A stretch of DNA of 32,480 nt from assembly GCA_030642885.1 (NCBI GenBank), contig DAOWMX010000001.1, positions 1-32,480 on the forward strand. Reading direction: 5' to 3'. The DNA is from Anaerolineales bacterium (GTDB lineage Bacteria > Chloroflexota > Anaerolineae > Anaerolineales > E44-bin32). The position numbers were made by a program, and so were the translations under genes. Positions 1 to 32,480 of the stretch are shown here, piece by piece; positions within the stretch are counted from its first letter, which is position 1; the number at the start of each line of letters is the position of its first letter. Under the pieces are notes generated by a model. It saw only the letters and a program-made list of their open reading frames with translations, had not been told where the DNA came from and made no database searches.

Positions 1-168
1 CTCGCCAAAAGCCGAGGTGAGAAAAAAGATGATCCAATCGACACGGACCGTTTTCGGTGCGGTTTGAAGAGGAATCCGATACCAACCTAAAACCCTGGCA
101 ATCTCCAGATCACGCGGGTCGTTCATTACAGCTACCAGGATGAGGTCTTCCGGATAGATTTCTTCCAT
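1..168 (-). CDS. hypothetical protein, N-terminal 56 codons only (gene runs off the left edge)
   Basis: ATG at 168 on the minus strand, with the frame open to position 1. It translates MEEIYPEDLILVAVMNDPRDLEIARVLGWYRIPLQTAPKTVRVDWIIFFLTSAFGE, which has protein-like composition. It is missing from the ORF track only because it is incomplete. It lies after the terminator at 242-296, so it is a separate transcription unit. No function can be assigned from 56 residues. Confidence 0.4.
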   Translation of the reverse strand, partial: MEEIYPEDLILVAVMNDPRDLEIARVLGWYRIPLQTAPKTVRVDWIIFFLTSAFGE

Positions 169-241
169 CACGCCCAATTTTGATAAGGAAACGGACCGTC
201 TTCACGACAGCAAGGAAATGTCACGACCAATCGTGCTTGGG

Positions 242-296
242 AAAAAACAGGCGGACATTCCACACTCCGTTCTGATGATGGAATGGGACATCCGCC
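242..296 (-). terminator. intrinsic terminator closing the long minus-strand gene train
   Basis: Minus-strand RNA reads GGCGGA-(UGUCC bulge)-CAUUCC, an 18-nt loop, then GGAAUGUCCGCC, followed directly by UGUUUUUUCCC. That is a 12-bp interrupted stem plus a U-tract, starting 38 nt after the stop codon at 334-336. Confidence 0.6.
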
Positions 297-333
297 TTTC
301 TTCTCAACAAGGTTCCCCTTTGTATAAGCGTCT

Positions 334-1794
334 TTAGATCAAACCTACACGCTCGTTGAACTCGACAATCAATCGATCGATCTCTGGTAGAAGCGCCTGG
401 ATCGAGGTCCAATAATCCCGATCGTACCACTGCGCCATGATTTCCTCGTAAGTCCGGCCCTGCTGCTCGACCCATGTGTAGTATTTTAAGTTATGGACAC
501 TGCGTCGATCCGTGTATCGAGTCTCGAGCAAATGATCGGTTTTAAGCCCATACAGGTCATTAGCGAAGTGAGCTGCGGCTTCTATCTTCAGATATTCACC
601 ATATTCCTCATGCATCTCTCTCAATCGGCTCTGATAAAGCTCCATAGAATCAGTAAAAACAGTGAGCACGATGTCGTTTTCGCCCAGTTCATAGTATTTA
701 GCGAACTTAATCGCCATTACGAGGTTGGCGATGCTGGAGAAGCCAAGCAGCTCCAGGTTGGCAATGAAAGCTTCGGGTACCCCTTTTTCAACTAGATACT
801 TATGCCCTGCTGGCTCGTTGAAGAGACGGGCCAGGTTGACAATCACATTGTCGTCGAGCGAAATGATCATATCGGTATTTTTTACATTGTGAATCCAGGG
901 GACATGTTTATCACCGATGCCTTCGATGCGATGTTCTCCAAAACCGTTCTCGAGCAAAGTCGGGCATTGCCAGGCTTCACCGGCAACAACCTTGCCTGAA
1001 GGGAAGATCTGCTTCAGGTATTCCCCACAAGCTAACGTCCCCGCTGACCCTGTGGTCAGCACTACCCCAGCGTAATTATCGTTCGGGCGAAGTTCCTTCT
1101 TAAGCACTTCCTCCATCGCATGTCCGGTGATGTCATAGTGCCAGAGGTAATTCCCAAATTCGTCAAACTGGTTGAAGATGACCACGTCGTCGCGGGTCTC
1201 GCGAAGTTCCCATGTCTTGTCGAAGATCTCTTTCACATTCGACTCGCTGCCAGGCGTGGCAATCACCTCACCCGCTACTTTTTCCAACCATTCGAAGCGC
1301 TCGCGGCTCATACCCTCTGGGAGGATGGCGATTGATTCACAAGCAAGCAGTGATGCATCATAGGCCCCACCACGACAGTAATTCCCCGTCGATGGCCAAA
1401 CTGCCTTGTCCTTAGCGGGATCAAATTGACCCGTGACTAGCCTCGGGACCAGGCATCCAAATGTTGCCCCAACTTTATGCGATCCCGTGGGCATCCATTT
1501 TCCAACCAAGGCGATGATCCGGGCACCCACACCGGTAAGTGAACTCGGAATCTCCAGATAGTTCACCCCTCCGAATCCACCGCCTTTCGGAGTGGGCTCG
1601 TTCTTCCACGTAATACGAAAGAGATTCTCCGGCGTCACATCCCAGAGCCCAAGTGAACTTAGCTTCTCTTTCATTGAATCAGGGATCAAACTCGGGTCTT
1701 TCATCTGCGCAAAAGTCGGGATGATGAAATTTCTCTCCCGCACTCTCTCGATGGTTTTCTCCAGCTTATCTTCATTAATTGTGAGATCGATCAT
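334..1794 (-). CDS. fold-type II (TrpB/CysK-like) PLP-dependent enzyme, 486 aa, substrate unknown
   Basis: Complete ORF with ATG at 1794. PTGSHKVGA (Lys107, codon 1474-1476) matches the PLP-lysine context of TrpB-type enzymes (TGSHK). STGNYCRGG is the Asn loop and TTGSAGT (aa 247-253) is the Gly-rich phosphate loop. A long helical C-terminal extension follows. The start overlaps the upstream GT2 stop by 20 nt. Confidence 0.75.
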   Translation of the reverse strand: MIDLTINEDKLEKTIERVRERNFIIPTFAQMKDPSLIPDSMKEKLSSLGLWDVTPENLFRITWKNEPTPKGGGFGGVNYLEIPSSLTGVGARIIALVGKWMPTGSHKVGATFGCLVPRLVTGQFDPAKDKAVWPSTGNYCRGGAYDASLLACESIAILPEGMSRERFEWLEKVAGEVIATPGSESNVKEIFDKTWELRETRDDVVIFNQFDEFGNYLWHYDITGHAMEEVLKKELRPNDNYAGVVLTTGSAGTLACGEYLKQIFPSGKVVAGEAWQCPTLLENGFGEHRIEGIGDKHVPWIHNVKNTDMIISLDDNVIVNLARLFNEPAGHKYLVEKGVPEAFIANLELLGFSSIANLVMAIKFAKYYELGENDIVLTVFTDSMELYQSRLREMHEEYGEYLKIEAAAHFANDLYGLKTDHLLETRYTDRRSVHNLKYYTWVEQQGRTYEEIMAQWYDRDYWTSIQALLPEIDRLIVEFNERVGLI

Positions 1795-2770
1795 GACGTT
1801 TCTTATTCCCTTCCTTTGGATTTATTTTGTTTTCTAAACTGATGGGATTCCGCACGATATAGAGCGGTCGGCCTTTAGCCTCATCATATATCCGACCGAT
1901 GTATTCCCCAAGGATCCCAAGAGAGATTAGCTGCACGCCTCCCAGAAATAATACCGCGATCAAGGTTGTTGCCTGACCAAGAAACGCCGGGCTTCCAACC
2001 AGTCTGAACGCAATCACGATAGGTATGGCGATAATACTCACGCCCGCTGCGAAAAAGCCGAGGTAGGTTGCGATCTGGAGCGGAAAGTAGGAAAAACCCG
2101 TGATGGCATTGAGCGCAAGGCGCAGCATTTTTCGAAACGGATACTTCGTCTCTCCAGCGAATCTCGCAGCTCGCTTATATGGCACTCCGGTTTGGCGGAA
2201 GCCAACCCACGCGGCCATGGCCCTTGGAAAACGATGCCTCTCGCGCATTTGAGACAGCGCATCCACTGCCTGCCGGTCCATCAATCGGAAATCCCCGGTA
2301 TCTAGCGGGATCTCAACATCGGTGATGCGGTTGATCAAGCGGTAAAACAAGGCTGCTGTGGTTTTCTTAAACCAGGTCTCGCCCTCGCGCTCCGTGCGCA
2401 CGGCGTACACGATTTCATAGCCCTCGCGCCATTTTTCAACCAAATCGGAGATGACCTCAGGCGGGTCCTGCAAATCAGAATCCATGATGATCACGGCGCG
2501 GCCCTGGCTGAAGTCCATCCCTGCAGTCACGGCGATTTGATGCCCAAAATTCCGGGCGAACATCACAGGTCTCACATGTGGATCGTCCACGCTTATCGCT
2601 TCGATCCACTCCGAGGAGCCATCCGTCGATCCATCGTCGATGAGAATGAGCTCCCATGGCTCACCCAGGTCATCCATGACCGTCTTCACCCGATCGTAGA
2701 GTTCCGGAAGCGACTCGATTTCGTTATAGACCGGCACTGCGACAGAGATGTTGATTTCGGATTTCGTCAT
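1775..2770 (-). CDS. family-2 glycosyltransferase, polyprenyl-phosphate sugar transferase type (GtrB/ArnC/DPM1-like)
   Basis: ISVAVPVYNE...LILIDDGSTDGS...IIMDSDLQDPPE is the classic GT2 DxD/ED pattern. Two C-terminal TM helices are present (FPLQIATYLGFFAAGVSIIAIPIVIAF and TLIAVLFLGGVQLISLGILGEYI). The ORF track starts at GTG 2779. I prefer ATG 2770 because GGAGGG sits 8 nt upstream, inside the end of the preceding gene. Confidence 0.8.
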   Translation of the reverse strand: MTKSEINISVAVPVYNEIESLPELYDRVKTVMDDLGEPWELILIDDGSTDGSSEWIEAISVDDPHVRPVMFARNFGHQIAVTAGMDFSQGRAVIIMDSDLQDPPEVISDLVEKWREGYEIVYAVRTEREGETWFKKTTAALFYRLINRITDVEIPLDTGDFRLMDRQAVDALSQMRERHRFPRAMAAWVGFRQTGVPYKRAARFAGETKYPFRKMLRLALNAITGFSYFPLQIATYLGFFAAGVSIIAIPIVIAFRLVGSPAFLGQATTLIAVLFLGGVQLISLGILGEYIGRIYDEAKGRPLYIVRNPISLENKINPKEGNKKRHDRSHN

Positions 2771-2775
2771 TGGCT

Positions 2776-4071
2776 TCACCCTCCGCCGTTCTTCTTCGCG
2801 CCGTCATCCAAAGCACTTTCGAGTGCTTTAAGCGTCGGTTCAATCACAAGCGGTTCACCGGCGGCATCCATCGCCCGCGCTACATCTTTCAACCCATTGC
2901 CGGTATTAAGCACAACGACACGGTCTCCCTGCGCAAGGAGGTTCTTCTCAACTGCGGCTAACAACCCGGCATAGGCAGCCGCTCCTGCGGGTTCGGCAAA
3001 CACAGCCGCCTCGCGGCCAAGCTCTGCAATCGCCTCTAAAATAGCGGAATCTGGAACTGCTATGTAAGCTCCACCGGTCTCCGTTGCGGCTCGCAAGGCG
3101 CGTAAACCATCACGCGGCTGGTCCACCGAGATGCTATCAGCCAGCGTATCTGCGCTCACCGGTTGGATCTCCTCCACGCCATCCTGGAAGGCATTATAAA
3201 TCGCAGCCGATCCTTCAGATTGGATCCCATAAAGCCGTGGGATTCTGTCGATCCAACCCAGGTTATGTAAATCTTTAAAGCCTTTATGCAAACCGGAGAT
3301 GATGTTCCCATCCCCAACGGACACGACAACAGCATCCGGCGTGGGCCATCGCTTCTTTCCAGAGCTCTCACCATCGTTTTCAATCGATAATTGTTCACAA
3401 ATTTCGAAGGCGGCGGTTTTCTTGCCCTCGGCTGTGAACGGGTTGAAACCCGTATTTCGGCAATACCAACCGAATCGCTCCGCCGCCTGAATGGTGAGAT
3501 CAAAGGCATCATCATAGGTGCCTTCGACGAGGACCACCCGTGCACCGAATATCAGGAGCTGCGCGATCTTTGCCGGTGGGGCTGTCGCCGGGGCGAGTAT
3601 TACCGCGGGCATCTTTGCCGCTGCCGCCATGCCTGCCAGCGCTGCTCCAGCGTTGCCGGTTGAAGCGGTAACGATTACTTCCACACCGATCTCCTGCCCA
3701 CGGGCAACTGCGACGGCGCTGGCGCGGTCTTTAAAAGAAGCGGTTGGGTTTCGCCCATCATCCTTCAACCAGAGCTTCTCCAGACCTAATTTCCCGGCGA
3801 TCGGCTGCAAATCGAAGAGCGGCGTCCAACCCACTGCCCTCAATGGAGTCCCCAAATGCCCCGGGTCTTGTACGGGGAGGAGCGGTAAATATCGCCAGAT
3901 GGAAGATTCCACTGAACGTCTGATGTCACCGGGTGAGACATGGCGACGAATCCTATCGTAATCAAGGATTACGTCTAAATTCCCTCCGTCATGGGGGCAG
4001 GTATATTGGACATCTTCTGGCCCAAGCTCCTGACCACAGATGGAACAGCGATAGCCTGTAAAGTTCGTCAT
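2776..4071 (-). CDS. threonine-synthase-family PLP enzyme with N-terminal Zn-ribbon (archaeal/thermophile type)
   Basis: The N-terminus YRCSICGQ...YTCPHDGG is a CxxC...CxH ribbon. TASFKDR carries the PLP lysine and ASTGNAGAA is the Asn loop. Length is 431 aa. The ATG at 4071 abuts the stop of the upstream permease gene (4072-4074) with 0 nt between them. Confidence 0.8.
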   Translation of the reverse strand: MTNFTGYRCSICGQELGPEDVQYTCPHDGGNLDVILDYDRIRRHVSPGDIRRSVESSIWRYLPLLPVQDPGHLGTPLRAVGWTPLFDLQPIAGKLGLEKLWLKDDGRNPTASFKDRASAVAVARGQEIGVEVIVTASTGNAGAALAGMAAAAKMPAVILAPATAPPAKIAQLLIFGARVVLVEGTYDDAFDLTIQAAERFGWYCRNTGFNPFTAEGKKTAAFEICEQLSIENDGESSGKKRWPTPDAVVVSVGDGNIISGLHKGFKDLHNLGWIDRIPRLYGIQSEGSAAIYNAFQDGVEEIQPVSADTLADSISVDQPRDGLRALRAATETGGAYIAVPDSAILEAIAELGREAAVFAEPAGAAAYAGLLAAVEKNLLAQGDRVVVLNTGNGLKDVARAMDAAGEPLVIEPTLKALESALDDGAKKNGGG

Positions 4072-5040
4072 TTACAGCCCTCGTTCACCGCGGATATAAG
4101 GCAAGCCCAGCGCTGCAGGTGAGCCCATGCGCTTGCGGATCGCCTCGCGTGAGCCAATCACAAGAACAACGATCGTAAATGCATAGGGCAGCATCTGCAG
4201 GAAAAATCCCCAATAAGGGTTGTAATAGAAGGGATTCCTAAGACCGAATATCTTCATCGGCCCCTGGATATCAAGGATCATTCGACGGAGAGCGCCGAAA
4301 GCGTAAGATCCTCCGGCTGCGCGTATCGGATCCCACTGTGCGAAAATCACCAGACCGATGGCGATCCACCCCTGGCCGGATGTGGTGAGATGGCTGAACC
4401 ACCCCGGAGAAACCGCCAGGCTGATCGTCGCCCCGGCAACCCCGGCGAGCATCCCGCCGACCAGAACATAGAAATAGCGCAAGCGGTTTACATTTATACC
4501 CAAGGCATCCGCGGCTGCCGGATACTCACCAATCGCTCGCAAATGCAGCCCCGGCCGCGTGCGGTTGATGTAATACCAGGCGAGAGGAACCAGCAGATAC
4601 CCCAGATAAACCATCACGCTTTGGTCTTCAAACATGATAGGGCCCAGGAAGGGAATGCTCACCAGACCTGGAATGCTAAACGAGGGTAAAAGGGCAACAG
4701 CCCCAGCCTTGCTTAACCCCTCGCCGAAAACCAGGCTCAGGCCTGTGCCGAGGAAGGTCAGAGCCAGGCCGCTTACAACCTGGTCGGCCTGAAGCTGGAT
4801 CGTGATTATTGCATGGACCTGGCTCAGCAGGCCAGCAGCGAGCATGGCGACAAACACTCCAAGCCAGGGATTGCCGGTCGCTAAAGCTGTTTTATAGGCG
4901 CTCATGGCGCCGATGAGCATCATCCCCTCAAGGCCAAGGTTTAGAATCCCCGATCTTTCGGTGAAGATCTCCCCGATGGTTGCGAATAAAAGAACCGTTC
5001 CGGAGGCGATGCCAGCATGCAGGATGATGATTGGATCCAT
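4072..5040 (-). CDS. ABC transporter permease (BMP/nucleoside-type importer, second permease)
   Basis: 322 aa, polytopic and hydrophobic throughout. It starts 2 nt after the stop of the first permease. This is the typical second membrane subunit of BMP-family uptake systems. Confidence 0.85.
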   Translation of the reverse strand: MDPIIILHAGIASGTVLLFATIGEIFTERSGILNLGLEGMMLIGAMSAYKTALATGNPWLGVFVAMLAAGLLSQVHAIITIQLQADQVVSGLALTFLGTGLSLVFGEGLSKAGAVALLPSFSIPGLVSIPFLGPIMFEDQSVMVYLGYLLVPLAWYYINRTRPGLHLRAIGEYPAAADALGINVNRLRYFYVLVGGMLAGVAGATISLAVSPGWFSHLTTSGQGWIAIGLVIFAQWDPIRAAGGSYAFGALRRMILDIQGPMKIFGLRNPFYYNPYWGFFLQMLPYAFTIVVLVIGSREAIRKRMGSPAALGLPYIRGERGL

Positions 5041-5042
5041 GT

Positions 5043-6176
5043 CTACGCCTCCTGCCCGATTTGCACAAGCCTTATCCGATTGCGGAGTAAGAAATCACTT
5101 CCAATAAGACAGACCAGGATGATCCCCTGGATAAGCATAGGAATACCGGATGGTTGGATCTCCCTGCCAGCCAGGAGCAGCCCACCGAAGAGAATCGAAA
5201 TCGGAACGACCAAAATAGGATTGAGTTTCGCCAGCCAGGCGATGATGATTCCCGTGAAGCCATAGCCGGAGGAGATCGCCCCCTGAAGGCGGTGTACAAC
5301 CCCAGAGATCTCCAACATGCCACCCAACCCCGCCAGTGCACCTGAAAGCATCATCACCAGGATCGTATTCCTGACGATGTTGATCCCCGCGTAGCGCGCG
5401 GCGCGCGGGTTGTCTCCAATCAAGCGAATCTCGTACCCCCACCGGCTGCGGTACATAATCCACCACACCACCCCAGCGGCAATTAAGGCTATGACGAATC
5501 CTAGATGGATGGTAAGCCCTCGAAACATTGGCACCTGAGCTGAGTAATCCGTCAATCGCGGCAGCCAGGCCGTTTTGGGAAACTGACGGCTCATCTGGAA
5601 TCCGCCTTCGGACCATACATCGAAGATGAAATAGTTGTTCCACGCCACAGCGATGTAGTTCATCATTAGCGTCGATATGATTTCATTGACATTGTATTTC
5701 GCTTTCAAATAGCCAGGAATAAATCCCCATAAAGCGCCCGCGAGCATACCCATGATCATCATCGCCGGGATCATCAGCCACGGCGAAGTCTCTGGCGGAA
5801 GAATGGGTGTTAGCACGACTAAACTTGCCCCGAAGGCACCCAAGTAGAATTGACCTTCAGCGCCAATATTCCACAGGCGCATCCTGAAGGCGACAACCGC
5901 TGCCAAACTGACGAGAATGAGCGGAGTAGCTTTTACCAAAGTGTCGGAGAACACGCCGATATCACCAAAAGCAGCTTTGGCCATGAAGGCATAGGCACGG
6001 AAGGGATCTCCACCCACGAGCATTAATACGATCCCTCCAAGAACCAATGCAAAAGTTACAGCGCCAAGCGAAACGATTAATCCCAGCCACCCCGGTTGCT
6101 TCATGCGGGGTTCCATCCGCAAACGGAACCGTGCTCCACCACGGTATTGAGCAAATAATGAAGGCTTGGTCGTCAT
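5043..6176 (-). CDS. ABC transporter permease (BMP/nucleoside-type importer, first permease)
   Basis: 377 aa, polytopic. Its start overlaps the ATPase stop by 4 nt (ATGA). Confidence 0.85.
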   Translation of the reverse strand: MTTKPSLFAQYRGGARFRLRMEPRMKQPGWLGLIVSLGAVTFALVLGGIVLMLVGGDPFRAYAFMAKAAFGDIGVFSDTLVKATPLILVSLAAVVAFRMRLWNIGAEGQFYLGAFGASLVVLTPILPPETSPWLMIPAMMIMGMLAGALWGFIPGYLKAKYNVNEIISTLMMNYIAVAWNNYFIFDVWSEGGFQMSRQFPKTAWLPRLTDYSAQVPMFRGLTIHLGFVIALIAAGVVWWIMYRSRWGYEIRLIGDNPRAARYAGINIVRNTILVMMLSGALAGLGGMLEISGVVHRLQGAISSGYGFTGIIIAWLAKLNPILVVPISILFGGLLLAGREIQPSGIPMLIQGIILVCLIGSDFLLRNRIRLVQIGQEA

Positions 6177-7744
6177 TGACTCACCTTCCTTGCCTCGACC
6201 AGATCCTCCTGGCGAGTCCCGGTCATCATTAGACCCAATGTTTCAGGGTCAGCTTCCCTCACCTCACCCATGATTTCTCCCTCATAAATCACGTAAACAC
6301 GATCCGAGAGCGAGATGAGTTCTTCCAATTCCTCCGAGATAAGAAGGATCGCAGCGCCATTCTCGCGCTGCTGGAGCAGCAAGCGTTGAACGGATTCTAT
6401 CGCCCCAACGTCCAACCCGCGCGTTGGCTGCATGGCAATCATCAATTTCGGCTCACAGGAGATCTCGCGCGCAAGAATCAAACGTTGTAGATTTCCTCCC
6501 GAGAGCAAACGTGCAGGGGTTTCCACTGTCGGCACCATGATGTCATAGGCTTCACGCAGCGTTTCTGCTTGAGTGGTAGCAGAGAGGCTGTCAATGGACC
6601 ACCCTTTCGAGATAGGCGGTTTCCGATACCCTTTCATGATCAGGTTGTCAGTGATGCTGAGGTTAGGGGCAGTACCGACATGGGTCCGATCCTCAGGGAT
6701 GTGTGAAACGCCCGCATCGATTATCTGTCTTACATGGCTTGACCTGCGCTGCCCTGAGATACTTCCATCAATGAGCACTTGCCCATGCACAATCACTTTT
6801 CCTTCTGTGATCGGGCGAAGACCGGTAATAGCTTCAGCCAACTCCGCTTGCCCATTTCCAGCCACACCGGCCAAGCCGACGATCTCACCAGCCGCAACGT
6901 GTAGAGATAAGCCGCGTAAAGCCTGAATGCCTTTATTGTTCAAAGCCTTGAGCCCTTCCACAGCCAGAACAGTGTCCCCAGGAGTATGCTCGACCTTATT
7001 CAATTGGAAGAGTACGTCGCGACCTACCATCTCGCGCGCCAGGTCCTGCTTCGTTATCTCTTTCGTAAGCAAACCCTCTGCGCTGAGCTTCCCCTTGCGC
7101 AAGACTGTAATCCGATCTGCAATCGCCATGACTTCGTCGAGCTTATGGCTGATGAAGATGATAGATTTCCCCTCGGCAATCATGGATCGAAGTGTAGTGA
7201 ACAGTTCTTGAATCTCCTGCGGGGCCAAGACCGCTGTTGGCTCGTCCATGATGAGCACTTTCGCTCCACGATAGAGCATCTTTAGTATCTCCACACGCTG
7301 CTGCTCACCGACGGACAATTGCCAGATTCTTGCTCGTGGGTCGACCTGTAAACCATACTGTTCCCCGAGTTCGGTGATGATTTGATCATAATGAGATAAA
7401 TTCATATTAAAGCGCGGTTCATCGAGGCCCAGGAGGATATTTTCCGTCACGGTTTGAGTGGGCACGAGCATAAAGTGCTGGTGGACCATGCCAATCCCGT
7501 AGTTGATGGCATCTCGCGGGGATCGCAGATCAACAACCTCACCATCAACCCGGATCGTACCTTCATCGGGCCTATATAATCCCGTGAGGATATTCACCAG
7601 GGTGCTCTTGCCTGCGCCGTTTTCGCCCAACAAGGCGTGGATCTCACCAGACCGCAAGGTGAAATCAACCTGGTCATTCGCCAAGACACCGGGAAACTGT
7701 TTAGAAATCCCTCTTAACTCAACAACATTGAGGTGGTCATCCAT
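6173..7744 (-). CDS. ABC transporter ATP-binding protein with two fused ATPase domains
   Basis: Walker A GENGAGKST and GVAGNGQ, signature LSVGEQQR and LSGGNLQR, Walker B LIMDEPT. The track starts at ATG 7777. I prefer ATG 7744 (MDDHLNVVELRGISKQF) because GGAG lies 7 nt upstream, while 7777 sits in the loop of the 7764-7792 hairpin. Confidence 0.85.
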   Translation of the reverse strand: MDDHLNVVELRGISKQFPGVLANDQVDFTLRSGEIHALLGENGAGKSTLVNILTGLYRPDEGTIRVDGEVVDLRSPRDAINYGIGMVHQHFMLVPTQTVTENILLGLDEPRFNMNLSHYDQIITELGEQYGLQVDPRARIWQLSVGEQQRVEILKMLYRGAKVLIMDEPTAVLAPQEIQELFTTLRSMIAEGKSIIFISHKLDEVMAIADRITVLRKGKLSAEGLLTKEITKQDLAREMVGRDVLFQLNKVEHTPGDTVLAVEGLKALNNKGIQALRGLSLHVAAGEIVGLAGVAGNGQAELAEAITGLRPITEGKVIVHGQVLIDGSISGQRRSSHVRQIIDAGVSHIPEDRTHVGTAPNLSITDNLIMKGYRKPPISKGWSIDSLSATTQAETLREAYDIMVPTVETPARLLSGGNLQRLILAREISCEPKLMIAMQPTRGLDVGAIESVQRLLLQQRENGAAILLISEELEELISLSDRVYVIYEGEIMGEVREADPETLGLMMTGTRQEDLVEARKVSQ

Positions 7745-7763
7745 ACTCAGCTCCGAAGATGAC

Positions 7764-7792
7764 GGGTCGACGCCCATATCGGACGTCGACCC
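7764..7792 (-). promoter_or_regulatory. intercistronic stem-loop between the binding-protein gene and the ATPase gene
   Basis: GGGTCGACG (7764-7772) and CGTCGACCC (7784-7792) form a perfect 9-bp GC-rich inverted repeat with an 11-nt loop. On the coding (minus) strand it is preceded by an A-run and is not followed by a U-run. Confidence 0.5.
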
Positions 7793-7814
7793 TTTTTCTG
7801 TTTATTTGTGTGGA

Positions 7815-9017
7815 CTACTCCGGCAATTCCGCAGTAATGCCCTCAGCCCACCACTTCATGCAGTACTCGCAGCCTAACCCAAACTCGGGGAAGGCATCCA
7901 GGTCAACTTGCTCAAGCGCTTTACCTTCGGGAACAATCAGATTGCCTTGATTGTCATAGATCGGGCCTGAGAACACATCAAAGCGGGTGAAATCTCCCAC
8001 CAGGGTGTCGGCCACCAGGTCACGAACAGCCTGGATCACATCTTCCGGAAGCTCAGCAACACCGGGCTGCAACTCCTCACCCTCCATGAAGCCGTACAGG
8101 CCGAGTGCTCCGGTATCACCATCAAAGTAATCCCAACCGGGGGTATAGGTCCCCGCGATCACGCCTTCGGCGATCTCCGCGTAAACCGGTCCCCAAACCC
8201 AGTAGGGCGCGGTCAGGCAGGCGTCGATTTTGCAGGAGCCGTACCAGTCATAGGTGACGCCCCATTTGCCCTTTTCCTGCGCTACATCAGCAACTGCTGG
8301 GGTGTCAGCACCCGTGAACACTACCTGTGCACCGGCATCGAACAACGAGGCTGCGGCCTCTTTCTCGATGATGGGATCATGCCAGGTGTTGATCCAGCGC
8401 ACGTCAAGCGTGCACTCCGGGCAGGTTTCCCTCATCCCCAACGCAATAGCGTTGCCGAGGCGGATCTCCTCCGGGATCGGGAAAGTCGCCATGTACCCCA
8501 GCTTCGGGTTTCCATCCATTTGTGCCCGTGCGCCAGCAAGCATCCCTGCCATGTACTTCATGTTTTCCATGGCACCGAACAGGTTGCCGAAGTTGGTCAT
8601 GTTGGATTTTATGCCCGAGATGTGGATATACGTGACATCCGGGAATTCTTCGGCGAGGACTTCCATGGGGTCCATGTAGCCAAAGGATGTGCCAAAGATC
8701 AGATCAAAGCCTTTCCGCGAGAGGCTGCGGAAAATCTGCTCCGAGTCAGCTCCCTCGGGTACGTTCTCGATATAGGCTATGTGGACATCCGGAACATTCT
8801 CTGCGACATATTCCAGGCCTTCGAAGTGCGCCTGGGACCAGCCACCATCGTCGTGAGGACCAATCAGGACCATGGCAATATTGAACTTGCCCTCTTCCAC
8901 CGCGGGGATCTCGAAACCTCCCACGACTTCCGGTGCCTCTTCCCCACCGCAGGCTGTAAGTGCCAGAGCCAACAGGGTAAGGAGAACAGCTAGGCGTAAC
9001 GCCATACTTCGTGACAT
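7815..9017 (-). CDS. BMP-family ABC substrate-binding lipoprotein (purine nucleoside-binding type)
   Basis: 400 aa. Signal peptide with lipobox LALALTAC-GG. The mature part has the BMP/PnrA-like pattern (NIAMVLIGPHDDGGWSQAHFEGL...). AGAGGAG lies 7 nt upstream of the ATG. Confidence 0.85.
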   Translation of the reverse strand: MSRSMALRLAVLLTLLALALTACGGEEAPEVVGGFEIPAVEEGKFNIAMVLIGPHDDGGWSQAHFEGLEYVAENVPDVHIAYIENVPEGADSEQIFRSLSRKGFDLIFGTSFGYMDPMEVLAEEFPDVTYIHISGIKSNMTNFGNLFGAMENMKYMAGMLAGARAQMDGNPKLGYMATFPIPEEIRLGNAIALGMRETCPECTLDVRWINTWHDPIIEKEAAASLFDAGAQVVFTGADTPAVADVAQEKGKWGVTYDWYGSCKIDACLTAPYWVWGPVYAEIAEGVIAGTYTPGWDYFDGDTGALGLYGFMEGEELQPGVAELPEDVIQAVRDLVADTLVGDFTRFDVFSGPIYDNQGNLIVPEGKALEQVDLDAFPEFGLGCEYCMKWWAEGITAELPE

Positions 9018-9121
9018 CTCAAACTCCTCTTATTAGAATTTCCTTGAATGAGTTTCGGCTGACAACATTGCTCTTTTCTACGATGAACCACCTCCTTTGT
9101 GGTTTATTCGACTTCTGCGGT

Positions 9122-10081
9122 TTATGAAATGACTATTCGAGTGCCCGTTTTCCCTTCTAGAGCAAGCTCGATATTCACAGGATCTGTGATCAGGGCTTCC
9201 TTACCACCACGTTCTAGAAAGCCAACAATGGCCCGAATCTTGGGTTCCATGCTTCCCTTGCCGAATTGGCCATCGGCGAGATGCTTTTTCGCCTCAGCCA
9301 AAGTCATTCGATCAATCCATTGCTGATCCGGTTTATTGAAATTCAGCGCGACTTTCTCCACTGCTGTTGAGATTAAAAGCAGATCCGCCTGGATGCTATT
9401 TGCCAGTAATGCCGAGGCGAAGTCCTTATCGATCACCGCCTCAATCCCGGTGAGTTCGCCTTTCTCATTTTCAACTACGGGAATGCCCCCGCCGCCCACA
9501 CCGATGACCACAAAACCATCTCCGATCAACGACTGGATCGCATCTTGCTCGATGATGCGGACAGGTAACGGCGACGGGACAACGCGCCGCCAACCTCGTC
9601 CTGCATCCTCCACGACCGTCCAACCTTCTTTCTTACTATGTTCCGATGCGGTCCCCTCATCCATGAAAGAACCAATCGGCTTCGATGGATTCTGGAAGGC
9701 AGGATCGTTTGGATCGACTAAGACCTGCGTAACAACTGTTGCCGATTTCTTGTCGAGCCCACGCAGTAGGAATTCGTTGTAAAGCGCTCGCTGGAACATA
9801 TAGCCGATGGCACCTTGCGTGTCAGCTCCACATGTATCCAAGGGTACGGGGTGAAGCTCATGCAGCGCAAGTTCAACCCGGCGGAGGATGAAGCCCACCT
9901 GCGGTCCATTGCCATGCGTGATTACGACGTCCCAACCCTCTTCGATCATGCCGGCGATATGGGTCATAGATTCACCCGCTGCCGCATATTGATCCGCAAC
10001 TGTTCTGTGTTGCTTATCTTTGATTAGAGAGTTGCCGCCAACAGCGACTACGGCAATTTTTCTTCCACTTGATTTGCTCAT
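9122..10081 (-). CDS. arcC: carbamate kinase
   Basis: 319 aa. KIAVVAVGGNSL...VITHGNGPQVG...IGVGGGGIPV are the canonical carbamate kinase motifs. It starts 15 nt after the stop of the upstream transcarbamylase gene. Confidence 0.9.
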   Translation of the reverse strand: MSKSSGRKIAVVAVGGNSLIKDKQHRTVADQYAAAGESMTHIAGMIEEGWDVVITHGNGPQVGFILRRVELALHELHPVPLDTCGADTQGAIGYMFQRALYNEFLLRGLDKKSATVVTQVLVDPNDPAFQNPSKPIGSFMDEGTASEHSKKEGWTVVEDAGRGWRRVVPSPLPVRIIEQDAIQSLIGDGFVVIGVGGGGIPVVENEKGELTGIEAVIDKDFASALLANSIQADLLLISTAVEKVALNFNKPDQQWIDRMTLAEAKKHLADGQFGKGSMEPKIRAIVGFLERGGKEALITDPVNIELALEGKTGTRIVIS

Positions 10082-10096
10082 TCACAAACCTCCAAA

Positions 10097-11077
10097 CTAG
10101 CGCATCGTTAATGCCATGACGGCTTTTTGTGCATGCAGACGATTCTCTGCCTCATCGAACACGACGCTATGCGGTCCGTCGATAACGCCATCCGTGACCT
10201 CGATGTTACGATCGGCGGGAAGGGGATGCATGTAAATTGAATCGGCTTTGGCCAGCCCCATTTTCTTCTCATCCGTAATCCAGTCTTTATACTTATCCTG
10301 GATTTTCTTCCCTTCCTCGGGATCTGTCGTCGTCAATAAAGGTCCCCAGGACTTAGCGTAGACGATGTCAGCATCTTTTACCGCCGCATTCATATCATCG
10401 ACGACTTCAAACCCTGTGCCGAATTTCTTCGCCTGCGCCTTCGCTTGATCCATGATCTCCGGCATCAACTTGAATTCTGGAGGATGAGCCAAAACAACAT
10501 CGAGACCAAAGCGGGGCATCTGTAAGATTAGCGATTGCGGCACTGAGATAGGTTTCAAGTAGGAAGATGCATAAGCCCAGGAGACCACCATCTTCTTTCT
10601 GCGCAGATCCCTGCCCTTCTTCTCGATGATCGTCATGAGATCGGCCAGGATCTGGAATGGATGGTAGAACTCACACTGCATGTTGAAGACAGGCTCGCGC
10701 GAGGCTTCCGCGACCAGGTTTAGGTACCGATTTCCAATCCCCCAATCGACGTGCCGGATTGCGATTCCATCGAAATAACGACCGAAGATCTCCCCCATCT
10801 CCTTCTCGGTATCTCCATGAGAAATCTGGGTTGTCCGCGATTCGATAAAAGCGGCATGCCCTCCCAGCTGAGCCATCCCCGCCTCAAACGAACCGCGTGT
10901 GCGAGTGCTAGAGAAGAAGAACAACATCGCCAGAACCTTATCTCGTAAGTAAGGATGGGGTTCTCCAAGCGCCCGCTTGCGCTTAAGATCAAAAGCTACT
11001 TCCAGAACGGTTTCGACCTCCTCACGGGTAAAATCGAGGTCACCGATGAGGTCTCTTCCACGTAAATCTGTTTGCAT
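10097..11077 (-). CDS. ATCase/OTCase-superfamily transcarbamylase of the ArgF'/YgeW-like (acyl-ornithine, knotted) branch, substrate unknown
   Basis: 326 aa. The carbamoyl-phosphate motif is FSSTRTRGSFE. HPFQILADL replaces HPTQ, and MHPLPADRNIEV replaces HCLP. IVYAKSWG stands where OTCases have DxxxSMG. From memory, the segments PVFNMQCEFYHPFQ, MVVSWAYASSYLKPISVPQS and VTDGVIDGPHSVVFDEAENR parallel Bacteroides/Xanthomonas ArgF'. Confidence 0.75.
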   Translation of the reverse strand: MQTDLRGRDLIGDLDFTREEVETVLEVAFDLKRKRALGEPHPYLRDKVLAMLFFFSSTRTRGSFEAGMAQLGGHAAFIESRTTQISHGDTEKEMGEIFGRYFDGIAIRHVDWGIGNRYLNLVAEASREPVFNMQCEFYHPFQILADLMTIIEKKGRDLRRKKMVVSWAYASSYLKPISVPQSLILQMPRFGLDVVLAHPPEFKLMPEIMDQAKAQAKKFGTGFEVVDDMNAAVKDADIVYAKSWGPLLTTTDPEEGKKIQDKYKDWITDEKKMGLAKADSIYMHPLPADRNIEVTDGVIDGPHSVVFDEAENRLHAQKAVMALTMR

Positions 11078-11264
11078 GGACGCTTCATCTCCTATCTTAT
11101 GGTTATGGGTTCCTTTTTTTCGATAGTTCAGATCGGCGTTGAGCTCTTTGGTTCATCGAGTCTCCTGCACCTATCCAGGTTGTTTGAGCTCACCTTTCAA
11201 ACTCCACCTGCACTAACTATTCGACTCTATTGTTCGTTCCTCTTGCTTCCGATAATCGACGTAC

Positions 11265-12218
11265 TCACTCCATAGCGCCGAGGACGGACGCCAACAGCCC
11301 CATGCGCATGACCACACCATTGAACGCTTCCAGCCAGTATCGAGACCAACGTGTGGCGTCAACATCGGGAGGAATCTCATCCATCCGCGGCAGGGAGTGC
11401 AATAGGATCGCGTCCGACTTTGCTTTACCGGACAGCAGTTCACGCGTGATCTTGTAATTCGCGGGTGTCAAGCCGACGTCCCCATCCCGTTCGTCACGGG
11501 ATTTGGTGTAATCCGGCTGGACGACCGGCTCTACCAAGATTACATCCGCTTCACTAATCGCTTGCTCCACATGTTCTGCCTCAGCGAAATCGAGACTGAG
11601 TAGTTCAAGCTCTTCTTTAAACTCATCCGTGAGAGACATCTCAGGCGGGGATACGAACGTGATCGGACAATCAAATTGGGTCAGGCCATAGGCTAAGGAG
11701 TGCATTGTTCGCATGCGCATATCGCCAACAGCCAGCCAGCGAAGCCCATCTAGACGGCCTTTCTCCTGATGTACAGTGTACAGGTCGGTGAGTATCTGAG
11801 TCGGGTGTTCCCCCCAGCCATCACCGCCGTTGATAATCGGAATAGAAGCCCATTTCGCGGCCTCATGCGGCGCGCCCTGCTCGAAATGCCGCATCACGAT
11901 CACATCACCGTAGAACTCCAGCATCTTCACTGTGTCCTTAATCGACTCCTGATAGTAATCTCCCGCCCGAGTCATCTTTGCATCGGCAAAGCCTGTCACT
12001 TGCCCGCCCAGGCGTATCATCGCTGCTTCGTGAGCAAGACGGGTTCGAGTGCTTGGTTGGTAGAAAGCTGTAACCAGCGTTTTCTCTGATAGCAAATCTG
12101 TATTGCGTCGATCGCGCGCAAATGGCGCCAAACGGTCACACACTTCGAAAATTCGGTAATACTCTTCCCTCTCAAATCCTTTTAGGGAAAGTATGTCTCG
12201 TCCAGAAAAACTGCGCAT
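11265..12218 (-). CDS. aspartate-carbamoyltransferase-like (PyrB paralogue) transcarbamylase, non-canonical second-substrate site
   Basis: QPSTRTR, VMRH, GEHPTQ, GDMRMRTMHS and HSLPRMDEI match ATCase catalytic-chain motifs. The (T/L)RxQxER aspartate-binding segment is replaced by VEPVVQPDYTKSRDERDGD. The track start 12290 gives a basic, non-homologous extension. I use ATG 12218 (MRSFSGRDILSLKGF) because GGAGGAG lies 8 nt upstream. Confidence 0.75.
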   Translation of the reverse strand: MRSFSGRDILSLKGFEREEYYRIFEVCDRLAPFARDRRNTDLLSEKTLVTAFYQPSTRTRLAHEAAMIRLGGQVTGFADAKMTRAGDYYQESIKDTVKMLEFYGDVIVMRHFEQGAPHEAAKWASIPIINGGDGWGEHPTQILTDLYTVHQEKGRLDGLRWLAVGDMRMRTMHSLAYGLTQFDCPITFVSPPEMSLTDEFKEELELLSLDFAEAEHVEQAISEADVILVEPVVQPDYTKSRDERDGDVGLTPANYKITRELLSGKAKSDAILLHSLPRMDEIPPDVDATRWSRYWLEAFNGVVMRMGLLASVLGAME

Positions 12219-12292
12219 GAATCTACTCCTCCATTTCCTTTTTTTGTACTCGTCGTTTTGTCTGTCCCTAATTTTTCCCCCTTGCCTCACGC

Positions 12293-13036
12293 TTATGGCA
12301 ACCGACGGTTAATATGAAATCGAAAGGTGCCTGGCAAGAAATAACTATACGTGTGGTCGATCACTTCTCCATCTTTTGAATAAAGCTGGGCTTCGAAGAA
12401 CAGCAAGGCATCCCCGCGCTGAATTTTCAGATGACGGGCCACCTCCGGGGAAGCCGATACTGCGGTGATATCTGTGGGAGATTGCCAGATTTCAGGTTCA
12501 TCTCGCTGAAGGAGTACTTCCAGGACCGAACCCCGGAATTCACCTGCTTTGATATCCACAGGCAGATATTTTTCCGGGAGAATGTCAATAAGGAAGGCAA
12601 CAGGTCTCCCTTCTGTCAAGATCACCCTCGAGATTTCGATCAATGGAAGTTCATTTCCCCATCTGAATCGCTGCAGTTCTTCCTCTGTCGCTGTCCGCTC
12701 CCTGATTTCCAGATCCCCCGTCTCGACCTTAAGGCCGATCCGATCTGCGAGCCGCTCGATACTCTCCAGGGTTTCGAGCCCGGTGTCAATCACATGAGGT
12801 AGTTGAGTAACGTACGTGCCCACACCCTGACGACGTACGATCCTCCCTCGACGCTCGAAGATTCTCATCGCCTCGCGCAGGGTCGCGCGTGAAACCCCAA
12901 GGCTGCGGGCTAATTTTGGTTCAGACGGAAGATACGTCCCTGGTTCGACGCTCTCAAGGATCTCAGAAAGAGTCTCAGCTGTACTTTCATAAAGAGGGCG
13001 GCGCTTTGTCTCTTCTCGTATTTCCATTCGACTCAT
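12293..13036 (-). CDS. GntR-family transcriptional regulator, HutC subfamily (winged HTH plus UTRA-like effector domain)
   Basis: The N-terminal YLPSEPKLARSLGVSRATLREAMRIFERRGRIVRRQGVGTYV is a GntR wHTH. The roughly 160-aa C-terminal domain fits UTRA size. The track ORF (start 13204) would overlap the adenine deaminase gene by 122 nt with a Cys/Trp/Leu-rich extension. I use ATG 13036; ATG 13027 is an alternative. Confidence 0.8.
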   Translation of the reverse strand: MSRMEIREETKRRPLYESTAETLSEILESVEPGTYLPSEPKLARSLGVSRATLREAMRIFERRGRIVRRQGVGTYVTQLPHVIDTGLETLESIERLADRIGLKVETGDLEIRERTATEEELQRFRWGNELPLIEISRVILTEGRPVAFLIDILPEKYLPVDIKAGEFRGSVLEVLLQRDEPEIWQSPTDITAVSASPEVARHLKIQRGDALLFFEAQLYSKDGEVIDHTYSYFLPGTFRFHINRRLP

Positions 13037-13082
13037 TTCTTCACTCGCGTTGTCAGCTTCATGGGACCGATATTTTAAGAGC

Positions 13083-14879
13083 CTAATCCCCGCCTTCCAC
13101 CACAGGAATAACTTCAAAACGGTTAACGTCAACGAGACCTTTATCGGAGATTCGCAGATCGGGAATAACAACGAGTGCCAGAAGACTGAGCTGCATATTG
13201 GCATTGTTCAAGTTGCAGCCACATTCTTTAAAAGCGTCGAGAACGCGTTCAGCCTTCTCAGCGACGATCTCTGCCCGTTCTTCCGACATCAAGCCCGCGA
13301 TCGGCAGCTCTACCAAGGCGACAGTTTTCCCCTCGCGGATAACGATCTGTCCACCGCCTACCTCCGCGAGCCGATTGGCGGCCAGAGCCATATCCGTCTC
13401 ATTTGTCCCGACGACGATCATATGGTGAGAATCATGGGCTACGGTTGAGGCGATGGCGCAGGGGCGATCGAAACCAAACCCGTGGACAAACCCTACTTGA
13501 ACTTCGCCCGTCGCCTGGTGACGCTCAACAAGCGCAACCTTGGCGAGATCCTGTTTGATATCAACTGCGATCGTTCCATCTACCGCCTTCATTTCCATCT
13601 TAAGATGTTGCGTCGGAGCCTGGTTCTCAATGACTCCGATGACGTTGACAGTAAAAACACCATCTTTTGAGACATCGACAGAAAAATCTTCTGCGCGGAG
13701 TTCTTTTCCAAGGCGGACGGAAGACTTCACCTCAGGCGGATATACAAAATCGGGGATATCCACCAGAAGTTCTCCATCCTCGGCAATGAGCCTGCCACGT
13801 GCAAAGACCATCTCTGCAGCAAAGGATTCCAGCTCGCCTACGAGCAGTAGGTCTGCATACCGCCCGGGAGCGATCTGTCCGATATCGCCGGCGAGGCCAA
13901 AATGCTCCGCGGTGTTGAGCGTTGCCATCTGAATAGCGGTGATCGGCTCCAGACCCTGCTCGATTGCATGCCGCACAACTCGATCCATGTGCCCATCATG
14001 CACTAATGTCCCGGAGTGGCTGTCATCGGTTACCAGGAGGAAATGGCGAGGGTCGAGACCCTCTTCCGTGACAGCTCGCACCTGACTCGCCACGTCATGC
14101 CACGCTGACCCGAGCCTCATCATCACCTTCATGCCCTGGCGGGCACGCGCGAGCGCATCCTCCAGACGGGTGCCCTCGTGGTCATCTTCCGGTCCCCCGG
14201 CAACGTAACCGTGGAACGGCTTACCCAGGTCAAGCGAGGCATAGTGCCCTCCGATGACCTTTCCTGCAGCGCGGGTTTCCGCCATCTCCAGGTGCATTTT
14301 CTCGTCACTGTTAAAGACACCCGGGAAGTTCATCATTTCGCCTAACCCAATAATCCCCGGCCAGGACAGCGCCTCGGCAACTTCCTCAGGGCCAATCGCG
14401 GCGCCGGGCGTCTCCAAGCCCGGAGCGGATGGCACACAAGATGGAACCTGTACCCACACATGAATAGGCTGAATAGCCGCCTCATCTGCCATGAGACGCA
14501 CACCATCAAGCCCGAAGACATTTGCGATCTCATGTGGGTCGATGAACATCCCTGTCGTGCCGCGCGGGGCCACCGCACGTACAAACTCTCCAACCGTGAT
14601 CATGCCCGACTCAACATGCATATGGCCATCCAACAAGCCGGGGACAATATGGCGGCCTTCTGCCTCGATAACTCGAGTGTCAGGCCCTATGATGTGACTC
14701 GCGTCCTGGCCTACAAAGGCAATGCGTTCCCCAAAAATCGCAACGGAGATTCCTGGGAGGATTTCCCCGGACTGAACGCAAACCCATCGACCGCCGCGTA
14801 TGACGACATCCGCCGGTTTTCTGCCCATGGCGACATCGACGAGTGATCGGCTTAATTCGCTCAAACTTTTAGTATCCAT
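13083..14879 (-). CDS. ade: adenine deaminase
   Basis: About 598 aa. VIRGGRWV...ILPGISVAI, the HMHVESG metal motif, FIDPHEIANV and the large C-terminal domain are typical of Ade/AdeC. I prefer ATG 14879 (MDTKSL) because AGAGAGGAAG lies immediately upstream. GTG 14894 from the track has no SD sequence. Confidence 0.85.
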   Translation of the reverse strand: MDTKSLSELSRSLVDVAMGRKPADVVIRGGRWVCVQSGEILPGISVAIFGERIAFVGQDASHIIGPDTRVIEAEGRHIVPGLLDGHMHVESGMITVGEFVRAVAPRGTTGMFIDPHEIANVFGLDGVRLMADEAAIQPIHVWVQVPSCVPSAPGLETPGAAIGPEEVAEALSWPGIIGLGEMMNFPGVFNSDEKMHLEMAETRAAGKVIGGHYASLDLGKPFHGYVAGGPEDDHEGTRLEDALARARQGMKVMMRLGSAWHDVASQVRAVTEEGLDPRHFLLVTDDSHSGTLVHDGHMDRVVRHAIEQGLEPITAIQMATLNTAEHFGLAGDIGQIAPGRYADLLLVGELESFAAEMVFARGRLIAEDGELLVDIPDFVYPPEVKSSVRLGKELRAEDFSVDVSKDGVFTVNVIGVIENQAPTQHLKMEMKAVDGTIAVDIKQDLAKVALVERHQATGEVQVGFVHGFGFDRPCAIASTVAHDSHHMIVVGTNETDMALAANRLAEVGGGQIVIREGKTVALVELPIAGLMSEERAEIVAEKAERVLDAFKECGCNLNNANMQLSLLALVVIPDLRISDKGLVDVNRFEVIPVVEGGD

Positions 14880-14918
14880 CTTCCTCTCTTTCACAATGTA
14901 GGGTATGGAACCAATAGC

Positions 14919-16298
14919 TCAATCCCTATTCGCTAGATTTAATGCCACGCGATTATGGGTCTCTATTAGCGATGGAAGTTCGACGGGCTGCAGCTCCCCC
15001 TCTGAAACTACCGCCCGGCCATGGACATAGTTGTAATCGACATGCACAGGATTACAGAAGAACATCGCCGCTAATGGATCGTGAAGCGCACCCGAAAAGT
15101 CAACACGGTCTAAGTTCATAGCGATGAAATCCGCGCACATACCTTCCTGGAGGGCTCCGATATCATCCCTCCCTAAAACCTCCGCCCCTCCAATGGTAGC
15201 CAGAGCGAGAACCTGACGGGCAGTCAGCAATGATTCCTCGCCGTCGATCTCCGGAGCTACAGCAGCTCCAACGCGCGAGAGCAGCATTGCCTGGCGTGCT
15301 TCTGCGATCAGATGAGAGCTATCATTGCTTGCCGAACCATCAACGCCGATACTAACTTTCACACCTCGTGATAAAAACCGTCGAATAGGCGCGATTCCTG
15401 AGGCGAGGCGCATGTTGGATGATGGACAATGCGCTACACCCATACCACCATCCGCCATCCGCTCGACCTCTTCGGGGTTGATATGAACAGCATGCGCAAA
15501 CCAAACATCCTCCCCGGCCCAATCCAGCATCTCAACGTATTCCAGGGGACGATGCCCAAACTTGTTTACACAAAACGATTCTTCATCTAGCGTTTCCGCA
15601 AGATGCGTATGGAGATGAACACCGCTAGACCTGGCAAGAGCTGCACTCTCCCGCATGAGATCCGGCGTAACTGAGAACGGCGAGCAAGGGGCAACGACGA
15701 TCCTGACCATCGCTCCCGGGTTGGGATCATGATAGGTCTCGATCACCCGCTGTGTATCCTTGAGAATAAACTCCTCTGCCTCCACAACATCATCGGGGGG
15801 CAGCCCGCCCTTGCTTTCCCCCAGGCTCATGGAGCCTCTACTGGCATGCAGGCGCATACCCATGCCTCGAGCCGCTTCGATCTGATCATCGAGTCGACAG
15901 TCATTTGGGAATATATAATGGTGGTCAGATGTCGTCGTACAGCCAGATAATGCCAGTTCAGCTAACCCTAACTGGGTGGATACACGGATAGCTTCCGGTG
16001 TAAGCCCGGCCCAAATAGGATATAAGGTTTTTAACCAACTGAAGAGATCGGCATCCTGCGCTTGAGGAATTACGCGCGTGAGGGTTTGGTACAGATGATG
16101 ATGTGTGTTTACCAGACCGGGGAGAACAATATGTCCATCGAGGTCGAGGATTTCATCGGCTTTCTTGGGAAGTTCGTCAGTGGGACCAACCTGCTTGATC
16201 CAACCGTTTTCGGCGTAAAAACCTCCATTTGGGATCTCACGCCGTTGACCATCCATCGTGACAAGAAGCATGGCATTACGGATCAATAACGTCGCCAT
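14919..16298 (-). CDS. amidohydrolase of the 8-oxoguanine/guanine deaminase (SsnA/AtzB-like) group
   Basis: LPGLVNTHHHLYQTLTR, HLHTHLAE, FAHAVH and VDGSASND are the metal and catalytic motifs of the COG0402-type deaminases. I use ATG 16298 (MATLLIRNAMLL) because GGGAGGG lies 4-5 nt upstream. The track start 16352 falls inside the promoter. Confidence 0.8.
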   Translation of the reverse strand: MATLLIRNAMLLVTMDGQRREIPNGGFYAENGWIKQVGPTDELPKKADEILDLDGHIVLPGLVNTHHHLYQTLTRVIPQAQDADLFSWLKTLYPIWAGLTPEAIRVSTQLGLAELALSGCTTTSDHHYIFPNDCRLDDQIEAARGMGMRLHASRGSMSLGESKGGLPPDDVVEAEEFILKDTQRVIETYHDPNPGAMVRIVVAPCSPFSVTPDLMRESAALARSSGVHLHTHLAETLDEESFCVNKFGHRPLEYVEMLDWAGEDVWFAHAVHINPEEVERMADGGMGVAHCPSSNMRLASGIAPIRRFLSRGVKVSIGVDGSASNDSSHLIAEARQAMLLSRVGAAVAPEIDGEESLLTARQVLALATIGGAEVLGRDDIGALQEGMCADFIAMNLDRVDFSGALHDPLAAMFFCNPVHVDYNYVHGRAVVSEGELQPVELPSLIETHNRVALNLANRD

Positions 16299-16312
16299 CA
16301 GCCCTCCCTGGA

Positions 16313-16387
16313 TTGACAACGCGAGTCTAGCATCTCCATCTAAATGCGTCAATTGTCAGACAACATAGACAGGGCGGATAATTGTCA
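16313..16387. promoter_or_regulatory. cluster of TTGTCA/TGACAA operator-like half-sites overlapping the promoter
   Basis: The perfect palindrome TTGTCAGACAA (16353-16363) abuts the -35. TTGACAA (16313-16319) is at the predicted transcription start and TTGTCA (16382-16387) lies upstream. AATTGTCA occurs twice (16351-16358 and 16380-16387). These are plausible sites for the GntR/HutC regulator encoded in the same train. Confidence 0.4.
16324..16352 (-). promoter_or_regulatory. sigma70-type promoter for the amidohydrolase-led gene train
   Basis: Minus strand: TTGACG (16352-16347), a 17-nt spacer, then TAGACT (16329-16324). This lies about 25 nt upstream of ATG 16298 and just downstream of the folD terminator. 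Confidence 0.55.
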
Positions 16388-16392
16388 TACTT

Positions 16393-16430
16393 AAACGAAA
16401 ACTCGCCGCCCTTTTAAAGGGGACGGCGAG
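16393..16430 (-). terminator. intrinsic terminator of folD
   Basis: Minus-strand RNA reads CUCGCCGUCCCCUUUAAAAGGGCGGCGAG followed by UUUUCGUUU. The arms are 16402-16408 and 16424-16430 plus an inner CCC/GGG pairing. It begins 23 nt after the folD stop. Confidence 0.7.
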
Positions 16431-16452
16431 TAATTATCTGCGCGAATCGCAC

Positions 16453-17331
16453 TCAGGGTAAAGTGCGTTGGGCAGAACGGAGTGTGTTTGCAAGCAAACC
16501 GGCGATGGTCATTGGGCCAACACCGCCAGGAACTGGGGTAATTGCTGCGGCAACTTCCATGGCCTCGTCGAAAGCTACGTCGCCTGTCAGGCGATACCCC
16601 CTCTCGCGGCTGGGGTCGTCAACACGATTCATACCGACGTCAATAACGTATGCACCGGGTTTGATCCAATCACCACGAATCATCTCTGCCCGACCTATGG
16701 CAGCGATGAGAATATCCGCCTCCCGGCAGACTGCGGGTAAATCTTTCGTGCGGGAATGACAGATTGTGGTTGTGGCGTTGGCTTTCACCAACAGCAGCGC
16801 CGCTGGCATGCCGACGATGTTCGATCGGCCTACAACAACTGCATTTGCTCCCTCTATCTGCGCTCCCGCTTTCTCCAGCAGGATCATGCATCCAGCCGGG
16901 GTGCAGGGGACGAAGAGCGGTTCGCGGCCCTTCTGTGCCAGACGCCCGATGTTTACTGGGTGGAAACCATCAACATCCTTATCGATGCTGATCGTTCGCA
17001 AAATCTGCTCCTCATCTAGACCTGCCGGAAGTGGAAGCTGGACAAGGATTCCATGCACCTTGGAATCTTCATTCAGCATCTGAACTAGTTTCTCGACTTC
17101 TTCCTGGGAAGCGTCGTCGGGCAGTTCATGATGAAAAGATTCAATACCTGCCTTAGCGCTGGCTTTTCGTTTCATGCGCACATAGGTATGCGACGCCGGG
17201 TTATCACCAACAAGCACCGTTGCCAACCCTGGTTGAGTTCCCCCCGCAGCGATTAATTCTTTCACACCCTTGGCGACATCTTCGCGTAGTTCAGCCGCGA
17301 TTGCTTTTCCGTCAATGATCTTTGCCGTCAT
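16453..17331 (-). CDS. folD: bifunctional 5,10-methylene-tetrahydrofolate dehydrogenase/cyclohydrolase
   Basis: 292 aa. MTAKIIDGKAIA...YVRMKRKA...ILVQLPLP...VVVGRSNIVGMP...PVPGGVGPMT are canonical FolD motifs. AAAGGAG lies upstream of the ATG. Confidence 0.92.
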   Translation of the reverse strand: MTAKIIDGKAIAAELREDVAKGVKELIAAGGTQPGLATVLVGDNPASHTYVRMKRKASAKAGIESFHHELPDDASQEEVEKLVQMLNEDSKVHGILVQLPLPAGLDEEQILRTISIDKDVDGFHPVNIGRLAQKGREPLFVPCTPAGCMILLEKAGAQIEGANAVVVGRSNIVGMPAALLLVKANATTTICHSRTKDLPAVCREADILIAAIGRAEMIRGDWIKPGAYVIDVGMNRVDDPSRERGYRLTGDVAFDEAMEVAAAITPVPGGVGPMTIAGLLANTLRSAQRTLP

Positions 17332-17435
17332 ATTCCACTCCTTTAGATTCCTGCATATAAGTAGCTAGTTGAAGACGCACGATCCAGCCATCTACAAGAT
17401 GCGAGACAAGACTTATTAGCCATCTTCGCACAATG

Positions 17436-17465
17436 ATTATGGTCTAACTAACAGACTATCTTCAA
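17436..17465 (-). promoter_or_regulatory. candidate sigma70 promoter for folD
   Basis: Minus strand: TTGAAG (17465-17460), an 18-nt spacer, then CATAAT (17441-17436). It would give a leader of roughly 95 nt. Confidence 0.4.
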
Positions 17466-17542
17466 GTACGGACGTGCCATGGACTACCTGACACTTGTCC
17501 TAATTTAATAAAGCAGACGAATCTTGGCTTCAAGCGGAAAAT

Positions 17543-19624
17543 TCAAGGGGAAGGGCGCCAGGCGGCGTCGAAATCCCAAAGCGGGTCAGATGTAATCTCC
17601 CCGTAATTCGTACAGGTTAAGCTGATGATGGCGATATCGTGATTTACACCATCTGGCCAAGTTTCAAACACTATCCACTGCCCGTCCGAGGACCAGGTTG
17701 GTTCCGACATGGGCTGTGCCGCAAGTGGTCCTTCAGGGCAAACCCTGATTACTCGATACCCCGCTTCTTCGAACGGCGCCACAACCAGTCTGGAGAGCCC
17801 GCCCACAAAACGTTGGTACAGGATCAAACTTCCATCGGGAGACCATGCCGCATGCGTGTCTCGTTCTGTGTCGCCTGCCGAGAACTTCACAGCATCACCC
17901 CCTTGAGCGGGCATGATCCAGAGTTCGGTGATCCCACTTAGTGAGCTCGCGAAGATGATCCGATCCCCCGTAGGCGACCACTCAGGCAGACGATTGTAAG
18001 CAAGATTGTCATTGAGATTCTTGACGTTCTCGCCGTCAAGATCCATGGTGAAGATCTGTGGGCGATTGGTTCGCAACGAAGTGAAGGCAATGCGGTTGCC
18101 GTTTGGATCCCAAGCAGGATCGTAGTCGCCCCCAGGAGCCGTGTGTAATTGTCTGGGCTCCGAGGCAATGCCGATGGGGTCAACGTCGATCAGCCATAAA
18201 CTCGACCCCGGGTATTCCTCCTGGTTGGCGCGGCAAGGTGAAGTGAAGACAAGCCTGTCCCCCGCCTGTGACCAGGCCGGCTGACAAGCCCCCTCTTGGA
18301 TATTTGTAAGTTGTTGAAGGCCTGTTCCGTCAATATTAAGTAGATAAATCTGCGCCCGGCCATCTCGGTTAGAAGCGAATGCAATTTGACCGAGCCCTCC
18401 ACCCGTAGACGTCGCGGTAGGTTGTGAAAACGGTGTCGCTGTTGCCTCGCTCACTACCACAGACGGCGTGTCTGTCCCGGCCAATATCGGTGTTGAAGAC
18501 GCGGTGAGGACGGCAATAATTTGAGTTGCTGTAGCACCAGGATCAATAATTTCGCTGCCCTCAGGAGTAGCGGAAGCAGTTTGCGCGGGGCTCTGAGCTA
18601 AGATCCCGACCAACTTTGGACCAAGATCGGGGATGAGTACGAACAGCCCTATCAGAACAACAATAGCAGCCAATCCGACAATCAAAGATTTGGGGATGCT
18701 GCGTTTTCGTATTCGACGAGAGACTACAGGTTCTGTGCCATCCGAATCATCAACGGGGGTCGGAATCACAGTTTGCTGCAGATTATCGTAATCTCGAACG
18801 ATTGTCGGATGTCTGGATCGAGAGGCCGATTGCATTGCTGAAGCGAATTCAGCGATGGATTGATACCGTTCTGATGGATCCACAGCCAGCGCTCTGGAAA
18901 TCACACCCGCAAGAGCGATGCTTATCCGTGGGTTTCGTTTCCGAATGGGGGTTAATTTATCGCGCCCCATCGCCCGTTCAAGCGAGTCCTCAGGAATTGT
19001 CGCGGTTAAAACTGCATAACAGGTTGCGCCCAGTGAATACACATCGGTGCGCCAATCAGTTTTCCCTGTTCCGTATTGCTCGGGCGGCGAAAATCCCGGC
19101 GTCATCGCCTTCGCTCCTGTCGTCGTCGCTCCACCCTTTTCAACAATCTTCGCCAAACCAAAATCAACGAGCATCGCCCGATTATCTGGGGTGATCTTGA
19201 TATTGCCGGGTTTGAGATCTCTATGAAGGATCGCAGGATTACGACTGTGCAGGTAAACTAGCGCATCGCAGATCTCGAGGAACCACGGCAACGCCTCCTC
19301 CTCAGAGATCGATCCTCGCTTCTCAAGCTGCTCACGTAAATCCACCCCCTTGATGAAATCCATCACCAGATATTGACCCTCACCCTCGATAACAAAGTGA
19401 TCGGTGACGCGCGGCATATTGGGATGACGCAGACTGGCAAGGATAGTTGCCTCACGGCGAAATTGGCGCGCATACTCTTCTGTCGTGAAGAGGTTTTCCT
19501 TCACCGCAACAGCGACGCCAAGGTTTATGTCGAAGGCTTTATACACAGCCCCCATGCCACCTTGGCCTAAGATACCTTCTATGCGATAACGATGGCGGAG
19601 TAAGCTTCCAGTCTTTAGGGGCAT
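17543..19624 (-). CDS. membrane receptor Ser/Thr protein kinase with extracytoplasmic TolB-like (PD40) beta-propeller
   Basis: Hanks kinase motifs are present: GQGGMGAVYKA, VAVKE, HRDLKPGNI, DFG and SPPE. These are followed by a Ser/Pro/Thr linker, one TM helix (LIVGLAAIVVLIGLFVLI) and repeated IAFxS-R-G-xQIY/LW units. The track start is TTG 19675. I use ATG 19624 (MPLKTGSLLRHRYRI), but its SD is weak, so the start is uncertain. Confidence 0.85.
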   Translation of the reverse strand: MPLKTGSLLRHRYRIEGILGQGGMGAVYKAFDINLGVAVAVKENLFTTEEYARQFRREATILASLRHPNMPRVTDHFVIEGEGQYLVMDFIKGVDLREQLEKRGSISEEEALPWFLEICDALVYLHSRNPAILHRDLKPGNIKITPDNRAMLVDFGLAKIVEKGGATTTGAKAMTPGFSPPEQYGTGKTDWRTDVYSLGATCYAVLTATIPEDSLERAMGRDKLTPIRKRNPRISIALAGVISRALAVDPSERYQSIAEFASAMQSASRSRHPTIVRDYDNLQQTVIPTPVDDSDGTEPVVSRRIRKRSIPKSLIVGLAAIVVLIGLFVLIPDLGPKLVGILAQSPAQTASATPEGSEIIDPGATATQIIAVLTASSTPILAGTDTPSVVVSEATATPFSQPTATSTGGGLGQIAFASNRDGRAQIYLLNIDGTGLQQLTNIQEGACQPAWSQAGDRLVFTSPCRANQEEYPGSSLWLIDVDPIGIASEPRQLHTAPGGDYDPAWDPNGNRIAFTSLRTNRPQIFTMDLDGENVKNLNDNLAYNRLPEWSPTGDRIIFASSLSGITELWIMPAQGGDAVKFSAGDTERDTHAAWSPDGSLILYQRFVGGLSRLVVAPFEEAGYRVIRVCPEGPLAAQPMSEPTWSSDGQWIVFETWPDGVNHDIAIISLTCTNYGEITSDPLWDFDAAWRPSP

Positions 19625-19830
19625 TAAGGTCTCAGTCAAGAAGAACGATTGCGCTAACCTCGCCCATTGTAGCAAACGGTCAATGATTTGACCACCATTA
19701 ACCTGGATCGAAGGGTTACTGTAAGTGTTTAAGACGTTAGAATGGAGAAAGACCCATTAATCACGAATGCTGAAATTTGAGTCCAGTAAAGAGAGCCATC
19801 TCTCAGTTTCTATGCAAAAAAAGAGAGTAT

Positions 19831-20835
19831 ATGACAATGCCGATGTCAACTCAAATTAACTCCCCTGATACTATTCATCACTGTCTCACGCAAAATGCGG
19901 ACCGTGGTCTGTTAGCTATGGCGATCACGCTATTCCTCCTTCTCATCAGCGGGTGTTCAAGTATTCAATCGGCTCCCCCACCTACCCCCACATCTTTATC
20001 TGCACAACTCGAACAGAACTCTCACTCGAAAATCCGGGGGGAATCTACGCCGCTTCACTTGCCCGTCGCGACCCCACCCCCGGCTTCTTCCCCAACGGCT
20101 GCGCCAACACCAAGCCCATTCTTGCGCGGTCCACTCGCCATCGGCACTTCCGTTGCCGGTCGGGATTTGGAGGTCTTCCAATTCGGTTCCGGCGCTTCTC
20201 AGAGAATGATTGTCGCCGGAATTCATGGCGGTTATGAAGGAAACACCATCCGCCTCGCAGATGAAATGATCCAGGTTCTGACAGCGAAACCGGATTTAAT
20301 TCCGACCTCAGTCACATTGTACATCCTGAGGTCGCTTAACCCCGATGGAGAAGCCAGGTCGGATAGTTATAAGGGCCGAGCCAACGAGAACCTCGTTGAC
20401 TTGAACCGGAACTGGCCAGCATTCTGGCAGTCCACCTGGCCCCGGGAGGGTTGTTGGACCTACACCTATGTTTCGGGCGGGAGCCATCCTGCTTCCGAAC
20501 CTGAAACACGCGCCTTGATGAATTTCCTCTTGACGTACCGGATCGAAGCATTGATCTCCTACCACAGCGCAGCGCTGGGCATCTTTCCAGGTGGTCAGCC
20601 TCCGGATTCCGCTTCCATCAGCCTTGCGGAAGCCATCTCAAAAGTGAGTGATTACCCCTACCCGCCAATTGAAACCGGCTGCCAGTACACAGGTCAACTT
20701 ATCGATTGGGCTTCACTGCAAGGTATCGCTGCAGTAGATATTGAACTGACCAATCATGAAGACACAGATTTGTGGCAGAACTTAAAAGTGCTTGAAGCAT
20801 TCCTTGCCTGGGATTCAGCTCAACCCAATCCGTAG
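19831..20835 (+). CDS. M14-family zinc carboxypeptidase-like lipoprotein
   Basis: The lipobox is LLLISGC, followed by a Pro/Thr/Ser-rich linker. M14 motifs are present: DLNRNW, ISYHS and DIEL. The first zinc motif reads IHGGYEGN (H-x3-E) rather than the usual HxxE. The start is uncertain: ATG 19831 with AGAGAG upstream, whereas the track uses TTG 19777. Confidence 0.75.
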   Translation: MTMPMSTQINSPDTIHHCLTQNADRGLLAMAITLFLLLISGCSSIQSAPPPTPTSLSAQLEQNSHSKIRGESTPLHLPVATPPPASSPTAAPTPSPFLRGPLAIGTSVAGRDLEVFQFGSGASQRMIVAGIHGGYEGNTIRLADEMIQVLTAKPDLIPTSVTLYILRSLNPDGEARSDSYKGRANENLVDLNRNWPAFWQSTWPREGCWTYTYVSGGSHPASEPETRALMNFLLTYRIEALISYHSAALGIFPGGQPPDSASISLAEAISKVSDYPYPPIETGCQYTGQLIDWASLQGIAAVDIELTNHEDTDLWQNLKVLEAFLAWDSAQPNP

Positions 20836-20911
20836 ATGGATAGGGCGCCTCCACCGCAAATGCTGCACCCGCTTCGTGCTCAAACACAACGGCAAATCAC
20901 ATGAAGAAAGA

Positions 20912-20954
20912 AAACCGCCTCGGGGACATGCTCTCATGTCAATCGAGGCGGTTT
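20912..20954. terminator. bidirectional terminator between convergent genes
   Basis: AAACCGCCTCG (20912-20922) pairs with CGAGGCGGTTT (20944-20954). An inner GACATG-ctct-CATGTC extends the helix. An A-run lies upstream and a T-rich tail lies downstream. Confidence 0.65.
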
Positions 20955-21020
20955 GCGAATGTTTCAATTCTTGGTTCTGAAGAATCAAGCCCGCACTTCT
21001 TCAGATCATGCAATCCCAAA

Positions 21021-21539
21021 TCAGGCTGGTGCTTCCTCCTGCTTCCTCAATCGGTGCGCGCGGTAAAGGTCCATGAGATGAAGGATGAAAGCTCCAAATC
21101 CGCGTAAACCGAGATAGGGGAAAAGACCGAACCAGCCAATATAGGGCACCAAACAAGCCAGGATTACAACTCCAGCACCAGAGGCTTGCAGCTTCCACCC
21201 CTCTGCTCCCGTGAATACCAGACCGGCGATCAAACGCACCATCGCTGTGAGGCCAAAAACAATGCCGACAGCGACGAAAATAGCGACGCAGAATCCTGGC
21301 ACAGCAGGCACGATGCCCCATGCTGAGATTTCAGAAAGGCTCATTAAGCCCACCGCAATCGCAATTAAGAACACTGTGTTGGCCAATCCAACCCAAAAGG
21401 CTCGGCCTGGTTTTTCTTCTGCTGATCGCGTGATACCTTCGACCAACTCTCCGAAAAGCGCCTCGAGGGTGATGAAGAATGCAGCCAGGCAGAAACCTAT
21501 CAAAACCACCAGTAGTAGAAGAAGAAACGGTTGATCCAT
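21021..21539 (-). CDS. hypothetical integral membrane protein (about 5 TM helices)
   Basis: 172 aa, hydrophobic throughout with a short basic C-terminal tail. It is the third gene after the ECF sigma and anti-sigma genes. GGAGG lies upstream of the ATG. Confidence 0.7.
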   Translation of the reverse strand: MDQPFLLLLLVVLIGFCLAAFFITLEALFGELVEGITRSAEEKPGRAFWVGLANTVFLIAIAVGLMSLSEISAWGIVPAVPGFCVAIFVAVGIVFGLTAMVRLIAGLVFTGAEGWKLQASGAGVVILACLVPYIGWFGLFPYLGLRGFGAFILHLMDLYRAHRLRKQEEAPA

Positions 21540-21647
21540 TGTAAATACCTCCGATATTTTCTTTTTAAAGATTATGTTTGAACGTAACCGTCAACTCAAA
21601 TTCCTATTCTTCCTTAGAACCTCTCAGCAACTGATGATGAGAGTTTC

Positions 21648-22235
21648 TCAATGCTGAGCCTGCCCATTGGCAGACTGCCGGAGCAGGAGTCCATTACTTA
21701 AGAGCCAAAGCAAGGTCGTCCCTCCAATCACCAAGGCGAGCGAAAGTCCTGTGATTGGCCAATCTATCGCCGGCATGGAAAACGTGGCGATCCACTGGGT
21801 GTGAATCCAGTTGAGGAACTCTCTCACAAAAAGGAGCCCTTGTGCGGATAGTTCCTCGAATTTCCGCAATGGTTCGAGGAGCTCCACGAGGGAAAACCTG
21901 TTTACAAGTTCAAGGGAGATTCTTGGCCAGATGGCGGCGGACACGATAATAGCGGCGGCGAGCTGAGCCATTAATACCAGGTACAAGTAAGGCTTTCTAT
22001 CTTCCTTCAGAGCAATGGAGCGGATGACCCTCGCTGAGATATCATGCGCCAACGGCTCATCCTGCAAGCGCTCCATCTCTGAATATAAGTATTTCAAGCT
22101 CGCGTACTTTGCGGCGCAGTCATCACATTGCGCAAGGTGCAGTTCCAGTCGCTCACGATCCTCATCTACGAGCACACCATCCAAATACTCCTGCATTGAC
22201 CACTCATCATGATGAGACTTACGATCTTTAGACAT
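21648..22235 (-). CDS. anti-sigma factor (zf-HC2 type), membrane-anchored
   Basis: The N-terminal H-x3-C-x2-C motif (HLAQCDDCAAKY) is present, with two TM segments. The start overlaps the sigma gene stop by 8 nt. Confidence 0.75.
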   Translation of the reverse strand: MSKDRKSHHDEWSMQEYLDGVLVDEDRERLELHLAQCDDCAAKYASLKYLYSEMERLQDEPLAHDISARVIRSIALKEDRKPYLYLVLMAQLAAAIIVSAAIWPRISLELVNRFSLVELLEPLRKFEELSAQGLLFVREFLNWIHTQWIATFSMPAIDWPITGLSLALVIGGTTLLWLLSNGLLLRQSANGQAQH

Positions 22236-22773
22236 CCGTTGATATCCTCTGCGCTAAAGATTTCCGCGCCCGAAAAAGGTTACTCTTCACATCACTGAGG
22301 GGGATATTCAATGCCTTTGATATCTCCAAATAGCTCAGTTCCTGAAAGTGCCGAAGTTCGATCACGGCTCGATAATGCGCTGGCAGCATACCTATTGCCT
22401 GACGCAACGATGTTTTCCGTTCATGGTCTTCCTGAGCGCGTTCAGGGCTTTGTTCATTAGAGACCGCCAGTTCAAACTCGTCATCCAGTGGTAAACAATA
22501 ACGCCGATTTCGATTGATATAGTTCAGGCAGAGATTCACCGCGATCCTTCGCGCCCATGGGATAAATGGGCGATCACAATCGTAGGAGTCAAGATGAGAA
22601 TGCACACGGATAAAAGTCTCCTGAGTTAAATCCTCCGCGTCATGCGGATCTCCCAACATGCGATAGCATACGTTGAAAACTAAGCCCTGATAGCGTTGGA
22701 CCAAGTCACCATATGCTTCCAGCTCACCACGCTTTGTGCGGAGTACAAGGCTCCGGTCGGAGGGATTTTCCAT
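22228..22773 (-). CDS. ECF-type RNA polymerase sigma factor (sigma-70 family group 4)
   Basis: 181 aa. Region 2 is YGDLVQRYQGLVFNVCYRMLGDPHDAEDLTQETFIRV. Region 4 is LPAHYRAVIELRHFQELSYLEISKALNIPLSDVKSNLFRARKSL. Confidence 0.88.
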   Translation of the reverse strand: MENPSDRSLVLRTKRGELEAYGDLVQRYQGLVFNVCYRMLGDPHDAEDLTQETFIRVHSHLDSYDCDRPFIPWARRIAVNLCLNYINRNRRYCLPLDDEFELAVSNEQSPERAQEDHERKTSLRQAIGMLPAHYRAVIELRHFQELSYLEISKALNIPLSDVKSNLFRARKSLAQRISTDV

Positions 22774-23346
22774 GCCTATACATTACTACACGATTAAGAG
22801 AGGAAATGTTGCAGTTCGTTAACAAAACCGCGGTCTGCGGGAGATTTAACGCGCAGACATTATAGCGCAGGCTACGCCTGCGACCGGAAGCAGCGCTTCC
22901 TGACTCCACAAAGACCAACACCCCTCTCCAGTGTGGTACTTATCACAATGCCTATCCCATGAGCGCTGCTAAGTATTCCTTTGTGCATAATTGGTTCGAG
23001 CTGAGAGCTTGATGTTTGATCCGGGCGGGGCTCCACGCTTCGCGAGGGGAGTGGTCCCTCGACACTTCGGCTTAGTTTATCTTGAGCGAAAAGAATTGGA
23101 GCCGAAGGGCTCAGTGCAGGCGAGCTCGGGATGATAAGTCCCCCACGGTCCCCTCGCGTGCATCCCCGAAGCAGAGCGGAGGGGGTTTTGGGGGATTTAG
23201 GGGAAAAAAAGAAAATCATCACGTCTGCAAAGCTCCGTCAATTTGTTCAGCCACGCAAACCTCGTAGCACAGCGCAACCGGAATGCAGAACTTCCGCACT
23301 CCACAATAGCCAAGTCTTTTTTTCCAAAGGGTTCCATGCTTTACGG

Positions 23347-23352
23347 TATAAT
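23347..23352 (+). promoter_or_regulatory. -10 element (TATAAT) of the nfuA promoter
   Basis: A perfect TATAAT lies 22 nt upstream of ATG 23374. TCCAAA or TTCCAA sits 18-19 nt upstream as a weak -35. AGGAGGG serves as the SD at 23363-23369. Confidence 0.5.
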
Positions 23353-23373
23353 CGCCGGCATTAGGAGGGTTTC

Positions 23374-23967
23374 ATGATTGAGATTACAGAATCTGCCGAG
23401 AAAGCAATCAAAGAACTATTGCAAGATGAGAGCAAATCAGGAATGTCCTTGCGGATACAGATCGTTGGCCGCGGACCAGGAGGGTTCCAGTACGCGGTGA
23501 GGTTTGTGCCCGAGGAAGATCAATCTGACGATGATGAAGCGATTCGATGCGATGGCTTCAGAGTCCTGATCGATCCTGAGACTGTACCCGATTTCAAAGG
23601 CTCGAAGCTGGACTATAAAGAAGACAATTTCCAGCAAGGCTTTCTGATCGATAACCCCAATCCTGTTTGGAAGGACCCAGACGCGCAGGCGGTTCAAGAG
23701 CTATTGGACACCAAGGTCAATCCCGGCCTGGCTTCCCACGGAGGTTTTGTGGCCTTGCTCGACTATAAGGACGATACCGCGTATATCACCTTCGGCGGTG
23801 GTTGTCAGGGCTGTGGGCTCGTCGATGTGACGCTTAAGGATGGGGTAGAGGTTACGATTAAAGAAGCCCTGCCTCAGGTGAAAAAAGTCATTGATACAAC
23901 CGACCATGCGTCAGGCAAGACTCCTTTTTACAATAACGACGGAGATGGGGATTCAGCGCTCTCCTGA
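23374..23967 (+). CDS. nfuA: NfuA-type Fe-S cluster carrier (degenerate A-type/HesB N-domain plus Nfu C-domain)
   Basis: 197 aa. The N-terminus is IEITESAEKAIKELL...LRIQIVGRGPGGFQY...LDYKEDNFQQGF. The C-domain is GLASHGGFVALLDYKDDTAYITFGGGCQGCG with the CxxC cluster ligands. Confidence 0.8.
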   Translation: MIEITESAEKAIKELLQDESKSGMSLRIQIVGRGPGGFQYAVRFVPEEDQSDDDEAIRCDGFRVLIDPETVPDFKGSKLDYKEDNFQQGFLIDNPNPVWKDPDAQAVQELLDTKVNPGLASHGGFVALLDYKDDTAYITFGGGCQGCGLVDVTLKDGVEVTIKEALPQVKKVIDTTDHASGKTPFYNNDGDGDSALS

Positions 23968-24003
23968 CAACTGCTCGACTCCGCACTAAACATCGAGAAC
24001 ACA

Positions 24004-24037
24004 AAAGGGGCTCCGATGATACCTTCGGAGCCCCTTT
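24004..24037. terminator. bidirectional terminator between nfuA and gyrB
   Basis: AAAGGGGCTCCGA (24004-24016) and TCGGAGCCCCTTT (24025-24037) form a perfect 13-bp stem with an 8-nt loop. TTTCTATATT follows on the plus strand and TTTTGTGTT follows on the minus strand. Confidence 0.8.
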
Positions 24038-24056
24038 CTATATTGACTTCACTGGG

Positions 24057-25985
24057 TCAAACATCCAAATTACGGACTTCCTTCGCATGTGTTTGGATGA
24101 ATCTACGTCGCGGCGGCACGGCGGCGCCCATCAACATGTCAAACGTCCGATCTGCTGCCGCCGCATCTTCGACCGTTACTTGAAGCAGGATCCGATTAGC
24201 GGGATCCATCGTCGTATCCCAAAGTTGCTCCGGATTCATCTCGCCCAAGCCCTTATAGCGCGAGAGTGAAACACGATCTCCGTCTACGCCTATTTCCTTG
24301 ATAATCTGATCCTTTTCAGTTTCAGTGTACGCGTAATGGATCTTTTTCTTGTAACCAATACGATAAAGAGGCGGCTGGGCGACGAAGAGATGCCCGTCCT
24401 CAATCAGTTGATTCATATAGCGGAAGAAGAATGTCAGGAGCAGCGTGCGAATGTGGCTGCCATCCACATCTGCATCGGTCATAATAATGACCCGACCATA
24501 ACGCAAGCCCTCGAGGTTAAAAGTCTCACCGATGCTGGTTCCCAAAGCGGAAATCATCGCCTTGACCTCATTGTTGGAGAGGATCTTATCCAACCTGGCC
24601 CGCTCTGTGTTCAGGATCTTGCCCCGCAGCGGCAGGATGGCTTGGAAATGTCGATCCCGGCCCTGCTTCGCAGTACCACCCGCCGAATTGCCCTCTACGA
24701 TATAGAGTTCACACTTATTCGGGTCTCGTTCTGAGCAATCCGCCAGCTTCCCCGGAAGCGTCATGCTCTCCAGTACACTCTTACGGATAACCAGGTCTCG
24801 CGCTTTCTTTGCGGCATCTCTCGCCCTTGCGGATGTCAGACATTTCTGCACGATCACCTTGGCCGCTCTCGGATTCTCTTCCAGGAATTCATAGAAAGCC
24901 TCACCCAATACCTGCTGGACCTGGGTCTGGACCTCCGCGTTCATCAATTTCACCTTGGTCTGACTTTCAAACTGGGGATCACGATGTTTGATGCTAACGA
25001 TCGCCGTAAGCCCTTCGCGTGTATCATCACCGCTAAAATTGGGGTCCGTATCTTTCAGCAAGTTGTTCTTGCGAGAATAATCGTTGATCGTTCTCGTGAT
25101 TGCTGCCCGGAGCCCTGTCAGATGGGTGCCGCCGTCGACTGTATTGATCGTATTTGCGAAGGAATACACGGACTCAGCATACGCATCTGTATATTGAAGT
25201 GCGACTTCGATTCCAGTCCCGTCCGTTTCTTTCTCGACATGAACCACGGGGTGCAATACTCCCCTATTGTGATTAAGATAAGCGACGAAGGAGCTGATCC
25301 CGCCTTCGAAGAAGAATGTCATCTCTCGGCCGTCGCGCTCGTCGAGCAGATGAATGGCAACGCCCCGGGTGACAAACGCCATCTCTCTGAAGCGTTGAAT
25401 TAGACTCTCATAACGATACTCGAAGTCCCCCTTGAAAATTGTCCGATCAAACATGAACGTGGTTTTCGTGCCTGTCTCATTTTTCGAGACTTTTCCGATA
25501 GCCTTAACCGGGTCCATGGGAGCGCCGCGCTCGTAGCGTTGGAAGTAGATCTTGCCATCCCGCTTGACCTCCACTTCACACCACTCAGAAAGTGCGTTGA
25601 CAGCCGAGACGCCAACGCCGTGCAGCCCACCGGAGACCTTGTAGCCATCCCCGCCGAACTTGGCGCCGGCATGCAGTATGGTCATTACGATTTCGAGGGC
25701 GGATTTTTTCTGCTCTGGATGCTTATCGACAGGGATGCCGCGCCCATTGTCCTCCACAGATACACTGCAATCAGGATGGATCACGATATCAATGCGATCA
25801 CAGGCGCCAGCAAGCGCCTCGTCAATTGAGTTGTCAACGACTTCATATACCAGGTGATGAAGCGCTTTTATATCCGTGCCGCCAACATACATGCCCGGTC
25901 GGCGGCGGACAGCCTCTAAGCCCTCCAGAACCTGGATATCTTTTGCTGCATAGCTGCTTACTTTTTTTTGAGACCGCTTGGCCAC
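24057..25985 (-). CDS. gyrB: DNA gyrase subunit B
   Basis: 642 aa. [48 protein letters not shown], the Toprim motifs EGNSAGG and [12 protein letters not shown], and PLYRI are present. The start is GTG 25985, with AAGGAGA 7 nt upstream. Confidence 0.95.
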
Positions 25986-26068
25986 GTTGCGTTCTCCTTT
26001 ATCTATTCCCTGTTGCTAATCAACAGGGTCGATTTACCGTTTCACTTCGAGTATAAAAAATGCTTTGC

Positions 26069-27124
26069 TCATTCGTCCGTAAGTTTAGGTTCTTCCTGAT
26101 TCAGCACATTTGTAATCCGCGCGAGTTGCCCCTCGAGCCAATCCCTTCGTCCCTGAAAGAACACATAACTTCCAGCAATCAACATTGTTGCAATAAAAGC
26201 ATGGCCCATGATGGCCAACGCGAATATCCAAGAGTCTTCTTGCGCTAAAGACCAGACCTGATAGGTAGATACCCACATGATGAGGAATGCAGTGAGCAGG
26301 TATCCGGTTGACCCAAAAAAATTAAAACGCACTACGCGGATACTTTGTTTAATCGCACTCCAGATTCCCAGGCGGTAGCGGATAATGCCATGGGGGGTAA
26401 ATGCTATGTAAACCCCGGCAACGAAAAGAACAGGCAAGGCGATATACGTTAGACCATTGATCCCAGCTGCGAGAATTCCAACCGTGAGGATAACTACCGT
26501 GAGGAGATACCCTCCTATCGCCAGAAACACTAATTTCATCCAATCCCGCCATAGATGGTCAAATACAGCTTCCGGGTCTGTCTGCTTTACCACCAATCGA
26601 TGAAAGATCGTACCTGCGCCGATCCCGGCCAGCGCCATAGTGCACCATATTAAGACAACAAACATCGGGTCGAGTATCTCCAACTGTGATGCCGGTCCTA
26701 GGGGTGTTAGCACAGGCATTCGACCCGCTACCAAACTTGGTATGCCCACGGATACGCTCGTGAGTAGGGCGAACAGAAAATTGAAAGGCATCCCCCCGGG
26801 AAGCGTGCTGAACGAAGCAAGAAGGTTGTACCTCTCACCTAATAGATTCAGCATTTCCGGGAAGAGAGCCAGCTGCTCCGTCATTCCAGGATCGGTGCCC
26901 GCCGGAATAGTCAACCCGGCTGCGGCAGCGTGAATCAGGGATGGCACCGTCAGGTGCGGGCCGAACCAGAGGAACAAATCCAAAAGCACGGGCGGTAAGA
27001 TTAAGAGCGGCTGAGCCGCTATTCTGTCAAACCCAGTCAACAACGCGGACAGTATGCTAATCGGCTTGGGTTCAACCTGATTATCAGATAGTTTCACGAA
27101 ATATGATTCTACCACAGCGGGCAT
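26069..27124 (-). CDS. hypothetical polytopic membrane protein (about 8 TM helices)
   Basis: 351 aa and strongly hydrophobic. I recognise no catalytic motif. It is upstream of and co-oriented with gyrB. Confidence 0.7.
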   Translation of the reverse strand: MPAVVESYFVKLSDNQVEPKPISILSALLTGFDRIAAQPLLILPPVLLDLFLWFGPHLTVPSLIHAAAAGLTIPAGTDPGMTEQLALFPEMLNLLGERYNLLASFSTLPGGMPFNFLFALLTSVSVGIPSLVAGRMPVLTPLGPASQLEILDPMFVVLIWCTMALAGIGAGTIFHRLVVKQTDPEAVFDHLWRDWMKLVFLAIGGYLLTVVILTVGILAAGINGLTYIALPVLFVAGVYIAFTPHGIIRYRLGIWSAIKQSIRVVRFNFFGSTGYLLTAFLIMWVSTYQVWSLAQEDSWIFALAIMGHAFIATMLIAGSYVFFQGRRDWLEGQLARITNVLNQEEPKLTDE

Positions 27125-27203
27125 TTTTTCCTACCTACCCACCGCTCTTCAACGCACACTTTTTCCACTTGATAATACCGACCCGAGGTGAATTTCTGCT
27201 TGG

Positions 27204-27232
27204 TTGACCCGCATTTTTATATCCATTAGAAT
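27204..27232 (+). promoter_or_regulatory. sigma70-type promoter for the DUF62-murA pair
   Basis: TTGACC (27204-27209), a 17-nt spacer, then TAGAAT (27227-27232). The -10 ends 17 nt before ATG 27250, so the leader is very short. Confidence 0.55.
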
Positions 27233-27249
27233 CGCTCCATAAGGTTTGA

Positions 27250-28092
27250 ATGTTGACCAAGCACATAGCGATCCTCACAGACTTCGGCATGGATGACACC
27301 TACCTGGGGATGATGAAGGCGGCTATTGCCGGCATCTCTCCGGCGGCGCGCATCATCGACCTTACCCATGCAATTCCCGCCGGCAATGTCCAGCGTGCCG
27401 CCTTCGAAGTTTGGCGTGTACGACCCTACCTCCCACCCGGAACCATTCTCCTTGCGGTCGTTGACCCCGGTGTCGGAACTAAAAGGCGAGCGATAGCACT
27501 AAAGCTGCCTGGCCTGGTTTGCGTCGGTCCGGATAATGGCCTCTTCAGCTTCTTGCTCTATTCGACAGATAAGTACACGGCGGCGGAATTAGTGAACCCT
27601 CGTTATCAGCTGCTAGATATCAGCCATACATTTCACGGGAGAGACATCTTCGCCCCTGCGGCAGCCTATCTGGCACAAGATATTCCACTCGAGGACTTCG
27701 GTCCGATAACTCAAGAGCTCATTCGCATACCTGATCCGCTTCTAAGGGATTTGGGGGCGGGATCCATCCAGGGCGAGATCATGCACAGCGACCTTTTTGG
27801 CAACCTGATTACGAGCATTGGGAAGTTCGACAATACGGACGATGGCCTTTCCCTCAAGCCCTGGATCCCATCGTTTTCAGCACGCACTCTCATCGCCCAA
27901 GAATACGAGGTGCTTCTCCCTCAGGGGAATGTAGTACCATTGGGTCGAACTTTCGGCGACGCCCAGAAGGGCGAGGCGCTGGCCTATATTGGGAGTTCAA
28001 GCTTGCTCGAAATCGCGATTAATGGCGGTGACGCAGCGAAGACGCTCAACCTCACCCCGAGTGACGAGATTATCTTCAAAGTAAAAGGATGA
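27250..28092 (+). CDS. S-adenosyl-L-methionine hydroxide adenosyltransferase family protein (DUF62, chlorinase/fluorinase-like fold)
   Basis: 280 aa. IAILTDFGMDDTYLGMMKAAI, IIDLTHAIP, LAVVDPGVGTKRR, VGPDNGL and HGRDIFAPAAA are the family hallmarks. Confidence 0.85.
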   Translation: MLTKHIAILTDFGMDDTYLGMMKAAIAGISPAARIIDLTHAIPAGNVQRAAFEVWRVRPYLPPGTILLAVVDPGVGTKRRAIALKLPGLVCVGPDNGLFSFLLYSTDKYTAAELVNPRYQLLDISHTFHGRDIFAPAAAYLAQDIPLEDFGPITQELIRIPDPLLRDLGAGSIQGEIMHSDLFGNLITSIGKFDNTDDGLSLKPWIPSFSARTLIAQEYEVLLPQGNVVPLGRTFGDAQKGEALAYIGSSSLLEIAINGGDAAKTLNLTPSDEIIFKVKG

Positions 28093-28095
28093 AAC

Positions 28096-29382
28096 ATGCC
28101 CGCATTTCTCATTGAAGGTGGATATCCACTTAAAGGGGAAGTTACTCCCTCTGGCAACAAGAACGCCGCGCTGCCGCTGCTGGCCGCGTGCCTTCTCACC
28201 GATGAACCCGTGGTCTTGCACAACGTCCCACAAATCGGTGATGTACATGTGATGAGACAGCTGCTCGAGACTATGGGCGTGAAGGTCGATGACCTTAAGC
28301 CCCACAGCTGGCGCGTGCACGCTGAGGATATTCAAGATTGTGATCTCAACCCGGATTTAGCCAGGCAAATTCGCGCTTCGGTACTACTTGCCGGACCTAT
28401 GCTAAGTCGAAAGGGAGGGATTGTTCTACCGCCGCCAGGTGGCGATGTCATCGGACGCCGTCGTGTGGACACACACTTCATGGCTCTTAAACGTCTAGGT
28501 GCTGAAATCAAATATGGCGAAAAAGAATTCTCCATGCGCGCGCCCCAGGGATTATCGGGCACGAAGATCCTCCTTGACGAAGCCAGCGTCACTGCAACAG
28601 AGAATGCGATCATGGCCGCCGTTGTCGCTTCCGGCGAATCGACGATATTGAATGCTGCCTCCGAACCCCATGTTCAGGAGCTTTGTGTCTTCCTGAATCA
28701 ACTGGGAGCGAATATCGAAAACATTGGCTCTAACTCTCTGAAGATCTCCGGCGTGGAGAAGCTGCATGGAGGAGAGCACACAATCGGTCCAGATTACCTT
28801 GAAGTGATGAGCTTGATAGGCGCTGCTGTAATAACAGGCGGCGAGATCACGATCCGAGATGCCGCCCCGGAATATTTATCCATGGCCCGCCTTGTTTTCA
28901 ATAAGCTAGGCGTTGATTGGGAAATCGATGGACATGACATATTCGTCCCTGTCGATCAGAAGATGAAAGTGGAGTTCGATATCGGCGAGAAAATTCCTCA
29001 GATTAGCGTGATGCCATGGCCGGCGTTCCCGACCGACCTTATGAGCATTGCCATCGTTGTCGCTACGCAATGTAAGGGCACTGTGCTTTTCCACGATTGG
29101 ATGTATGAGACTCGAATGTTCTTCATTGACAAACTCGTATCGATGGGAGCAAACATCATCCTTTGTGATCCGCACCGCTCAATCGTCCAAGGCCCCAGCC
29201 AGCTTTTCGGTGAGCCGCTTGAAAGTCCGGATATTCGTGCCGGGCTTGCGCTCACATTAGCAGCACTCTCCGCGGAGGGGACATCTCGTATCAGGAACAT
29301 CAACCAAATCGACCGTGGCTACGAGCGAATTGACGAGAAACTTCAGAGTCTAGGAGCACACATCCAACGCCAGGAAGATTAA
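28096..29382 (+). CDS. murA: UDP-N-acetylglucosamine 1-carboxyvinyltransferase
   Basis: 428 aa. GEVTPSGNKNAALPLLAACLL, IRASVLLAGPML and the active-site loop LPPPGGDVIGRRRVDTH are present. Asp117 (codon 28444-28446) sits where E. coli has Cys115. The gene starts 3 nt after the DUF62 stop. Confidence 0.9.
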   Translation: MPAFLIEGGYPLKGEVTPSGNKNAALPLLAACLLTDEPVVLHNVPQIGDVHVMRQLLETMGVKVDDLKPHSWRVHAEDIQDCDLNPDLARQIRASVLLAGPMLSRKGGIVLPPPGGDVIGRRRVDTHFMALKRLGAEIKYGEKEFSMRAPQGLSGTKILLDEASVTATENAIMAAVVASGESTILNAASEPHVQELCVFLNQLGANIENIGSNSLKISGVEKLHGGEHTIGPDYLEVMSLIGAAVITGGEITIRDAAPEYLSMARLVFNKLGVDWEIDGHDIFVPVDQKMKVEFDIGEKIPQISVMPWPAFPTDLMSIAIVVATQCKGTVLFHDWMYETRMFFIDKLVSMGANIILCDPHRSIVQGPSQLFGEPLESPDIRAGLALTLAALSAEGTSRIRNINQIDRGYERIDEKLQSLGAHIQRQED

Positions 29383-29920
29383 TCGGGAGAGCAAAAAAGT
29401 TGCTTTAAACCTGTGCCTGGAAATCCTCCGGGATTCTGTTAGCTTGTTCGAACCCGCTGGATCCTTCTCGGCGGTGATCGATTGCCAGGCTATCCTAAGG
29501 GATGCCTGCTTGTGGGCGCCACCCTCTGCGAATGGCGGGCTCCGATACCCCCCGATTTTCATTGTCTCGACTCTCGGTCCAGTGCTGATCGTTGATGTCC
29601 CCTAAGAAGACCTACATCAATTTTCTAAACCTTCTATAGGACCTCCCAAGACAATCTGTTGCGCAGCGTGCGTCATTCTTTTACAAAGACGTATCCGGCA
29701 GCTTTTTTCGTTCGGTGTGTCTGCATCACTCTATAGACCTGGCGAATACCTGAGCGAGTGTTCCTGTCGTCTTTTTCCCAACGATTTACCGTCCATCGGT
29801 TCAAACTCCTCCTTCTATTACGATCCTTTAATCGATAGACTCGTGCGTATACCCTCAAGGTTAACTCAATAGCTGAACGGTTTTGAGACGACGTTATCGC
29901 AGCTCAAAAACATGTTTCTC

Positions 29921-29940
29921 ACCCATTGTCACCCATTGTC
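29921..29940 (+). repeat. perfect tandem decamer (ACCCATTGTC x2) abutting the -35 of the lacI-family gene promoter
   Basis: acccattgtc-acccattgtc is read directly from the sequence. With flanking bases the unit is TCACCCATTG x2 plus TC. It ends at the first base of TTGACG. Confidence 0.9.
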
Positions 29941-29969
29941 TTGACGGCGAGATAGAAGTGGGTTATACT
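29941..29969 (+). promoter_or_regulatory. sigma70-type promoter of the LacI-family regulator gene
   Basis: TTGACG (29941-29946), a 17-nt spacer, then TATACT (29964-29969). Confidence 0.6.
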
Positions 29970-29984
29970 TTGCACACGTGTGCA
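29969..29984. promoter_or_regulatory. 16-bp perfect palindrome, candidate LacI-family operator (autoregulation)
   Basis: TTGCACACGTGTGCAA overlaps the last base of the -10 and covers the predicted transcription start. Its dyad symmetry and size are typical of LacI/GalR operators. Confidence 0.55.
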
Positions 29985-30020
29985 ATAAATCGCCTGTACA
30001 GCGCCTTCCGGGTTCTAGCG

Positions 30021-31031
30021 ATGGATAGAGTTTCCATTAAAGATATTGCAAAAGCGGCTGGTGTCTCTCATTCCACGGTTTCCCGCGCCCTGCGCGAAAG
30101 CCCTCTGGTGAATGCTCACACAAAAGAACGAATCCAAGAGATGGCCCGCGAAATGGGCTACTCCCCAGACGCTCAGGCTCGCAGCCTGGTCACTGGTCGC
30201 AGTTACACGGTCGGCGTGGTGGTCACCACCATCGCCGACCCTTTTGTCGCTGAGGTGGTGCAGGGAATGGAGAGCACCGCCCATGATCATGGCTACACAG
30301 TCATCCTGTCCTGTTCCGATTCCGAACCGGAGCGCGAGATCGCGGCCGTCGAGATGCTGCGCGCCAAGCGGGTGGATGGTGTCATCGTCACCTCATCGCG
30401 CATCGGCGCTCTTTATCTGGACCACGTGGAGGGCATTGGCGCCCCTGTGGTACTCCTCAACAACCACAATGAGCAAAGCGGCCACTATACGTACACCGTA
30501 ACGGTAGATAATCGTCACGGCAGTCTTTTGGCGACAGATCATCTCATTAATCAAGGCCACATTCGGATTGCTTATATCACCGGACCAGCGAACCACAGCT
30601 CTGACACAGAACGCATGGCCGGATATCGCCAGGCGTTGAGTGAACATAGCCTTCCCTACGATCCAACGCTTGTCGTGCCCGGCGATGGAAAACCGGTGGG
30701 TGGGATGCGGGCGCTGCAAGCGCTTATAGCGAGCGCCCAACCACCGAGCGCAGTTTTTTGCTACAACGACATGACCGCCATTGGCTTGCTGCGCGCGGCT
30801 CGAGAAGCCGGTATTGACATTCCCGGAGATCTGGCGGTGATCGGATTTGACGACATTCCCCTTGCTTCATTCGTCTGCCCACCATTGAGCACCATAAGCC
30901 AACCCAAAAACGAGATGGGACGGTTGGCGATGGAAATGGTTCTGACACTGGCGGAGTCATACGACGCTGTACGTCCGGAGTATTCCGATATCGTGGTCAA
31001 GGGCAAGTTGGAGATACGAGAATCAACGTAA
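30021..31031 (+). CDS. LacI-family transcriptional regulator
   Basis: The N-terminal HTH is VSIKDIAKAAGVSHSTVSRALR. The sugar-binding core follows (VGVVVTTIADPFVAEVV...VDGVIV...GHIRIAYITGP...AVFCYNDMTAIGLL...VIGFDDIP). The track start TTG 29883 would cover the promoter and operator, so I use ATG 30021 (MDRVSIKD). Confidence 0.88.
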   Translation: MDRVSIKDIAKAAGVSHSTVSRALRESPLVNAHTKERIQEMAREMGYSPDAQARSLVTGRSYTVGVVVTTIADPFVAEVVQGMESTAHDHGYTVILSCSDSEPEREIAAVEMLRAKRVDGVIVTSSRIGALYLDHVEGIGAPVVLLNNHNEQSGHYTYTVTVDNRHGSLLATDHLINQGHIRIAYITGPANHSSDTERMAGYRQALSEHSLPYDPTLVVPGDGKPVGGMRALQALIASAQPPSAVFCYNDMTAIGLLRAAREAGIDIPGDLAVIGFDDIPLASFVCPPLSTISQPKNEMGRLAMEMVLTLAESYDAVRPEYSDIVVKGKLEIREST

Positions 31032-31086
31032 AAGAGTGAGGATATCTCGTTTTTTTTAATCGCGGCAGTGGAGAAATGAGCTGCAA

Positions 31087-32109
31087 ATGACAAAAGCTAT
31101 CCAAATCGGTCTCATCGGTGCCGGCAGGATTGGGCGGGTACACACTGAGACGGTCGCCAACTGCATCCCAGATGCGAACATCCTTGCAGTGGCGGACGTC
31201 TTGGAGAAAGCGGCTAAGAAGTGCGCTGCCGATTTCAGAATCCCCTCGTTTTATAAAGACCATCGCCAAATCTTGGAGAACTCGGAAATTGAGGCTGTGC
31301 TTATCTGCTCGAGCACCGACACCCACGCCCAGTTCATTGAAGAAGCGGCCGAAGCCGGGAAGCACATTTTCTGCGAAAAGCCGATCGATCACGACTTGCA
31401 GAAGATTGACCACGCCCTGGAGGCGGTCGAAAAAGCCGGCGTGAAACTCCAGATCGGCTTTAATCGGCGCTTTGATCCAAGCTTCAAGCGAGTCCGTGAT
31501 GCAGTTTCAGCCGGCGAAATCGGCACGCCGCACCTTGTGCGCATCACCAGTCGCGACCCCGAACCGCCTCCGCTTGATTACATCAAGATCTCTGGTGGTA
31601 TTTTCCTGGACATGACCATCCATGATTTCGACATGGCGCGTTACCTGATCGGCAGTGAGGTGGACGAAGTTTATGCGACCGGAGGCGTGATGGTCGATCC
31701 GGCAATTGGCGAGGCGGGTGATATCGATACGGCAGTCATCGTTCTGCGCTATGCAAACGGAGCTATCGGGGTCATCGACAACAGCCGCAAGGCAATTTAT
31801 GGCTACGATCAGCGTGTGGAGGTCTTCGGATCAGGCGGGGGCATCGTGGTTTCCAACCAAACCCCTGATCTGGCTGTGCTCAGCGACGCTGATGGCGTCC
31901 ATGCCTCCAAACCGCTCCATTTCTTCATTGAACGCTACACGGAGTCTTATGTTGCGGAGCTGCAGGAATTCATCGACAGCGTGAGGGAAGACAAGACCCC
32001 ATCGGTAACTGGCTTGGATGGCCGTATCCCTGTGGTCATGGGGTTAGCAGCTTGGAAATCATACCGCGAGAATCGCCCGGTCAAGCTTAACGAAATCACG
32101 TCGAATTGA
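31087..32109 (+). CDS. iolG: Gfo/Idh/MocA-family NAD-dependent oxidoreductase, myo-inositol 2-dehydrogenase-like
   Basis: 340 aa. The Rossmann N-terminus is IQIGLIGAGRIGRVH. FCEKPI, GFNRRFDP, GGIFLDMTIHDFDM and DQRVEVFGS match the IolG-type pattern as I recall it. It follows a LacI regulator gene. Confidence 0.7.
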   Translation: MTKAIQIGLIGAGRIGRVHTETVANCIPDANILAVADVLEKAAKKCAADFRIPSFYKDHRQILENSEIEAVLICSSTDTHAQFIEEAAEAGKHIFCEKPIDHDLQKIDHALEAVEKAGVKLQIGFNRRFDPSFKRVRDAVSAGEIGTPHLVRITSRDPEPPPLDYIKISGGIFLDMTIHDFDMARYLIGSEVDEVYATGGVMVDPAIGEAGDIDTAVIVLRYANGAIGVIDNSRKAIYGYDQRVEVFGSGGGIVVSNQTPDLAVLSDADGVHASKPLHFFIERYTESYVAELQEFIDSVREDKTPSVTGLDGRIPVVMGLAAWKSYRENRPVKLNEITSN

Positions 32110-32480
32110 GGGCAAGCCGAATGCCCCTAATCTCGCGGTAAAGAGGTGACCGGGTACACATAACTCGATGGGGCTTTGAAGAACGGAATGCACCTAATCA
32201 ATAGGAAGTAATGATTTGGGATCGAGGCTGAAATACCCCCCCCCAAGTTGGAGAGGCAGGTTTTACAGCAGAACAGGAAAACAAGGAGTAAGTATATGAC
32301 CGATAGCGGCACCCGAAGGGTCTTTCCCAATCGACTGGCAGGACCTCGATTTCGAGAACAACTTTCTTGGTCGTCTGAAGCAAGGGGGGCTGGAAGCCCC
32401 GCGACGAGCAGATCGACGCGATCCCAGCCGAGGATAGCGTTCCTGCTCCTATGGTGGGGTCTAGGTCGAGCTCCAACATC

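Follow-up and report, generated by a model that had tools for sequence, protein, structure and literature searches.

An Anaerolineae gene train with two transcarbamylases and a carbamate kinase: a candidate lower module of reductive purine catabolism

The occurrence of two transcarbamylase genes next to a carbamate kinase gene, in a run of genes that also encodes deaminases, an importer and two PLP enzymes, raises the question of whether these genes serve one catabolic pathway and, if so, which. The run lies in a stretch of 32,480 nucleotides from an Anaerolineales bacterium (uncultured; contig DAOWMX010000001.1, positions 1 to 32,480), the whole of which is called the window below. An initial annotation had proposed an undescribed purine/ureide import-and-ferment system, which it took for a variant of the ygeW region of E. 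coli or a new pathway and not for a copy.

Layout and boundaries of the gene train

The list of open reading frames and the source assembly's own gene calls, mapped to the window, both gave the thirteen-gene, single-strand train that had been described, with all genes lying head to tail on the minus strand between 334 and 16298 (Table 1). In gene order the junctions are gaps of 39, 46, 74, 187, 15, 104 and 70 nt, an overlap of 4 nt, gaps of 2, 0 and 5 nt and an overlap of 20 nt, an exact match to the statement that only five gaps exceed 40 nt. Twelve of the thirteen gene labels given at that stage also held, the exception being the TrpB-like label of the 486-aa PLP enzyme. The train is bounded by the folD terminator and by the strong terminator at 242-296, which proved real when its folding energy was compared with that of shuffled sequences. 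The upstream folD gene has its own terminator hairpin at its end (-21 kcal/mol, z -4.4), and the train therefore opens a new transcription unit. The promoter proposed ahead of the first gene is plausibly positioned; as evidence it did not stand, as promoter-like matches are not enriched in the window (17 found, 14 +/- 3.6 expected from shuffled sequence). The TGACAAT-like repeats that flank this match could be an operator, and the start listed for the first gene (TTG, 16352) is probably not the true one. The hairpin downstream of the Bmp gene may stabilise or attenuate the mRNA.

Table 1. Features of the gene train from the promoter match to the closing terminator. Gene coordinates are those of the source assembly; scores are in bits where so marked.
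Feature	Position	Strand	Evidence and remarks
Sigma-70-like promoter match	16324..16352	-	TTGACG-17-TAGACT with TG extension; 9/12 consensus positions; 26 nt upstream of oxoGD ATG 16298; weak
oxoGD, 8-oxoguanine/guanine-type deaminase, 459 aa	14919..16298	-	NF006055, 673 bits, cutoff 532
ade, adenine deaminase, 598 aa	13083..14879	-	TIGR01178, 509, cutoff 472.5; Adenine_deam_C domain
gntR, GntR/HutC-family regulator, 247 aa	12293..13036	-	HTH PF00392 and UTRA effector domain PF07702
PyrB-like "pseudo-ATCase" transcarbamylase, 317 aa	11265..12218	-	OTCace fold; TIGR00670, 235.8, just under cutoff 236.95
OTC-like compact YgeW-type (knotted-class) transcarbamylase, 326 aa	10097..11077	-	OTCace fold; YgeW motifs
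Carbamate kinase, 319 aa	9122..10081	-	TIGR00746, 369, cutoff 358
Bmp/PnrA-family substrate-binding protein of ABC importer (purine base/nucleoside type), 400 aa	7815..9017	-	PF02608, 118 bits
Intercistronic hairpin 3' of Bmp gene	7745..7814	-	12-bp stem; -26.3 kcal/mol, z -3.5; no clean U-run
ABC ATPase, 523 aa	6173..7744	-	PF00005, two matched stretches (two ABC_tran domains)
ABC permease 1, 377 aa	5043..6176	-	PF02653 (BPD_transp_2); 4-nt overlap with ATPase gene
ABC permease 2, 322 aa	4072..5040	-	PF02653 (BPD_transp_2); 2 nt from permease 1, 0 nt from ThrC-like gene
ThrC-like fold-type II PLP enzyme, 431 aa	2776..4071	-	N-terminal CxxC...CPH zinc-ribbon; TIGR00260, 193, cutoff 167
GT2 polyprenyl-phosphate glycosyltransferase-like protein (PgfS/ArnC type), 331 aa	1775..2770	-	PF00535, 117 bits
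PALP-486, CysK/CBS-like PLP enzyme with N- and C-terminal extensions, 486 aa	334..1794	-	PF00291, 45 bits (weak)
Intrinsic terminator closing the operon	242..296	-	-26.5 kcal/mol, z -4.9; 0/200 shuffles reach this stability; UGUUUUUU follows

Conservation of the core and its neighbours

A scan of a genome collection recovered PyrB-like orthologs of 80-98% identity in at least 572 matching stretches, nearly all of them from Chloroflexota/Anaerolineae assemblies. Neighbourhoods were analysed in 80 fetched loci from different species-level genomes, with denominators that vary by gene. The arrangement recurs in these 80 loci, so that the block is conserved well outside the source genome, and it is more than a chance adjacency. 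The conserved core consists of the PyrB-like, OTC-like, carbamate kinase, ThrC-like and PALP-486 genes; the deaminases, the Bmp importer and the GT2 gene are optional. The OTC-like gene adjoins the PyrB-like gene in 67/68 loci, carbamate kinase is present in 60/65 and the ThrC-like gene in 40/80, and a GntR gene lies directly upstream of the transcarbamylase pair in 53/76. Adenine deaminase was found in 35/66 related loci and oxoGD in 38 of the 62 with enough upstream sequence, the Bmp slot is occupied in 28/80, and GT2 holds the same position in 18/80 and is missing from the minimal-core loci.

Markers of the reductive uric-acid (2,8-dioxopurine) pathway were counted when they lay within 10 kb of the core. 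At least one was present in 24/80 loci; in 56/80 none was found within that distance, which counts against the reading favoured below. The marker types were SsnA (TIGR03314, 504 against a cutoff of 455), YgeY (TIGR03526, 461 against 321), hydantoinase (D-hydantoinase model TIGR02033, 514 against 393), the Mo, FAD and FeS subunits of XDH, and YgfK-like or F420 reductases, with F420 LLM oxidoreductases among them; further neighbours were YqeC, XdhC-like and MocA-like proteins. This company upholds the view that the block is catabolic and linked to purines. One cluster (L041) reads HyuA, XdhC-like, an unassigned 268-aa ORF, MocA-like, YqeC, XDH, SsnA, the two transcarbamylases, carbamate kinase, PALP-486, ThrC-like, FeS, FAD, YgfK-like and oxoGD, with the first five genes on the opposite strand; here the transcarbamylase pair occupies the YgeW(+YgeY) slot and the PLP pair the YgeX slot. 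Another (L057) reads ThrC-like, a PALP-486-like gene, F420 LLM, YgeY, the two transcarbamylases, carbamate kinase, SsnA, two XDH genes and HyuA. The ThrC-like gene stands at the upstream end of the latter cluster and inside those of L026 and L041, where its order varies; oxoGD adjoins a true SsnA gene in L026 and shares the L041 cluster with one. As YgeY stands beside both transcarbamylases in 14 loci, the PyrB-like enzyme is not simply a replacement for YgeY, a further point against the reading favoured below.

Among loci built like the window, two (L055 and L078) have XDH genes right after the ABC transporter, and a third (L045) carries an F420 LLM gene on the upstream side of folD, two genes away. 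In the window itself, a profile search of the open reading frames confirmed the reported absence of molybdo-dehydrogenase, hydantoinase and YgeY. In the window and its closest relatives (L003, L005-L009), XDH, reductase, SsnA, hydantoinase and YgeY were not found within reach; a source of the diureido substrate in this organism is therefore putative, which counts against the reading favoured below.

The variability of the deaminases, the ABC system and GT2 across loci shows that the modules are separable, and it would be consistent with a mosaic of functionally independent units (transcarbamylases with carbamate kinase, deaminases, importer, and a tail of ThrC-like, GT2 and PALP-486 genes) that are co-transcribed in this lineage by genomic accident; GT2 also has no plausible role in ureide chemistry, and a strong hairpin follows the Bmp gene. 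We consider this unlikely. The ThrC-like and PALP-486 genes directly follow carbamate kinase in minimal-core loci and remain in uricolytic clusters despite the shuffled order (L026, L041), the junctions are tight or overlapping, and in some loci the Bmp slot after carbamate kinase holds a non-orthologous Bmp system (25-35% identity); that two such systems fill the same slot argues for selection on function.

Properties of the encoded enzymes

The PyrB-like protein, whose best PDB match is the P. abyssi ATCase, retains STRTR, R105, HPTQ and R167. In 67/67 orthologs, however, K84 is replaced by Y, HPLP by HSLP, and the RxQ motif (R229/Q231) by VEPVVQPDY with a 5-residue insertion. Judged by these motifs, the enzyme has kept its binders of carbamoyl phosphate and of the alpha-carboxylate and has lost K84 and R229/Q231. 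HSLP is the motif of the published "pseudo-ATCases", which include a validated purine-ureide transcarbamylase (PMC4016543). Together with the canonical pyrB-pyrF-pyrE-pyrD-pyrK-pyrC operon of the Anaerolineae (class-level evidence), these changes agree with the earlier view that the gene is not an ordinary pyrB.

The OTC-like protein falls under every NCBIfam cutoff (OTC, 253 against 306; AOTC, 250 against 288; YgeW, 182-187 against 453-500) and is 35% identical to E. coli YgeW. It has in common with YgeW the NxQC and HPFQ motifs, the SWAY..SY.KP.SVPQ proline loop and YAKSWG, but lacks the terminal helices and the long 240s loop; it is a shortened YgeW. Of its previous label, "ArgF'/YgeW-like", the second half was therefore kept, whereas the YgeW-specific motifs and profile scores spoke against ArgF or ArgF'. 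The carbamate kinase is 51% identical to E. coli YqeA. Throughout the class both transcarbamylases are 82-85% identical, and their third codon positions are nearly saturated. Constraint of this strength is unusual in an accessory catabolic enzyme; it may indicate a more central function and counts against the catabolic reading favoured below.

The ThrC-like protein has threonine synthases as its best PDB matches and scores below the cutoff of PRK08197 (282 against 303). PALP-486 is far under the cutoffs of the CysK and CBS models; its AF2 model (pLDDT 67, pTM 0.76) gave OASS, CBS and beta-cyanoalanine synthase as top Foldseek matches, and the TrpB-like label thus gave way to CysK/CBS/OASS-like on both sequence and predicted fold. 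In source records it goes under no more specific name than "PLP-dependent protein subunit beta" or "cysteine synthase". Neither protein is a YgeX ortholog, identity being 25% for the ThrC-like protein and 25% or lower for both. The ThrC-like protein scores above the equivalog cutoff for threonine synthase, which counts against its being a replacement for YgeX.

At the upstream end, oxoGD scored only 114-127 bits with SsnA models and is 27% identical to E. coli GuaD and 24% to SsnA. Catabolic operons are the typical targets of HutC-type regulators such as the one encoded next to the transcarbamylase pair. GT2 scored 272 on NF047588 (cutoff 500); it stands outside the purine scheme set out below and counts against it.

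The proposed route and its alternatives

It seems to us reasonably likely that the operon serves the reductive, 2,8-dioxopurine-type breakdown of purines and urate in the Anaerolineae, for which it would supply the funnel, the importer and the lower module that yields ATP, controlled by a HutC-type regulator. Purine bases or nucleosides would be imported by the Bmp ABC system, and the two deaminases, whose families are clear and whose roles are predicted, would turn aminopurines into oxopurines (adenine into hypoxanthine; 8-oxoguanine or guanine into urate or xanthine). Reduction and opening of the ring would then lead to a diureido acid, which by analogy would be 2,3-diureidopropionate. These steps call for XDH/XdhD, SsnA, a hydantoinase and a reductase of the F420 or YgfK type; all of these enzymes are missing from the window and must therefore be encoded elsewhere in the genome, and in related genomes they adjoin the same core. 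The notion of a self-contained import-and-ferment system was accordingly given up, as the window holds the funnel, importer and lower module only.

The compact YgeW-type transcarbamylase and the pseudo-ATCase would each remove one ureido group by phosphorolysis. By motif reasoning, we prefer to assign the 3-ureido group to the YgeW-like enzyme and the N-alpha-carbamoyl group of a carbamoyl-aspartate analogue without the beta-carboxylate to the pseudo-ATCase; the two 2025 papers disagree on the group attacked by YgeW, so that the removals may come in either order. Carbamate kinase would convert both carbamoyl phosphates, with ADP, into ATP and carbamate. In E. coli the second ureido group is hydrolysed by YgeY, whereas phosphorolysis of both is proposed here, which if true would give two ATP per purine rather than one. 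Finally, the ThrC-like and CysK/CBS-like enzymes may act in place of YgeX, taking 2,3-diaminopropionate to pyruvate (or serine/cysteine) and ammonia.

The ygeW pathway was not worked out until 2025 (bioRxiv 10.1101/2025.04.24.650524; PMC12507026), with YgeW and YqeA forming ATP from diureidopropionate (10.1101/2025.04.24.650524). Chloroflexota SsnA clusters with an F420 reductase and co-localised PF00185 and PF00291 genes have been described (PMC12507026), and a 2013 paper describes a pseudo-ATCase gene whose neighbours are a ygeW homolog, xdhABC and hyuA (PMC4016543). "Undescribed" was thus an overstatement, "variant rather than copy" was apt, and the operon is most likely a variant form of this recently solved pathway, not a new kind of system.

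An oxidative ureide route, in which a UGTCase-type pseudo-ATCase would form carbamoyl phosphate from allantoate (or ureidoglycine/oxalurate), as proposed for Rubrobacter xylanophilus, and the second transcarbamylase would take the next ureide, appears very unlikely. An experimentally supported UGTCase, encoded beside carbamate kinase, does belong to the pseudo-ATCase family (PMC4016543), the H(T/S)LP motif is common to both, and allantoate is the lower homologue of 2,3-diureidopropionate. However, the PyrB-like protein does not share the motifs of UGTCase subgroup 1 (HPLA; AIA/AIS), and UGTCase has retained K106, which corresponds to K84; neither the window nor any of the 80 loci showed a uricase, HIU hydrolase, OHCU decarboxylase or allantoinase; and the neighbours are the reductive markers SsnA, YgfK-like or F420 reductases and D-hydantoinase, the last scoring 232 on the allantoinase model against 514 on TIGR02033.

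Equally improbable is that the transcarbamylases serve pyrimidine, hydantoin or N-carbamoyl amino acid catabolism, acting on beta-ureidopropionate and beta-ureidoisobutyrate or on imported N-carbamoyl amino acids, with the purine genes as mere neighbours. A dihydropyrimidinase-family gene adjoins the core in 5 loci, a dihydropyrimidine-dehydrogenase Fe-S domain is present in the YgfK-like protein, a transcarbamylase for beta-alanine catabolism has been suggested as a possibility (PMC4581275), and Barba subgroup 3 pseudo-ATCases, with the HSLP and VxP motifs in common, adjoin HyuC-like genes. Against this, E. coli HyuA is a member of the same hydantoinase family (PMC12507026 uses IPR011778), PydA-type and Rut genes were not seen, beta-alanine offers no role for fold-type II PLP enzymes, and the company of SsnA, YgeY, XDH, adenine deaminase and 8-oxoguanine deaminase is specific to purines.

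A housekeeping super-operon of biosynthetic genes adjacent by chance (pyrB, argF', thrC, cysK, and carbamate kinase as carbamoyl-phosphate synthetase, as in Pyrococcus) is highly improbable. In its favour, the best PDB matches of the transcarbamylases are the Pyrococcus ATCase and OTCase, the PyrB-like protein is only 1 bit below its TIGR00670 cutoff, the ThrC-like protein passes that of TIGR00260, purifying selection on both transcarbamylases is class-wide and very strong, and database names include "ornithine carbamoyltransferase" and "cysteine synthase"; against it, the PyrB-like orthologs have lost K84 and RxQ and carry HSLP, a canonical pyrBFEDKC operon exists in the Anaerolineae, the OTC-like protein has YgeW motifs without the E144 of AOTCase and no arg genes near its gene, the regulator is of HutC type, and the core shows repeated synteny with SsnA, YgeY, HyuA and XDH.

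Organisation of the operon and identities of its genes

The thirteen co-directional open reading frames on the minus strand, running from 334 to about 16300, confirmed the gene train described in the initial annotation. Gene calls were adopted from an ENA metagenome scaffold carrying the identical stretch, and the names of nearly identical database proteins assign it to Anaerolineales, Chloroflexota. Read in gene order, they gave gaps of 39, 46, 74, 187, 15, 104 and 70 nt, an overlap of 4 nt, gaps of 2, 0 and 5 nt and finally an overlap of 20 nt, which agrees with the earlier statement that five gaps exceed 40 nt and that all junctions are tight from the ATPase gene onward. The folD gene lies directly upstream of the train and ends in a terminator hairpin of its own (−21 kcal/mol, z −4.4), so it is probably not co-transcribed with the operon. 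No terminator-like structure was found in the larger internal gaps, except for a perfect 12-bp hairpin after the Bmp gene that has no clean U-run and may allow the binding protein to be expressed more highly than the other transporter components. The 187-nt gap that separates the transcarbamylase genes, the length of which varies across loci, contained no significant structure (z −1.1), and Rfam at gathering thresholds returned no riboswitch or RNA element. The promoter candidate matched the consensus at only 9 of 12 positions, and such matches were not enriched relative to shuffled sequence. The TGACAAT-like repeats around it are a candidate GntR operator; an operator search using 8-mers upstream of the PyrB-like gene returned only gntR coding sequence. 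The rest of the window is housekeeping in character (folD, a Ser/Thr kinase, an M14 peptidase, an ECF sigma/anti-sigma pair, gyrB, EPSP synthase and a LacI regulator). The kinase, which carries PD40 repeats and measures 710 aa when its longest ORF is taken, and folD both keep their synteny with the operon across the clade of the window, as seen in loci L003, L005–L009 and L025.

Positions and assignments of the operon genes and associated features (scores are given against curated model cutoffs)
Feature	Position	Strand	Assignment	Score or remark
Terminator	242-296		strong terminator closing the train	−26.5 kcal/mol, z −4.9
PALP-486	334-1794	-	486-aa PLP enzyme (PALP protein)	weak match
GT2	1775-2770	-	PgfS/ArnC-like polyprenyl-phosphate GT2	below cutoffs
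ThrC-like	2776-4071	-	PLP enzyme with N-terminal Zn-ribbon	TIGR00260 193 vs 167, above cutoff
Bmp, ATPase, two permeases		-	ABC importer	
Slot after carbamate kinase	4072-9017		site of the Bmp ABC system	
Hairpin between Bmp and ATPase genes	7745-7814	-	GGGUCGACGUCC...GGGCGUCGACCC	−26.3 kcal/mol, z −3.5
Carbamate kinase		-	carbamate kinase	TIGR00746 368.9 vs 358.25, above equivalog cutoff
OTC-like	10097-11077	-	predicted compact YgeW-class transcarbamylase	
PyrB-like	11265-12218	-	pseudo-ATCase	
gntR		-	GntR and UTRA domains	
ade		-	predicted adenine deaminase	TIGR01178 508.9 vs 472.5, above equivalog cutoff
oxoGD		-	predicted 8-oxoguanine deaminase	NF006055 672.9 vs 532, above equivalog cutoff
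TGACAAT-like repeats	16310-16390	-	candidate operator	two direct, one inverted
Promoter candidate	16324-16352			
folD and Ser/Thr kinase	16453-19675			

Gene identities were taken from Pfam and NCBIfam. The last gene of the train, PALP-486, had been labelled TrpB-like, but NCBIfam, a sequence search of the PDB and a Foldseek comparison of an AF2 model all placed its product nearest to CysK/OASS, CBS and beta-cyanoalanine synthase, with TrpB absent from the top matches of all three; the label was therefore wrong. The AF2 model was of moderate confidence (pLDDT 67, pTM 0.76) and Foldseek added nothing beyond a CysK/CBS-like assignment. The closest model to the ThrC-like protein was NF006050, for which it scored below cutoff (282 vs 303), and its gene lies with the ureide core rather than with hom/thrB. 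Neither PLP enzyme is an ortholog of YgeX (identity ≤25%; NF006058 54 vs 276). Wedged between their genes is that for the glycosyltransferase GT2, which begins 5 nt after the preceding gene (or overlaps it by 4 nt if the longest ORF is used) and overlaps the following one by 20 nt. GT2 occupies the same slot in 18 related loci with no evident tie to ureide chemistry, and for this gene a mosaic operon is a possible explanation.

A putative pseudo-ATCase paired with a predicted YgeW-class transcarbamylase

The PyrB-like protein has the OTCace fold but scored marginally, about 1 bit, below the cutoff of TIGR00670 (235.8 vs 236.95) and below that of NF002032 (211.8 vs 263); the ATCases nearest to it are archaeal-type. 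Its motifs were compared with an E. coli PyrB sequence and, as a second reference, with the ATCase of P. abyssi. In ATCase, R229 and Q231 of the RxQxER motif in the 240s loop contact aspartate, and K84 is contributed by the adjacent chain. STRTR, R105, HPTQ and R167 are retained, whereas K84 is replaced by Y and HPLP by HSLP, both changes being invariant in 67 PyrB-like orthologs. In all 67 the end of the TR(I/V)Q strand reads VEPVVQ and the loop is 5 residues longer, such that VEPVVQPDYTK(S/A)RDER stands in place of the TR(I/V)QKER of the ATCase 240s loop. With E. coli PyrB alone, MAFFT set the K and R of the window's "TKSRDER" under R229 and Q231, but the P. abyssi row showed this to be a gap-placement artefact, and in an ungapped strand alignment these two positions are P and V. 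The 240s loop could still supply basic residues. Clustering at 50% identity resolved the PyrB-like proteins as a discrete clade with representatives 70–74% identical; their next relatives, at 44–48% identity, have a TRAGD(Y/F)Y 80s loop in common with them, and canonical ATCases lie near 40%.

Membership of the ATCase branch with STRT and HPTQ kept, H(S/T)LP (here HSLP) present and RxQ lost is the pattern of the pseudo-ATCases, which include the UGTCase Rxyl_2847, and a purine-catabolic context with carbamate kinase is likewise shared with them (PMC4016543). Only subgroup 1 has an assayed function, as a ureidoglycine/allantoate transcarbamylase encoded next to carbamate kinase (PMC4016543); its motifs differ from those of the PyrB-like protein, and UGTCase retains the lysine equivalent to K84. 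Subgroup 3 is marked by HSLP plus VxP, and the V-Q-P in the RxQ region of the PyrB-like protein fits that "VXP", whereas the gene context resembles subgroup 2 (Nocardioides JS614), which adjoins a ygeW homolog, xdhABC and hyuA (PMC4016543). On the published motifs, the sole basis for placement, the protein would belong with subgroup 3, while its gene neighbourhood is closer to subgroup 2.

No pyr genes (pyrC, pyrI, pyrD or pyrF) were found near the PyrB-like gene, either in the window or in 80 related loci. A canonical PyrB (KGE, TRIQRER, HPLPRVDEI) does occur in Anaerolineae, inside a pyrB-F-E-D-K-C operon, the evidence being at class level from Anaerolineae MAGs: by NCBI accession there was no clear coincidence of canonical PyrB and cluster proteins in one MAG, and the closest pair, MBE9470720/MBE9478741, is about 8,000 apart and probably from different MAGs. 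Two other loci of Anaerolineae MAG origin, L086 and L087 (JBRAHT010000004.1 and JBRAEO010000001.1), carry a PyrB (P0506) in which all the ATCase motifs are canonical and which is flanked by an aminotransferase gene and two xanthine-dehydrogenase-type gene sets, not by a pyr operon.

The OTC-like protein, whose gene ends 15 nt before that of carbamate kinase, also has the OTCace fold and fell below every OTC, AOTC, PTC and YgeW cutoff (NF001986 253 vs 306, TIGR00658 241 vs 281 and NF003384 250 vs 288 for the OTC/AOTC models; TIGR03316 and NF005538 182 vs 500 and 187 vs 453 for YgeW). It is 35% identical to E. coli YgeW, and the aligned residues were read with the roles assigned in YgeW-type enzymes (PMC4581275). 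NMQC lies opposite the NLQC of YgeW, at the position of Q160 (E144 in AOTCase); HPFQ falls within the knotted-type pattern HP[TMF]Q; the proline-rich loop SWAYASSYLKPISVPQS aligns with TWAYSPSYGKPLSVPQG of YgeW; YAKSWG lies opposite YPKSWA; and YMHPLPAD lies opposite YMHCLPAD. At the sequence level the protein therefore has the Q160/K270 substrate anchors, the HP[TMF]Q motif and the proline-rich loop of the knotted transcarbamylases, and the segments shared with YgeW are those in which YgeW differs from AOTCase and OTCase. The SMG motif of OTCase (DxxxSMG) was absent from the protein, and no arg genes were found near it. At 326 aa against 396 aa it is shorter than YgeW, three extensions of which are missing in the alignment, where it lacks the extra terminal helices and the long 240s loop. 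Because the YgeW segments are shared and these elements are missing, we class it, on predicted grounds, as a compact YgeW-class enzyme and not as a member of the YgeW equivalog. [quoted passage not shown]

Conservation and gene neighbourhoods across Anaerolineae

Scanning the PyrB-like protein against GTDB species genomes gave 599 pattern matches, at least 572 of which were confirmed as relatives; almost all came from Anaerolineae/Chloroflexota MAGs, together with the isolate Thermanaerothrix solaris. The best 80 of them, which are 80–98% identical, were compared as loci by mapping the window proteins and clustering all ORFs. Of 68 loci that extend far enough to tell, 67 have the OTC-like gene after the PyrB-like one; carbamate kinase was seen in 60/65, and a GntR gene precedes the transcarbamylase pair in 53/76. 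In minimal loci (for example L019, L024, L030, L036 and L044) the ThrC-like and PALP-486 genes come directly after carbamate kinase; elsewhere they come after an inserted Bmp ABC system. The oxoGD, ade and folD genes, the ABC system and GT2 are optional. Absence of the block outside its source genome had been named beforehand as an outcome that would argue against the initial annotation; clearly, the core recurs.

The slot after carbamate kinase was found to hold two non-orthologous Bmp ABC systems, according to lineage, with binding proteins either 64–89% or 25–35% identical to that of the window (L009, L021, L033, L040, L052, L053, L056, L066, L073 and L077). In at least 10 loci, gaps of the cluster between the transcarbamylase genes or before carbamate kinase contain insertions, namely small genes for a TIGR02436 "four helix bundle protein" and members of an unannotated family of 184-aa ORFs (L017, L022, L027, L031, L044, L049, L052, L065, L072 and L074; e.g. 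L072:12435-12860).

The two transcarbamylases are better conserved than the other products compared, with median identities to the window of 85% and 82% across L003–L082, compared with 62–69% for carbamate kinase, the ThrC-like enzyme, oxoGD, ade and folD and about 58% for canonical PyrB within the class. Since third codon positions are near saturation in all the genes compared (0.34–0.43), this conservation reflects purifying selection and not recent transfer; the selection is stronger than that on canonical PyrB within the class and is unusually strong for catabolic enzymes. One possible reason would be a carbamoyl-phosphate-channelling complex. Two loci bear labels of other phyla, L041 (JACNLC010000070.1) Neomarinimicrobiota and L029 (CAWANH010000028.1) Eisenbacteria; their PyrB-like proteins are 84–85% identical to the Anaerolineae ones, which points to misbinning or lateral transfer.

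In 24/80 loci the core has at least one marker of the reductive uric-acid (2,8-dioxopurine) pathway no more than 10 kb away. SsnA (TIGR03314 504 vs 455), YgeY (TIGR03526 461 vs 321; 14 loci, usually between gntR and the transcarbamylase pair) and D-hydantoinase (TIGR02033 514 vs 393) all passed their cutoffs, and the other neighbours were XDH Mo, FAD and FeS subunits, LLM-class F420 oxidoreductases, a 1052-aa YgfK-like protein, YqeC, and XdhC-like and MocA-like proteins. The complete uricolytic cluster most like that of E. coli is in L041, where HyuA, XdhC-like, an unassigned ORF, MocA-like and YqeC genes on the opposite strand are followed by XDH-Mo, SsnA, the two transcarbamylases, carbamate kinase, PALP-486, ThrC-like, FeS, FAD, YgfK-like and oxoGD. 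L057 has XDH-Mo and XDH-FAD on the opposite strand, then ThrC-like, a (PALP-486-like) gene, F420-LLM, YgeY, both transcarbamylases, carbamate kinase, SsnA, XDH-FAD/FeS, XDH-Mo and HyuA, and L026 reads XDH subunits, carbamate kinase, both transcarbamylases, ThrC-like, PALP-486, an F420-oxidoreductase-like gene, XDH-Mo, SsnA and oxoGD. Among loci with the architecture of the window, XDH genes come right after the ABC transporter in L055 and L078, and an F420 LLM gene lies two genes upstream of folD in L045; the F420-dependent luciferase-like reductase was seen in L037, L045 and L057. These neighbours match the published description of Chloroflexota SsnA clusters, which are without YgfK and UacX, have a luciferase-family F420 reductase and lie near PF00185 and PF00291 genes (PMC12507026).

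In the 32-kb window itself there is no XDH or XdhD-type Mo enzyme, hydantoinase (HyuA), SsnA, YgeY or dearomatising reductase (YgfK, UacX or F420 LLM), which bears out the earlier report that molybdo-dehydrogenase, hydantoinase and YgeY are absent. The upper-pathway genes adjoin the same core in L026, L041 and L057. The window thus holds the lower half of the pathway only, and the claim of a self-sufficient system was overstated.

A predicted route for ureide fermentation and its alternatives

In E. coli, phosphorolysis of one of the ureido groups of 2,3-diureidopropionate by YgeW gives carbamoyl phosphate, from which YqeA makes ATP (10.1101/2025.04.24.650524), the other ureido group being hydrolysed by YgeY and diaminopropionate converted to pyruvate by YgeX (10.1101/2025.04.24.650524; PMC12507026). 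The lower module of the window has a YgeW-like transcarbamylase, a carbamate kinase 51% identical to YqeA and non-YgeX PLP enzymes, from which the activities are predicted. Family memberships, motif states, synteny and conservation are the observed part of the model. Purines would be fed in by the Bmp importer and the deaminases, with the ring-reducing and ring-opening steps presumably encoded outside the window. The compact YgeW and the pseudo-ATCase would then each take one ureido group by phosphorolysis, so that two molecules of carbamoyl phosphate, and from them two of ATP, would be formed. The pseudo-ATCase would be suited to 3-amino-2-ureidopropionate, where it would act on the N-alpha-carbamoyl group; in this analogue of carbamoyl-aspartate an amine stands for the beta-carboxylate, which is in keeping with the loss of the cationic residues K84 and R229. 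The order of the two phosphorolyses is left either way because the two 2025 papers conflict on the regiochemistry of YgeW (10.1101/2025.04.24.650524; PMC12507026). The ThrC-like enzyme and PALP-486 would take the position of YgeX. Both belong to fold-type II families in which aminoacrylate is formed from beta-substituted alanines. We put forward only tentatively, and with more doubt than confidence, the full proposal that Anaerolineae carry out a double substrate-level phosphorylation in which both ureido groups of 2,3-diureidopropionate are phosphorolysed and two PLP enzymes replace diaminopropionate ammonia-lyase. Under this proposal the two dedicated, co-evolving transcarbamylases and carbamate kinase may form a carbamoyl-phosphate-channelling complex.

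Other substrates were considered for the same genes. A pyrimidine or hydantoin route is possible for the relatives, in some of which hydantoinase adjoins the core, but it is a poor fit to the purine-specific neighbours. The oxidative route through allantoate, on which the assayed subgroup 1 enzyme acts, is opposed by the lack of uricase or allantoinase genes among the neighbours. Biosynthesis of the Pyrococcus type, in which carbamate kinase would supply OTCase and ATCase by channelling, was suggested by the best PDB matches and rejected on motifs and synteny. Simple housekeeping adjacency of biosynthetic genes is contradicted by the motifs, the type of regulator and the synteny.

The initial annotation is right in outline in proposing a purine/ureide catabolic operon that forms ATP via carbamate kinase and is a variant, not a copy, of the E. 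coli region; its novelty was overstated, as the pathway class, a Chloroflexota variant and the pseudo-ATCase/YgeW pairing are already in print. The reductive uric-acid cluster of E. coli and Clostridium sporogenes (xdhD-ygfM, ygfK, ssnA, hyuA, ygeW, ygeY, ygeX, yqeA; 10.1101/2025.04.24.650524; PMC12507026) has in common with the window a YgeW-class transcarbamylase beside a YqeA-like carbamate kinase, the logic of forming ATP at substrate level, one or more fold-type II PLP enzymes for the last pathway steps and attached genes for a purine deaminase and purine importer, and related Anaerolineae loci add SsnA, HyuA, YgeY, XDH, YqeC, XdhC-like and MocA-like neighbours. It differs in that all its upper-pathway genes are missing from the window, where the YgeW counterpart is 70 residues shorter, ThrC-like and CysK/CBS-like enzymes stand in place of YgeX, a Bmp ABC importer in place of NCS2 permeases, a GntR/HutC regulator in place of the sigma-54 regulator YgeV, and a GT2 gene lies inside the operon; the Anaerolineae core also always includes a second transcarbamylase, which derives from ATCase. 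The Chloroflexota SsnA cluster shares the phylum, the F420 luciferase-like reductase replacing YgfK/UacX and the PF00185 and PF00291 genes, but is described only as Pfam-level co-occurrence around SsnA, in which the two transcarbamylases, the pseudo-ATCase and the two non-YgeX PLP enzymes are unseparated, and the survey does not extend to SsnA-less loci such as the window (PMC12507026). The arginine deiminase, agmatine deiminase and allantoin-oxamate routes follow the same logic, from ureido phosphorolysis through carbamoyl phosphate to ATP via carbamate kinase, with different substrates and enzymes; the window has no deiminase, its transcarbamylases are below the OTCase and PTCase cutoffs and they are paired in tandem. 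Three features appear undescribed: an obligatory mini-YgeW/pseudo-ATCase tandem shared by hundreds of Anaerolineae species, the ThrC-like/PALP-486 pair in place of YgeX, and the double phosphorolysis that is implied.

Few fermenters of digesters, sediments and the subsurface are as abundant, or as hard to cultivate, as Anaerolineae, and their energy sources are poorly defined. The operon occurs in hundreds of their species-level genomes; if it makes ATP from purine-derived ureides, it would define a niche in the scavenging of nucleobases from necromass, and under the full proposal purine fermentation would be a class-wide trait. The operon bears on three orphan enzyme families, namely pseudo-ATCase subgroups 2/3 (orphan since 2013), the compact YgeW and the ThrC-like/486-aa PLP pair; were the model true, it would supply first functions for the former subgroups and for two unnamed PLP families, and it could help settle which ureido group is attacked by YgeW-type enzymes. 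With both steps phosphorolytic, each purine would give two ATP, double the yield of E. coli and Clostridium, and such a variant would be relevant to the engineering of uricolytic probiotics, where flux trades off against energy conservation.

In one Anaerolinea MAG (L037), two additional ThrC-like genes lie upstream of the cluster (L037:2958-6329). Their products are 32% identical to the ThrC-like protein of the window, and one of the two is fused to a response-regulator receiver domain.

Follow-up and report, generated by a model that had tools for sequence, protein, structure and literature searches.

Why does a gene for a putative polyprenyl-phosphate sugar transferase (GT2) lie between the genes of two fold-type II PLP enzymes, downstream of an importer and among genes of nucleobase and ureide chemistry? 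The question arises from an Anaerolineales contig, of which 32,480 nucleotides were analyzed (the window, meaning this whole stretch of DNA). Domain calls (Pfam and NCBIfam) for the ThrC-like protein, GT2, and the 486-aa enzyme (PLP486) were PALP, Glycos_transf_2, and PALP, respectively, and the features of the locus are as follows.

1..168, minus strand: u192, a conserved hypothetical protein of Chloroflexota, of which the contig end leaves the N-terminal 56 codons
240..297, minus strand: terminator-like hairpin, then U6, downstream of PLP486 (folding and shuffles)
334..1794, minus strand: PLP486, fold-type II PLP enzyme, 486 aa (Pfam, NCBIfam, AF2)
1775..2770, minus strand: GT2, predicted GtrB-type polyprenyl-phosphate hexose transferase (Pfam, 5EKP alignment)
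2776..4071, minus strand: ThrC-like fold-type II PLP enzyme, 431 aa (Pfam/NCBIfam, orthologue comparison)
4072..9017, minus strand: BMP-family ABC importer, whole (Pfam Bmp, ABC_tran, BPD_transp_2)
4072-5040 and 5043-6176, minus strand: importer permeases (Pfam)
6173-7777, minus strand: importer ATPase (Pfam)
7815-9017, minus strand: importer binding protein (Pfam)
9122-10081, minus strand: carbamate kinase (CK) (Pfam/NCBIfam)
10097-11077, minus strand: OTC-like carbamoyltransferase, the closest relative of YgeW in the genome
11265-12290, minus strand: ATC-like carbamoyltransferase
12293-13204, minus strand: GntR/UTRA regulator
13083-14894, minus strand: adenine deaminase (TIGR01178, 508.9 bits; cut-off, 472.5)
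14919-16352, minus strand: 8-oxoguanine-deaminase-family amidohydrolase (PRK08203, 672.9 bits; cut-off, 532)

The regulator and two deaminases (12293..16352) form the head of the gene train, and CK with the OTC-like and ATC-like genes (9122..12290) is read as an ATP-yielding de-ureidation module. None of the importer proteins reached the cut-off of an NCBIfam “B6 ABC” model. Reading frames and junctions of the triplet, all on the minus strand, were as originally predicted. The ThrC-like ATG (4071-4069) directly follows the stop codon (TAA, 4074-4072) of the importer’s last gene, the permease at 4072-5040. GT2 could start at an ATG at 2770, 5 nt past the ThrC-like stop (331 aa), or at a GTG at 2779, which overlaps the ThrC-like TGA by 4 nt (334 aa); a GGAGG within the ThrC-like 3′ end precedes the ATG by 9 nt but is just 1 nt from the GTG, which favors the ATG. 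The start of PLP486 overlaps the end of GT2 (1775) by 20 nt, and the hairpin downstream (dG, −26.5 kcal/mol; z, −4.89) was equaled in folding by 0 of 200 shuffles. Tight or overlapping junctions are usual within operons and uninformative on common function; conservation is the weightier evidence. Beyond the hairpin, u192 (61% identity to the member in relative G030) had no Pfam or NCBIfam match, and in the Atlas it matched only clusters of hypothetical proteins from Chloroflexota; it is present at 50 of 100 loci, in relatives between PLP486 and a HyuA-type hydantoinase gene.

Conservation of the triplet was counted at 79 related loci whose upstream DNA was long enough; it was contiguous at 35, and 4 more had one extra gene between the ThrC-like gene and GT2. 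The triplet is a conserved unit inside Anaerolineae but not outside the class, where the PLP genes are adjacent (8 loci with the ThrC-like gene directly adjoining PLP486 and no GT2) or PLP486 stands alone. In relatives, an AI-2E transporter, an IS4 transposase, or an M55 peptidase can also lie between the two PLP genes. We read the triplet as two unrelated functions placed together, not as a single functional unit.

GT2 is, on sequence grounds, a GtrB-type polyprenyl-phosphate hexose transferase. It aligned to Synechocystis GtrB (sll0501, 5EKP) without gaps over residues 4-312 (E, 1e-92) and keeps 8/8 residues with an essential or proposed catalytic role in GtrB (D97, D99, R125, R128, K135, D160, R203, and R293, equal to GtrB D94, D96, R122, R125, K132, D157, R200, and R290). 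The DXD motif, the proposed catalytic Asp, and both acceptor arginines are common to GT2 and GtrB (also ArnC, PgfS, CsbB, and DPM1 relatives), and the GtrB juxtamembrane residues are present as well. Two C-terminal transmembrane helices, as predicted and as in GtrB, were borne out by hydrophobic segments at ~233-258 and ~266-289, after the GT-A domain. Scores were under the equivalog cut-offs for PgfS (272 versus 500) and ArnC (206 versus 529); unlike GtrB systems, the window has no GtrA flippase or GT-C partner, and a position within a catabolic operon is unusual for the type.

A single GT2 orthologue was found in 39 of 41 relatives, with or without the PLP pair (56 to 96% identity, versus ≤41% for paralogues). 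It is unlinked to PLP486 in six (G015, G027, G032, G036, G037, and G040), lying on another contig or, in G036, 3.2 Mb off. Three relatives that are 91 to 100% complete (G025, G030, and G035) keep GT2 with no PLP486, ThrC-like orthologue, or SsnA; the order in G030 is deaminase, CK, GT2, u192, the catabolic genes around GT2 being missing. GT2 occurs without PLP486 in 27 of 42 GT2-positive Chloroflexota, and family f30 has GT2 in 10/10 and SsnA in 0/10. In members of family f14 with a relocated PLP486, GT2 still adjoins the ThrC-like gene, and G070 retains the order ThrC-like, GT2, PLP486-like, SsnA with a PLP486 merely 44% identical. The GT2/ThrC-like linkage is old and exceeds the persistence that a neutral accident would usually show, which weighs against the passenger reading adopted here. 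GT2 is most likely an ordinary cell envelope/housekeeping passenger lodged in the operon. An accidental, tolerated juxtaposition, one of three readings in the original prediction, is supported for GT2 by its orthologues at unrelated loci and in relatives without the PLP pair and SsnA; the same unrelated loci tell against the unit reading, as that prediction itself had foreseen. Its suggestion of a GT2 recruited for small-molecule glycosylation found no support, every GtrB lipid-phosphate acceptor residue being retained.

The ThrC-like protein appears to be a threonine synthase paralogue, not the housekeeping enzyme. Homology to ThrC (Thermus thermophilus 1UIM, Bacillus subtilis 6CGQ; PRK08197 type with N-terminal zinc ribbon) is full length (E, 8e-56 to 6CGQ), and the N-terminal ribbon (Cys/His; C9, C12, C25, and H27), the PLP lysine motif SFKDR (within PTASFKDRA), and the STGN loop are common to both. 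It scored 259.8 bits for PALP and 193.2 for TIGR00260 (cut-off, 167.1). It differs from ThrC in falling under the PRK08197 cut-off (281.8 versus 303 bits), in new conserved Asp residues (GDGN, SVDxPRDG), and in the loss of two arginines: NPxR reads NPFT, and the IR of AIRIGNP reads IS. Both arginines (NPxR and the IR(I/V) motif) are replaced in all ThrC-like orthologues, by Thr/Met and Ser/Ala, and retained in the genome’s canonical ThrC; this second thrC, the presence of which had been raised as a question, exists at a separate locus (contig C259; PRK08197, 542 bits).

PLP486 has a CysK/CBS-like core (~80-390) between an N-terminal extension of ~80 aa and a C-terminal helical extension of ~95 aa. 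The best PDB matches to its AF2 model (pLDDT, 94) were CysK and beta-cyanoalanine synthase (TM, 0.85; 22 to 25% identity), and the CysK/beta-cyanoalanine synthase/CBS core (3VC3, 2Q3D, and 6C2H) is the closest structure (TM, ~0.85 over the target), sharing the PLP lysine (K107, in PTGSHKVG), the STGN substrate loop, and the G-S-x-G-T phosphate loop. PLP486 is unlike these enzymes in its low identity, its two terminal extensions (~175 additional residues), its TrpB-like lysine context (GSHK), its catabolic gene context, and a score far under the cysK cut-off (83 versus 351 bits; PALP, 45.2 bits). Neither PLP enzyme has a strongly hydrophobic 19-aa stretch (threshold, Kyte-Doolittle mean of 1.6 over 19 aa; maximum means for the two proteins, 1.58 and 1.61, at or just under that threshold). 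The PLP486 family (64 to 88% identity across many phyla) carries the name “cysteine synthase” in public sources; at 80 loci in many phyla, it lies beside CK, OTC-like, ATC-like, XDH, HyuA, YgeY, and deaminase genes. CK and both carbamoyltransferase genes are co-located with the ThrC-like gene and PLP486 across phyla.

This context is that of the reductive uric acid/2,8-dioxopurine pathway, solved in 2025 (PMC12507026; bioRxiv 10.1101/2025.04.24.650524), the Escherichia coli/Clostridium cluster of which comprises xdhD-ygfM, ygfK, ssnA, hyuA, ygeW, ygeY, ygeX, and yqeA; Chloroflexota SsnA clusters with an F420 enzyme have been described (PMC12507026). On the same strand past our contig end, genus-mate G001 has PLP486, u192, HyuA (D-hydantoinase; TIGR02033, 518 bits, cut-off 393), XDH FAD subunit, XDH MoCo subunit, and F420 reductase genes, and farther along CofC/CofD, a luciferase-like oxidoreductase, SsnA, and XdhD-YgfM. 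In the window’s own genome, contig C251 carries that block and C297 carries HyuA. As in E. coli/Clostridium, SsnA, HyuA, and XdhD-YgfM are above family cut-offs, CK and a YgeW-like carbamoyltransferase are present, and the logic is common (ring opening to 2,3-diureidopropionate, ATP-yielding phosphorolytic de-ureidation, and a terminal fold-type II PLP enzyme). Unlike there, F420-linked reductase genes stand beside a YgfK-like protein, a BMP importer and purine deaminases are integrated, the GtrB gene is embedded, YgeY is missing from this genome, a second (ATC-like) carbamoyltransferase is present, and two unrelated fold-type II families take the place of YgeX.

Across 151 Chloroflexota genomes (counts not phylogenetically independent), SsnA was found in 32, PLP486 in 19 (17 SsnA positive), and a ThrC-like orthologue in 23 (22 SsnA positive); ~230 bp or less separates the ThrC-like gene from SsnA in G115 and G177. 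We place ThrC-like and PLP486 in the Chloroflexota form of the pathway. YgeX (2,3-diaminopropionate ammonia-lyase, NF006058) was detected in 5 of the 151 genomes and in 0 of the 32 SsnA-positive ones; nor was it found in five close relatives (including two with single-contig genomes) or in PLP486 carriers from five other phyla, all with SsnA-type genes. Ten of the 32 SsnA-positive genomes have neither ThrC-like nor PLP486 at the thresholds used; therefore, either some of these genomes do not replace YgeX or there is a third solution. The pair resembles YgeX in fold type, setting, and proposed reaction, with an activity that is putative; neither protein is homologous to it beyond the fold (ThrC-like, 54 bits against NF006058, cut-off 276; PLP486, no match). 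Most likely, the pair performs the last step(s) of oxygen-free urate/purine breakdown, replacing YgeX; we infer the substrate (diaminopropionate or albizziin, to pyruvate and ammonia) and the split of work between the two enzymes. The original idea that the pair builds or degrades a beta-substituted alanine thus holds in outline, the pathway’s end products being albizziin and 2,3-diaminopropionate, with YgeX in no pathway genome tested.

Other roles for the pair were weighed. Beta-replacement within the purine pathway (albizziin/diaminopropionate to serine, cysteine, or similar), or racemization or a split of D- and L-isomers, would fit the CysK-, beta-cyanoalanine synthase-, and CBS-like core of PLP486 and the conservation of two enzymes in place of a single YgeX; with D-specific HyuA-type hydantoinases and a YgeX that takes both isomers, stereochemistry could need two activities. 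We consider this unlikely, as either gene can accompany SsnA alone (ThrC-like only in G064, G115, G131, G160, and G177; PLP486 only, within reach, at L110, L118, and L120) and the clusters showed no genes that would supply a second substrate. That PLP486 supports molybdenum hydroxylases, for example by S or Se delivery to an XDH-type cofactor, and not carbon flow, seems very improbable: it directly follows XDH subunit genes in several phyla (L110, L118, and L120), a gene whose N terminus resembles SelB (by sequence reading alone) lies downstream in some relatives, and CysK-type enzymes handle sulfide chemistry, but PLP486 is equally often beside CK, carbamoyltransferase, and HyuA genes, the S/Se-delivery lyases known are fold-type I, and the missing YgeX is left unexplained. 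Scarcely credible is the literal reading of database labels, with a threonine synthase isozyme (TIGR00260 [thrC], 193 bits over a cut-off of 167) and a “cysteine synthase,” both biosynthetic and in the operon by chance, given the canonical ThrC and ordinary CysK-sized paralogues elsewhere in the genome, the two absent arginines, the low cysK score, and the fact that both genes track SsnA, not amino acid biosynthesis genes.

For GT2, a tie to the PLP enzymes or pathway, by glycosylation of an intermediate or by coupling envelope glycosylation to purine availability, draws on the tight junctions (including the 20-nt overlap with PLP486), the contiguous triplets, and a ThrC-like linkage kept across families f1, f14, f15, and f18. 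It is nonetheless quite improbable, with the orthologue kept in pathway-less genomes and at unlinked loci, the PLP pair occurring without GT2 in other classes and phyla, unrelated genes inserted at the same slot, and the GtrB lipid-phosphate acceptor and juxtamembrane residues all intact.

A catabolic PLP pair replacing YgeX, jointly with an envelope passenger, is the explanation that we regard as probable; two distinct PLP enzymes exceed the need of one lyase step, which counts against it. Imported purines would be deaminated and hydroxylated to urate, which XdhD-YgfM, an F420-dependent reductase, SsnA, and HyuA would reduce and open to 2,3-diureidopropionate. The OTC-like and ATC-like carbamoyltransferases with CK would then remove two ureido groups, yielding ATP, and albizziin and/or 2,3-diaminopropionate would be converted to pyruvate and ammonia by ThrC-like, PLP486, or both, in YgeX’s stead. 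GT2 would be an undecaprenyl-phosphate hexose synthase for extracytoplasmic envelope glycosylation that took up its place behind the ThrC-like gene early in the history of Anaerolineae and was kept by descent, expressed as an operon passenger and taking no part in purine chemistry.

Every gene between 16352 and 334 is encoded on the minus strand; together they form one gene train, listed here in the order of transcription.

Genes of the minus-strand train (coordinates, strand, description)
upstream end at 16352, minus: 8-oxoguanine-deaminase-family amidohydrolase, first gene of the train (assigned by family searches)
13083-14894 (longest ORF), minus: adenine deaminase, second
12293-13204 (longest ORF), minus: GntR/UTRA regulator, third
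10097-12290 (two genes together), minus: ATC-like, then OTC-like carbamoyltransferase, fourth and fifth
next in the train, minus: carbamate kinase, sixth, directly before the importer genes
next in the train, minus: BMP-type ABC importer (binding protein, ATPase, two permeases), preceding the ThrC-like gene
2776-4071, minus: ThrC-like PLP enzyme, after the importer permease
1775-2770 (or 2779), minus: GT2, between the two PLP genes
334-1794, minus: PLP486, a fold-type II PLP enzyme of 486 aa, last complete gene of the train

The tight junctions of the original prediction were confirmed: the ThrC-like ATG abuts the permease stop codon, the GT2 ATG lies 5 nt past the ThrC-like TGA (an alternative GTG overlaps that stop by 4 nt), and the last 20 nt of GT2 are shared with PLP486. 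A GGAGG stands 9 nt upstream of the GT2 ATG, and the GTG alternative is too near it. The end of PLP486 is followed by a strong hairpin with U6 (dG −26.5 kcal/mol; z, −4.9), and the final 168 bases of the contig (1-168, minus strand) are the start of a further conserved gene, u192. In their longest ORFs, the GntR regulator and the adenine deaminase overlap by ~120 nt; the true start of the regulator is probably further downstream, because its GntR domain begins only at residue 72. Importer scores against the NCBIfam “putative B6 ABC transporter” models were all far below the cut-offs, and a vitamin-B6 link between importer and PLP enzymes was dropped on those scores.

The window is contig C318 of its MAG, which the names of near-identical proteins place in the Anaerolineae (Chloroflexota). 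The same gene train was found in a genus-mate (G001) on a 50-kb contig that extends past PLP486. Directly 3′ of PLP486 it carries u192 (170 to 220 aa), D-hydantoinase/HyuA (TIGR02033, 518 bits; cut-off, 393), the XDH FAD subunit, the XDH MoCo subunit, and NADPH-F420 reductase; SsnA lies ~15 kb further on, within a block that the genome of the window (G000) has on contig C251. There, the block (locus L135) comprises nitroreductase, CofD, CofC, a luciferase-like oxidoreductase, a YgfK-like 834-aa Fe-S flavoprotein, SsnA (513 bits; cut-off, 455.5), a thioesterase, a YgfM-like protein, and an XdhD-like protein of 1001 aa, and HyuA is on contig C297 (558-1946; 538 bits). These two contigs and the window contig are probably neighbours, because their order matches that of G001:C5.

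SsnA, HyuA, and XdhD-YgfM are present and linked, in G001 on one 50-kb contig with the ThrC-like/GT2/PLP486 triplet. Carbamoyltransferase and carbamate kinase are present too, the latter above its cut-off; of the proteins encoded by G000, the OTC-like one comes closest to YgeW (176 bits; below the cut-off of 500). Orthologues of YgeY and YgeX were found in none of G000 (82.6% complete), G001, and the further genome G039; G038 and G036 do have YgeY. In gene content, the cluster matches the reductive uric-acid (2,8-dioxopurine) pathway; the triplet is thus embedded within a supercluster for purine catabolism rather than closing an importer operon that stands by itself. This pathway was not worked out until 2025, and then for gut Proteobacteria and Clostridia alone (PMC12507026; bioRxiv 10.1101/2025.04.24.650524). 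In its published form, YgeW with phosphate takes the 2-ureido group off 2,3-diureidopropionate, with albizziin and carbamoyl phosphate as the products. Hydrolysis of the 3-ureido group by YgeY follows, and the terminal lyase, YgeX, turns 2,3-diaminopropionate into pyruvate and ammonia (2 NH3). On 13C-urate, E. coli ygeX mutants are reported to build up diaminopropionate (bioRxiv 10.1101/2025.04.24.650524). A Chloroflexota variant of the cluster is already in print, at Pfam level only.

The ThrC-like protein scored above the family model TIGR00260 (193.2 bits; cut-off, 167.1) and below the subtype model PRK08197 (281.8 bits; cut-off, 303). The G000 genome has four ThrC-family genes, among them the second, canonical thrC whose existence the original prediction had raised: this copy, on contig C259 (PRK08197, 542 bits), is the obvious threonine synthase of the genome. 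The gene in the window is neither the sole copy nor in a thr context, and it tracks SsnA. Of the other paralogues, one on C296 (L004:1444-2568; 374 aa) adjoins a MoaD/ThiS-like sulfur-carrier gene and fabF, and one on C122 (L003:507-2192; 561 aa) has a C-terminal extension and lies beside a histidine kinase.

The ThrC-like protein was aligned to solved ThrCs and to ~50 orthologues. Neither the NPxR nor the IR(I/V) arginine of ThrC is found in it: the former is replaced in all aligned orthologues (NPFT, as NPFTAEG, or NPYM, versus NPYR/NPHR in the solved PDB ThrCs), and the arginine of AIRIGNP is replaced in every one of them (SISVD). New conserved Asp residues are seen in the orthologues (GDGN, SVDxPRDG), and the canonical ThrC of G000 keeps both arginines (EPYRVEG, GIRVP). 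We take the NPxR arginine to be Arg160 of Thermus thermophilus ThrC, which binds the substrate phosphate. Judged from these alignments, the pocket would have shifted from cationic to acidic or neutral, which would suit an amino- or ureido-bearing substrate better than a phosphate. The protein is not a member of YgeX either (NF006058, 54.3 bits; cut-off, 276), and the best match to that model genome-wide was 66 bits.

PLP486 was modelled with AlphaFold (pLDDT, 94). It has a fold-type II core with the PLP lysine and the substrate-carboxylate loop, and this core matches CysK, beta-cyanoalanine synthase, and CBS (TM score of ~0.85 over the target; 22 to 25% identity). Its N-terminal (~80 aa) and C-terminal (~95 aa) extensions are conserved and, by structure comparison, occur in no solved protein. 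In alignment A2 (a narrower PLP486 set, also used for the related-loci search), K107 (the PLP lysine), S135-T136-G137-N138, and G249-S250-x-G252-T253 (the phosphate loop) are invariant. PLP486 fits neither the cysK nor the cysM equivalog model (83.4 bits versus 350.95 for cysK; 486 aa versus about 300 to 330 aa), and it gave no match to NF006058. The aminoacrylate chemistry of fold type II is what a diaminopropionate or albizziin lyase requires. PLP486 was also considered as OrtB (2-amino-4-ketopentanoate thiolase beta subunit), on the strength of a “PLP-dependent lyase/thiolase” annotation and of a length that we presumed to fit; this candidate was dropped because the surroundings hold no ornithine-pathway genes and are devoted to purine catabolism throughout.

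The PLP486 family is compact (334 clusters at 50% identity with E < 1e-30 among 1.8 billion representatives), with homologues at 75 to 88% identity within the genus and at 64 to 71% in MAGs labelled as many other phyla. Across 100 loci, its neighbours are the ThrC-like gene (58), u192 (50), a HyuA-type amidohydrolase (45), GT2 (41), carbamate kinase (33), and the XDH MoCo subunit (24); carbamoyltransferases, the XDH FAD subunit, purine deaminases, and a YgeY-family M20 hydrolase (TIGR03526, 470 bits) also recur. Co-occurrence was scored in 151 evenly drawn Chloroflexota genomes, each at least 85% complete. As raw genome tallies, which are phylogenetically non-independent, an SsnA-type gene was present in 32 genomes, PLP486 in 19 (17 of them with SsnA), the ThrC-like orthologue in 23 (22 with SsnA), and YgeX (NF006058) in 5, none of which has SsnA. 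The pattern recurs across classes and phyla. YgeX was not found in five close relatives, two of them single-contig genomes, nor in PLP486 carriers of five other phyla, all of which have SsnA-type genes. One sampled genome stands as an exception to the proposed replacement of YgeX: G161 (same order, family f15) is the only one to combine a strong YgeX (518 bits) with PLP486 and GT2, but it lacks both SsnA and a ThrC-like orthologue. Either PLP gene can accompany SsnA without the other (for the ThrC-like gene, at ~230 bp or less from SsnA in G115 and G177, which lack PLP486), so the two may be alternative, stereo-specific, or sequential enzymes.

For the missing steps, we propose that both ureido groups of 2,3-diureidopropionate would be removed by phosphorolysis, and that the ThrC-like protein and/or PLP486 would then carry out the YgeX step (2,3-diaminopropionate to pyruvate and ammonia). 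The analysis shows that the pair belongs to the cluster, that YgeX is lacking, and that the ThrC-like active site is not that of ThrC; which substrate the pair takes, and how the two enzymes share the work, we infer. Phosphorolytic loss of both groups is proposed because YgeY was not found where the ATC-like gene is present, that is, in the clusters of G000 and G001. Conversely, YgeY adjoins the OTC-like gene in G038 (C1:400928-403928) and G036 (C1:684250-686405), and no ATC-like gene lies within the 17.6 kb examined in G038. The ATC-like carbamoyltransferase and the YgeY-family M20 hydrolase thus look complementary, which suggests that the ATC-like enzyme performs phosphorolysis in place of 3-ureido hydrolysis, with the gain of a second ATP.

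The alignment of GT2 to Synechocystis GtrB is gap-free (E, 1e-92). Counted from the ATG at 2770, its D97, D99, and D160 correspond to GtrB D94, D96, and D157 (the DXD motif and the proposed catalytic Asp), and its R125, R128, K135, R203, and R293 to GtrB R122, R125, K132, R200, and R290 (acceptor arginines and juxtamembrane residues). In GtrB, D94, D96, R122, R125, K132, R200, and R290 are essential, and a D157N mutant is inactive, D157 being the proposed catalytic acid (PMC4728340). Two C-terminal TM helices are seen as hydropathy peaks at residues ~233 to 258 and ~266 to 289. Because of the GtrB alignment, the eight residues kept, and the two TM helices, GT2 is predicted to be a polyprenyl-phosphate hexose transferase; it scores below the PgfS and ArnC equivalog cut-offs, and the donor of GtrB is UDP-Glc.

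The original prediction had offered recruitment of GT2 to small-molecule chemistry as one reason for its position, and the distribution of its orthologues is the one that the prediction itself had named as refuting it. They occur in 39 of 41 relatives (56 to 96% identity, versus at most 41% for paralogues) and persist in three genomes of 91 to 100% completeness (G025, G030, and G035) from which PLP486, the ThrC-like orthologue, and SsnA are all absent. GT2 is on a different contig from PLP486 in G040, G027, G032, G037, and G015, and 3.2 Mb away from it in G036; PLP486 is missing from 27 of the 42 GT2-positive genomes of the Chloroflexota sample, and in family f30 all 10 genomes have GT2 and none has SsnA. 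In G030, where the order is deaminase, CK, GT2, u192, and then membrane-protein genes, the ThrC-like gene, PLP486, and HyuA have been cleanly lost around GT2. The GT2 orthologue is therefore independent of the pathway. Outside Anaerolineae, by locus classes counted from tblastn hits, 8 loci have the two PLP genes directly side by side without GT2, and 20 have PLP486 by itself. The interval between the PLP genes behaves as an insertion hot spot, holding elsewhere an AI-2E transporter, an IS4 transposase, or an M55 peptidase. An AI-2E/PerM-family transporter lies between the ThrC-like gene and GT2 at loci from several Anaerolineae families (L038, L041, L042, L054, L064, L084, and L132); between the ThrC-like gene and PLP486 are an IS4 transposase in G036 and an M55 D-aminopeptidase in G040, and at L042 and L036 an M55 gene is close by within the cluster, not between the PLP genes.

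The linkage of the ThrC-like gene with GT2 is nonetheless old: it is kept in family f14 despite PLP486 being elsewhere, and in G070, whose PLP486 is only 44% identical. A regulatory tie between GT2 and the catabolic operon may account for this, but an essential gene relying on an upstream promoter would stay in place likewise. We think it improbable that two things hold together, namely that the ThrC-like protein and PLP486 are two new activities closing the pathway unlike YgeX (for example, elimination of the beta-amino or ureido group by a threonine synthase that has been remodelled, and capture of the aminoacrylate, or handling of the other stereoisomer, by a CysK-like enzyme) and that GT2 couples envelope glycosylation to purine-regulated expression. 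The GT2 puzzle resolves as ordinary, and GT2 serves as a caution that tight translational coupling and long-conserved order can keep an unrelated housekeeping gene in a catabolic operon.

The gene cut by the contig end, u192, encodes a soluble protein (L025, L127, L126, and other loci) that is also found directly 3′ of GT2 in G025 and G030, both without PLP486. Neither u192 nor the neighbouring proteins u201, u535, and u396 had a Pfam match passing the curated cut-off or an NCBIfam match above cut-off, and in the Atlas u192 matched only Chloroflexota hypothetical-protein clusters. In relatives (L057, L058, L060, and L097), three multi-TM proteins (14, 7, and 13 TM) are encoded after HyuA, one of them matching Proton_antipo_M, and then come a coiled-coil protein and a gene with a predicted SelB-like N-terminus. 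In G030 (L127), this multi-TM/coiled-coil/SelB-like string is still attached to GT2 and u192 after loss of the catabolic genes. The purine genes appear to be interleaved with an older housekeeping gene string.

A literature search for a cluster of carbamate kinase, carbamoyltransferase, and a threonine-synthase-like gene returned nothing relevant, and the two 2025 pathway papers make no mention of threonine-synthase-like or cysteine-synthase-like enzymes. The pathway is known; in the literature searched, neither the proposed replacement of YgeX by the ThrC-like and PLP486 families nor the identity of PLP486 has been described. In the published survey, “YgeX” in other phyla was coloured by Pfam PF00291 alone, which would hide the pattern seen here. 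Chloroflexota and members of several other environmental phyla have no YgeX and carry instead two uncharacterised PLP families, which databases name “threonine synthase” and “cysteine synthase.” The PLP486 family is compact and highly conserved, at 64 to 88% identity across phyla. Were its reaction known, the pathway would be complete in environmental anaerobes, a widespread mis-annotation could be corrected, and fold-type II enzymes would gain a new reaction specificity.

Follow-up and report, generated by a model that had tools for sequence, protein, structure and literature searches.

The reductive (2,8-dioxopurine) pathway of urate degradation was solved in 2025, when E. coli YgeW (YTCase, PDB code 3Q98) was shown to phosphorolyse 2,3-diureidopropanoate (PMC12507026; bioRxiv 10.1101/2025.04.24.650524). 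YgeW is the only member for which this has been shown. The two papers of 2025 disagree on the ureido group that it removes, and the regiochemistry is thus in dispute even for this enzyme (PMC12990295). Eight residues of YgeW are proposed to bind the second substrate (Q98*, D124, Q160, S200, K203, K270, D334 and E344; PMC4581275). The N-acetyl- and N-succinylornithine transcarbamylases (AOTCase and SOTCase) are marked by S[LM]RT, a tryptophan in a long 80's loop, E144 and K252, and the acetyl type by E92, N185 and K302 (PMC4581275). Among the pseudo-ATCases described by Barba et al. in 2013, the group 2 protein of Nocardioides sp. JS614 adjoins a ygeW homologue, xdhABC and hyuA; the only one assayed, that of Rubrobacter, belongs to group 1 and was tested on allantoate and ureidoglycine, a different pathway (PMC4016543).

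Gene content of the window and its genome

The window, a stretch of 32,480 nucleotides from an Anaerolineales bacterium, carries the gene for a transcarbamylase, here called TCx, in the following setting.

334-1794, minus strand: CysK/TrpB-like PLP enzyme, 486 aa
1775-2779, minus strand: GT2 glycosyltransferase
2776-4071, minus strand: ThrC-like PLP enzyme
4072-5040 and 5043-6176, minus strand: two permeases (Pfam BPD_transp_2)
6173-7777, minus strand: ABC ATPase (Pfam ABC_tran)
7815-9017, minus strand: BMP-family binding protein (Pfam Bmp)
9122-10081, minus strand: carbamate kinase, 319 aa (NF009007 400 bits, cut-off 266; TIGR00746 369 bits, cut-off 358)
10082-10096, minus strand: 15-nt spacer between TCx and the carbamate kinase, with a GGAGG ribosome-binding site
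10097-11077, minus strand: TCx, putative short-form YgeW-type carbamoyltransferase, 326 aa, ATG start (Pfam OTCace_N and OTCace)
11078-11264, minus strand: 187-nt spacer between the two transferase genes, no recognised feature
11265-12218, minus strand: ATCase-like paralogue ('pseudo-ATCase'), 317 aa from the ATG at 12218, with HSLP and without the RxQxER aspartate motif
12293-13204, minus strand: GntR/UTRA (HutC-type) regulator (Pfam GntR and UTRA), the real start probably lying downstream of 13204
13083-14894, minus strand: adenine deaminase (TIGR01178 509 bits, cut-off 472.5)
14919-16352, minus strand: 8-oxoguanine-deaminase-type amidohydrolase (NF006055 673 bits, cut-off 532)

The first-pass annotation had placed a 326-aa transcarbamylase 15 nt before a carbamate kinase, with an importer downstream and no arg genes around it. 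The open reading frames and sequence bear this out. TCx ends 15 nt before the ATG of the kinase, the binding protein, ATPase and permeases at 4072-9017 are a nucleoside/purine-type importer, and no arginine genes lie in the window. The ATCase-like transcarbamylase 187 nt upstream of TCx (11265-12218) was absent from that finding. The amidohydrolase at 14919-16352 is not SsnA, scoring only 114 bits with the SsnA model. An Rfam scan of the whole window, the 187-nt spacer included, returned no family. Neither the 15-nt nor the 187-nt spacer contains a terminator-like site, and the promoter/terminator scan performed no better than on shuffled sequence. In cold-seep RNA libraries there are contigs that run across the TCx-kinase junction, and one RNA-library contig spans the 187-nt spacer; these libraries may contain DNA, and the bridging gives weak support for coupling of TCx and the kinase, a single transcript not being provable from contigs.

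The genome encodes a genuine OTCase on contig C108 and a genuine pyrB elsewhere. SsnA (513 bits, above the cut-off) is found on another contig, beside XdhD-like, YgfM-like, YgfK-like and F420 genes, and HyuA (538 bits) is also on a contig other than that of the window. The genes of the upper pathway all lie on other contigs of a metagenome-assembled genome that is 82.6% complete, and physical linkage with TCx is thus not seen.

Sequence, predicted structure and phylogeny of TCx

In profile searches TCx falls below all NCBIfam cut-offs. It scores 250 bits with the AOTCase/SOTCase model NF003384 (cut-off 288), 240.6 bits with the OTCase model TIGR00658 (280.85), 205 bits with the putrescine carbamoyltransferase model TIGR04384 (500), and 182 and 187 bits, respectively, with the YgeW models TIGR03316 (500) and NF005538 (453). 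The source annotations of close relatives read ornithine or N-acetylornithine carbamoyltransferase. That TCx is not an OTCase, as had been argued from its motifs, is upheld by the TIGR00658 score, the presence of a genuine OTCase in the genome and the absence of DxxxSMG; YAKSWG occupies residues 240-245 and HPLP residues 284-287. The latter is not peculiar to TCx, HPLP and HCLP both being widespread in the orthologue family. The segments PVFNMQCEFYHPFQ, VVSWAYASSYLKPISVPQS and VTDGVIDGPHSVVFDEAENR, which had been likened to the acyl-ornithine enzymes of Xanthomonas and Bacteroides, are all present, but the likeness drawn from them does not hold, since YgeW is the closer match (STRT, glutamine at the E144 position, a short 80's loop, and S200, K203, D334 and E344).

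TCx shares 35% sequence identity with E. coli YgeW, and the proline-rich loop, the element that forms the trefoil knot in YgeW, is conserved and aligned without gaps. The YgeW residues Q98, Q160, S200, K203, K270, D334 and E344 are identical in TCx and in all orthologues examined, whereas the AOTCases and OTCases in the alignment have other residues at these seven positions. D124 falls in an alignment gap and has no counterpart in the TCx subclade, and Cys330 of YgeW, the cysteine of HCLP, is proline in TCx. The specificity of TCx could therefore differ from that of YgeW. The two proteins also differ in length (326 and 396 aa); the alignment has gaps of 11, 9, 7 and 6 residues and TCx has no terminal extensions. 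The AF2 model of TCx (pLDDT 96.8) is without the extra helices of YgeW in its secondary structure. A Foldseek search with this model gives a TM score of 0.89 alike to OTCase, AOTCase and YTCase structures, knotted and unknotted folds scoring equally.

Two trees were calculated, of 117 and 57 rows, with members of the AOTCase clade labelled by NF003384 scores of 390-426 bits. In both the AOTCase clade stands apart from TCx. In the careful tree that clade has support of 100/100 with TCx outside, E. coli YgeW is nested among short-form orthologues (100/96), and a joint TCx-YgeW clade is recovered at 91/91, or at a weak 60/51 if P0154 is excluded. A tree constrained to group the TCx subclade with the AOTCases is worse by 38 lnL units, with a borderline AU test (p = 0.053). 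The trees support the placement of TCx in one clade with E. coli YgeW, outside the AOTCase/SOTCase and OTCase clades. A superfamily phylogeny was one of the checks recommended in the first-pass annotation, which had assigned TCx to the ArgF'/YgeW branch; the result agrees with that assignment, TCx lying on the AOTCase/SOTCase/YgeW ('knotted') side of the superfamily and outside the biosynthetic AOTCases. The topology also suggests that the long YgeW is a derived offshoot of a compact, TCx-like form.

Gene context and a proposed role in urate degradation

Co-occurrence was assessed in 201 sampled Chloroflexota genomes. Canonical YgeW above the TIGR03316 cut-off is found in none of the 201, and the best matches to that model are TCx orthologues. 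Of the 42 genomes with SsnA, 34 also encode a TCx orthologue, and only five orthologue genomes are without SsnA (E ≤ 1e-100). In at least 13 genomes no more than about 10 kb separates SsnA from the orthologue. The 39 orthologue-bearing genomes counted include G145, which is flagged as unpublished and on which no conclusion rests.

The neighbours were surveyed in 55 named loci from Chloroflexota, Actinomycetota, Acidobacteriota, Gemmatimonadota, Woeseiaceae, Verrucomicrobiota, Planctomycetota, Sumerlaeota, Caldisericota and Eisenbacteria. In a table of 20 Chloroflexota loci the probes were genes of the window only, and for the wider loci urate-pathway genes were added, neither set including an arg probe. 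Carbamate kinase adjoins the TCx orthologue in 39 loci, and YgeY or the ATCase-like paralogue is close by in 42. Across at least ten phyla TCx orthologues stand beside SsnA, HyuA, YgeY, an XdhD-like hydroxylase and carbamate kinase. The GntR/UTRA regulator, the adenine deaminase and the 8-oxoguanine-deaminase-type gene are conserved neighbours, many loci keep the BMP/ABC importer downstream of the kinase, and the two PLP enzymes accompany TCx clusters in several phyla. Five related genomes yielded no canonical YgeX. The catabolic layout previously read from the pairing with carbamate kinase is supported by the window and by these related loci.

TCx is probably a compact form within the YgeW (YTCase) lineage, with a role in the lower steps of anaerobic urate breakdown by the reductive (2,8-dioxopurine) route. 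Its likely substrate is 2,3-diureidopropanoate, as judged from the phylogeny, the active site, the co-occurrence, the neighbours and the urate genes of its own genome. The substrate had earlier been called an open question. In that form the statement is overtaken by the 2025 result on YgeW and by the gene context across phyla; it stands in part, with respect to which ureido group leaves first and the exact specificity.

In the scheme that we propose, the purine would be opened to 2,3-diureidopropanoate by an XdhD-like hydroxylase, a YgfK-like and/or F420-dependent reductase, SsnA and HyuA, the two deaminases and the BMP/ABC importer serving as possible feeders. TCx would release one ureido group by phosphorolysis, and from the resulting carbamoyl phosphate and ADP the translationally coupled carbamate kinase would generate ATP, CO2 and NH3. 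The ATCase-like paralogue would probably remove the second ureido group likewise, replacing the hydrolase YgeY and giving a second ATP. The ThrC-like and 486-aa PLP enzymes and the GT2 gene (334-4071) are candidates for the step that follows the second ureido cleavage.

The paralogue scores 235.8 bits with TIGR00670, just under the cut-off of 236.95. By the motif classes of PMC4016543 it could belong to group 2 or to group 3, the alignment at the motif being made ambiguous by an 8-residue insertion there. YgeY or the paralogue is present in 38 of the 39 orthologue-bearing genomes; most have no paralogue and pair TCx with YgeY instead. All five genomes without YgeY (G000, only 82.6% complete, and G175, G088, G187 and G160, 95-99% complete) have the paralogue next to the TCx orthologue. 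In the window the paralogue fills the slot held by YgeY in other genomes, which suggests phosphorolysis of both ureido groups. We tentatively propose, while judging it somewhat less than an even prospect, that TCx and the paralogue form a double-phosphorolysis module in which YgeY is displaced and both ureido groups are converted to carbamoyl phosphate, with a yield of two ATP per urate as opposed to one. A pocket of the ATCase type fits an alpha-N-carbamoyl acid, and the second intermediate would therefore be 3-amino-2-ureidopropanoate. If true, this would settle the disagreement on regiochemistry between the two 2025 papers. The variant with an ATCase-like enzyme in the place of YgeY provides a natural test of which ureido group leaves first. 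The HPLP form of TCx is found in 19 of the 20 loci that have the paralogue. It was considered as a marker of the paralogue-bearing form and rejected, as the same form accompanies YgeY alone in 10 loci and is also seen without either partner.

Might the two transferases act in the opposite order? The paralogue would then attack 2,3-diureidopropanoate first and TCx would take the mono-ureido product (albizziin or 3-amino-2-ureidopropanoate), or the HPLP subclade without D124 would have shifted to the other ureido group. This we regard as unlikely. Most orthologue genomes pair TCx with YgeY and have no paralogue, as E. coli pairs YgeW with YgeY, and seven of the eight proposed substrate residues are as in YgeW; the HPLP forms that stand with YgeY alone also count against a swap of roles, although all but one of the paralogue loci have HPLP, the subclade departs from YgeW at D124 and Cys330 (proline), and the regiochemistry of YgeW is itself disputed (PMC12990295). 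The most constant neighbours in Chloroflexota, the adenine-deaminase-like and 8-oxoguanine-deaminase-like amidohydrolases, raise the question of a catabolic transferase for some other ureido compound that they would supply, such as a deiminated guanidino product, allantoate, ureidoglycine or 4-ureido-5-imidazolecarboxylate. The Rubrobacter pseudo-ATCase is reported to be active on allantoate/ureidoglycine (PMC4016543). Both deaminases, however, score above the curated thresholds of ordinary purine deaminases and neither is ring-opening, and outside Chloroflexota SsnA, YgeY, HyuA and XdhD are kept where the deaminases are often lost; we consider such a substrate improbable. The idea of an amidohydrolase-type deiminase that makes a ureido substrate from a guanidino compound was dropped, because these neighbours pass the purine-deaminase cut-offs and the link to SsnA and HyuA fits the data better.

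Databases name the relatives of TCx as enzymes of arginine synthesis, and an anabolic AOTCase/SOTCase-like or other ornithine-type transcarbamylase is accordingly to be weighed. The NF003384 score is not far under its cut-off and the AU test gives no formal rejection of a grouping with AOTCases. Against this TCx lies outside the fully supported AOTCase clade, is without S[LM]RT, E144, K302 and a long 80's loop with tryptophan, has no arg genes nearby in the window or in the 20 Chloroflexota loci probed with window genes only, and keeps catabolic company in all loci surveyed, and the same genome has a standard OTCase elsewhere. An anabolic function is thus very improbable.

If TCx is a YgeW-type enzyme of urate degradation, its family, spread over at least ten phyla of mostly uncultured bacteria from sediment, soil and digesters, is systematically misnamed as ornithine or N-acetylornithine carbamoyltransferase. 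Outside the gut, anaerobic urate degradation would be undercounted in any survey with E. coli-like YgeW as its marker, since the curated YgeW models miss the TCx family. The possible extra ATP per urate would be relevant to energy-limited anaerobes and to the engineering of urate-degrading strains.

Comparison with known systems

The AOTCase/SOTCase enzymes (Xanthomonas ArgF', PDB code 3KZC; Bacteroides, 1JS1) form the sister lineage to TCx. Common features are YAKSWG with its conserved lysine, a W-x-Y...KP proline-rich loop and the TM score of 0.89. In place of SMRT or SLRT TCx has STRT, with glutamine for E144 and glutamate for K302; of the marker residues only the YAKSWG lysine is common to both. 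The 80's loop is short in TCx, with a glutamine and no tryptophan, but long in AOTCase, with Trp77, and the genomic context of TCx is catabolic.

The paralogue resembles the pseudo-ATCases of Barba et al. in its H[ST]LP motif, the loss of the RxQ aspartate motif and a YgeW-type neighbour in a purine cluster, as in the Actinomycetota locus L097. The arginine and agmatine deiminase pathways, with catabolic OTCase or PTCase and carbamate kinase, offer a parallel in the phosphorolysis of a ureido group to carbamoyl phosphate and thence ATP, and in the adjacent transferase and kinase genes. The lineage and the predicted substrate of TCx differ, and the ureido group would come from hydrolytic opening of a reduced purine, with no deiminase.

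The closest system is E. coli YgeW with the carbamate kinase YqeA in the reductive urate pathway, YgeW being of the same clade as TCx. STRT and all seven of the second-substrate residues listed above are found in TCx, the proline-rich loop is near-identical (SWAYASSYLKPISVPQS vs TWAYSPSYGKPLSVPQG), and carbamate kinase, SsnA, HyuA, YgeY and XdhD are partners of YgeW and of TCx orthologues alike. TCx differs in having no N- or C-terminal extra helices, no 11-residue insert in the 120's loop and no two-helix insert in the 240's loop. It has HPLP and HPFQ where YgeW has HCLP and HPTQ, an OTCase-like C-terminal ENRLHAQKA and no D124. In the window its partner is an ATCase-like enzyme rather than YgeY, and no canonical YgeX was found in the five related genomes.

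Transferase-kinase locus

The window takes in the entire contig, part of a MAG of 2.3 Mb (82.6% complete), and close homologues of the transferase are from Anaerolineales. The first-pass annotation had described a transcarbamylase 15 nt from a carbamate kinase gene, with YAKSWG and HPLP motifs and without arg genes nearby, and this is confirmed by the open reading frames, the translation and searches of the window. All genes discussed lie on the minus strand.

Features of the locus
334-1794, minus: CysK/TrpB-like PLP enzyme, 486 aa, downstream of the kinase
Between the two PLP enzymes, minus: GT2 glycosyltransferase, downstream of the kinase
2776-4071, minus: ThrC-like PLP enzyme, downstream of the kinase
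Downstream of the kinase, minus: BMP-family binding protein, ABC ATPase and two permeases
9122-10081, minus: carbamate kinase, 319 aa, ATG 15 nt past the transferase stop; above both curated NCBIfam cut-offs
10097-11077, minus: transferase, 326 aa, both transcarbamylase domains (ORF and domain search)
11078-11264, minus: spacer, 187 nt, upstream of the transferase and before the paralogue
11265-12218, minus: second, ATCase-like transcarbamylase (the paralogue), upstream of the transferase
12293-13204, minus: GntR/UTRA regulator, upstream of the transferase
13083-14894, minus: adenine deaminase, upstream of the transferase
Past the adenine deaminase, minus: 8-oxoguanine-deaminase-type amidohydrolase, upstream of the transferase

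The translation contains every segment quoted in the earlier annotation, and inspection found no DxxxSMG motif in its 326 residues. The 15-nt transferase/kinase spacer carries GGAGG, a terminator scan found no terminator-like site between the two genes, and domain and family searches of the window returned no arginine genes. The 187-nt spacer gave no Rfam match, terminator-like site or convincing promoter. Cold-seep RNA-library contigs, 90-99% identical to the locus, extend across the kinase/transferase junction and across the inter-transferase spacer, one of them crossing all 187 nt; a single transcript is not provable from such contigs, and DNA may be present in the libraries, so they weakly support transcription across the locus. 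The longest ORF of the regulator overlaps the deaminase by about 120 nt; its Pfam GntR domain begins only at residue 72, hence the gene probably begins further downstream than this ORF.

Family assignment

None of the NCBIfam transcarbamylase models scores the transferase at or above its curated cut-off: OTCase (253 bits against 306), AOTCase (250 against 288), PTCase (205 against 500) and YgeW (182-187 against 453-500). In a 117-row tree one clade has AOTCase-model scores of 390-426 bits among its members; the window protein is clearly separate from this AOTCase clade and belongs, with E. coli YgeW, to its sister group. A careful 57-row tree taking in orthologues from other phyla is consistent with this. 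There the AOTCase clade has support of 100/100, and E. coli YgeW and two long-form relatives fall inside the short-form orthologues, next to a Planctomycetota sequence that is their sister (100/96). Support for the joint YgeW/short-form clade is 91/91, or 60/51 with one long branch excluded. Constraining the window subclade to group with the AOTCases lowers the log-likelihood by 38 units, with an AU p value of 0.053 that is borderline and no formal rejection.

Seven of the second-substrate residues listed for YgeW (PMC4581275), Q98, Q160, S200, K203, K270, D334 and E344, are the same in the window protein and in every orthologue of the alignment; at these positions the rows for AOTCase and OTCase depart from YgeW. 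The listed D124 aligns with a gap in the window protein, and the HCLP cysteine is replaced by proline. Both HPLP and HCLP forms are widespread in the orthologue family, so HPLP alone does not point to a change in chemistry. Confidence in the AF2 model is high (pLDDT 96.8), and a fold search left knotted and unknotted relatives indistinguishable. Pairwise identity to E. coli YgeW is 35%; the two proteins have nearly identical proline-rich loops, but the window protein has neither the insertions nor the terminal helices of YgeW. Since the insertions are missing and the formal cut-offs are missed, we place the protein in the YgeW lineage as a short-form variant rather than a canonical member, one that probably works like YgeW. 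The earlier placement on the YgeW branch is supported by trees and residues; the likeness to acyl-ornithine enzymes is the weaker half of that annotation.

Probable link to the reductive urate pathway

In 2025 the reductive urate pathway was shown to use YgeW for the phosphorolysis of 2,3-diureidopropanoate, followed by ATP formation through the carbamate kinase YqeA (PMC12507026; bioRxiv 10.1101/2025.04.24.650524). The two reports disagree on which ureido group leaves first, and a commentary lists the point as an open question (PMC12990295).

No YgeW above cut-off was found in 201 sampled Chloroflexota genomes, where the YgeW model finds its best matches in the window protein's orthologues. 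An orthologue (identity 54% or more) is present in 39 of these genomes (including G145, flagged unpublished, on which no conclusion rests) and SsnA in 42; they occur together in 34, only five carry an orthologue without SsnA, and in at least 13 the two lie within about 10 kb. A cross-phylum set from a species-level genome collection (55 named loci, orthologues at least 50% identical) spans Chloroflexota, Actinomycetota, Acidobacteriota, Gemmatimonadota, Woeseiaceae, Verrucomicrobiota, Planctomycetota, Sumerlaeota, Caldisericota and Eisenbacteria. Carbamate kinase adjoins the orthologue in 39 of the 55 and YgeY or the paralogue in 42; SsnA, HyuA and XdhD-like genes are also neighbours. One Streptosporangiaceae locus reads consecutively XdhD-like, HyuA, SsnA, F420 luciferase-like, paralogue, transferase, kinase.

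The host's own upper-pathway genes lie on two other contigs. C251 (locus L063) carries CofD, CofC, an F420 luciferase-like reductase, YgfK-like, SsnA (513 bits, above its cut-off), YgfM-like and XdhD-like genes; on C297 (L064), HyuA (538 bits) is accompanied by a further molybdenum hydroxylase and by F420 genes. This set matches the Chloroflexota variant mentioned in PMC12507026. The pathway genes are interleaved with CofC, CofD and CofE, and an F420-dependent NADP oxidoreductase accompanies the luciferase-like reductase on these contigs. Two candidate yanthine reductases therefore coexist in this genome, as the YgfK-like iron-sulfur flavoprotein is present beside the F420 reductase.

The company of carbamate kinase, SsnA, HyuA, YgeY and XdhD-like genes supports the catabolic reading of the first-pass annotation. 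That annotation left the substrate open; co-occurrence with SsnA and the solved function of YgeW now make 2,3-diureidopropanoate, or one of its mono-ureido products, a well-founded candidate.

L088 (CBDDEL010000013.1, 563 kb, assigned Opitutales) carries carbamate kinase together with an orthologue of 70% identity. The other Verrucomicrobiota orthologue (55%) is much less close to the forms in Chloroflexota and Actinomycetota; this points to lateral transfer or to a binning or labelling error.

Paralogue and later steps

The host genome encodes four transcarbamylases. A genuine pyrB adjoins pyrC and pyrF, and a genuine OTCase adjoins a YfcC-type antiporter, so both window enzymes are extra paralogues. 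In G044, G049 and G015 (loci L048, L049 and L050) and in G025, SsnA is present without a close orthologue, and two other divergent transcarbamylases, encoded in tandem, occur with carbamate kinase beside a BMP/ABC importer and deaminases. One member shares about 45-50% identity with the window enzyme (SLRT, E160, HCLP), the other about 36% (SVRT, A160, R270, HPMP). Here there may be a second two-transferase module, independent of the first.

A search of five related genomes turned up no canonical YgeX, the best matches, which are weak, being the ThrC-like gene of the cluster. The 486-aa and ThrC-like PLP enzymes accompany transferase/SsnA/YgeY clusters in several phyla, and may take over the diaminopropanoate step.

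The slot directly upstream of the transferase in related genomes holds YgeY, the paralogue or both. One or both occur in 38 of the 39 orthologue-bearing Chloroflexota genomes, and the paralogue in all five that lack YgeY (the incomplete window genome and four at 95-99% completeness), counts in which related genomes are not independent samples. This distribution fits a paralogue that can stand in for YgeY in dealing with the second ureido group. The paralogue is 33% identical to E. coli PyrB; its HSLP, and the RxQxER motif missing from its aligned sequence, are the marks of the 'pseudo-ATCases' (PMC4016543), which it resembles.

Follow-up and report, generated by a model that had tools for sequence, protein, structure and literature searches.

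Gene content of the locus

The window, a stretch of 32,480 nucleotides from contig DAOWMX010000001.1 of an Anaerolineales bacterium, carries on its minus strand a gene (positions 11265–12218) for an ATCase-like carbamoyltransferase of 317 amino acids, which is assigned below to the Nocardioides-type "pseudo-ATCases". Its open reading frame starts with an ATG that is preceded by a GGAGGA Shine–Dalgarno sequence about 9 nt upstream, and the start and the length of the protein are the same in the closest 120 database relatives, save one of 319 residues. Pfam domains OTCace_N and OTCace are detected with E-values of 8.7e-42 and 4.7e-21, respectively. All other genes of the window described in this section lie on the minus strand as well.

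The next gene (10097–11077) encodes a second, partner carbamoyltransferase of 326 amino acids, which has both Pfam transcarbamylase domains and scores below every NCBIfam cutoff. The OTCase motifs DGNN and DxxxSMG are absent from this protein, and it reads HPLP where OTCase has HCLP. It is a short-form member of the YgeW (YTC) clade: it shares 74% identity with A. thermophila E8MZ16, 64% with Nocardioides A1SH60 and 35% with E. coli YgeW, and E8MZ16 and A1SH60 are sisters within the YTC clade of the tree of Barba et al. (PMC4016543). It is followed by a carbamate kinase (9122–10081; TIGR00746 arcC score of 368.9 against a cutoff of 358.25; 51% identity to E. coli YqeA). Transcarbamylases together with a carbamate kinase form the classic ATP-yielding catabolic arrangement. 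The original prediction had rightly stated that there is no pyr gene nearby, but it had overlooked both of these neighbors.

Immediately upstream of the ATCase-like gene lies a gene for a GntR/UTRA (HutC-type) transcriptional regulator (12293–13036; Pfam GntR and UTRA), for which the mechanical open reading frame extends to 13204; the ATG at 13036 is the likely start, and the orthologues are about 248 amino acids long. It is preceded by an adenine deaminase (13083–14894; TIGR01178 score of 508.9, cutoff 472.5) and an 8-oxoguanine deaminase-type amidohydrolase (14919–16352; NF006055 score of 672.9, cutoff 532), the product of which would be urate. Both enzymes score above curated cutoffs, and their presence in the window speaks for the role in urate breakdown proposed below.

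Beyond the carbamate kinase, a BMP/PnrA-type ABC transporter (4072–9017; Pfam Bmp, ABC_tran and BPD_transp_2) is encoded as a substrate-binding protein (7815–9017), an ATPase (6173–7777) and two permeases (5043–6176 and 4072–5040). Two fold-type-II PLP enzymes with PALP domains follow. The first (2776–4071) is threonine-synthase-like (ThrC-like), scoring 193 against a cutoff of 167 with TIGR00260 and 282 against 303 with PRK08197; its nearest solved structures are threonine synthases, and it is a candidate for processing the de-carbamoylated product. The second, "PALP2" (334–1794; 486 amino acids), is weakly CysK/CBS-like, with weak matches to CBS and CysK structures, and may stand in, as a non-orthologous candidate, for YgeX, the diaminopropionate ammonia-lyase. 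We considered whether either could be a YgeX orthologue; with 25% identity to E. coli YgeX for the ThrC-like enzyme and 30% over 46 residues (E = 1e-4) for PALP2, they are at most analogues. An Rfam scan of the window and three further loci detected no riboswitch (xanthine, urate or other), its sole match being a tRNA in locus L256, and a promoter and terminator scan gave results no better than those for shuffled sequence.

Fold and active-site residues of the ATCase-like protein

The protein is of ATCase lineage, and its fold is intact. It shows the two domains, the STRTR and HPTQ motifs and the HxLP loop (as HSLP) of the transcarbamylase superfamily. The AF2 model has a pTM of 0.85, so that the fold is confident, and the top Foldseek matches of this model are all ATCases, with TM scores of 0.80–0.86; at residues 80–85, 237–248 and 276–281, which correspond to the three substrate loops, pLDDT falls below 50 and the model is unreliable, the second of these segments being the one that holds R241. 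The motifs quoted in the original prediction (STRTR, MRH, HPTQ, GDMRMRTMHS, HSLPRMDEI and VEPVVQPDYTKSRDERDGD) are all found in the translation, and its statement that the ATCase fold and the carbamoyl-phosphate site look intact is borne out by the Pfam domains, by the alignment to PyrB, and by AF2 and Foldseek alike. The scores for orthodox PyrB fall short, however: 236.2 bits with the curated PyrB model TIGR00670, just below its cutoff of 236.95, and 212.2 against a cutoff of 263 with NF002032.

Residues were compared in an alignment anchored on E. coli PyrB that included six genuine ATCases. Relative to E. coli PyrB, S52, T53, R54, T55, R56, R105, H134, Q137, R167, T168, H265, L267, P268 and R269 are kept. 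The changes are E50 to Q (in FYQPSTRTR), S80 to R, K84 to Y, T228 to E, R229 to P, Q231 to V, E233 to P, R234 to D, and P266 to S; the six genuine ATCases in the same alignment all retain S80, K84 and T-R-x-Q-x-E-R. A phmmer alignment to the P. abyssi ATCase 1ml4 gave the same outcome. The RxQxER motif, "found in all known ATCases" (PMC4581275), thus has no counterpart here, the position reading E-P-V-V-Q-P-D in two independent alignments. In the 80s loop, whose S80 and K84 come in ATCase from the adjacent subunit, the two substitutions are accompanied by a one-residue insertion, and where PyrB has HP[LG]P the protein has HSLP, which is invariant in the family. In ATCase, R229 and Q231 anchor the β-carboxylate of aspartate, while R167 and K84 position the α-carboxylate (PMC4581275).

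Over 161 sampled orthologues, 107 of the 317 residues are invariant. In E. coli numbering, these include the altered positions Q50, R80, Y84, E228, P229 and S266 as well as the retained S52, T53, R54, T55, R105, H134, Q137, R167, L267 and R269. With such invariance, the residue changes are neither chance nor decay. The family-wide alignment places a five-residue insertion, VQPDY, after V230 and pairs R241 (window numbering; the R of KSR) with E. coli R234. R241 is present in 158 of the 161 orthologues, and Q234 (window numbering) in the same 240s loop is invariant. The original prediction was right about the loss of the motif that holds the aspartate β-carboxylate, and an alignment to characterized PyrB confirms that R229, Q231 and K84 are absent, but it needs refinement: judging from the aligned sequences, R229 and Q231 are lost as such in a loop that has been remodeled, not stripped of basic and amide side chains, and carboxylate binding by the conserved Q234 and R241 is still conceivable.

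The latter raises the question whether the protein is a genuine, divergent aspartate carbamoyltransferase in which Q234 and R241 hold the β-carboxylate. The retention of R167, the conservation of these two residues and a score less than 1 bit short of the PyrB equivalog cutoff would fit. Probing genome contigs with an Anaerolineae PyrB and with a six-PyrB Chloroflexota alignment (mostly Anaerolineae/Anaerolineales) gave best-80 lists that share no assembly with the pseudo-ATCase loci, the peptide patterns of the second scan being overly general and matching many phyla; this gives the reading a little room without speaking against a canonical pyrB in those assemblies. Nevertheless, we regard this explanation as highly improbable. 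The K84-to-Y, S80-to-R, E50-to-Q and P266-to-S changes are invariant; neither the window nor any of 160 loci with orthologues has a pyr gene nearby, and the gene context is catabolic. A canonical pyrB does exist in Anaerolineae, where one such bacterium has it, with TRIQRER retained, in a complete pyrB-pyrF-pyrE-pyrD-pyrK-pyrC operon, and authentic ATCases co-occur with pseudo-ATCases in the same organisms (Barba et al., PMC4016543). The proteins of this family almost certainly do not make carbamoyl-aspartate.

Conservation of the gene neighborhood

The family is encoded on more than 1,000 species-level genome contigs, with hosts in Chloroflexota, Actinomycetota, Opitutales, Phycisphaerae, Armatimonadota and NC10. 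We compared 81 loci from Chloroflexota with a second set of 80 from other phyla, mostly actinobacterial. The ATCase-like gene and its YgeW-clade partner stand in tandem in 72 of the 81 Chloroflexota loci and in 70 of the 80 others, and a carbamate kinase is present in 61 and 53, respectively; the full trio of ATCase-like gene, YgeW-clade transcarbamylase and carbamate kinase recurs in 60–72 Chloroflexota loci and 53–70 loci from other phyla. Both transcarbamylases are more conserved than the genes around them.

This fixed tandem and extreme conservation might also be explained if the ATCase-like protein were a subunit without catalysis of its own, or a regulatory one, in a complex with the YgeW-clade partner, the two genes being nearly always adjacent. 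This area of metabolism has known cases of inactive paralogues with a structural role; an inactive DHOase is a structural subunit in the Pseudomonas ATCase. All residues that bind carbamoyl phosphate or take part in catalysis are invariant, however, which is not expected of a pseudo-enzyme, and we give this possibility very little credence. The ATCase-like protein would rather be catalytically competent, with a second-substrate pocket rebuilt for a substrate other than aspartate.

Other parts of the window's arrangement recur as well. Among the Chloroflexota loci, the GntR/UTRA regulator lies upstream of the ATCase-like gene in 55 of 81, adenine deaminase occurs in 38 and the BMP-type ABC transporter follows the carbamate kinase in about 30; an 8-oxoguanine deaminase-type gene occurs in 40 of them and in 38 of the 80 loci of the second set. 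The ThrC-like enzyme is found in 40 of 81 Chloroflexota loci versus 2 of 80 others, and PALP2 in 22 of 81 and 55 of 80, respectively, with YgeX in just 2 of the 80. The presence of folD upstream had suggested the clostridial fermentation of xanthine; this idea was dropped, folD being a housekeeping gene found in 17 of 81 loci.

The most informative neighbors are the hallmark genes of reductive urate catabolism, SsnA, HyuA, Xdh, YgfK and an F420-dependent reductase. At least one of them lies near the trio in 72 of the 80 loci of the second set and in 22 of the 81 Chloroflexota loci; Xdh is present in 61 and HyuA in 30 of the 80, each of the two occurring in 5 of the 81. Orthologues reside in full urate clusters at three loci: L052, with Xdh, an F420-dependent LLM reductase, YgeY, SsnA (522.8, cutoff 444) and HyuA; L039, with YgfK (950.8, cutoff 835); and L020, with SsnA (511, cutoff 444). 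An arrangement with an F420 reductase and SsnA is the Chloroflexota variant of the reductive urate pathway (PMC12507026). YgeY occurs in 2 of the 80 and in 13 of the 81 loci. The window itself has no YgeY and not one of the five hallmark genes.

Comparison with known systems

The idea that such proteins use a substrate other than aspartate has a precedent: in 2013, Barba et al. (PMC4016543) had defined "pseudo-ATCases" by the same two motifs, among them an HSLP subgroup known from a single organism, to which no function was assigned. The numbering of the subgroups in their Table 1 conflicts with the text, and we settled the subgroup from the labels of the tree and the supplementary alignment. 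The representative, A1SH59 of Nocardioides sp. JS614, is 65% identical to the window protein over 308 residues (E = 7e-147). Both have FYQPSTRTR, AKMTRAG-FYQES, GDMRM-RTMHS and HSLPRMDE, and both read EPVVQ at the position of T-R-V-Q-K (for A1SH59, as given in the alignment of Barba et al.). The gene for A1SH59 adjoins a ygeW homologue, xdhABC and hyuA (Barba et al. 2013, PMC4016543); the neighboring protein, A1SH60, is the YTC-clade transcarbamylase to which the window's partner is 64% identical. The window protein, which keeps STRT and HPTQ, has HSLP, has lost RxQ and has a YgeW-clade neighbor, is accordingly a member of the Nocardioides-type pseudo-ATCases. The two contexts differ in that A1SH59 has xdh and hyuA in its surroundings, whereas the copy in the window has purine deaminases and an ABC transporter. 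In the literature we found no assayed member of this subgroup.

With PyrB, the ATCase-like protein shares the fold and an identical carbamoyl-phosphate site including R167; its sequence is about 38% identical to those of archaeal and plant ATCases. It differs by the absence of R229, Q231, K84, S80, E50, R234 and P266, by the insertion in the 240s loop and by the lack of a pyr context. It is thus a clear case of an ATCase scaffold that has been re-targeted, with rebuilt 80s and 240s loops around an unchanged carbamoyl-phosphate site.

The sole pseudo-ATCase that has been assayed is the UGTCase Rxyl_2847 of R. xylanophilus, which phosphorolyses the diureido acid allantoate and is encoded in a purine-degradation cluster. 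Like the window protein, it is ATCase-derived, has lost RxQ, shows H[ST]LP and has an adjacent carbamate kinase. By analogy, the ATCase-like enzyme could be a ureidoglycine/allantoate carbamoyltransferase that converts allantoate to ureidoglycine and carbamoyl phosphate, the partner taking, for example, oxalurate. The urate-leading purine deaminases in a window without reductive-pathway genes would agree with this, and 2,3-diureidopropionate has itself been described as structurally reminiscent of allantoate. The sequences and contexts point elsewhere, however. Identity is about 33% to the UGTCase-group protein D8GTE4, compared with 65% to A1SH59, and the RxQ position reads P-V-V instead of G-x-S/C. 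UGTCase is accompanied by allantoinase and uricase, without a second transcarbamylase, and belongs to the oxidative urate route; no allantoinase, uricase or HIU hydrolase recurs across 160 neighborhoods of the present family, in which SsnA, HyuA, the F420 reductase and Xdh do recur. Moreover, the oxidative route depends on O2, and many of the hosts belong to the Anaerolineae, a class made up mostly of anaerobes. Allantoate and oxalurate had been our own initial idea, which was demoted once SsnA, HyuA, F420 reductase and YgfK were found and allantoinase and uricase were not; we now consider it distinctly unlikely.

A functional parallel is found in E. coli, where one ureido group is removed by the transcarbamylase YgeW and the other is hydrolyzed by YgeY, and where YgeW and YqeA have been shown to make ATP from the diureido substrate of the pathway, 2,3-diureidopropionate. 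The module of the window likewise pairs a transcarbamylase of the YgeW clade with a carbamate kinase. In contrast to E. coli, with one transcarbamylase and the M20 hydrolase YgeY, it comprises two transcarbamylases and usually no YgeY; nothing in the E. coli cluster corresponds to the ATCase-like enzyme, and in place of YgeX there are fold-type-II PLP enzymes unrelated to it. A further comparison, made by description only, is with the L-2,3-diaminopropionate transcarbamylase (DPTCase) of zwittermicin and viomycin biosynthesis. This enzyme interconverts diaminopropionate and a ureido-alanine, running one reaction proposed below in the opposite direction, but is anabolic, stems from the OTCase lineage, acts on the β-amino group of the L-isomer and has no associated carbamate kinase.

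Proposed role in reductive urate catabolism

Taken with the sequences, these contexts make it probable, at roughly 60%, that the ATCase-like enzyme is a second catabolic carbamoyltransferase for 2,3-diureidopropionate in the lower part of the reductive urate (2,8-dioxopurine) pathway. 2,3-Diureidopropionate is produced in this pathway and has two ureido groups, one of which would be handled by the YgeW-clade partner and the other by the ATCase-like enzyme. In the catabolic direction, a ureido compound and phosphate would yield an amine and carbamoyl phosphate, from which carbamate kinase would then produce ATP, CO2 and NH3. Since two transcarbamylases are paired here and most loci lack YgeY, carbamoyl phosphate would be formed from both ureido groups, and the yield would be as much as two ATP per urate, not one. 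It is from context that we infer the replacement of YgeY, the direction of the reaction and the assignment to this pathway; with YgeY alongside both transcarbamylases in 13 of the 81 Chloroflexota loci, the replacement is not a strict one.

The ATCase-like enzyme would probably take the 2-ureido (N-α) group of 2,3-diureidopropionate or of 3-amino-2-ureidopropanoate, since the ATCase scaffold holds an N-α-carbamoyl amino acid by its α-carboxylate and R167 is retained. The invariant E228, R80 and Y84 (E. coli numbering), together with the likewise invariant Q234, D236 and Y237 and the nearly invariant R241 (window numbering), would serve to bind a side chain with a neutral ureido or a cationic amino group instead of a β-carboxylate. 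Two papers of 2025 disagree on which ureido group is removed by YgeW, and with the regiochemistry of YgeW and YgeY in dispute, the group left for the ATCase-like enzyme is uncertain. The intermediates of the reductive pathway have also been proposed to have the R (D) configuration; ATCases use L-aspartate, and the analogy to carbamoyl-aspartate may therefore fail in detail.

Since the window has none of the ring-opening hallmark genes or YgeY, the assignment of this particular locus rests on orthology, at 64–74% identity. With the upper-pathway genes absent from the window, enzymes encoded elsewhere in the genome may make the substrate, or the adjacent ABC transporter may bring it in. One might ask instead whether the module here acts on a different ureido compound, for example an N-carbamoyl amino acid or a nucleobase-derived ureide taken up through the BMP-type transporter, or whether its purpose is even anabolic, with the ThrC-like and CysK-like enzymes supplying a diamino acid for carbamoylation. 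Its neighbors in the window are indeed a transporter, deaminases and two PLP enzymes instead of ring-opening enzymes; diaminopropionate transcarbamylases are known from antibiotic biosynthesis, and more distant ATCase-like proteins without RxQ occur in biosynthetic-looking clusters. Those distant relatives are only 40–47% identical, though, with other loop sequences, and two of them that we followed up as a clue to the substrate (P0128 and P0154) lie in unrelated contexts that are uninformative for this family. Orthologues at 64–93% identity, which have the 107 invariant residues in common, sit in complete urate clusters, and a different substrate in the source genome is for this reason unlikely; carbamate kinase, the GntR/UTRA regulator and the deaminases, for their part, indicate catabolism. 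In this respect, the original prediction that the second substrate is not L-aspartate, or that another N-carbamoyl compound is phosphorolysed, gains support from the gene context, in which another non-canonical transcarbamylase comes next, followed by a carbamate kinase scoring above the curated arcC cutoff.

Tentatively, and with slightly more doubt than belief, we extend the proposal of 2,3-diureidopropionate phosphorolysis to a widespread variant of the pathway, in which tandem YgeW-clade and ATCase-derived transcarbamylases phosphorolyse both ureido groups and the ATCase-like enzyme represents a new specificity, that of an N-α-carbamoyl-2,3-diaminopropionate or 2,3-diureidopropionate carbamoyltransferase. 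If true, substrate-level ATP formation would be doubled with respect to the YgeW and YgeY scheme of E. coli. With both ureido groups passing through carbamoyl phosphate, anaerobic purine fermentation would gain twice the ATP at that stage, which would be relevant to organisms that are abundant in sediments, digesters and soils. An ancestral division of labor, with α-N for one transcarbamylase and ω-N for the other, would help settle the order of ureido cleavage, and two specialized transcarbamylases would be a natural tool for the dispute over the group removed by YgeW. For the pseudo-ATCase subgroup described in 2013, the discovery of 2,3-diureidopropionate in 2025 offers a concrete candidate substrate that can be made enzymatically.

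The family also bears on annotation. Among the sampled database entries, the named copies are labeled "aspartate carbamoyltransferase", and metabolic reconstructions of Chloroflexota and Actinomycetota therefore contain a systematic error.

Residue pattern and fold of the ATC-like protein

The ATC-like gene (11265–12218, minus strand) starts with ATG, about 9 nt downstream of a GGAGGA ribosome-binding site, and encodes a 317-residue protein in which Pfam detects both transcarbamylase domains. The closest solved structure by sequence is the ATCase of P. abyssi (1ml4, E = 1e-65). An AlphaFold2 model reached a pTM of 0.85, and its top Foldseek neighbours are ATCases without exception (TM 0.80–0.86), in agreement with the original prediction of an intact ATCase fold; confidence drops below 50 at residues 80–85, 237–248, and 276–281, the three substrate loops. 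Against the NCBI curated PyrB model, TIGR00670, the protein scores slightly under the cutoff (236.2 versus 236.95 bits), and it falls well below that of every remaining ATCase or OTCase model.

In ATCases, the β-carboxylate of aspartate is held by R229 and Q231 and its α-carboxylate is positioned by R167 and K84, and the RxQxER motif is present in all known members (PMC4581275). We aligned the ATC-like protein with E. coli PyrB (from NC_000913.3) and 30 diverse representatives. In E. coli PyrB numbering, the carbamoyl-phosphate site (S52, T53, R54, T55, R56, R105, H134, Q137, L267, P268, and R269) is kept, as is R167. Replaced are E50 by Q, S80 by R, K84 by Y, T228 by E, R229 by P, Q231 by V, E233 by P, R234 by D, and P266 by S; six genuine ATCases in the alignment retain S80, K84, and T-R-x-Q-x-E-R. 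The alignment thus bears out the predicted combination of an intact carbamoyl-phosphate site and a lost aspartate β-carboxylate motif.

The original prediction had further described a missing Arg followed by an acidic insertion. The loss stands, for both R229 and Q231, but the description of the loop needs refinement. Across 161 orthologues (80 Chloroflexota loci, L001–L080; a second set of 80, L249–L328; and the window), its consensus is E-P-V-V-Q-(P/A)-D-Y-T-x-S-R, with Q234 invariant and R241, the Arg of 'KSR', present in 158. The family-wide alignment favours a five-residue insertion after V230, which aligns R241 with E. coli R234. Judged from sequence, the 240s loop is therefore rebuilt and not merely degraded. 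The 161 proteins, from Chloroflexota, Actinomycetota, Verrucomicrobiota, Planctomycetota, Armatimonadota, and NC10, are no less than 64% identical, with 107 of the 317 residues invariant. Such unusually tight conservation across phyla suggests that the entire cluster has spread horizontally and that constraint is strong.

Gene neighbourhood and distribution

Every gene from 334 to 17331 lies on the minus strand. In transcription order, these are FolD (above the curated cutoff, NF010785), an 8-oxoguanine deaminase-type amidohydrolase (NF006055, 672.9 versus a cutoff of 532), adenine deaminase (TIGR01178, 508.9 versus 472.5), a GntR/UTRA regulator (Pfam GntR and UTRA), the ATC-like gene, a second transcarbamylase (10097–11077), carbamate kinase (TIGR00746, 368.9 versus 358.25), four genes for a BMP/PnrA-type ABC transporter, a threonine-synthase-like PLP enzyme (ThrC-like, PALP domain), a GT2 glycosyltransferase (1775–2779; Pfam Glycos_transf_2, PgfS/ArnC-like, below curated cutoffs), and PALP2 (334–1794, 486 residues, PALP domain), a fold-type-II PLP enzyme weakly similar to CysK and CBS. 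The glycosyltransferase, an odd passenger of an otherwise catabolic cluster, has this place between the genes for the ThrC-like enzyme and PALP2 in 16 of the 81 Chloroflexota loci. The 187-nt spacer between the two transcarbamylase genes (11078–11264) holds no ORF and no Rfam match; about eight loci (L021:2597–2980, L030, L041, L046, L055, L066, L071, and L073) carry there a small four-helix-bundle protein of the TIGR02436 family (115 bits). Rfam searches of the window and three loci found no riboswitch, and no clear promoter or terminator was found.

The nearest relatives of the ATC-like protein occur in Anaerolineales and other Chloroflexota MAGs and, where named, are annotated as 'aspartate carbamoyltransferase'; proteins 82–99% identical to it are encoded on more than 566 genome contigs. 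Canonical pyrB also occurs in Anaerolineae, in one case within a pyrB-pyrF-pyrE-pyrD-pyrK-pyrC operon; this co-occurrence is seen at the level of the class. In 81 Chloroflexota loci (80 fetched plus the window), the second transcarbamylase comes after the ATC-like gene 72 times and carbamate kinase 61 times. Other neighbours are GntR (55), the ThrC-like enzyme (40), the 8-oxoguanine-deaminase-like protein (40), adenine deaminase (38), the BMP transporter (30), and PALP2 (22). Both transcarbamylases are about 80–90% identical across loci, versus 45–70% for their neighbours.

Relation to pseudo-ATCases and YgeW

Barba et al. (PMC4016543) described in 2013 'pseudo-ATCases', ATCase-annotated paralogues that keep STRT and HPTQ and have altered HPLP and RxQ motifs. 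One of them, the ureidoglycine carbamoyltransferase (UGTCase) Rxyl_2847 of R. xylanophilus, was shown to phosphorolyse allantoate. Their supplementary tree and alignment distinguish a UGTCase group (H[ST]LP with G-x-S/C), a marine group (HPLA), and a lone Nocardioides sp. JS614 protein, A1SH59, with HSLP and with EPVVQ at the T-R-V-Q-K position. The subgroup numbering of their Table 1 disagrees with the text, and we follow the tree labels (Additional files 5–6); the 'VXP' that the table gives to the HSLP group is P-V-V in their own alignment. A1SH59, which adjoins a ygeW homologue, xdhABC, and hyuA and was given no function, is 65% identical to the ATC-like protein (E = 7e-147), in contrast to 33% for the UGTCase-group protein D8GTE4. 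The sequence family is therefore not new, having been flagged in 2013; no later pseudo-ATCase paper was found in the literature searched.

The second transcarbamylase is also non-canonical: the DGNN and DxxxSMG motifs of P. furiosus OTCase are missing, and HCLP is replaced by HPLP. It is 74% identical to E8MZ16 of Anaerolinea thermophila, 64% to A1SH60, the neighbour of A1SH59, and 35% to E. coli YgeW. E8MZ16 and A1SH60 are sisters with 99% support inside the YgeW ('YTC') clade (PMC4016543). The second transcarbamylase belongs to a short-form (~326 residues) sub-branch with HPLP and HPFQ motifs that scores under every NCBIfam cutoff and lies a long branch away from E. coli-type YgeW (396 residues).

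Link to the reductive urate pathway

Two 2025 studies (bioRxiv 10.1101/2025.04.24.650524; PMC12507026) established a pathway in which urate is reduced to 2,8-dioxopurine, which YgfK reduces further; opening of the two rings, first by SsnA and then by HyuA, yields 2,3-diureidopropionate. Of its ureido groups, one is released by YgeW as carbamoyl phosphate, from which YqeA makes ATP, YgeY hydrolyses the other, and YgeX converts diaminopropionate to pyruvate. A Chloroflexota variant uses an F420-dependent reductase instead of YgfK (PMC12507026). The two papers are at odds over which ureido group YgeW takes, which a commentary treats as an open question.

Genes of this pathway are minority neighbours in the Chloroflexota loci: YgeY (TIGR03526, 460.7 versus a cutoff of 321.5), D-hydantoinase (TIGR02033, 514 versus 393), SsnA (522.8 and 511 versus 444), YgfK (950.8 versus 835), Xdh subunits, and an F420-dependent LLM oxidoreductase. 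One locus, L052, reads Xdh, XdhB, ThrC-like, and, further on, F420 reductase, YgeY, ATC-like, YgeW-like, carbamate kinase, SsnA, Xdh, Xdh, and HyuA. YgeY accompanies both transcarbamylases in 13 of 81 loci.

For a second, independent sample, genomes were scanned with A1SH59 as the seed, and the best 80 of 569 relatives (74–93% identical to A1SH59) were taken; their hosts are Actinomycetota (among them the cultured Fodinibacter luteus), Opitutales, Phycisphaerae, Armatimonadota, and NC10. The pathway association is much stronger here, with at least one hallmark gene (SsnA, HyuA, Xdh, YgfK, or the F420-dependent reductase) in 72 of 80 loci versus 22 of 81 in Chloroflexota. Near the ATC-like gene are the YgeW-like partner (70 of 80), Xdh-type subunits (61), the F420 reductase (57), PALP2 (55), SsnA (53), carbamate kinase (53), and HyuA (30); YgeY and YgeX occur in two loci each. 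PALP2 may be a non-orthologous replacement of YgeX, the known diaminopropionate ammonia-lyase.

SsnA, HyuA, Xdh, YgfK, the F420 reductase, and YgeY are all absent from the window. The organism must encode the upper pathway elsewhere in its genome or import an intermediate, perhaps by the BMP-type transporter adjoining the module.

Proposed function

We put at about 0.75 the probability that the ATC-like protein is a catabolic transcarbamylase that acts on something other than aspartate and is linked to the breakdown of purines or urate. The original proposal of a second substrate other than L-aspartate, or of phosphorolysis of another N-carbamoyl compound, is supported. The module would take the place of YgeW and YqeA, with an ATCase-derived transcarbamylase added where E. 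coli has a hydrolase; in the simplest reading, both ureido groups of 2,3-diureidopropionate would leave as carbamoyl phosphate. That the ATC-like enzyme acts on a ureido-diaminopropionate is somewhat less certain, yet we favour it.

ATCases bind an N-α-carbamoyl amino acid through its α-carboxylate, and their relatives on the OTCase/YgeW side act on side-chain nitrogens. Since R167 is kept, we tentatively assign the 2-ureido group to the ATC-like enzyme, a possibility to which we give rather less than even odds. The pocket for the β-substituent would change from a cationic one (R229, Q231, K84) to E228, Q234, D236, Y237, R241, R80, and Y84, which would suit a ureido or ammonium group. What emerges is a probable catabolic transcarbamylase and carbamate kinase module with a specific predicted substrate. 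Three features of the ATC-like family appear to be unreported in the literature searched: its place in the reductive urate pathway, its partnership with a YgeW-clade enzyme instead of the YgeY hydrolase, and a distribution that is both very wide and tightly conserved.

More distant ATCase-like proteins lacking RxQ (40–47% identity) occur in unrelated, biosynthetic-looking clusters, and 'pseudo-ATCase' is therefore not one function. At such loci, which include L247:8001–8954 of Cytobacillus firmus and the contig of protein P0128, the neighbours are ATP-grasp ligases, aminotransferases, and an MFS exporter, or SARP/LuxR regulators and an IPMS-like enzyme. Such proteins probably serve secondary metabolism as anabolic transcarbamylases. 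Unrelated to the ATC-like gene, the window also encodes a Ser/Thr protein kinase fused to PD40/Tricorn-type β-propeller repeats (17543–19675, minus strand) and an (R)-S-adenosyl-L-methionine hydrolase-like protein that scores below the cutoff (27250–28092, plus strand).
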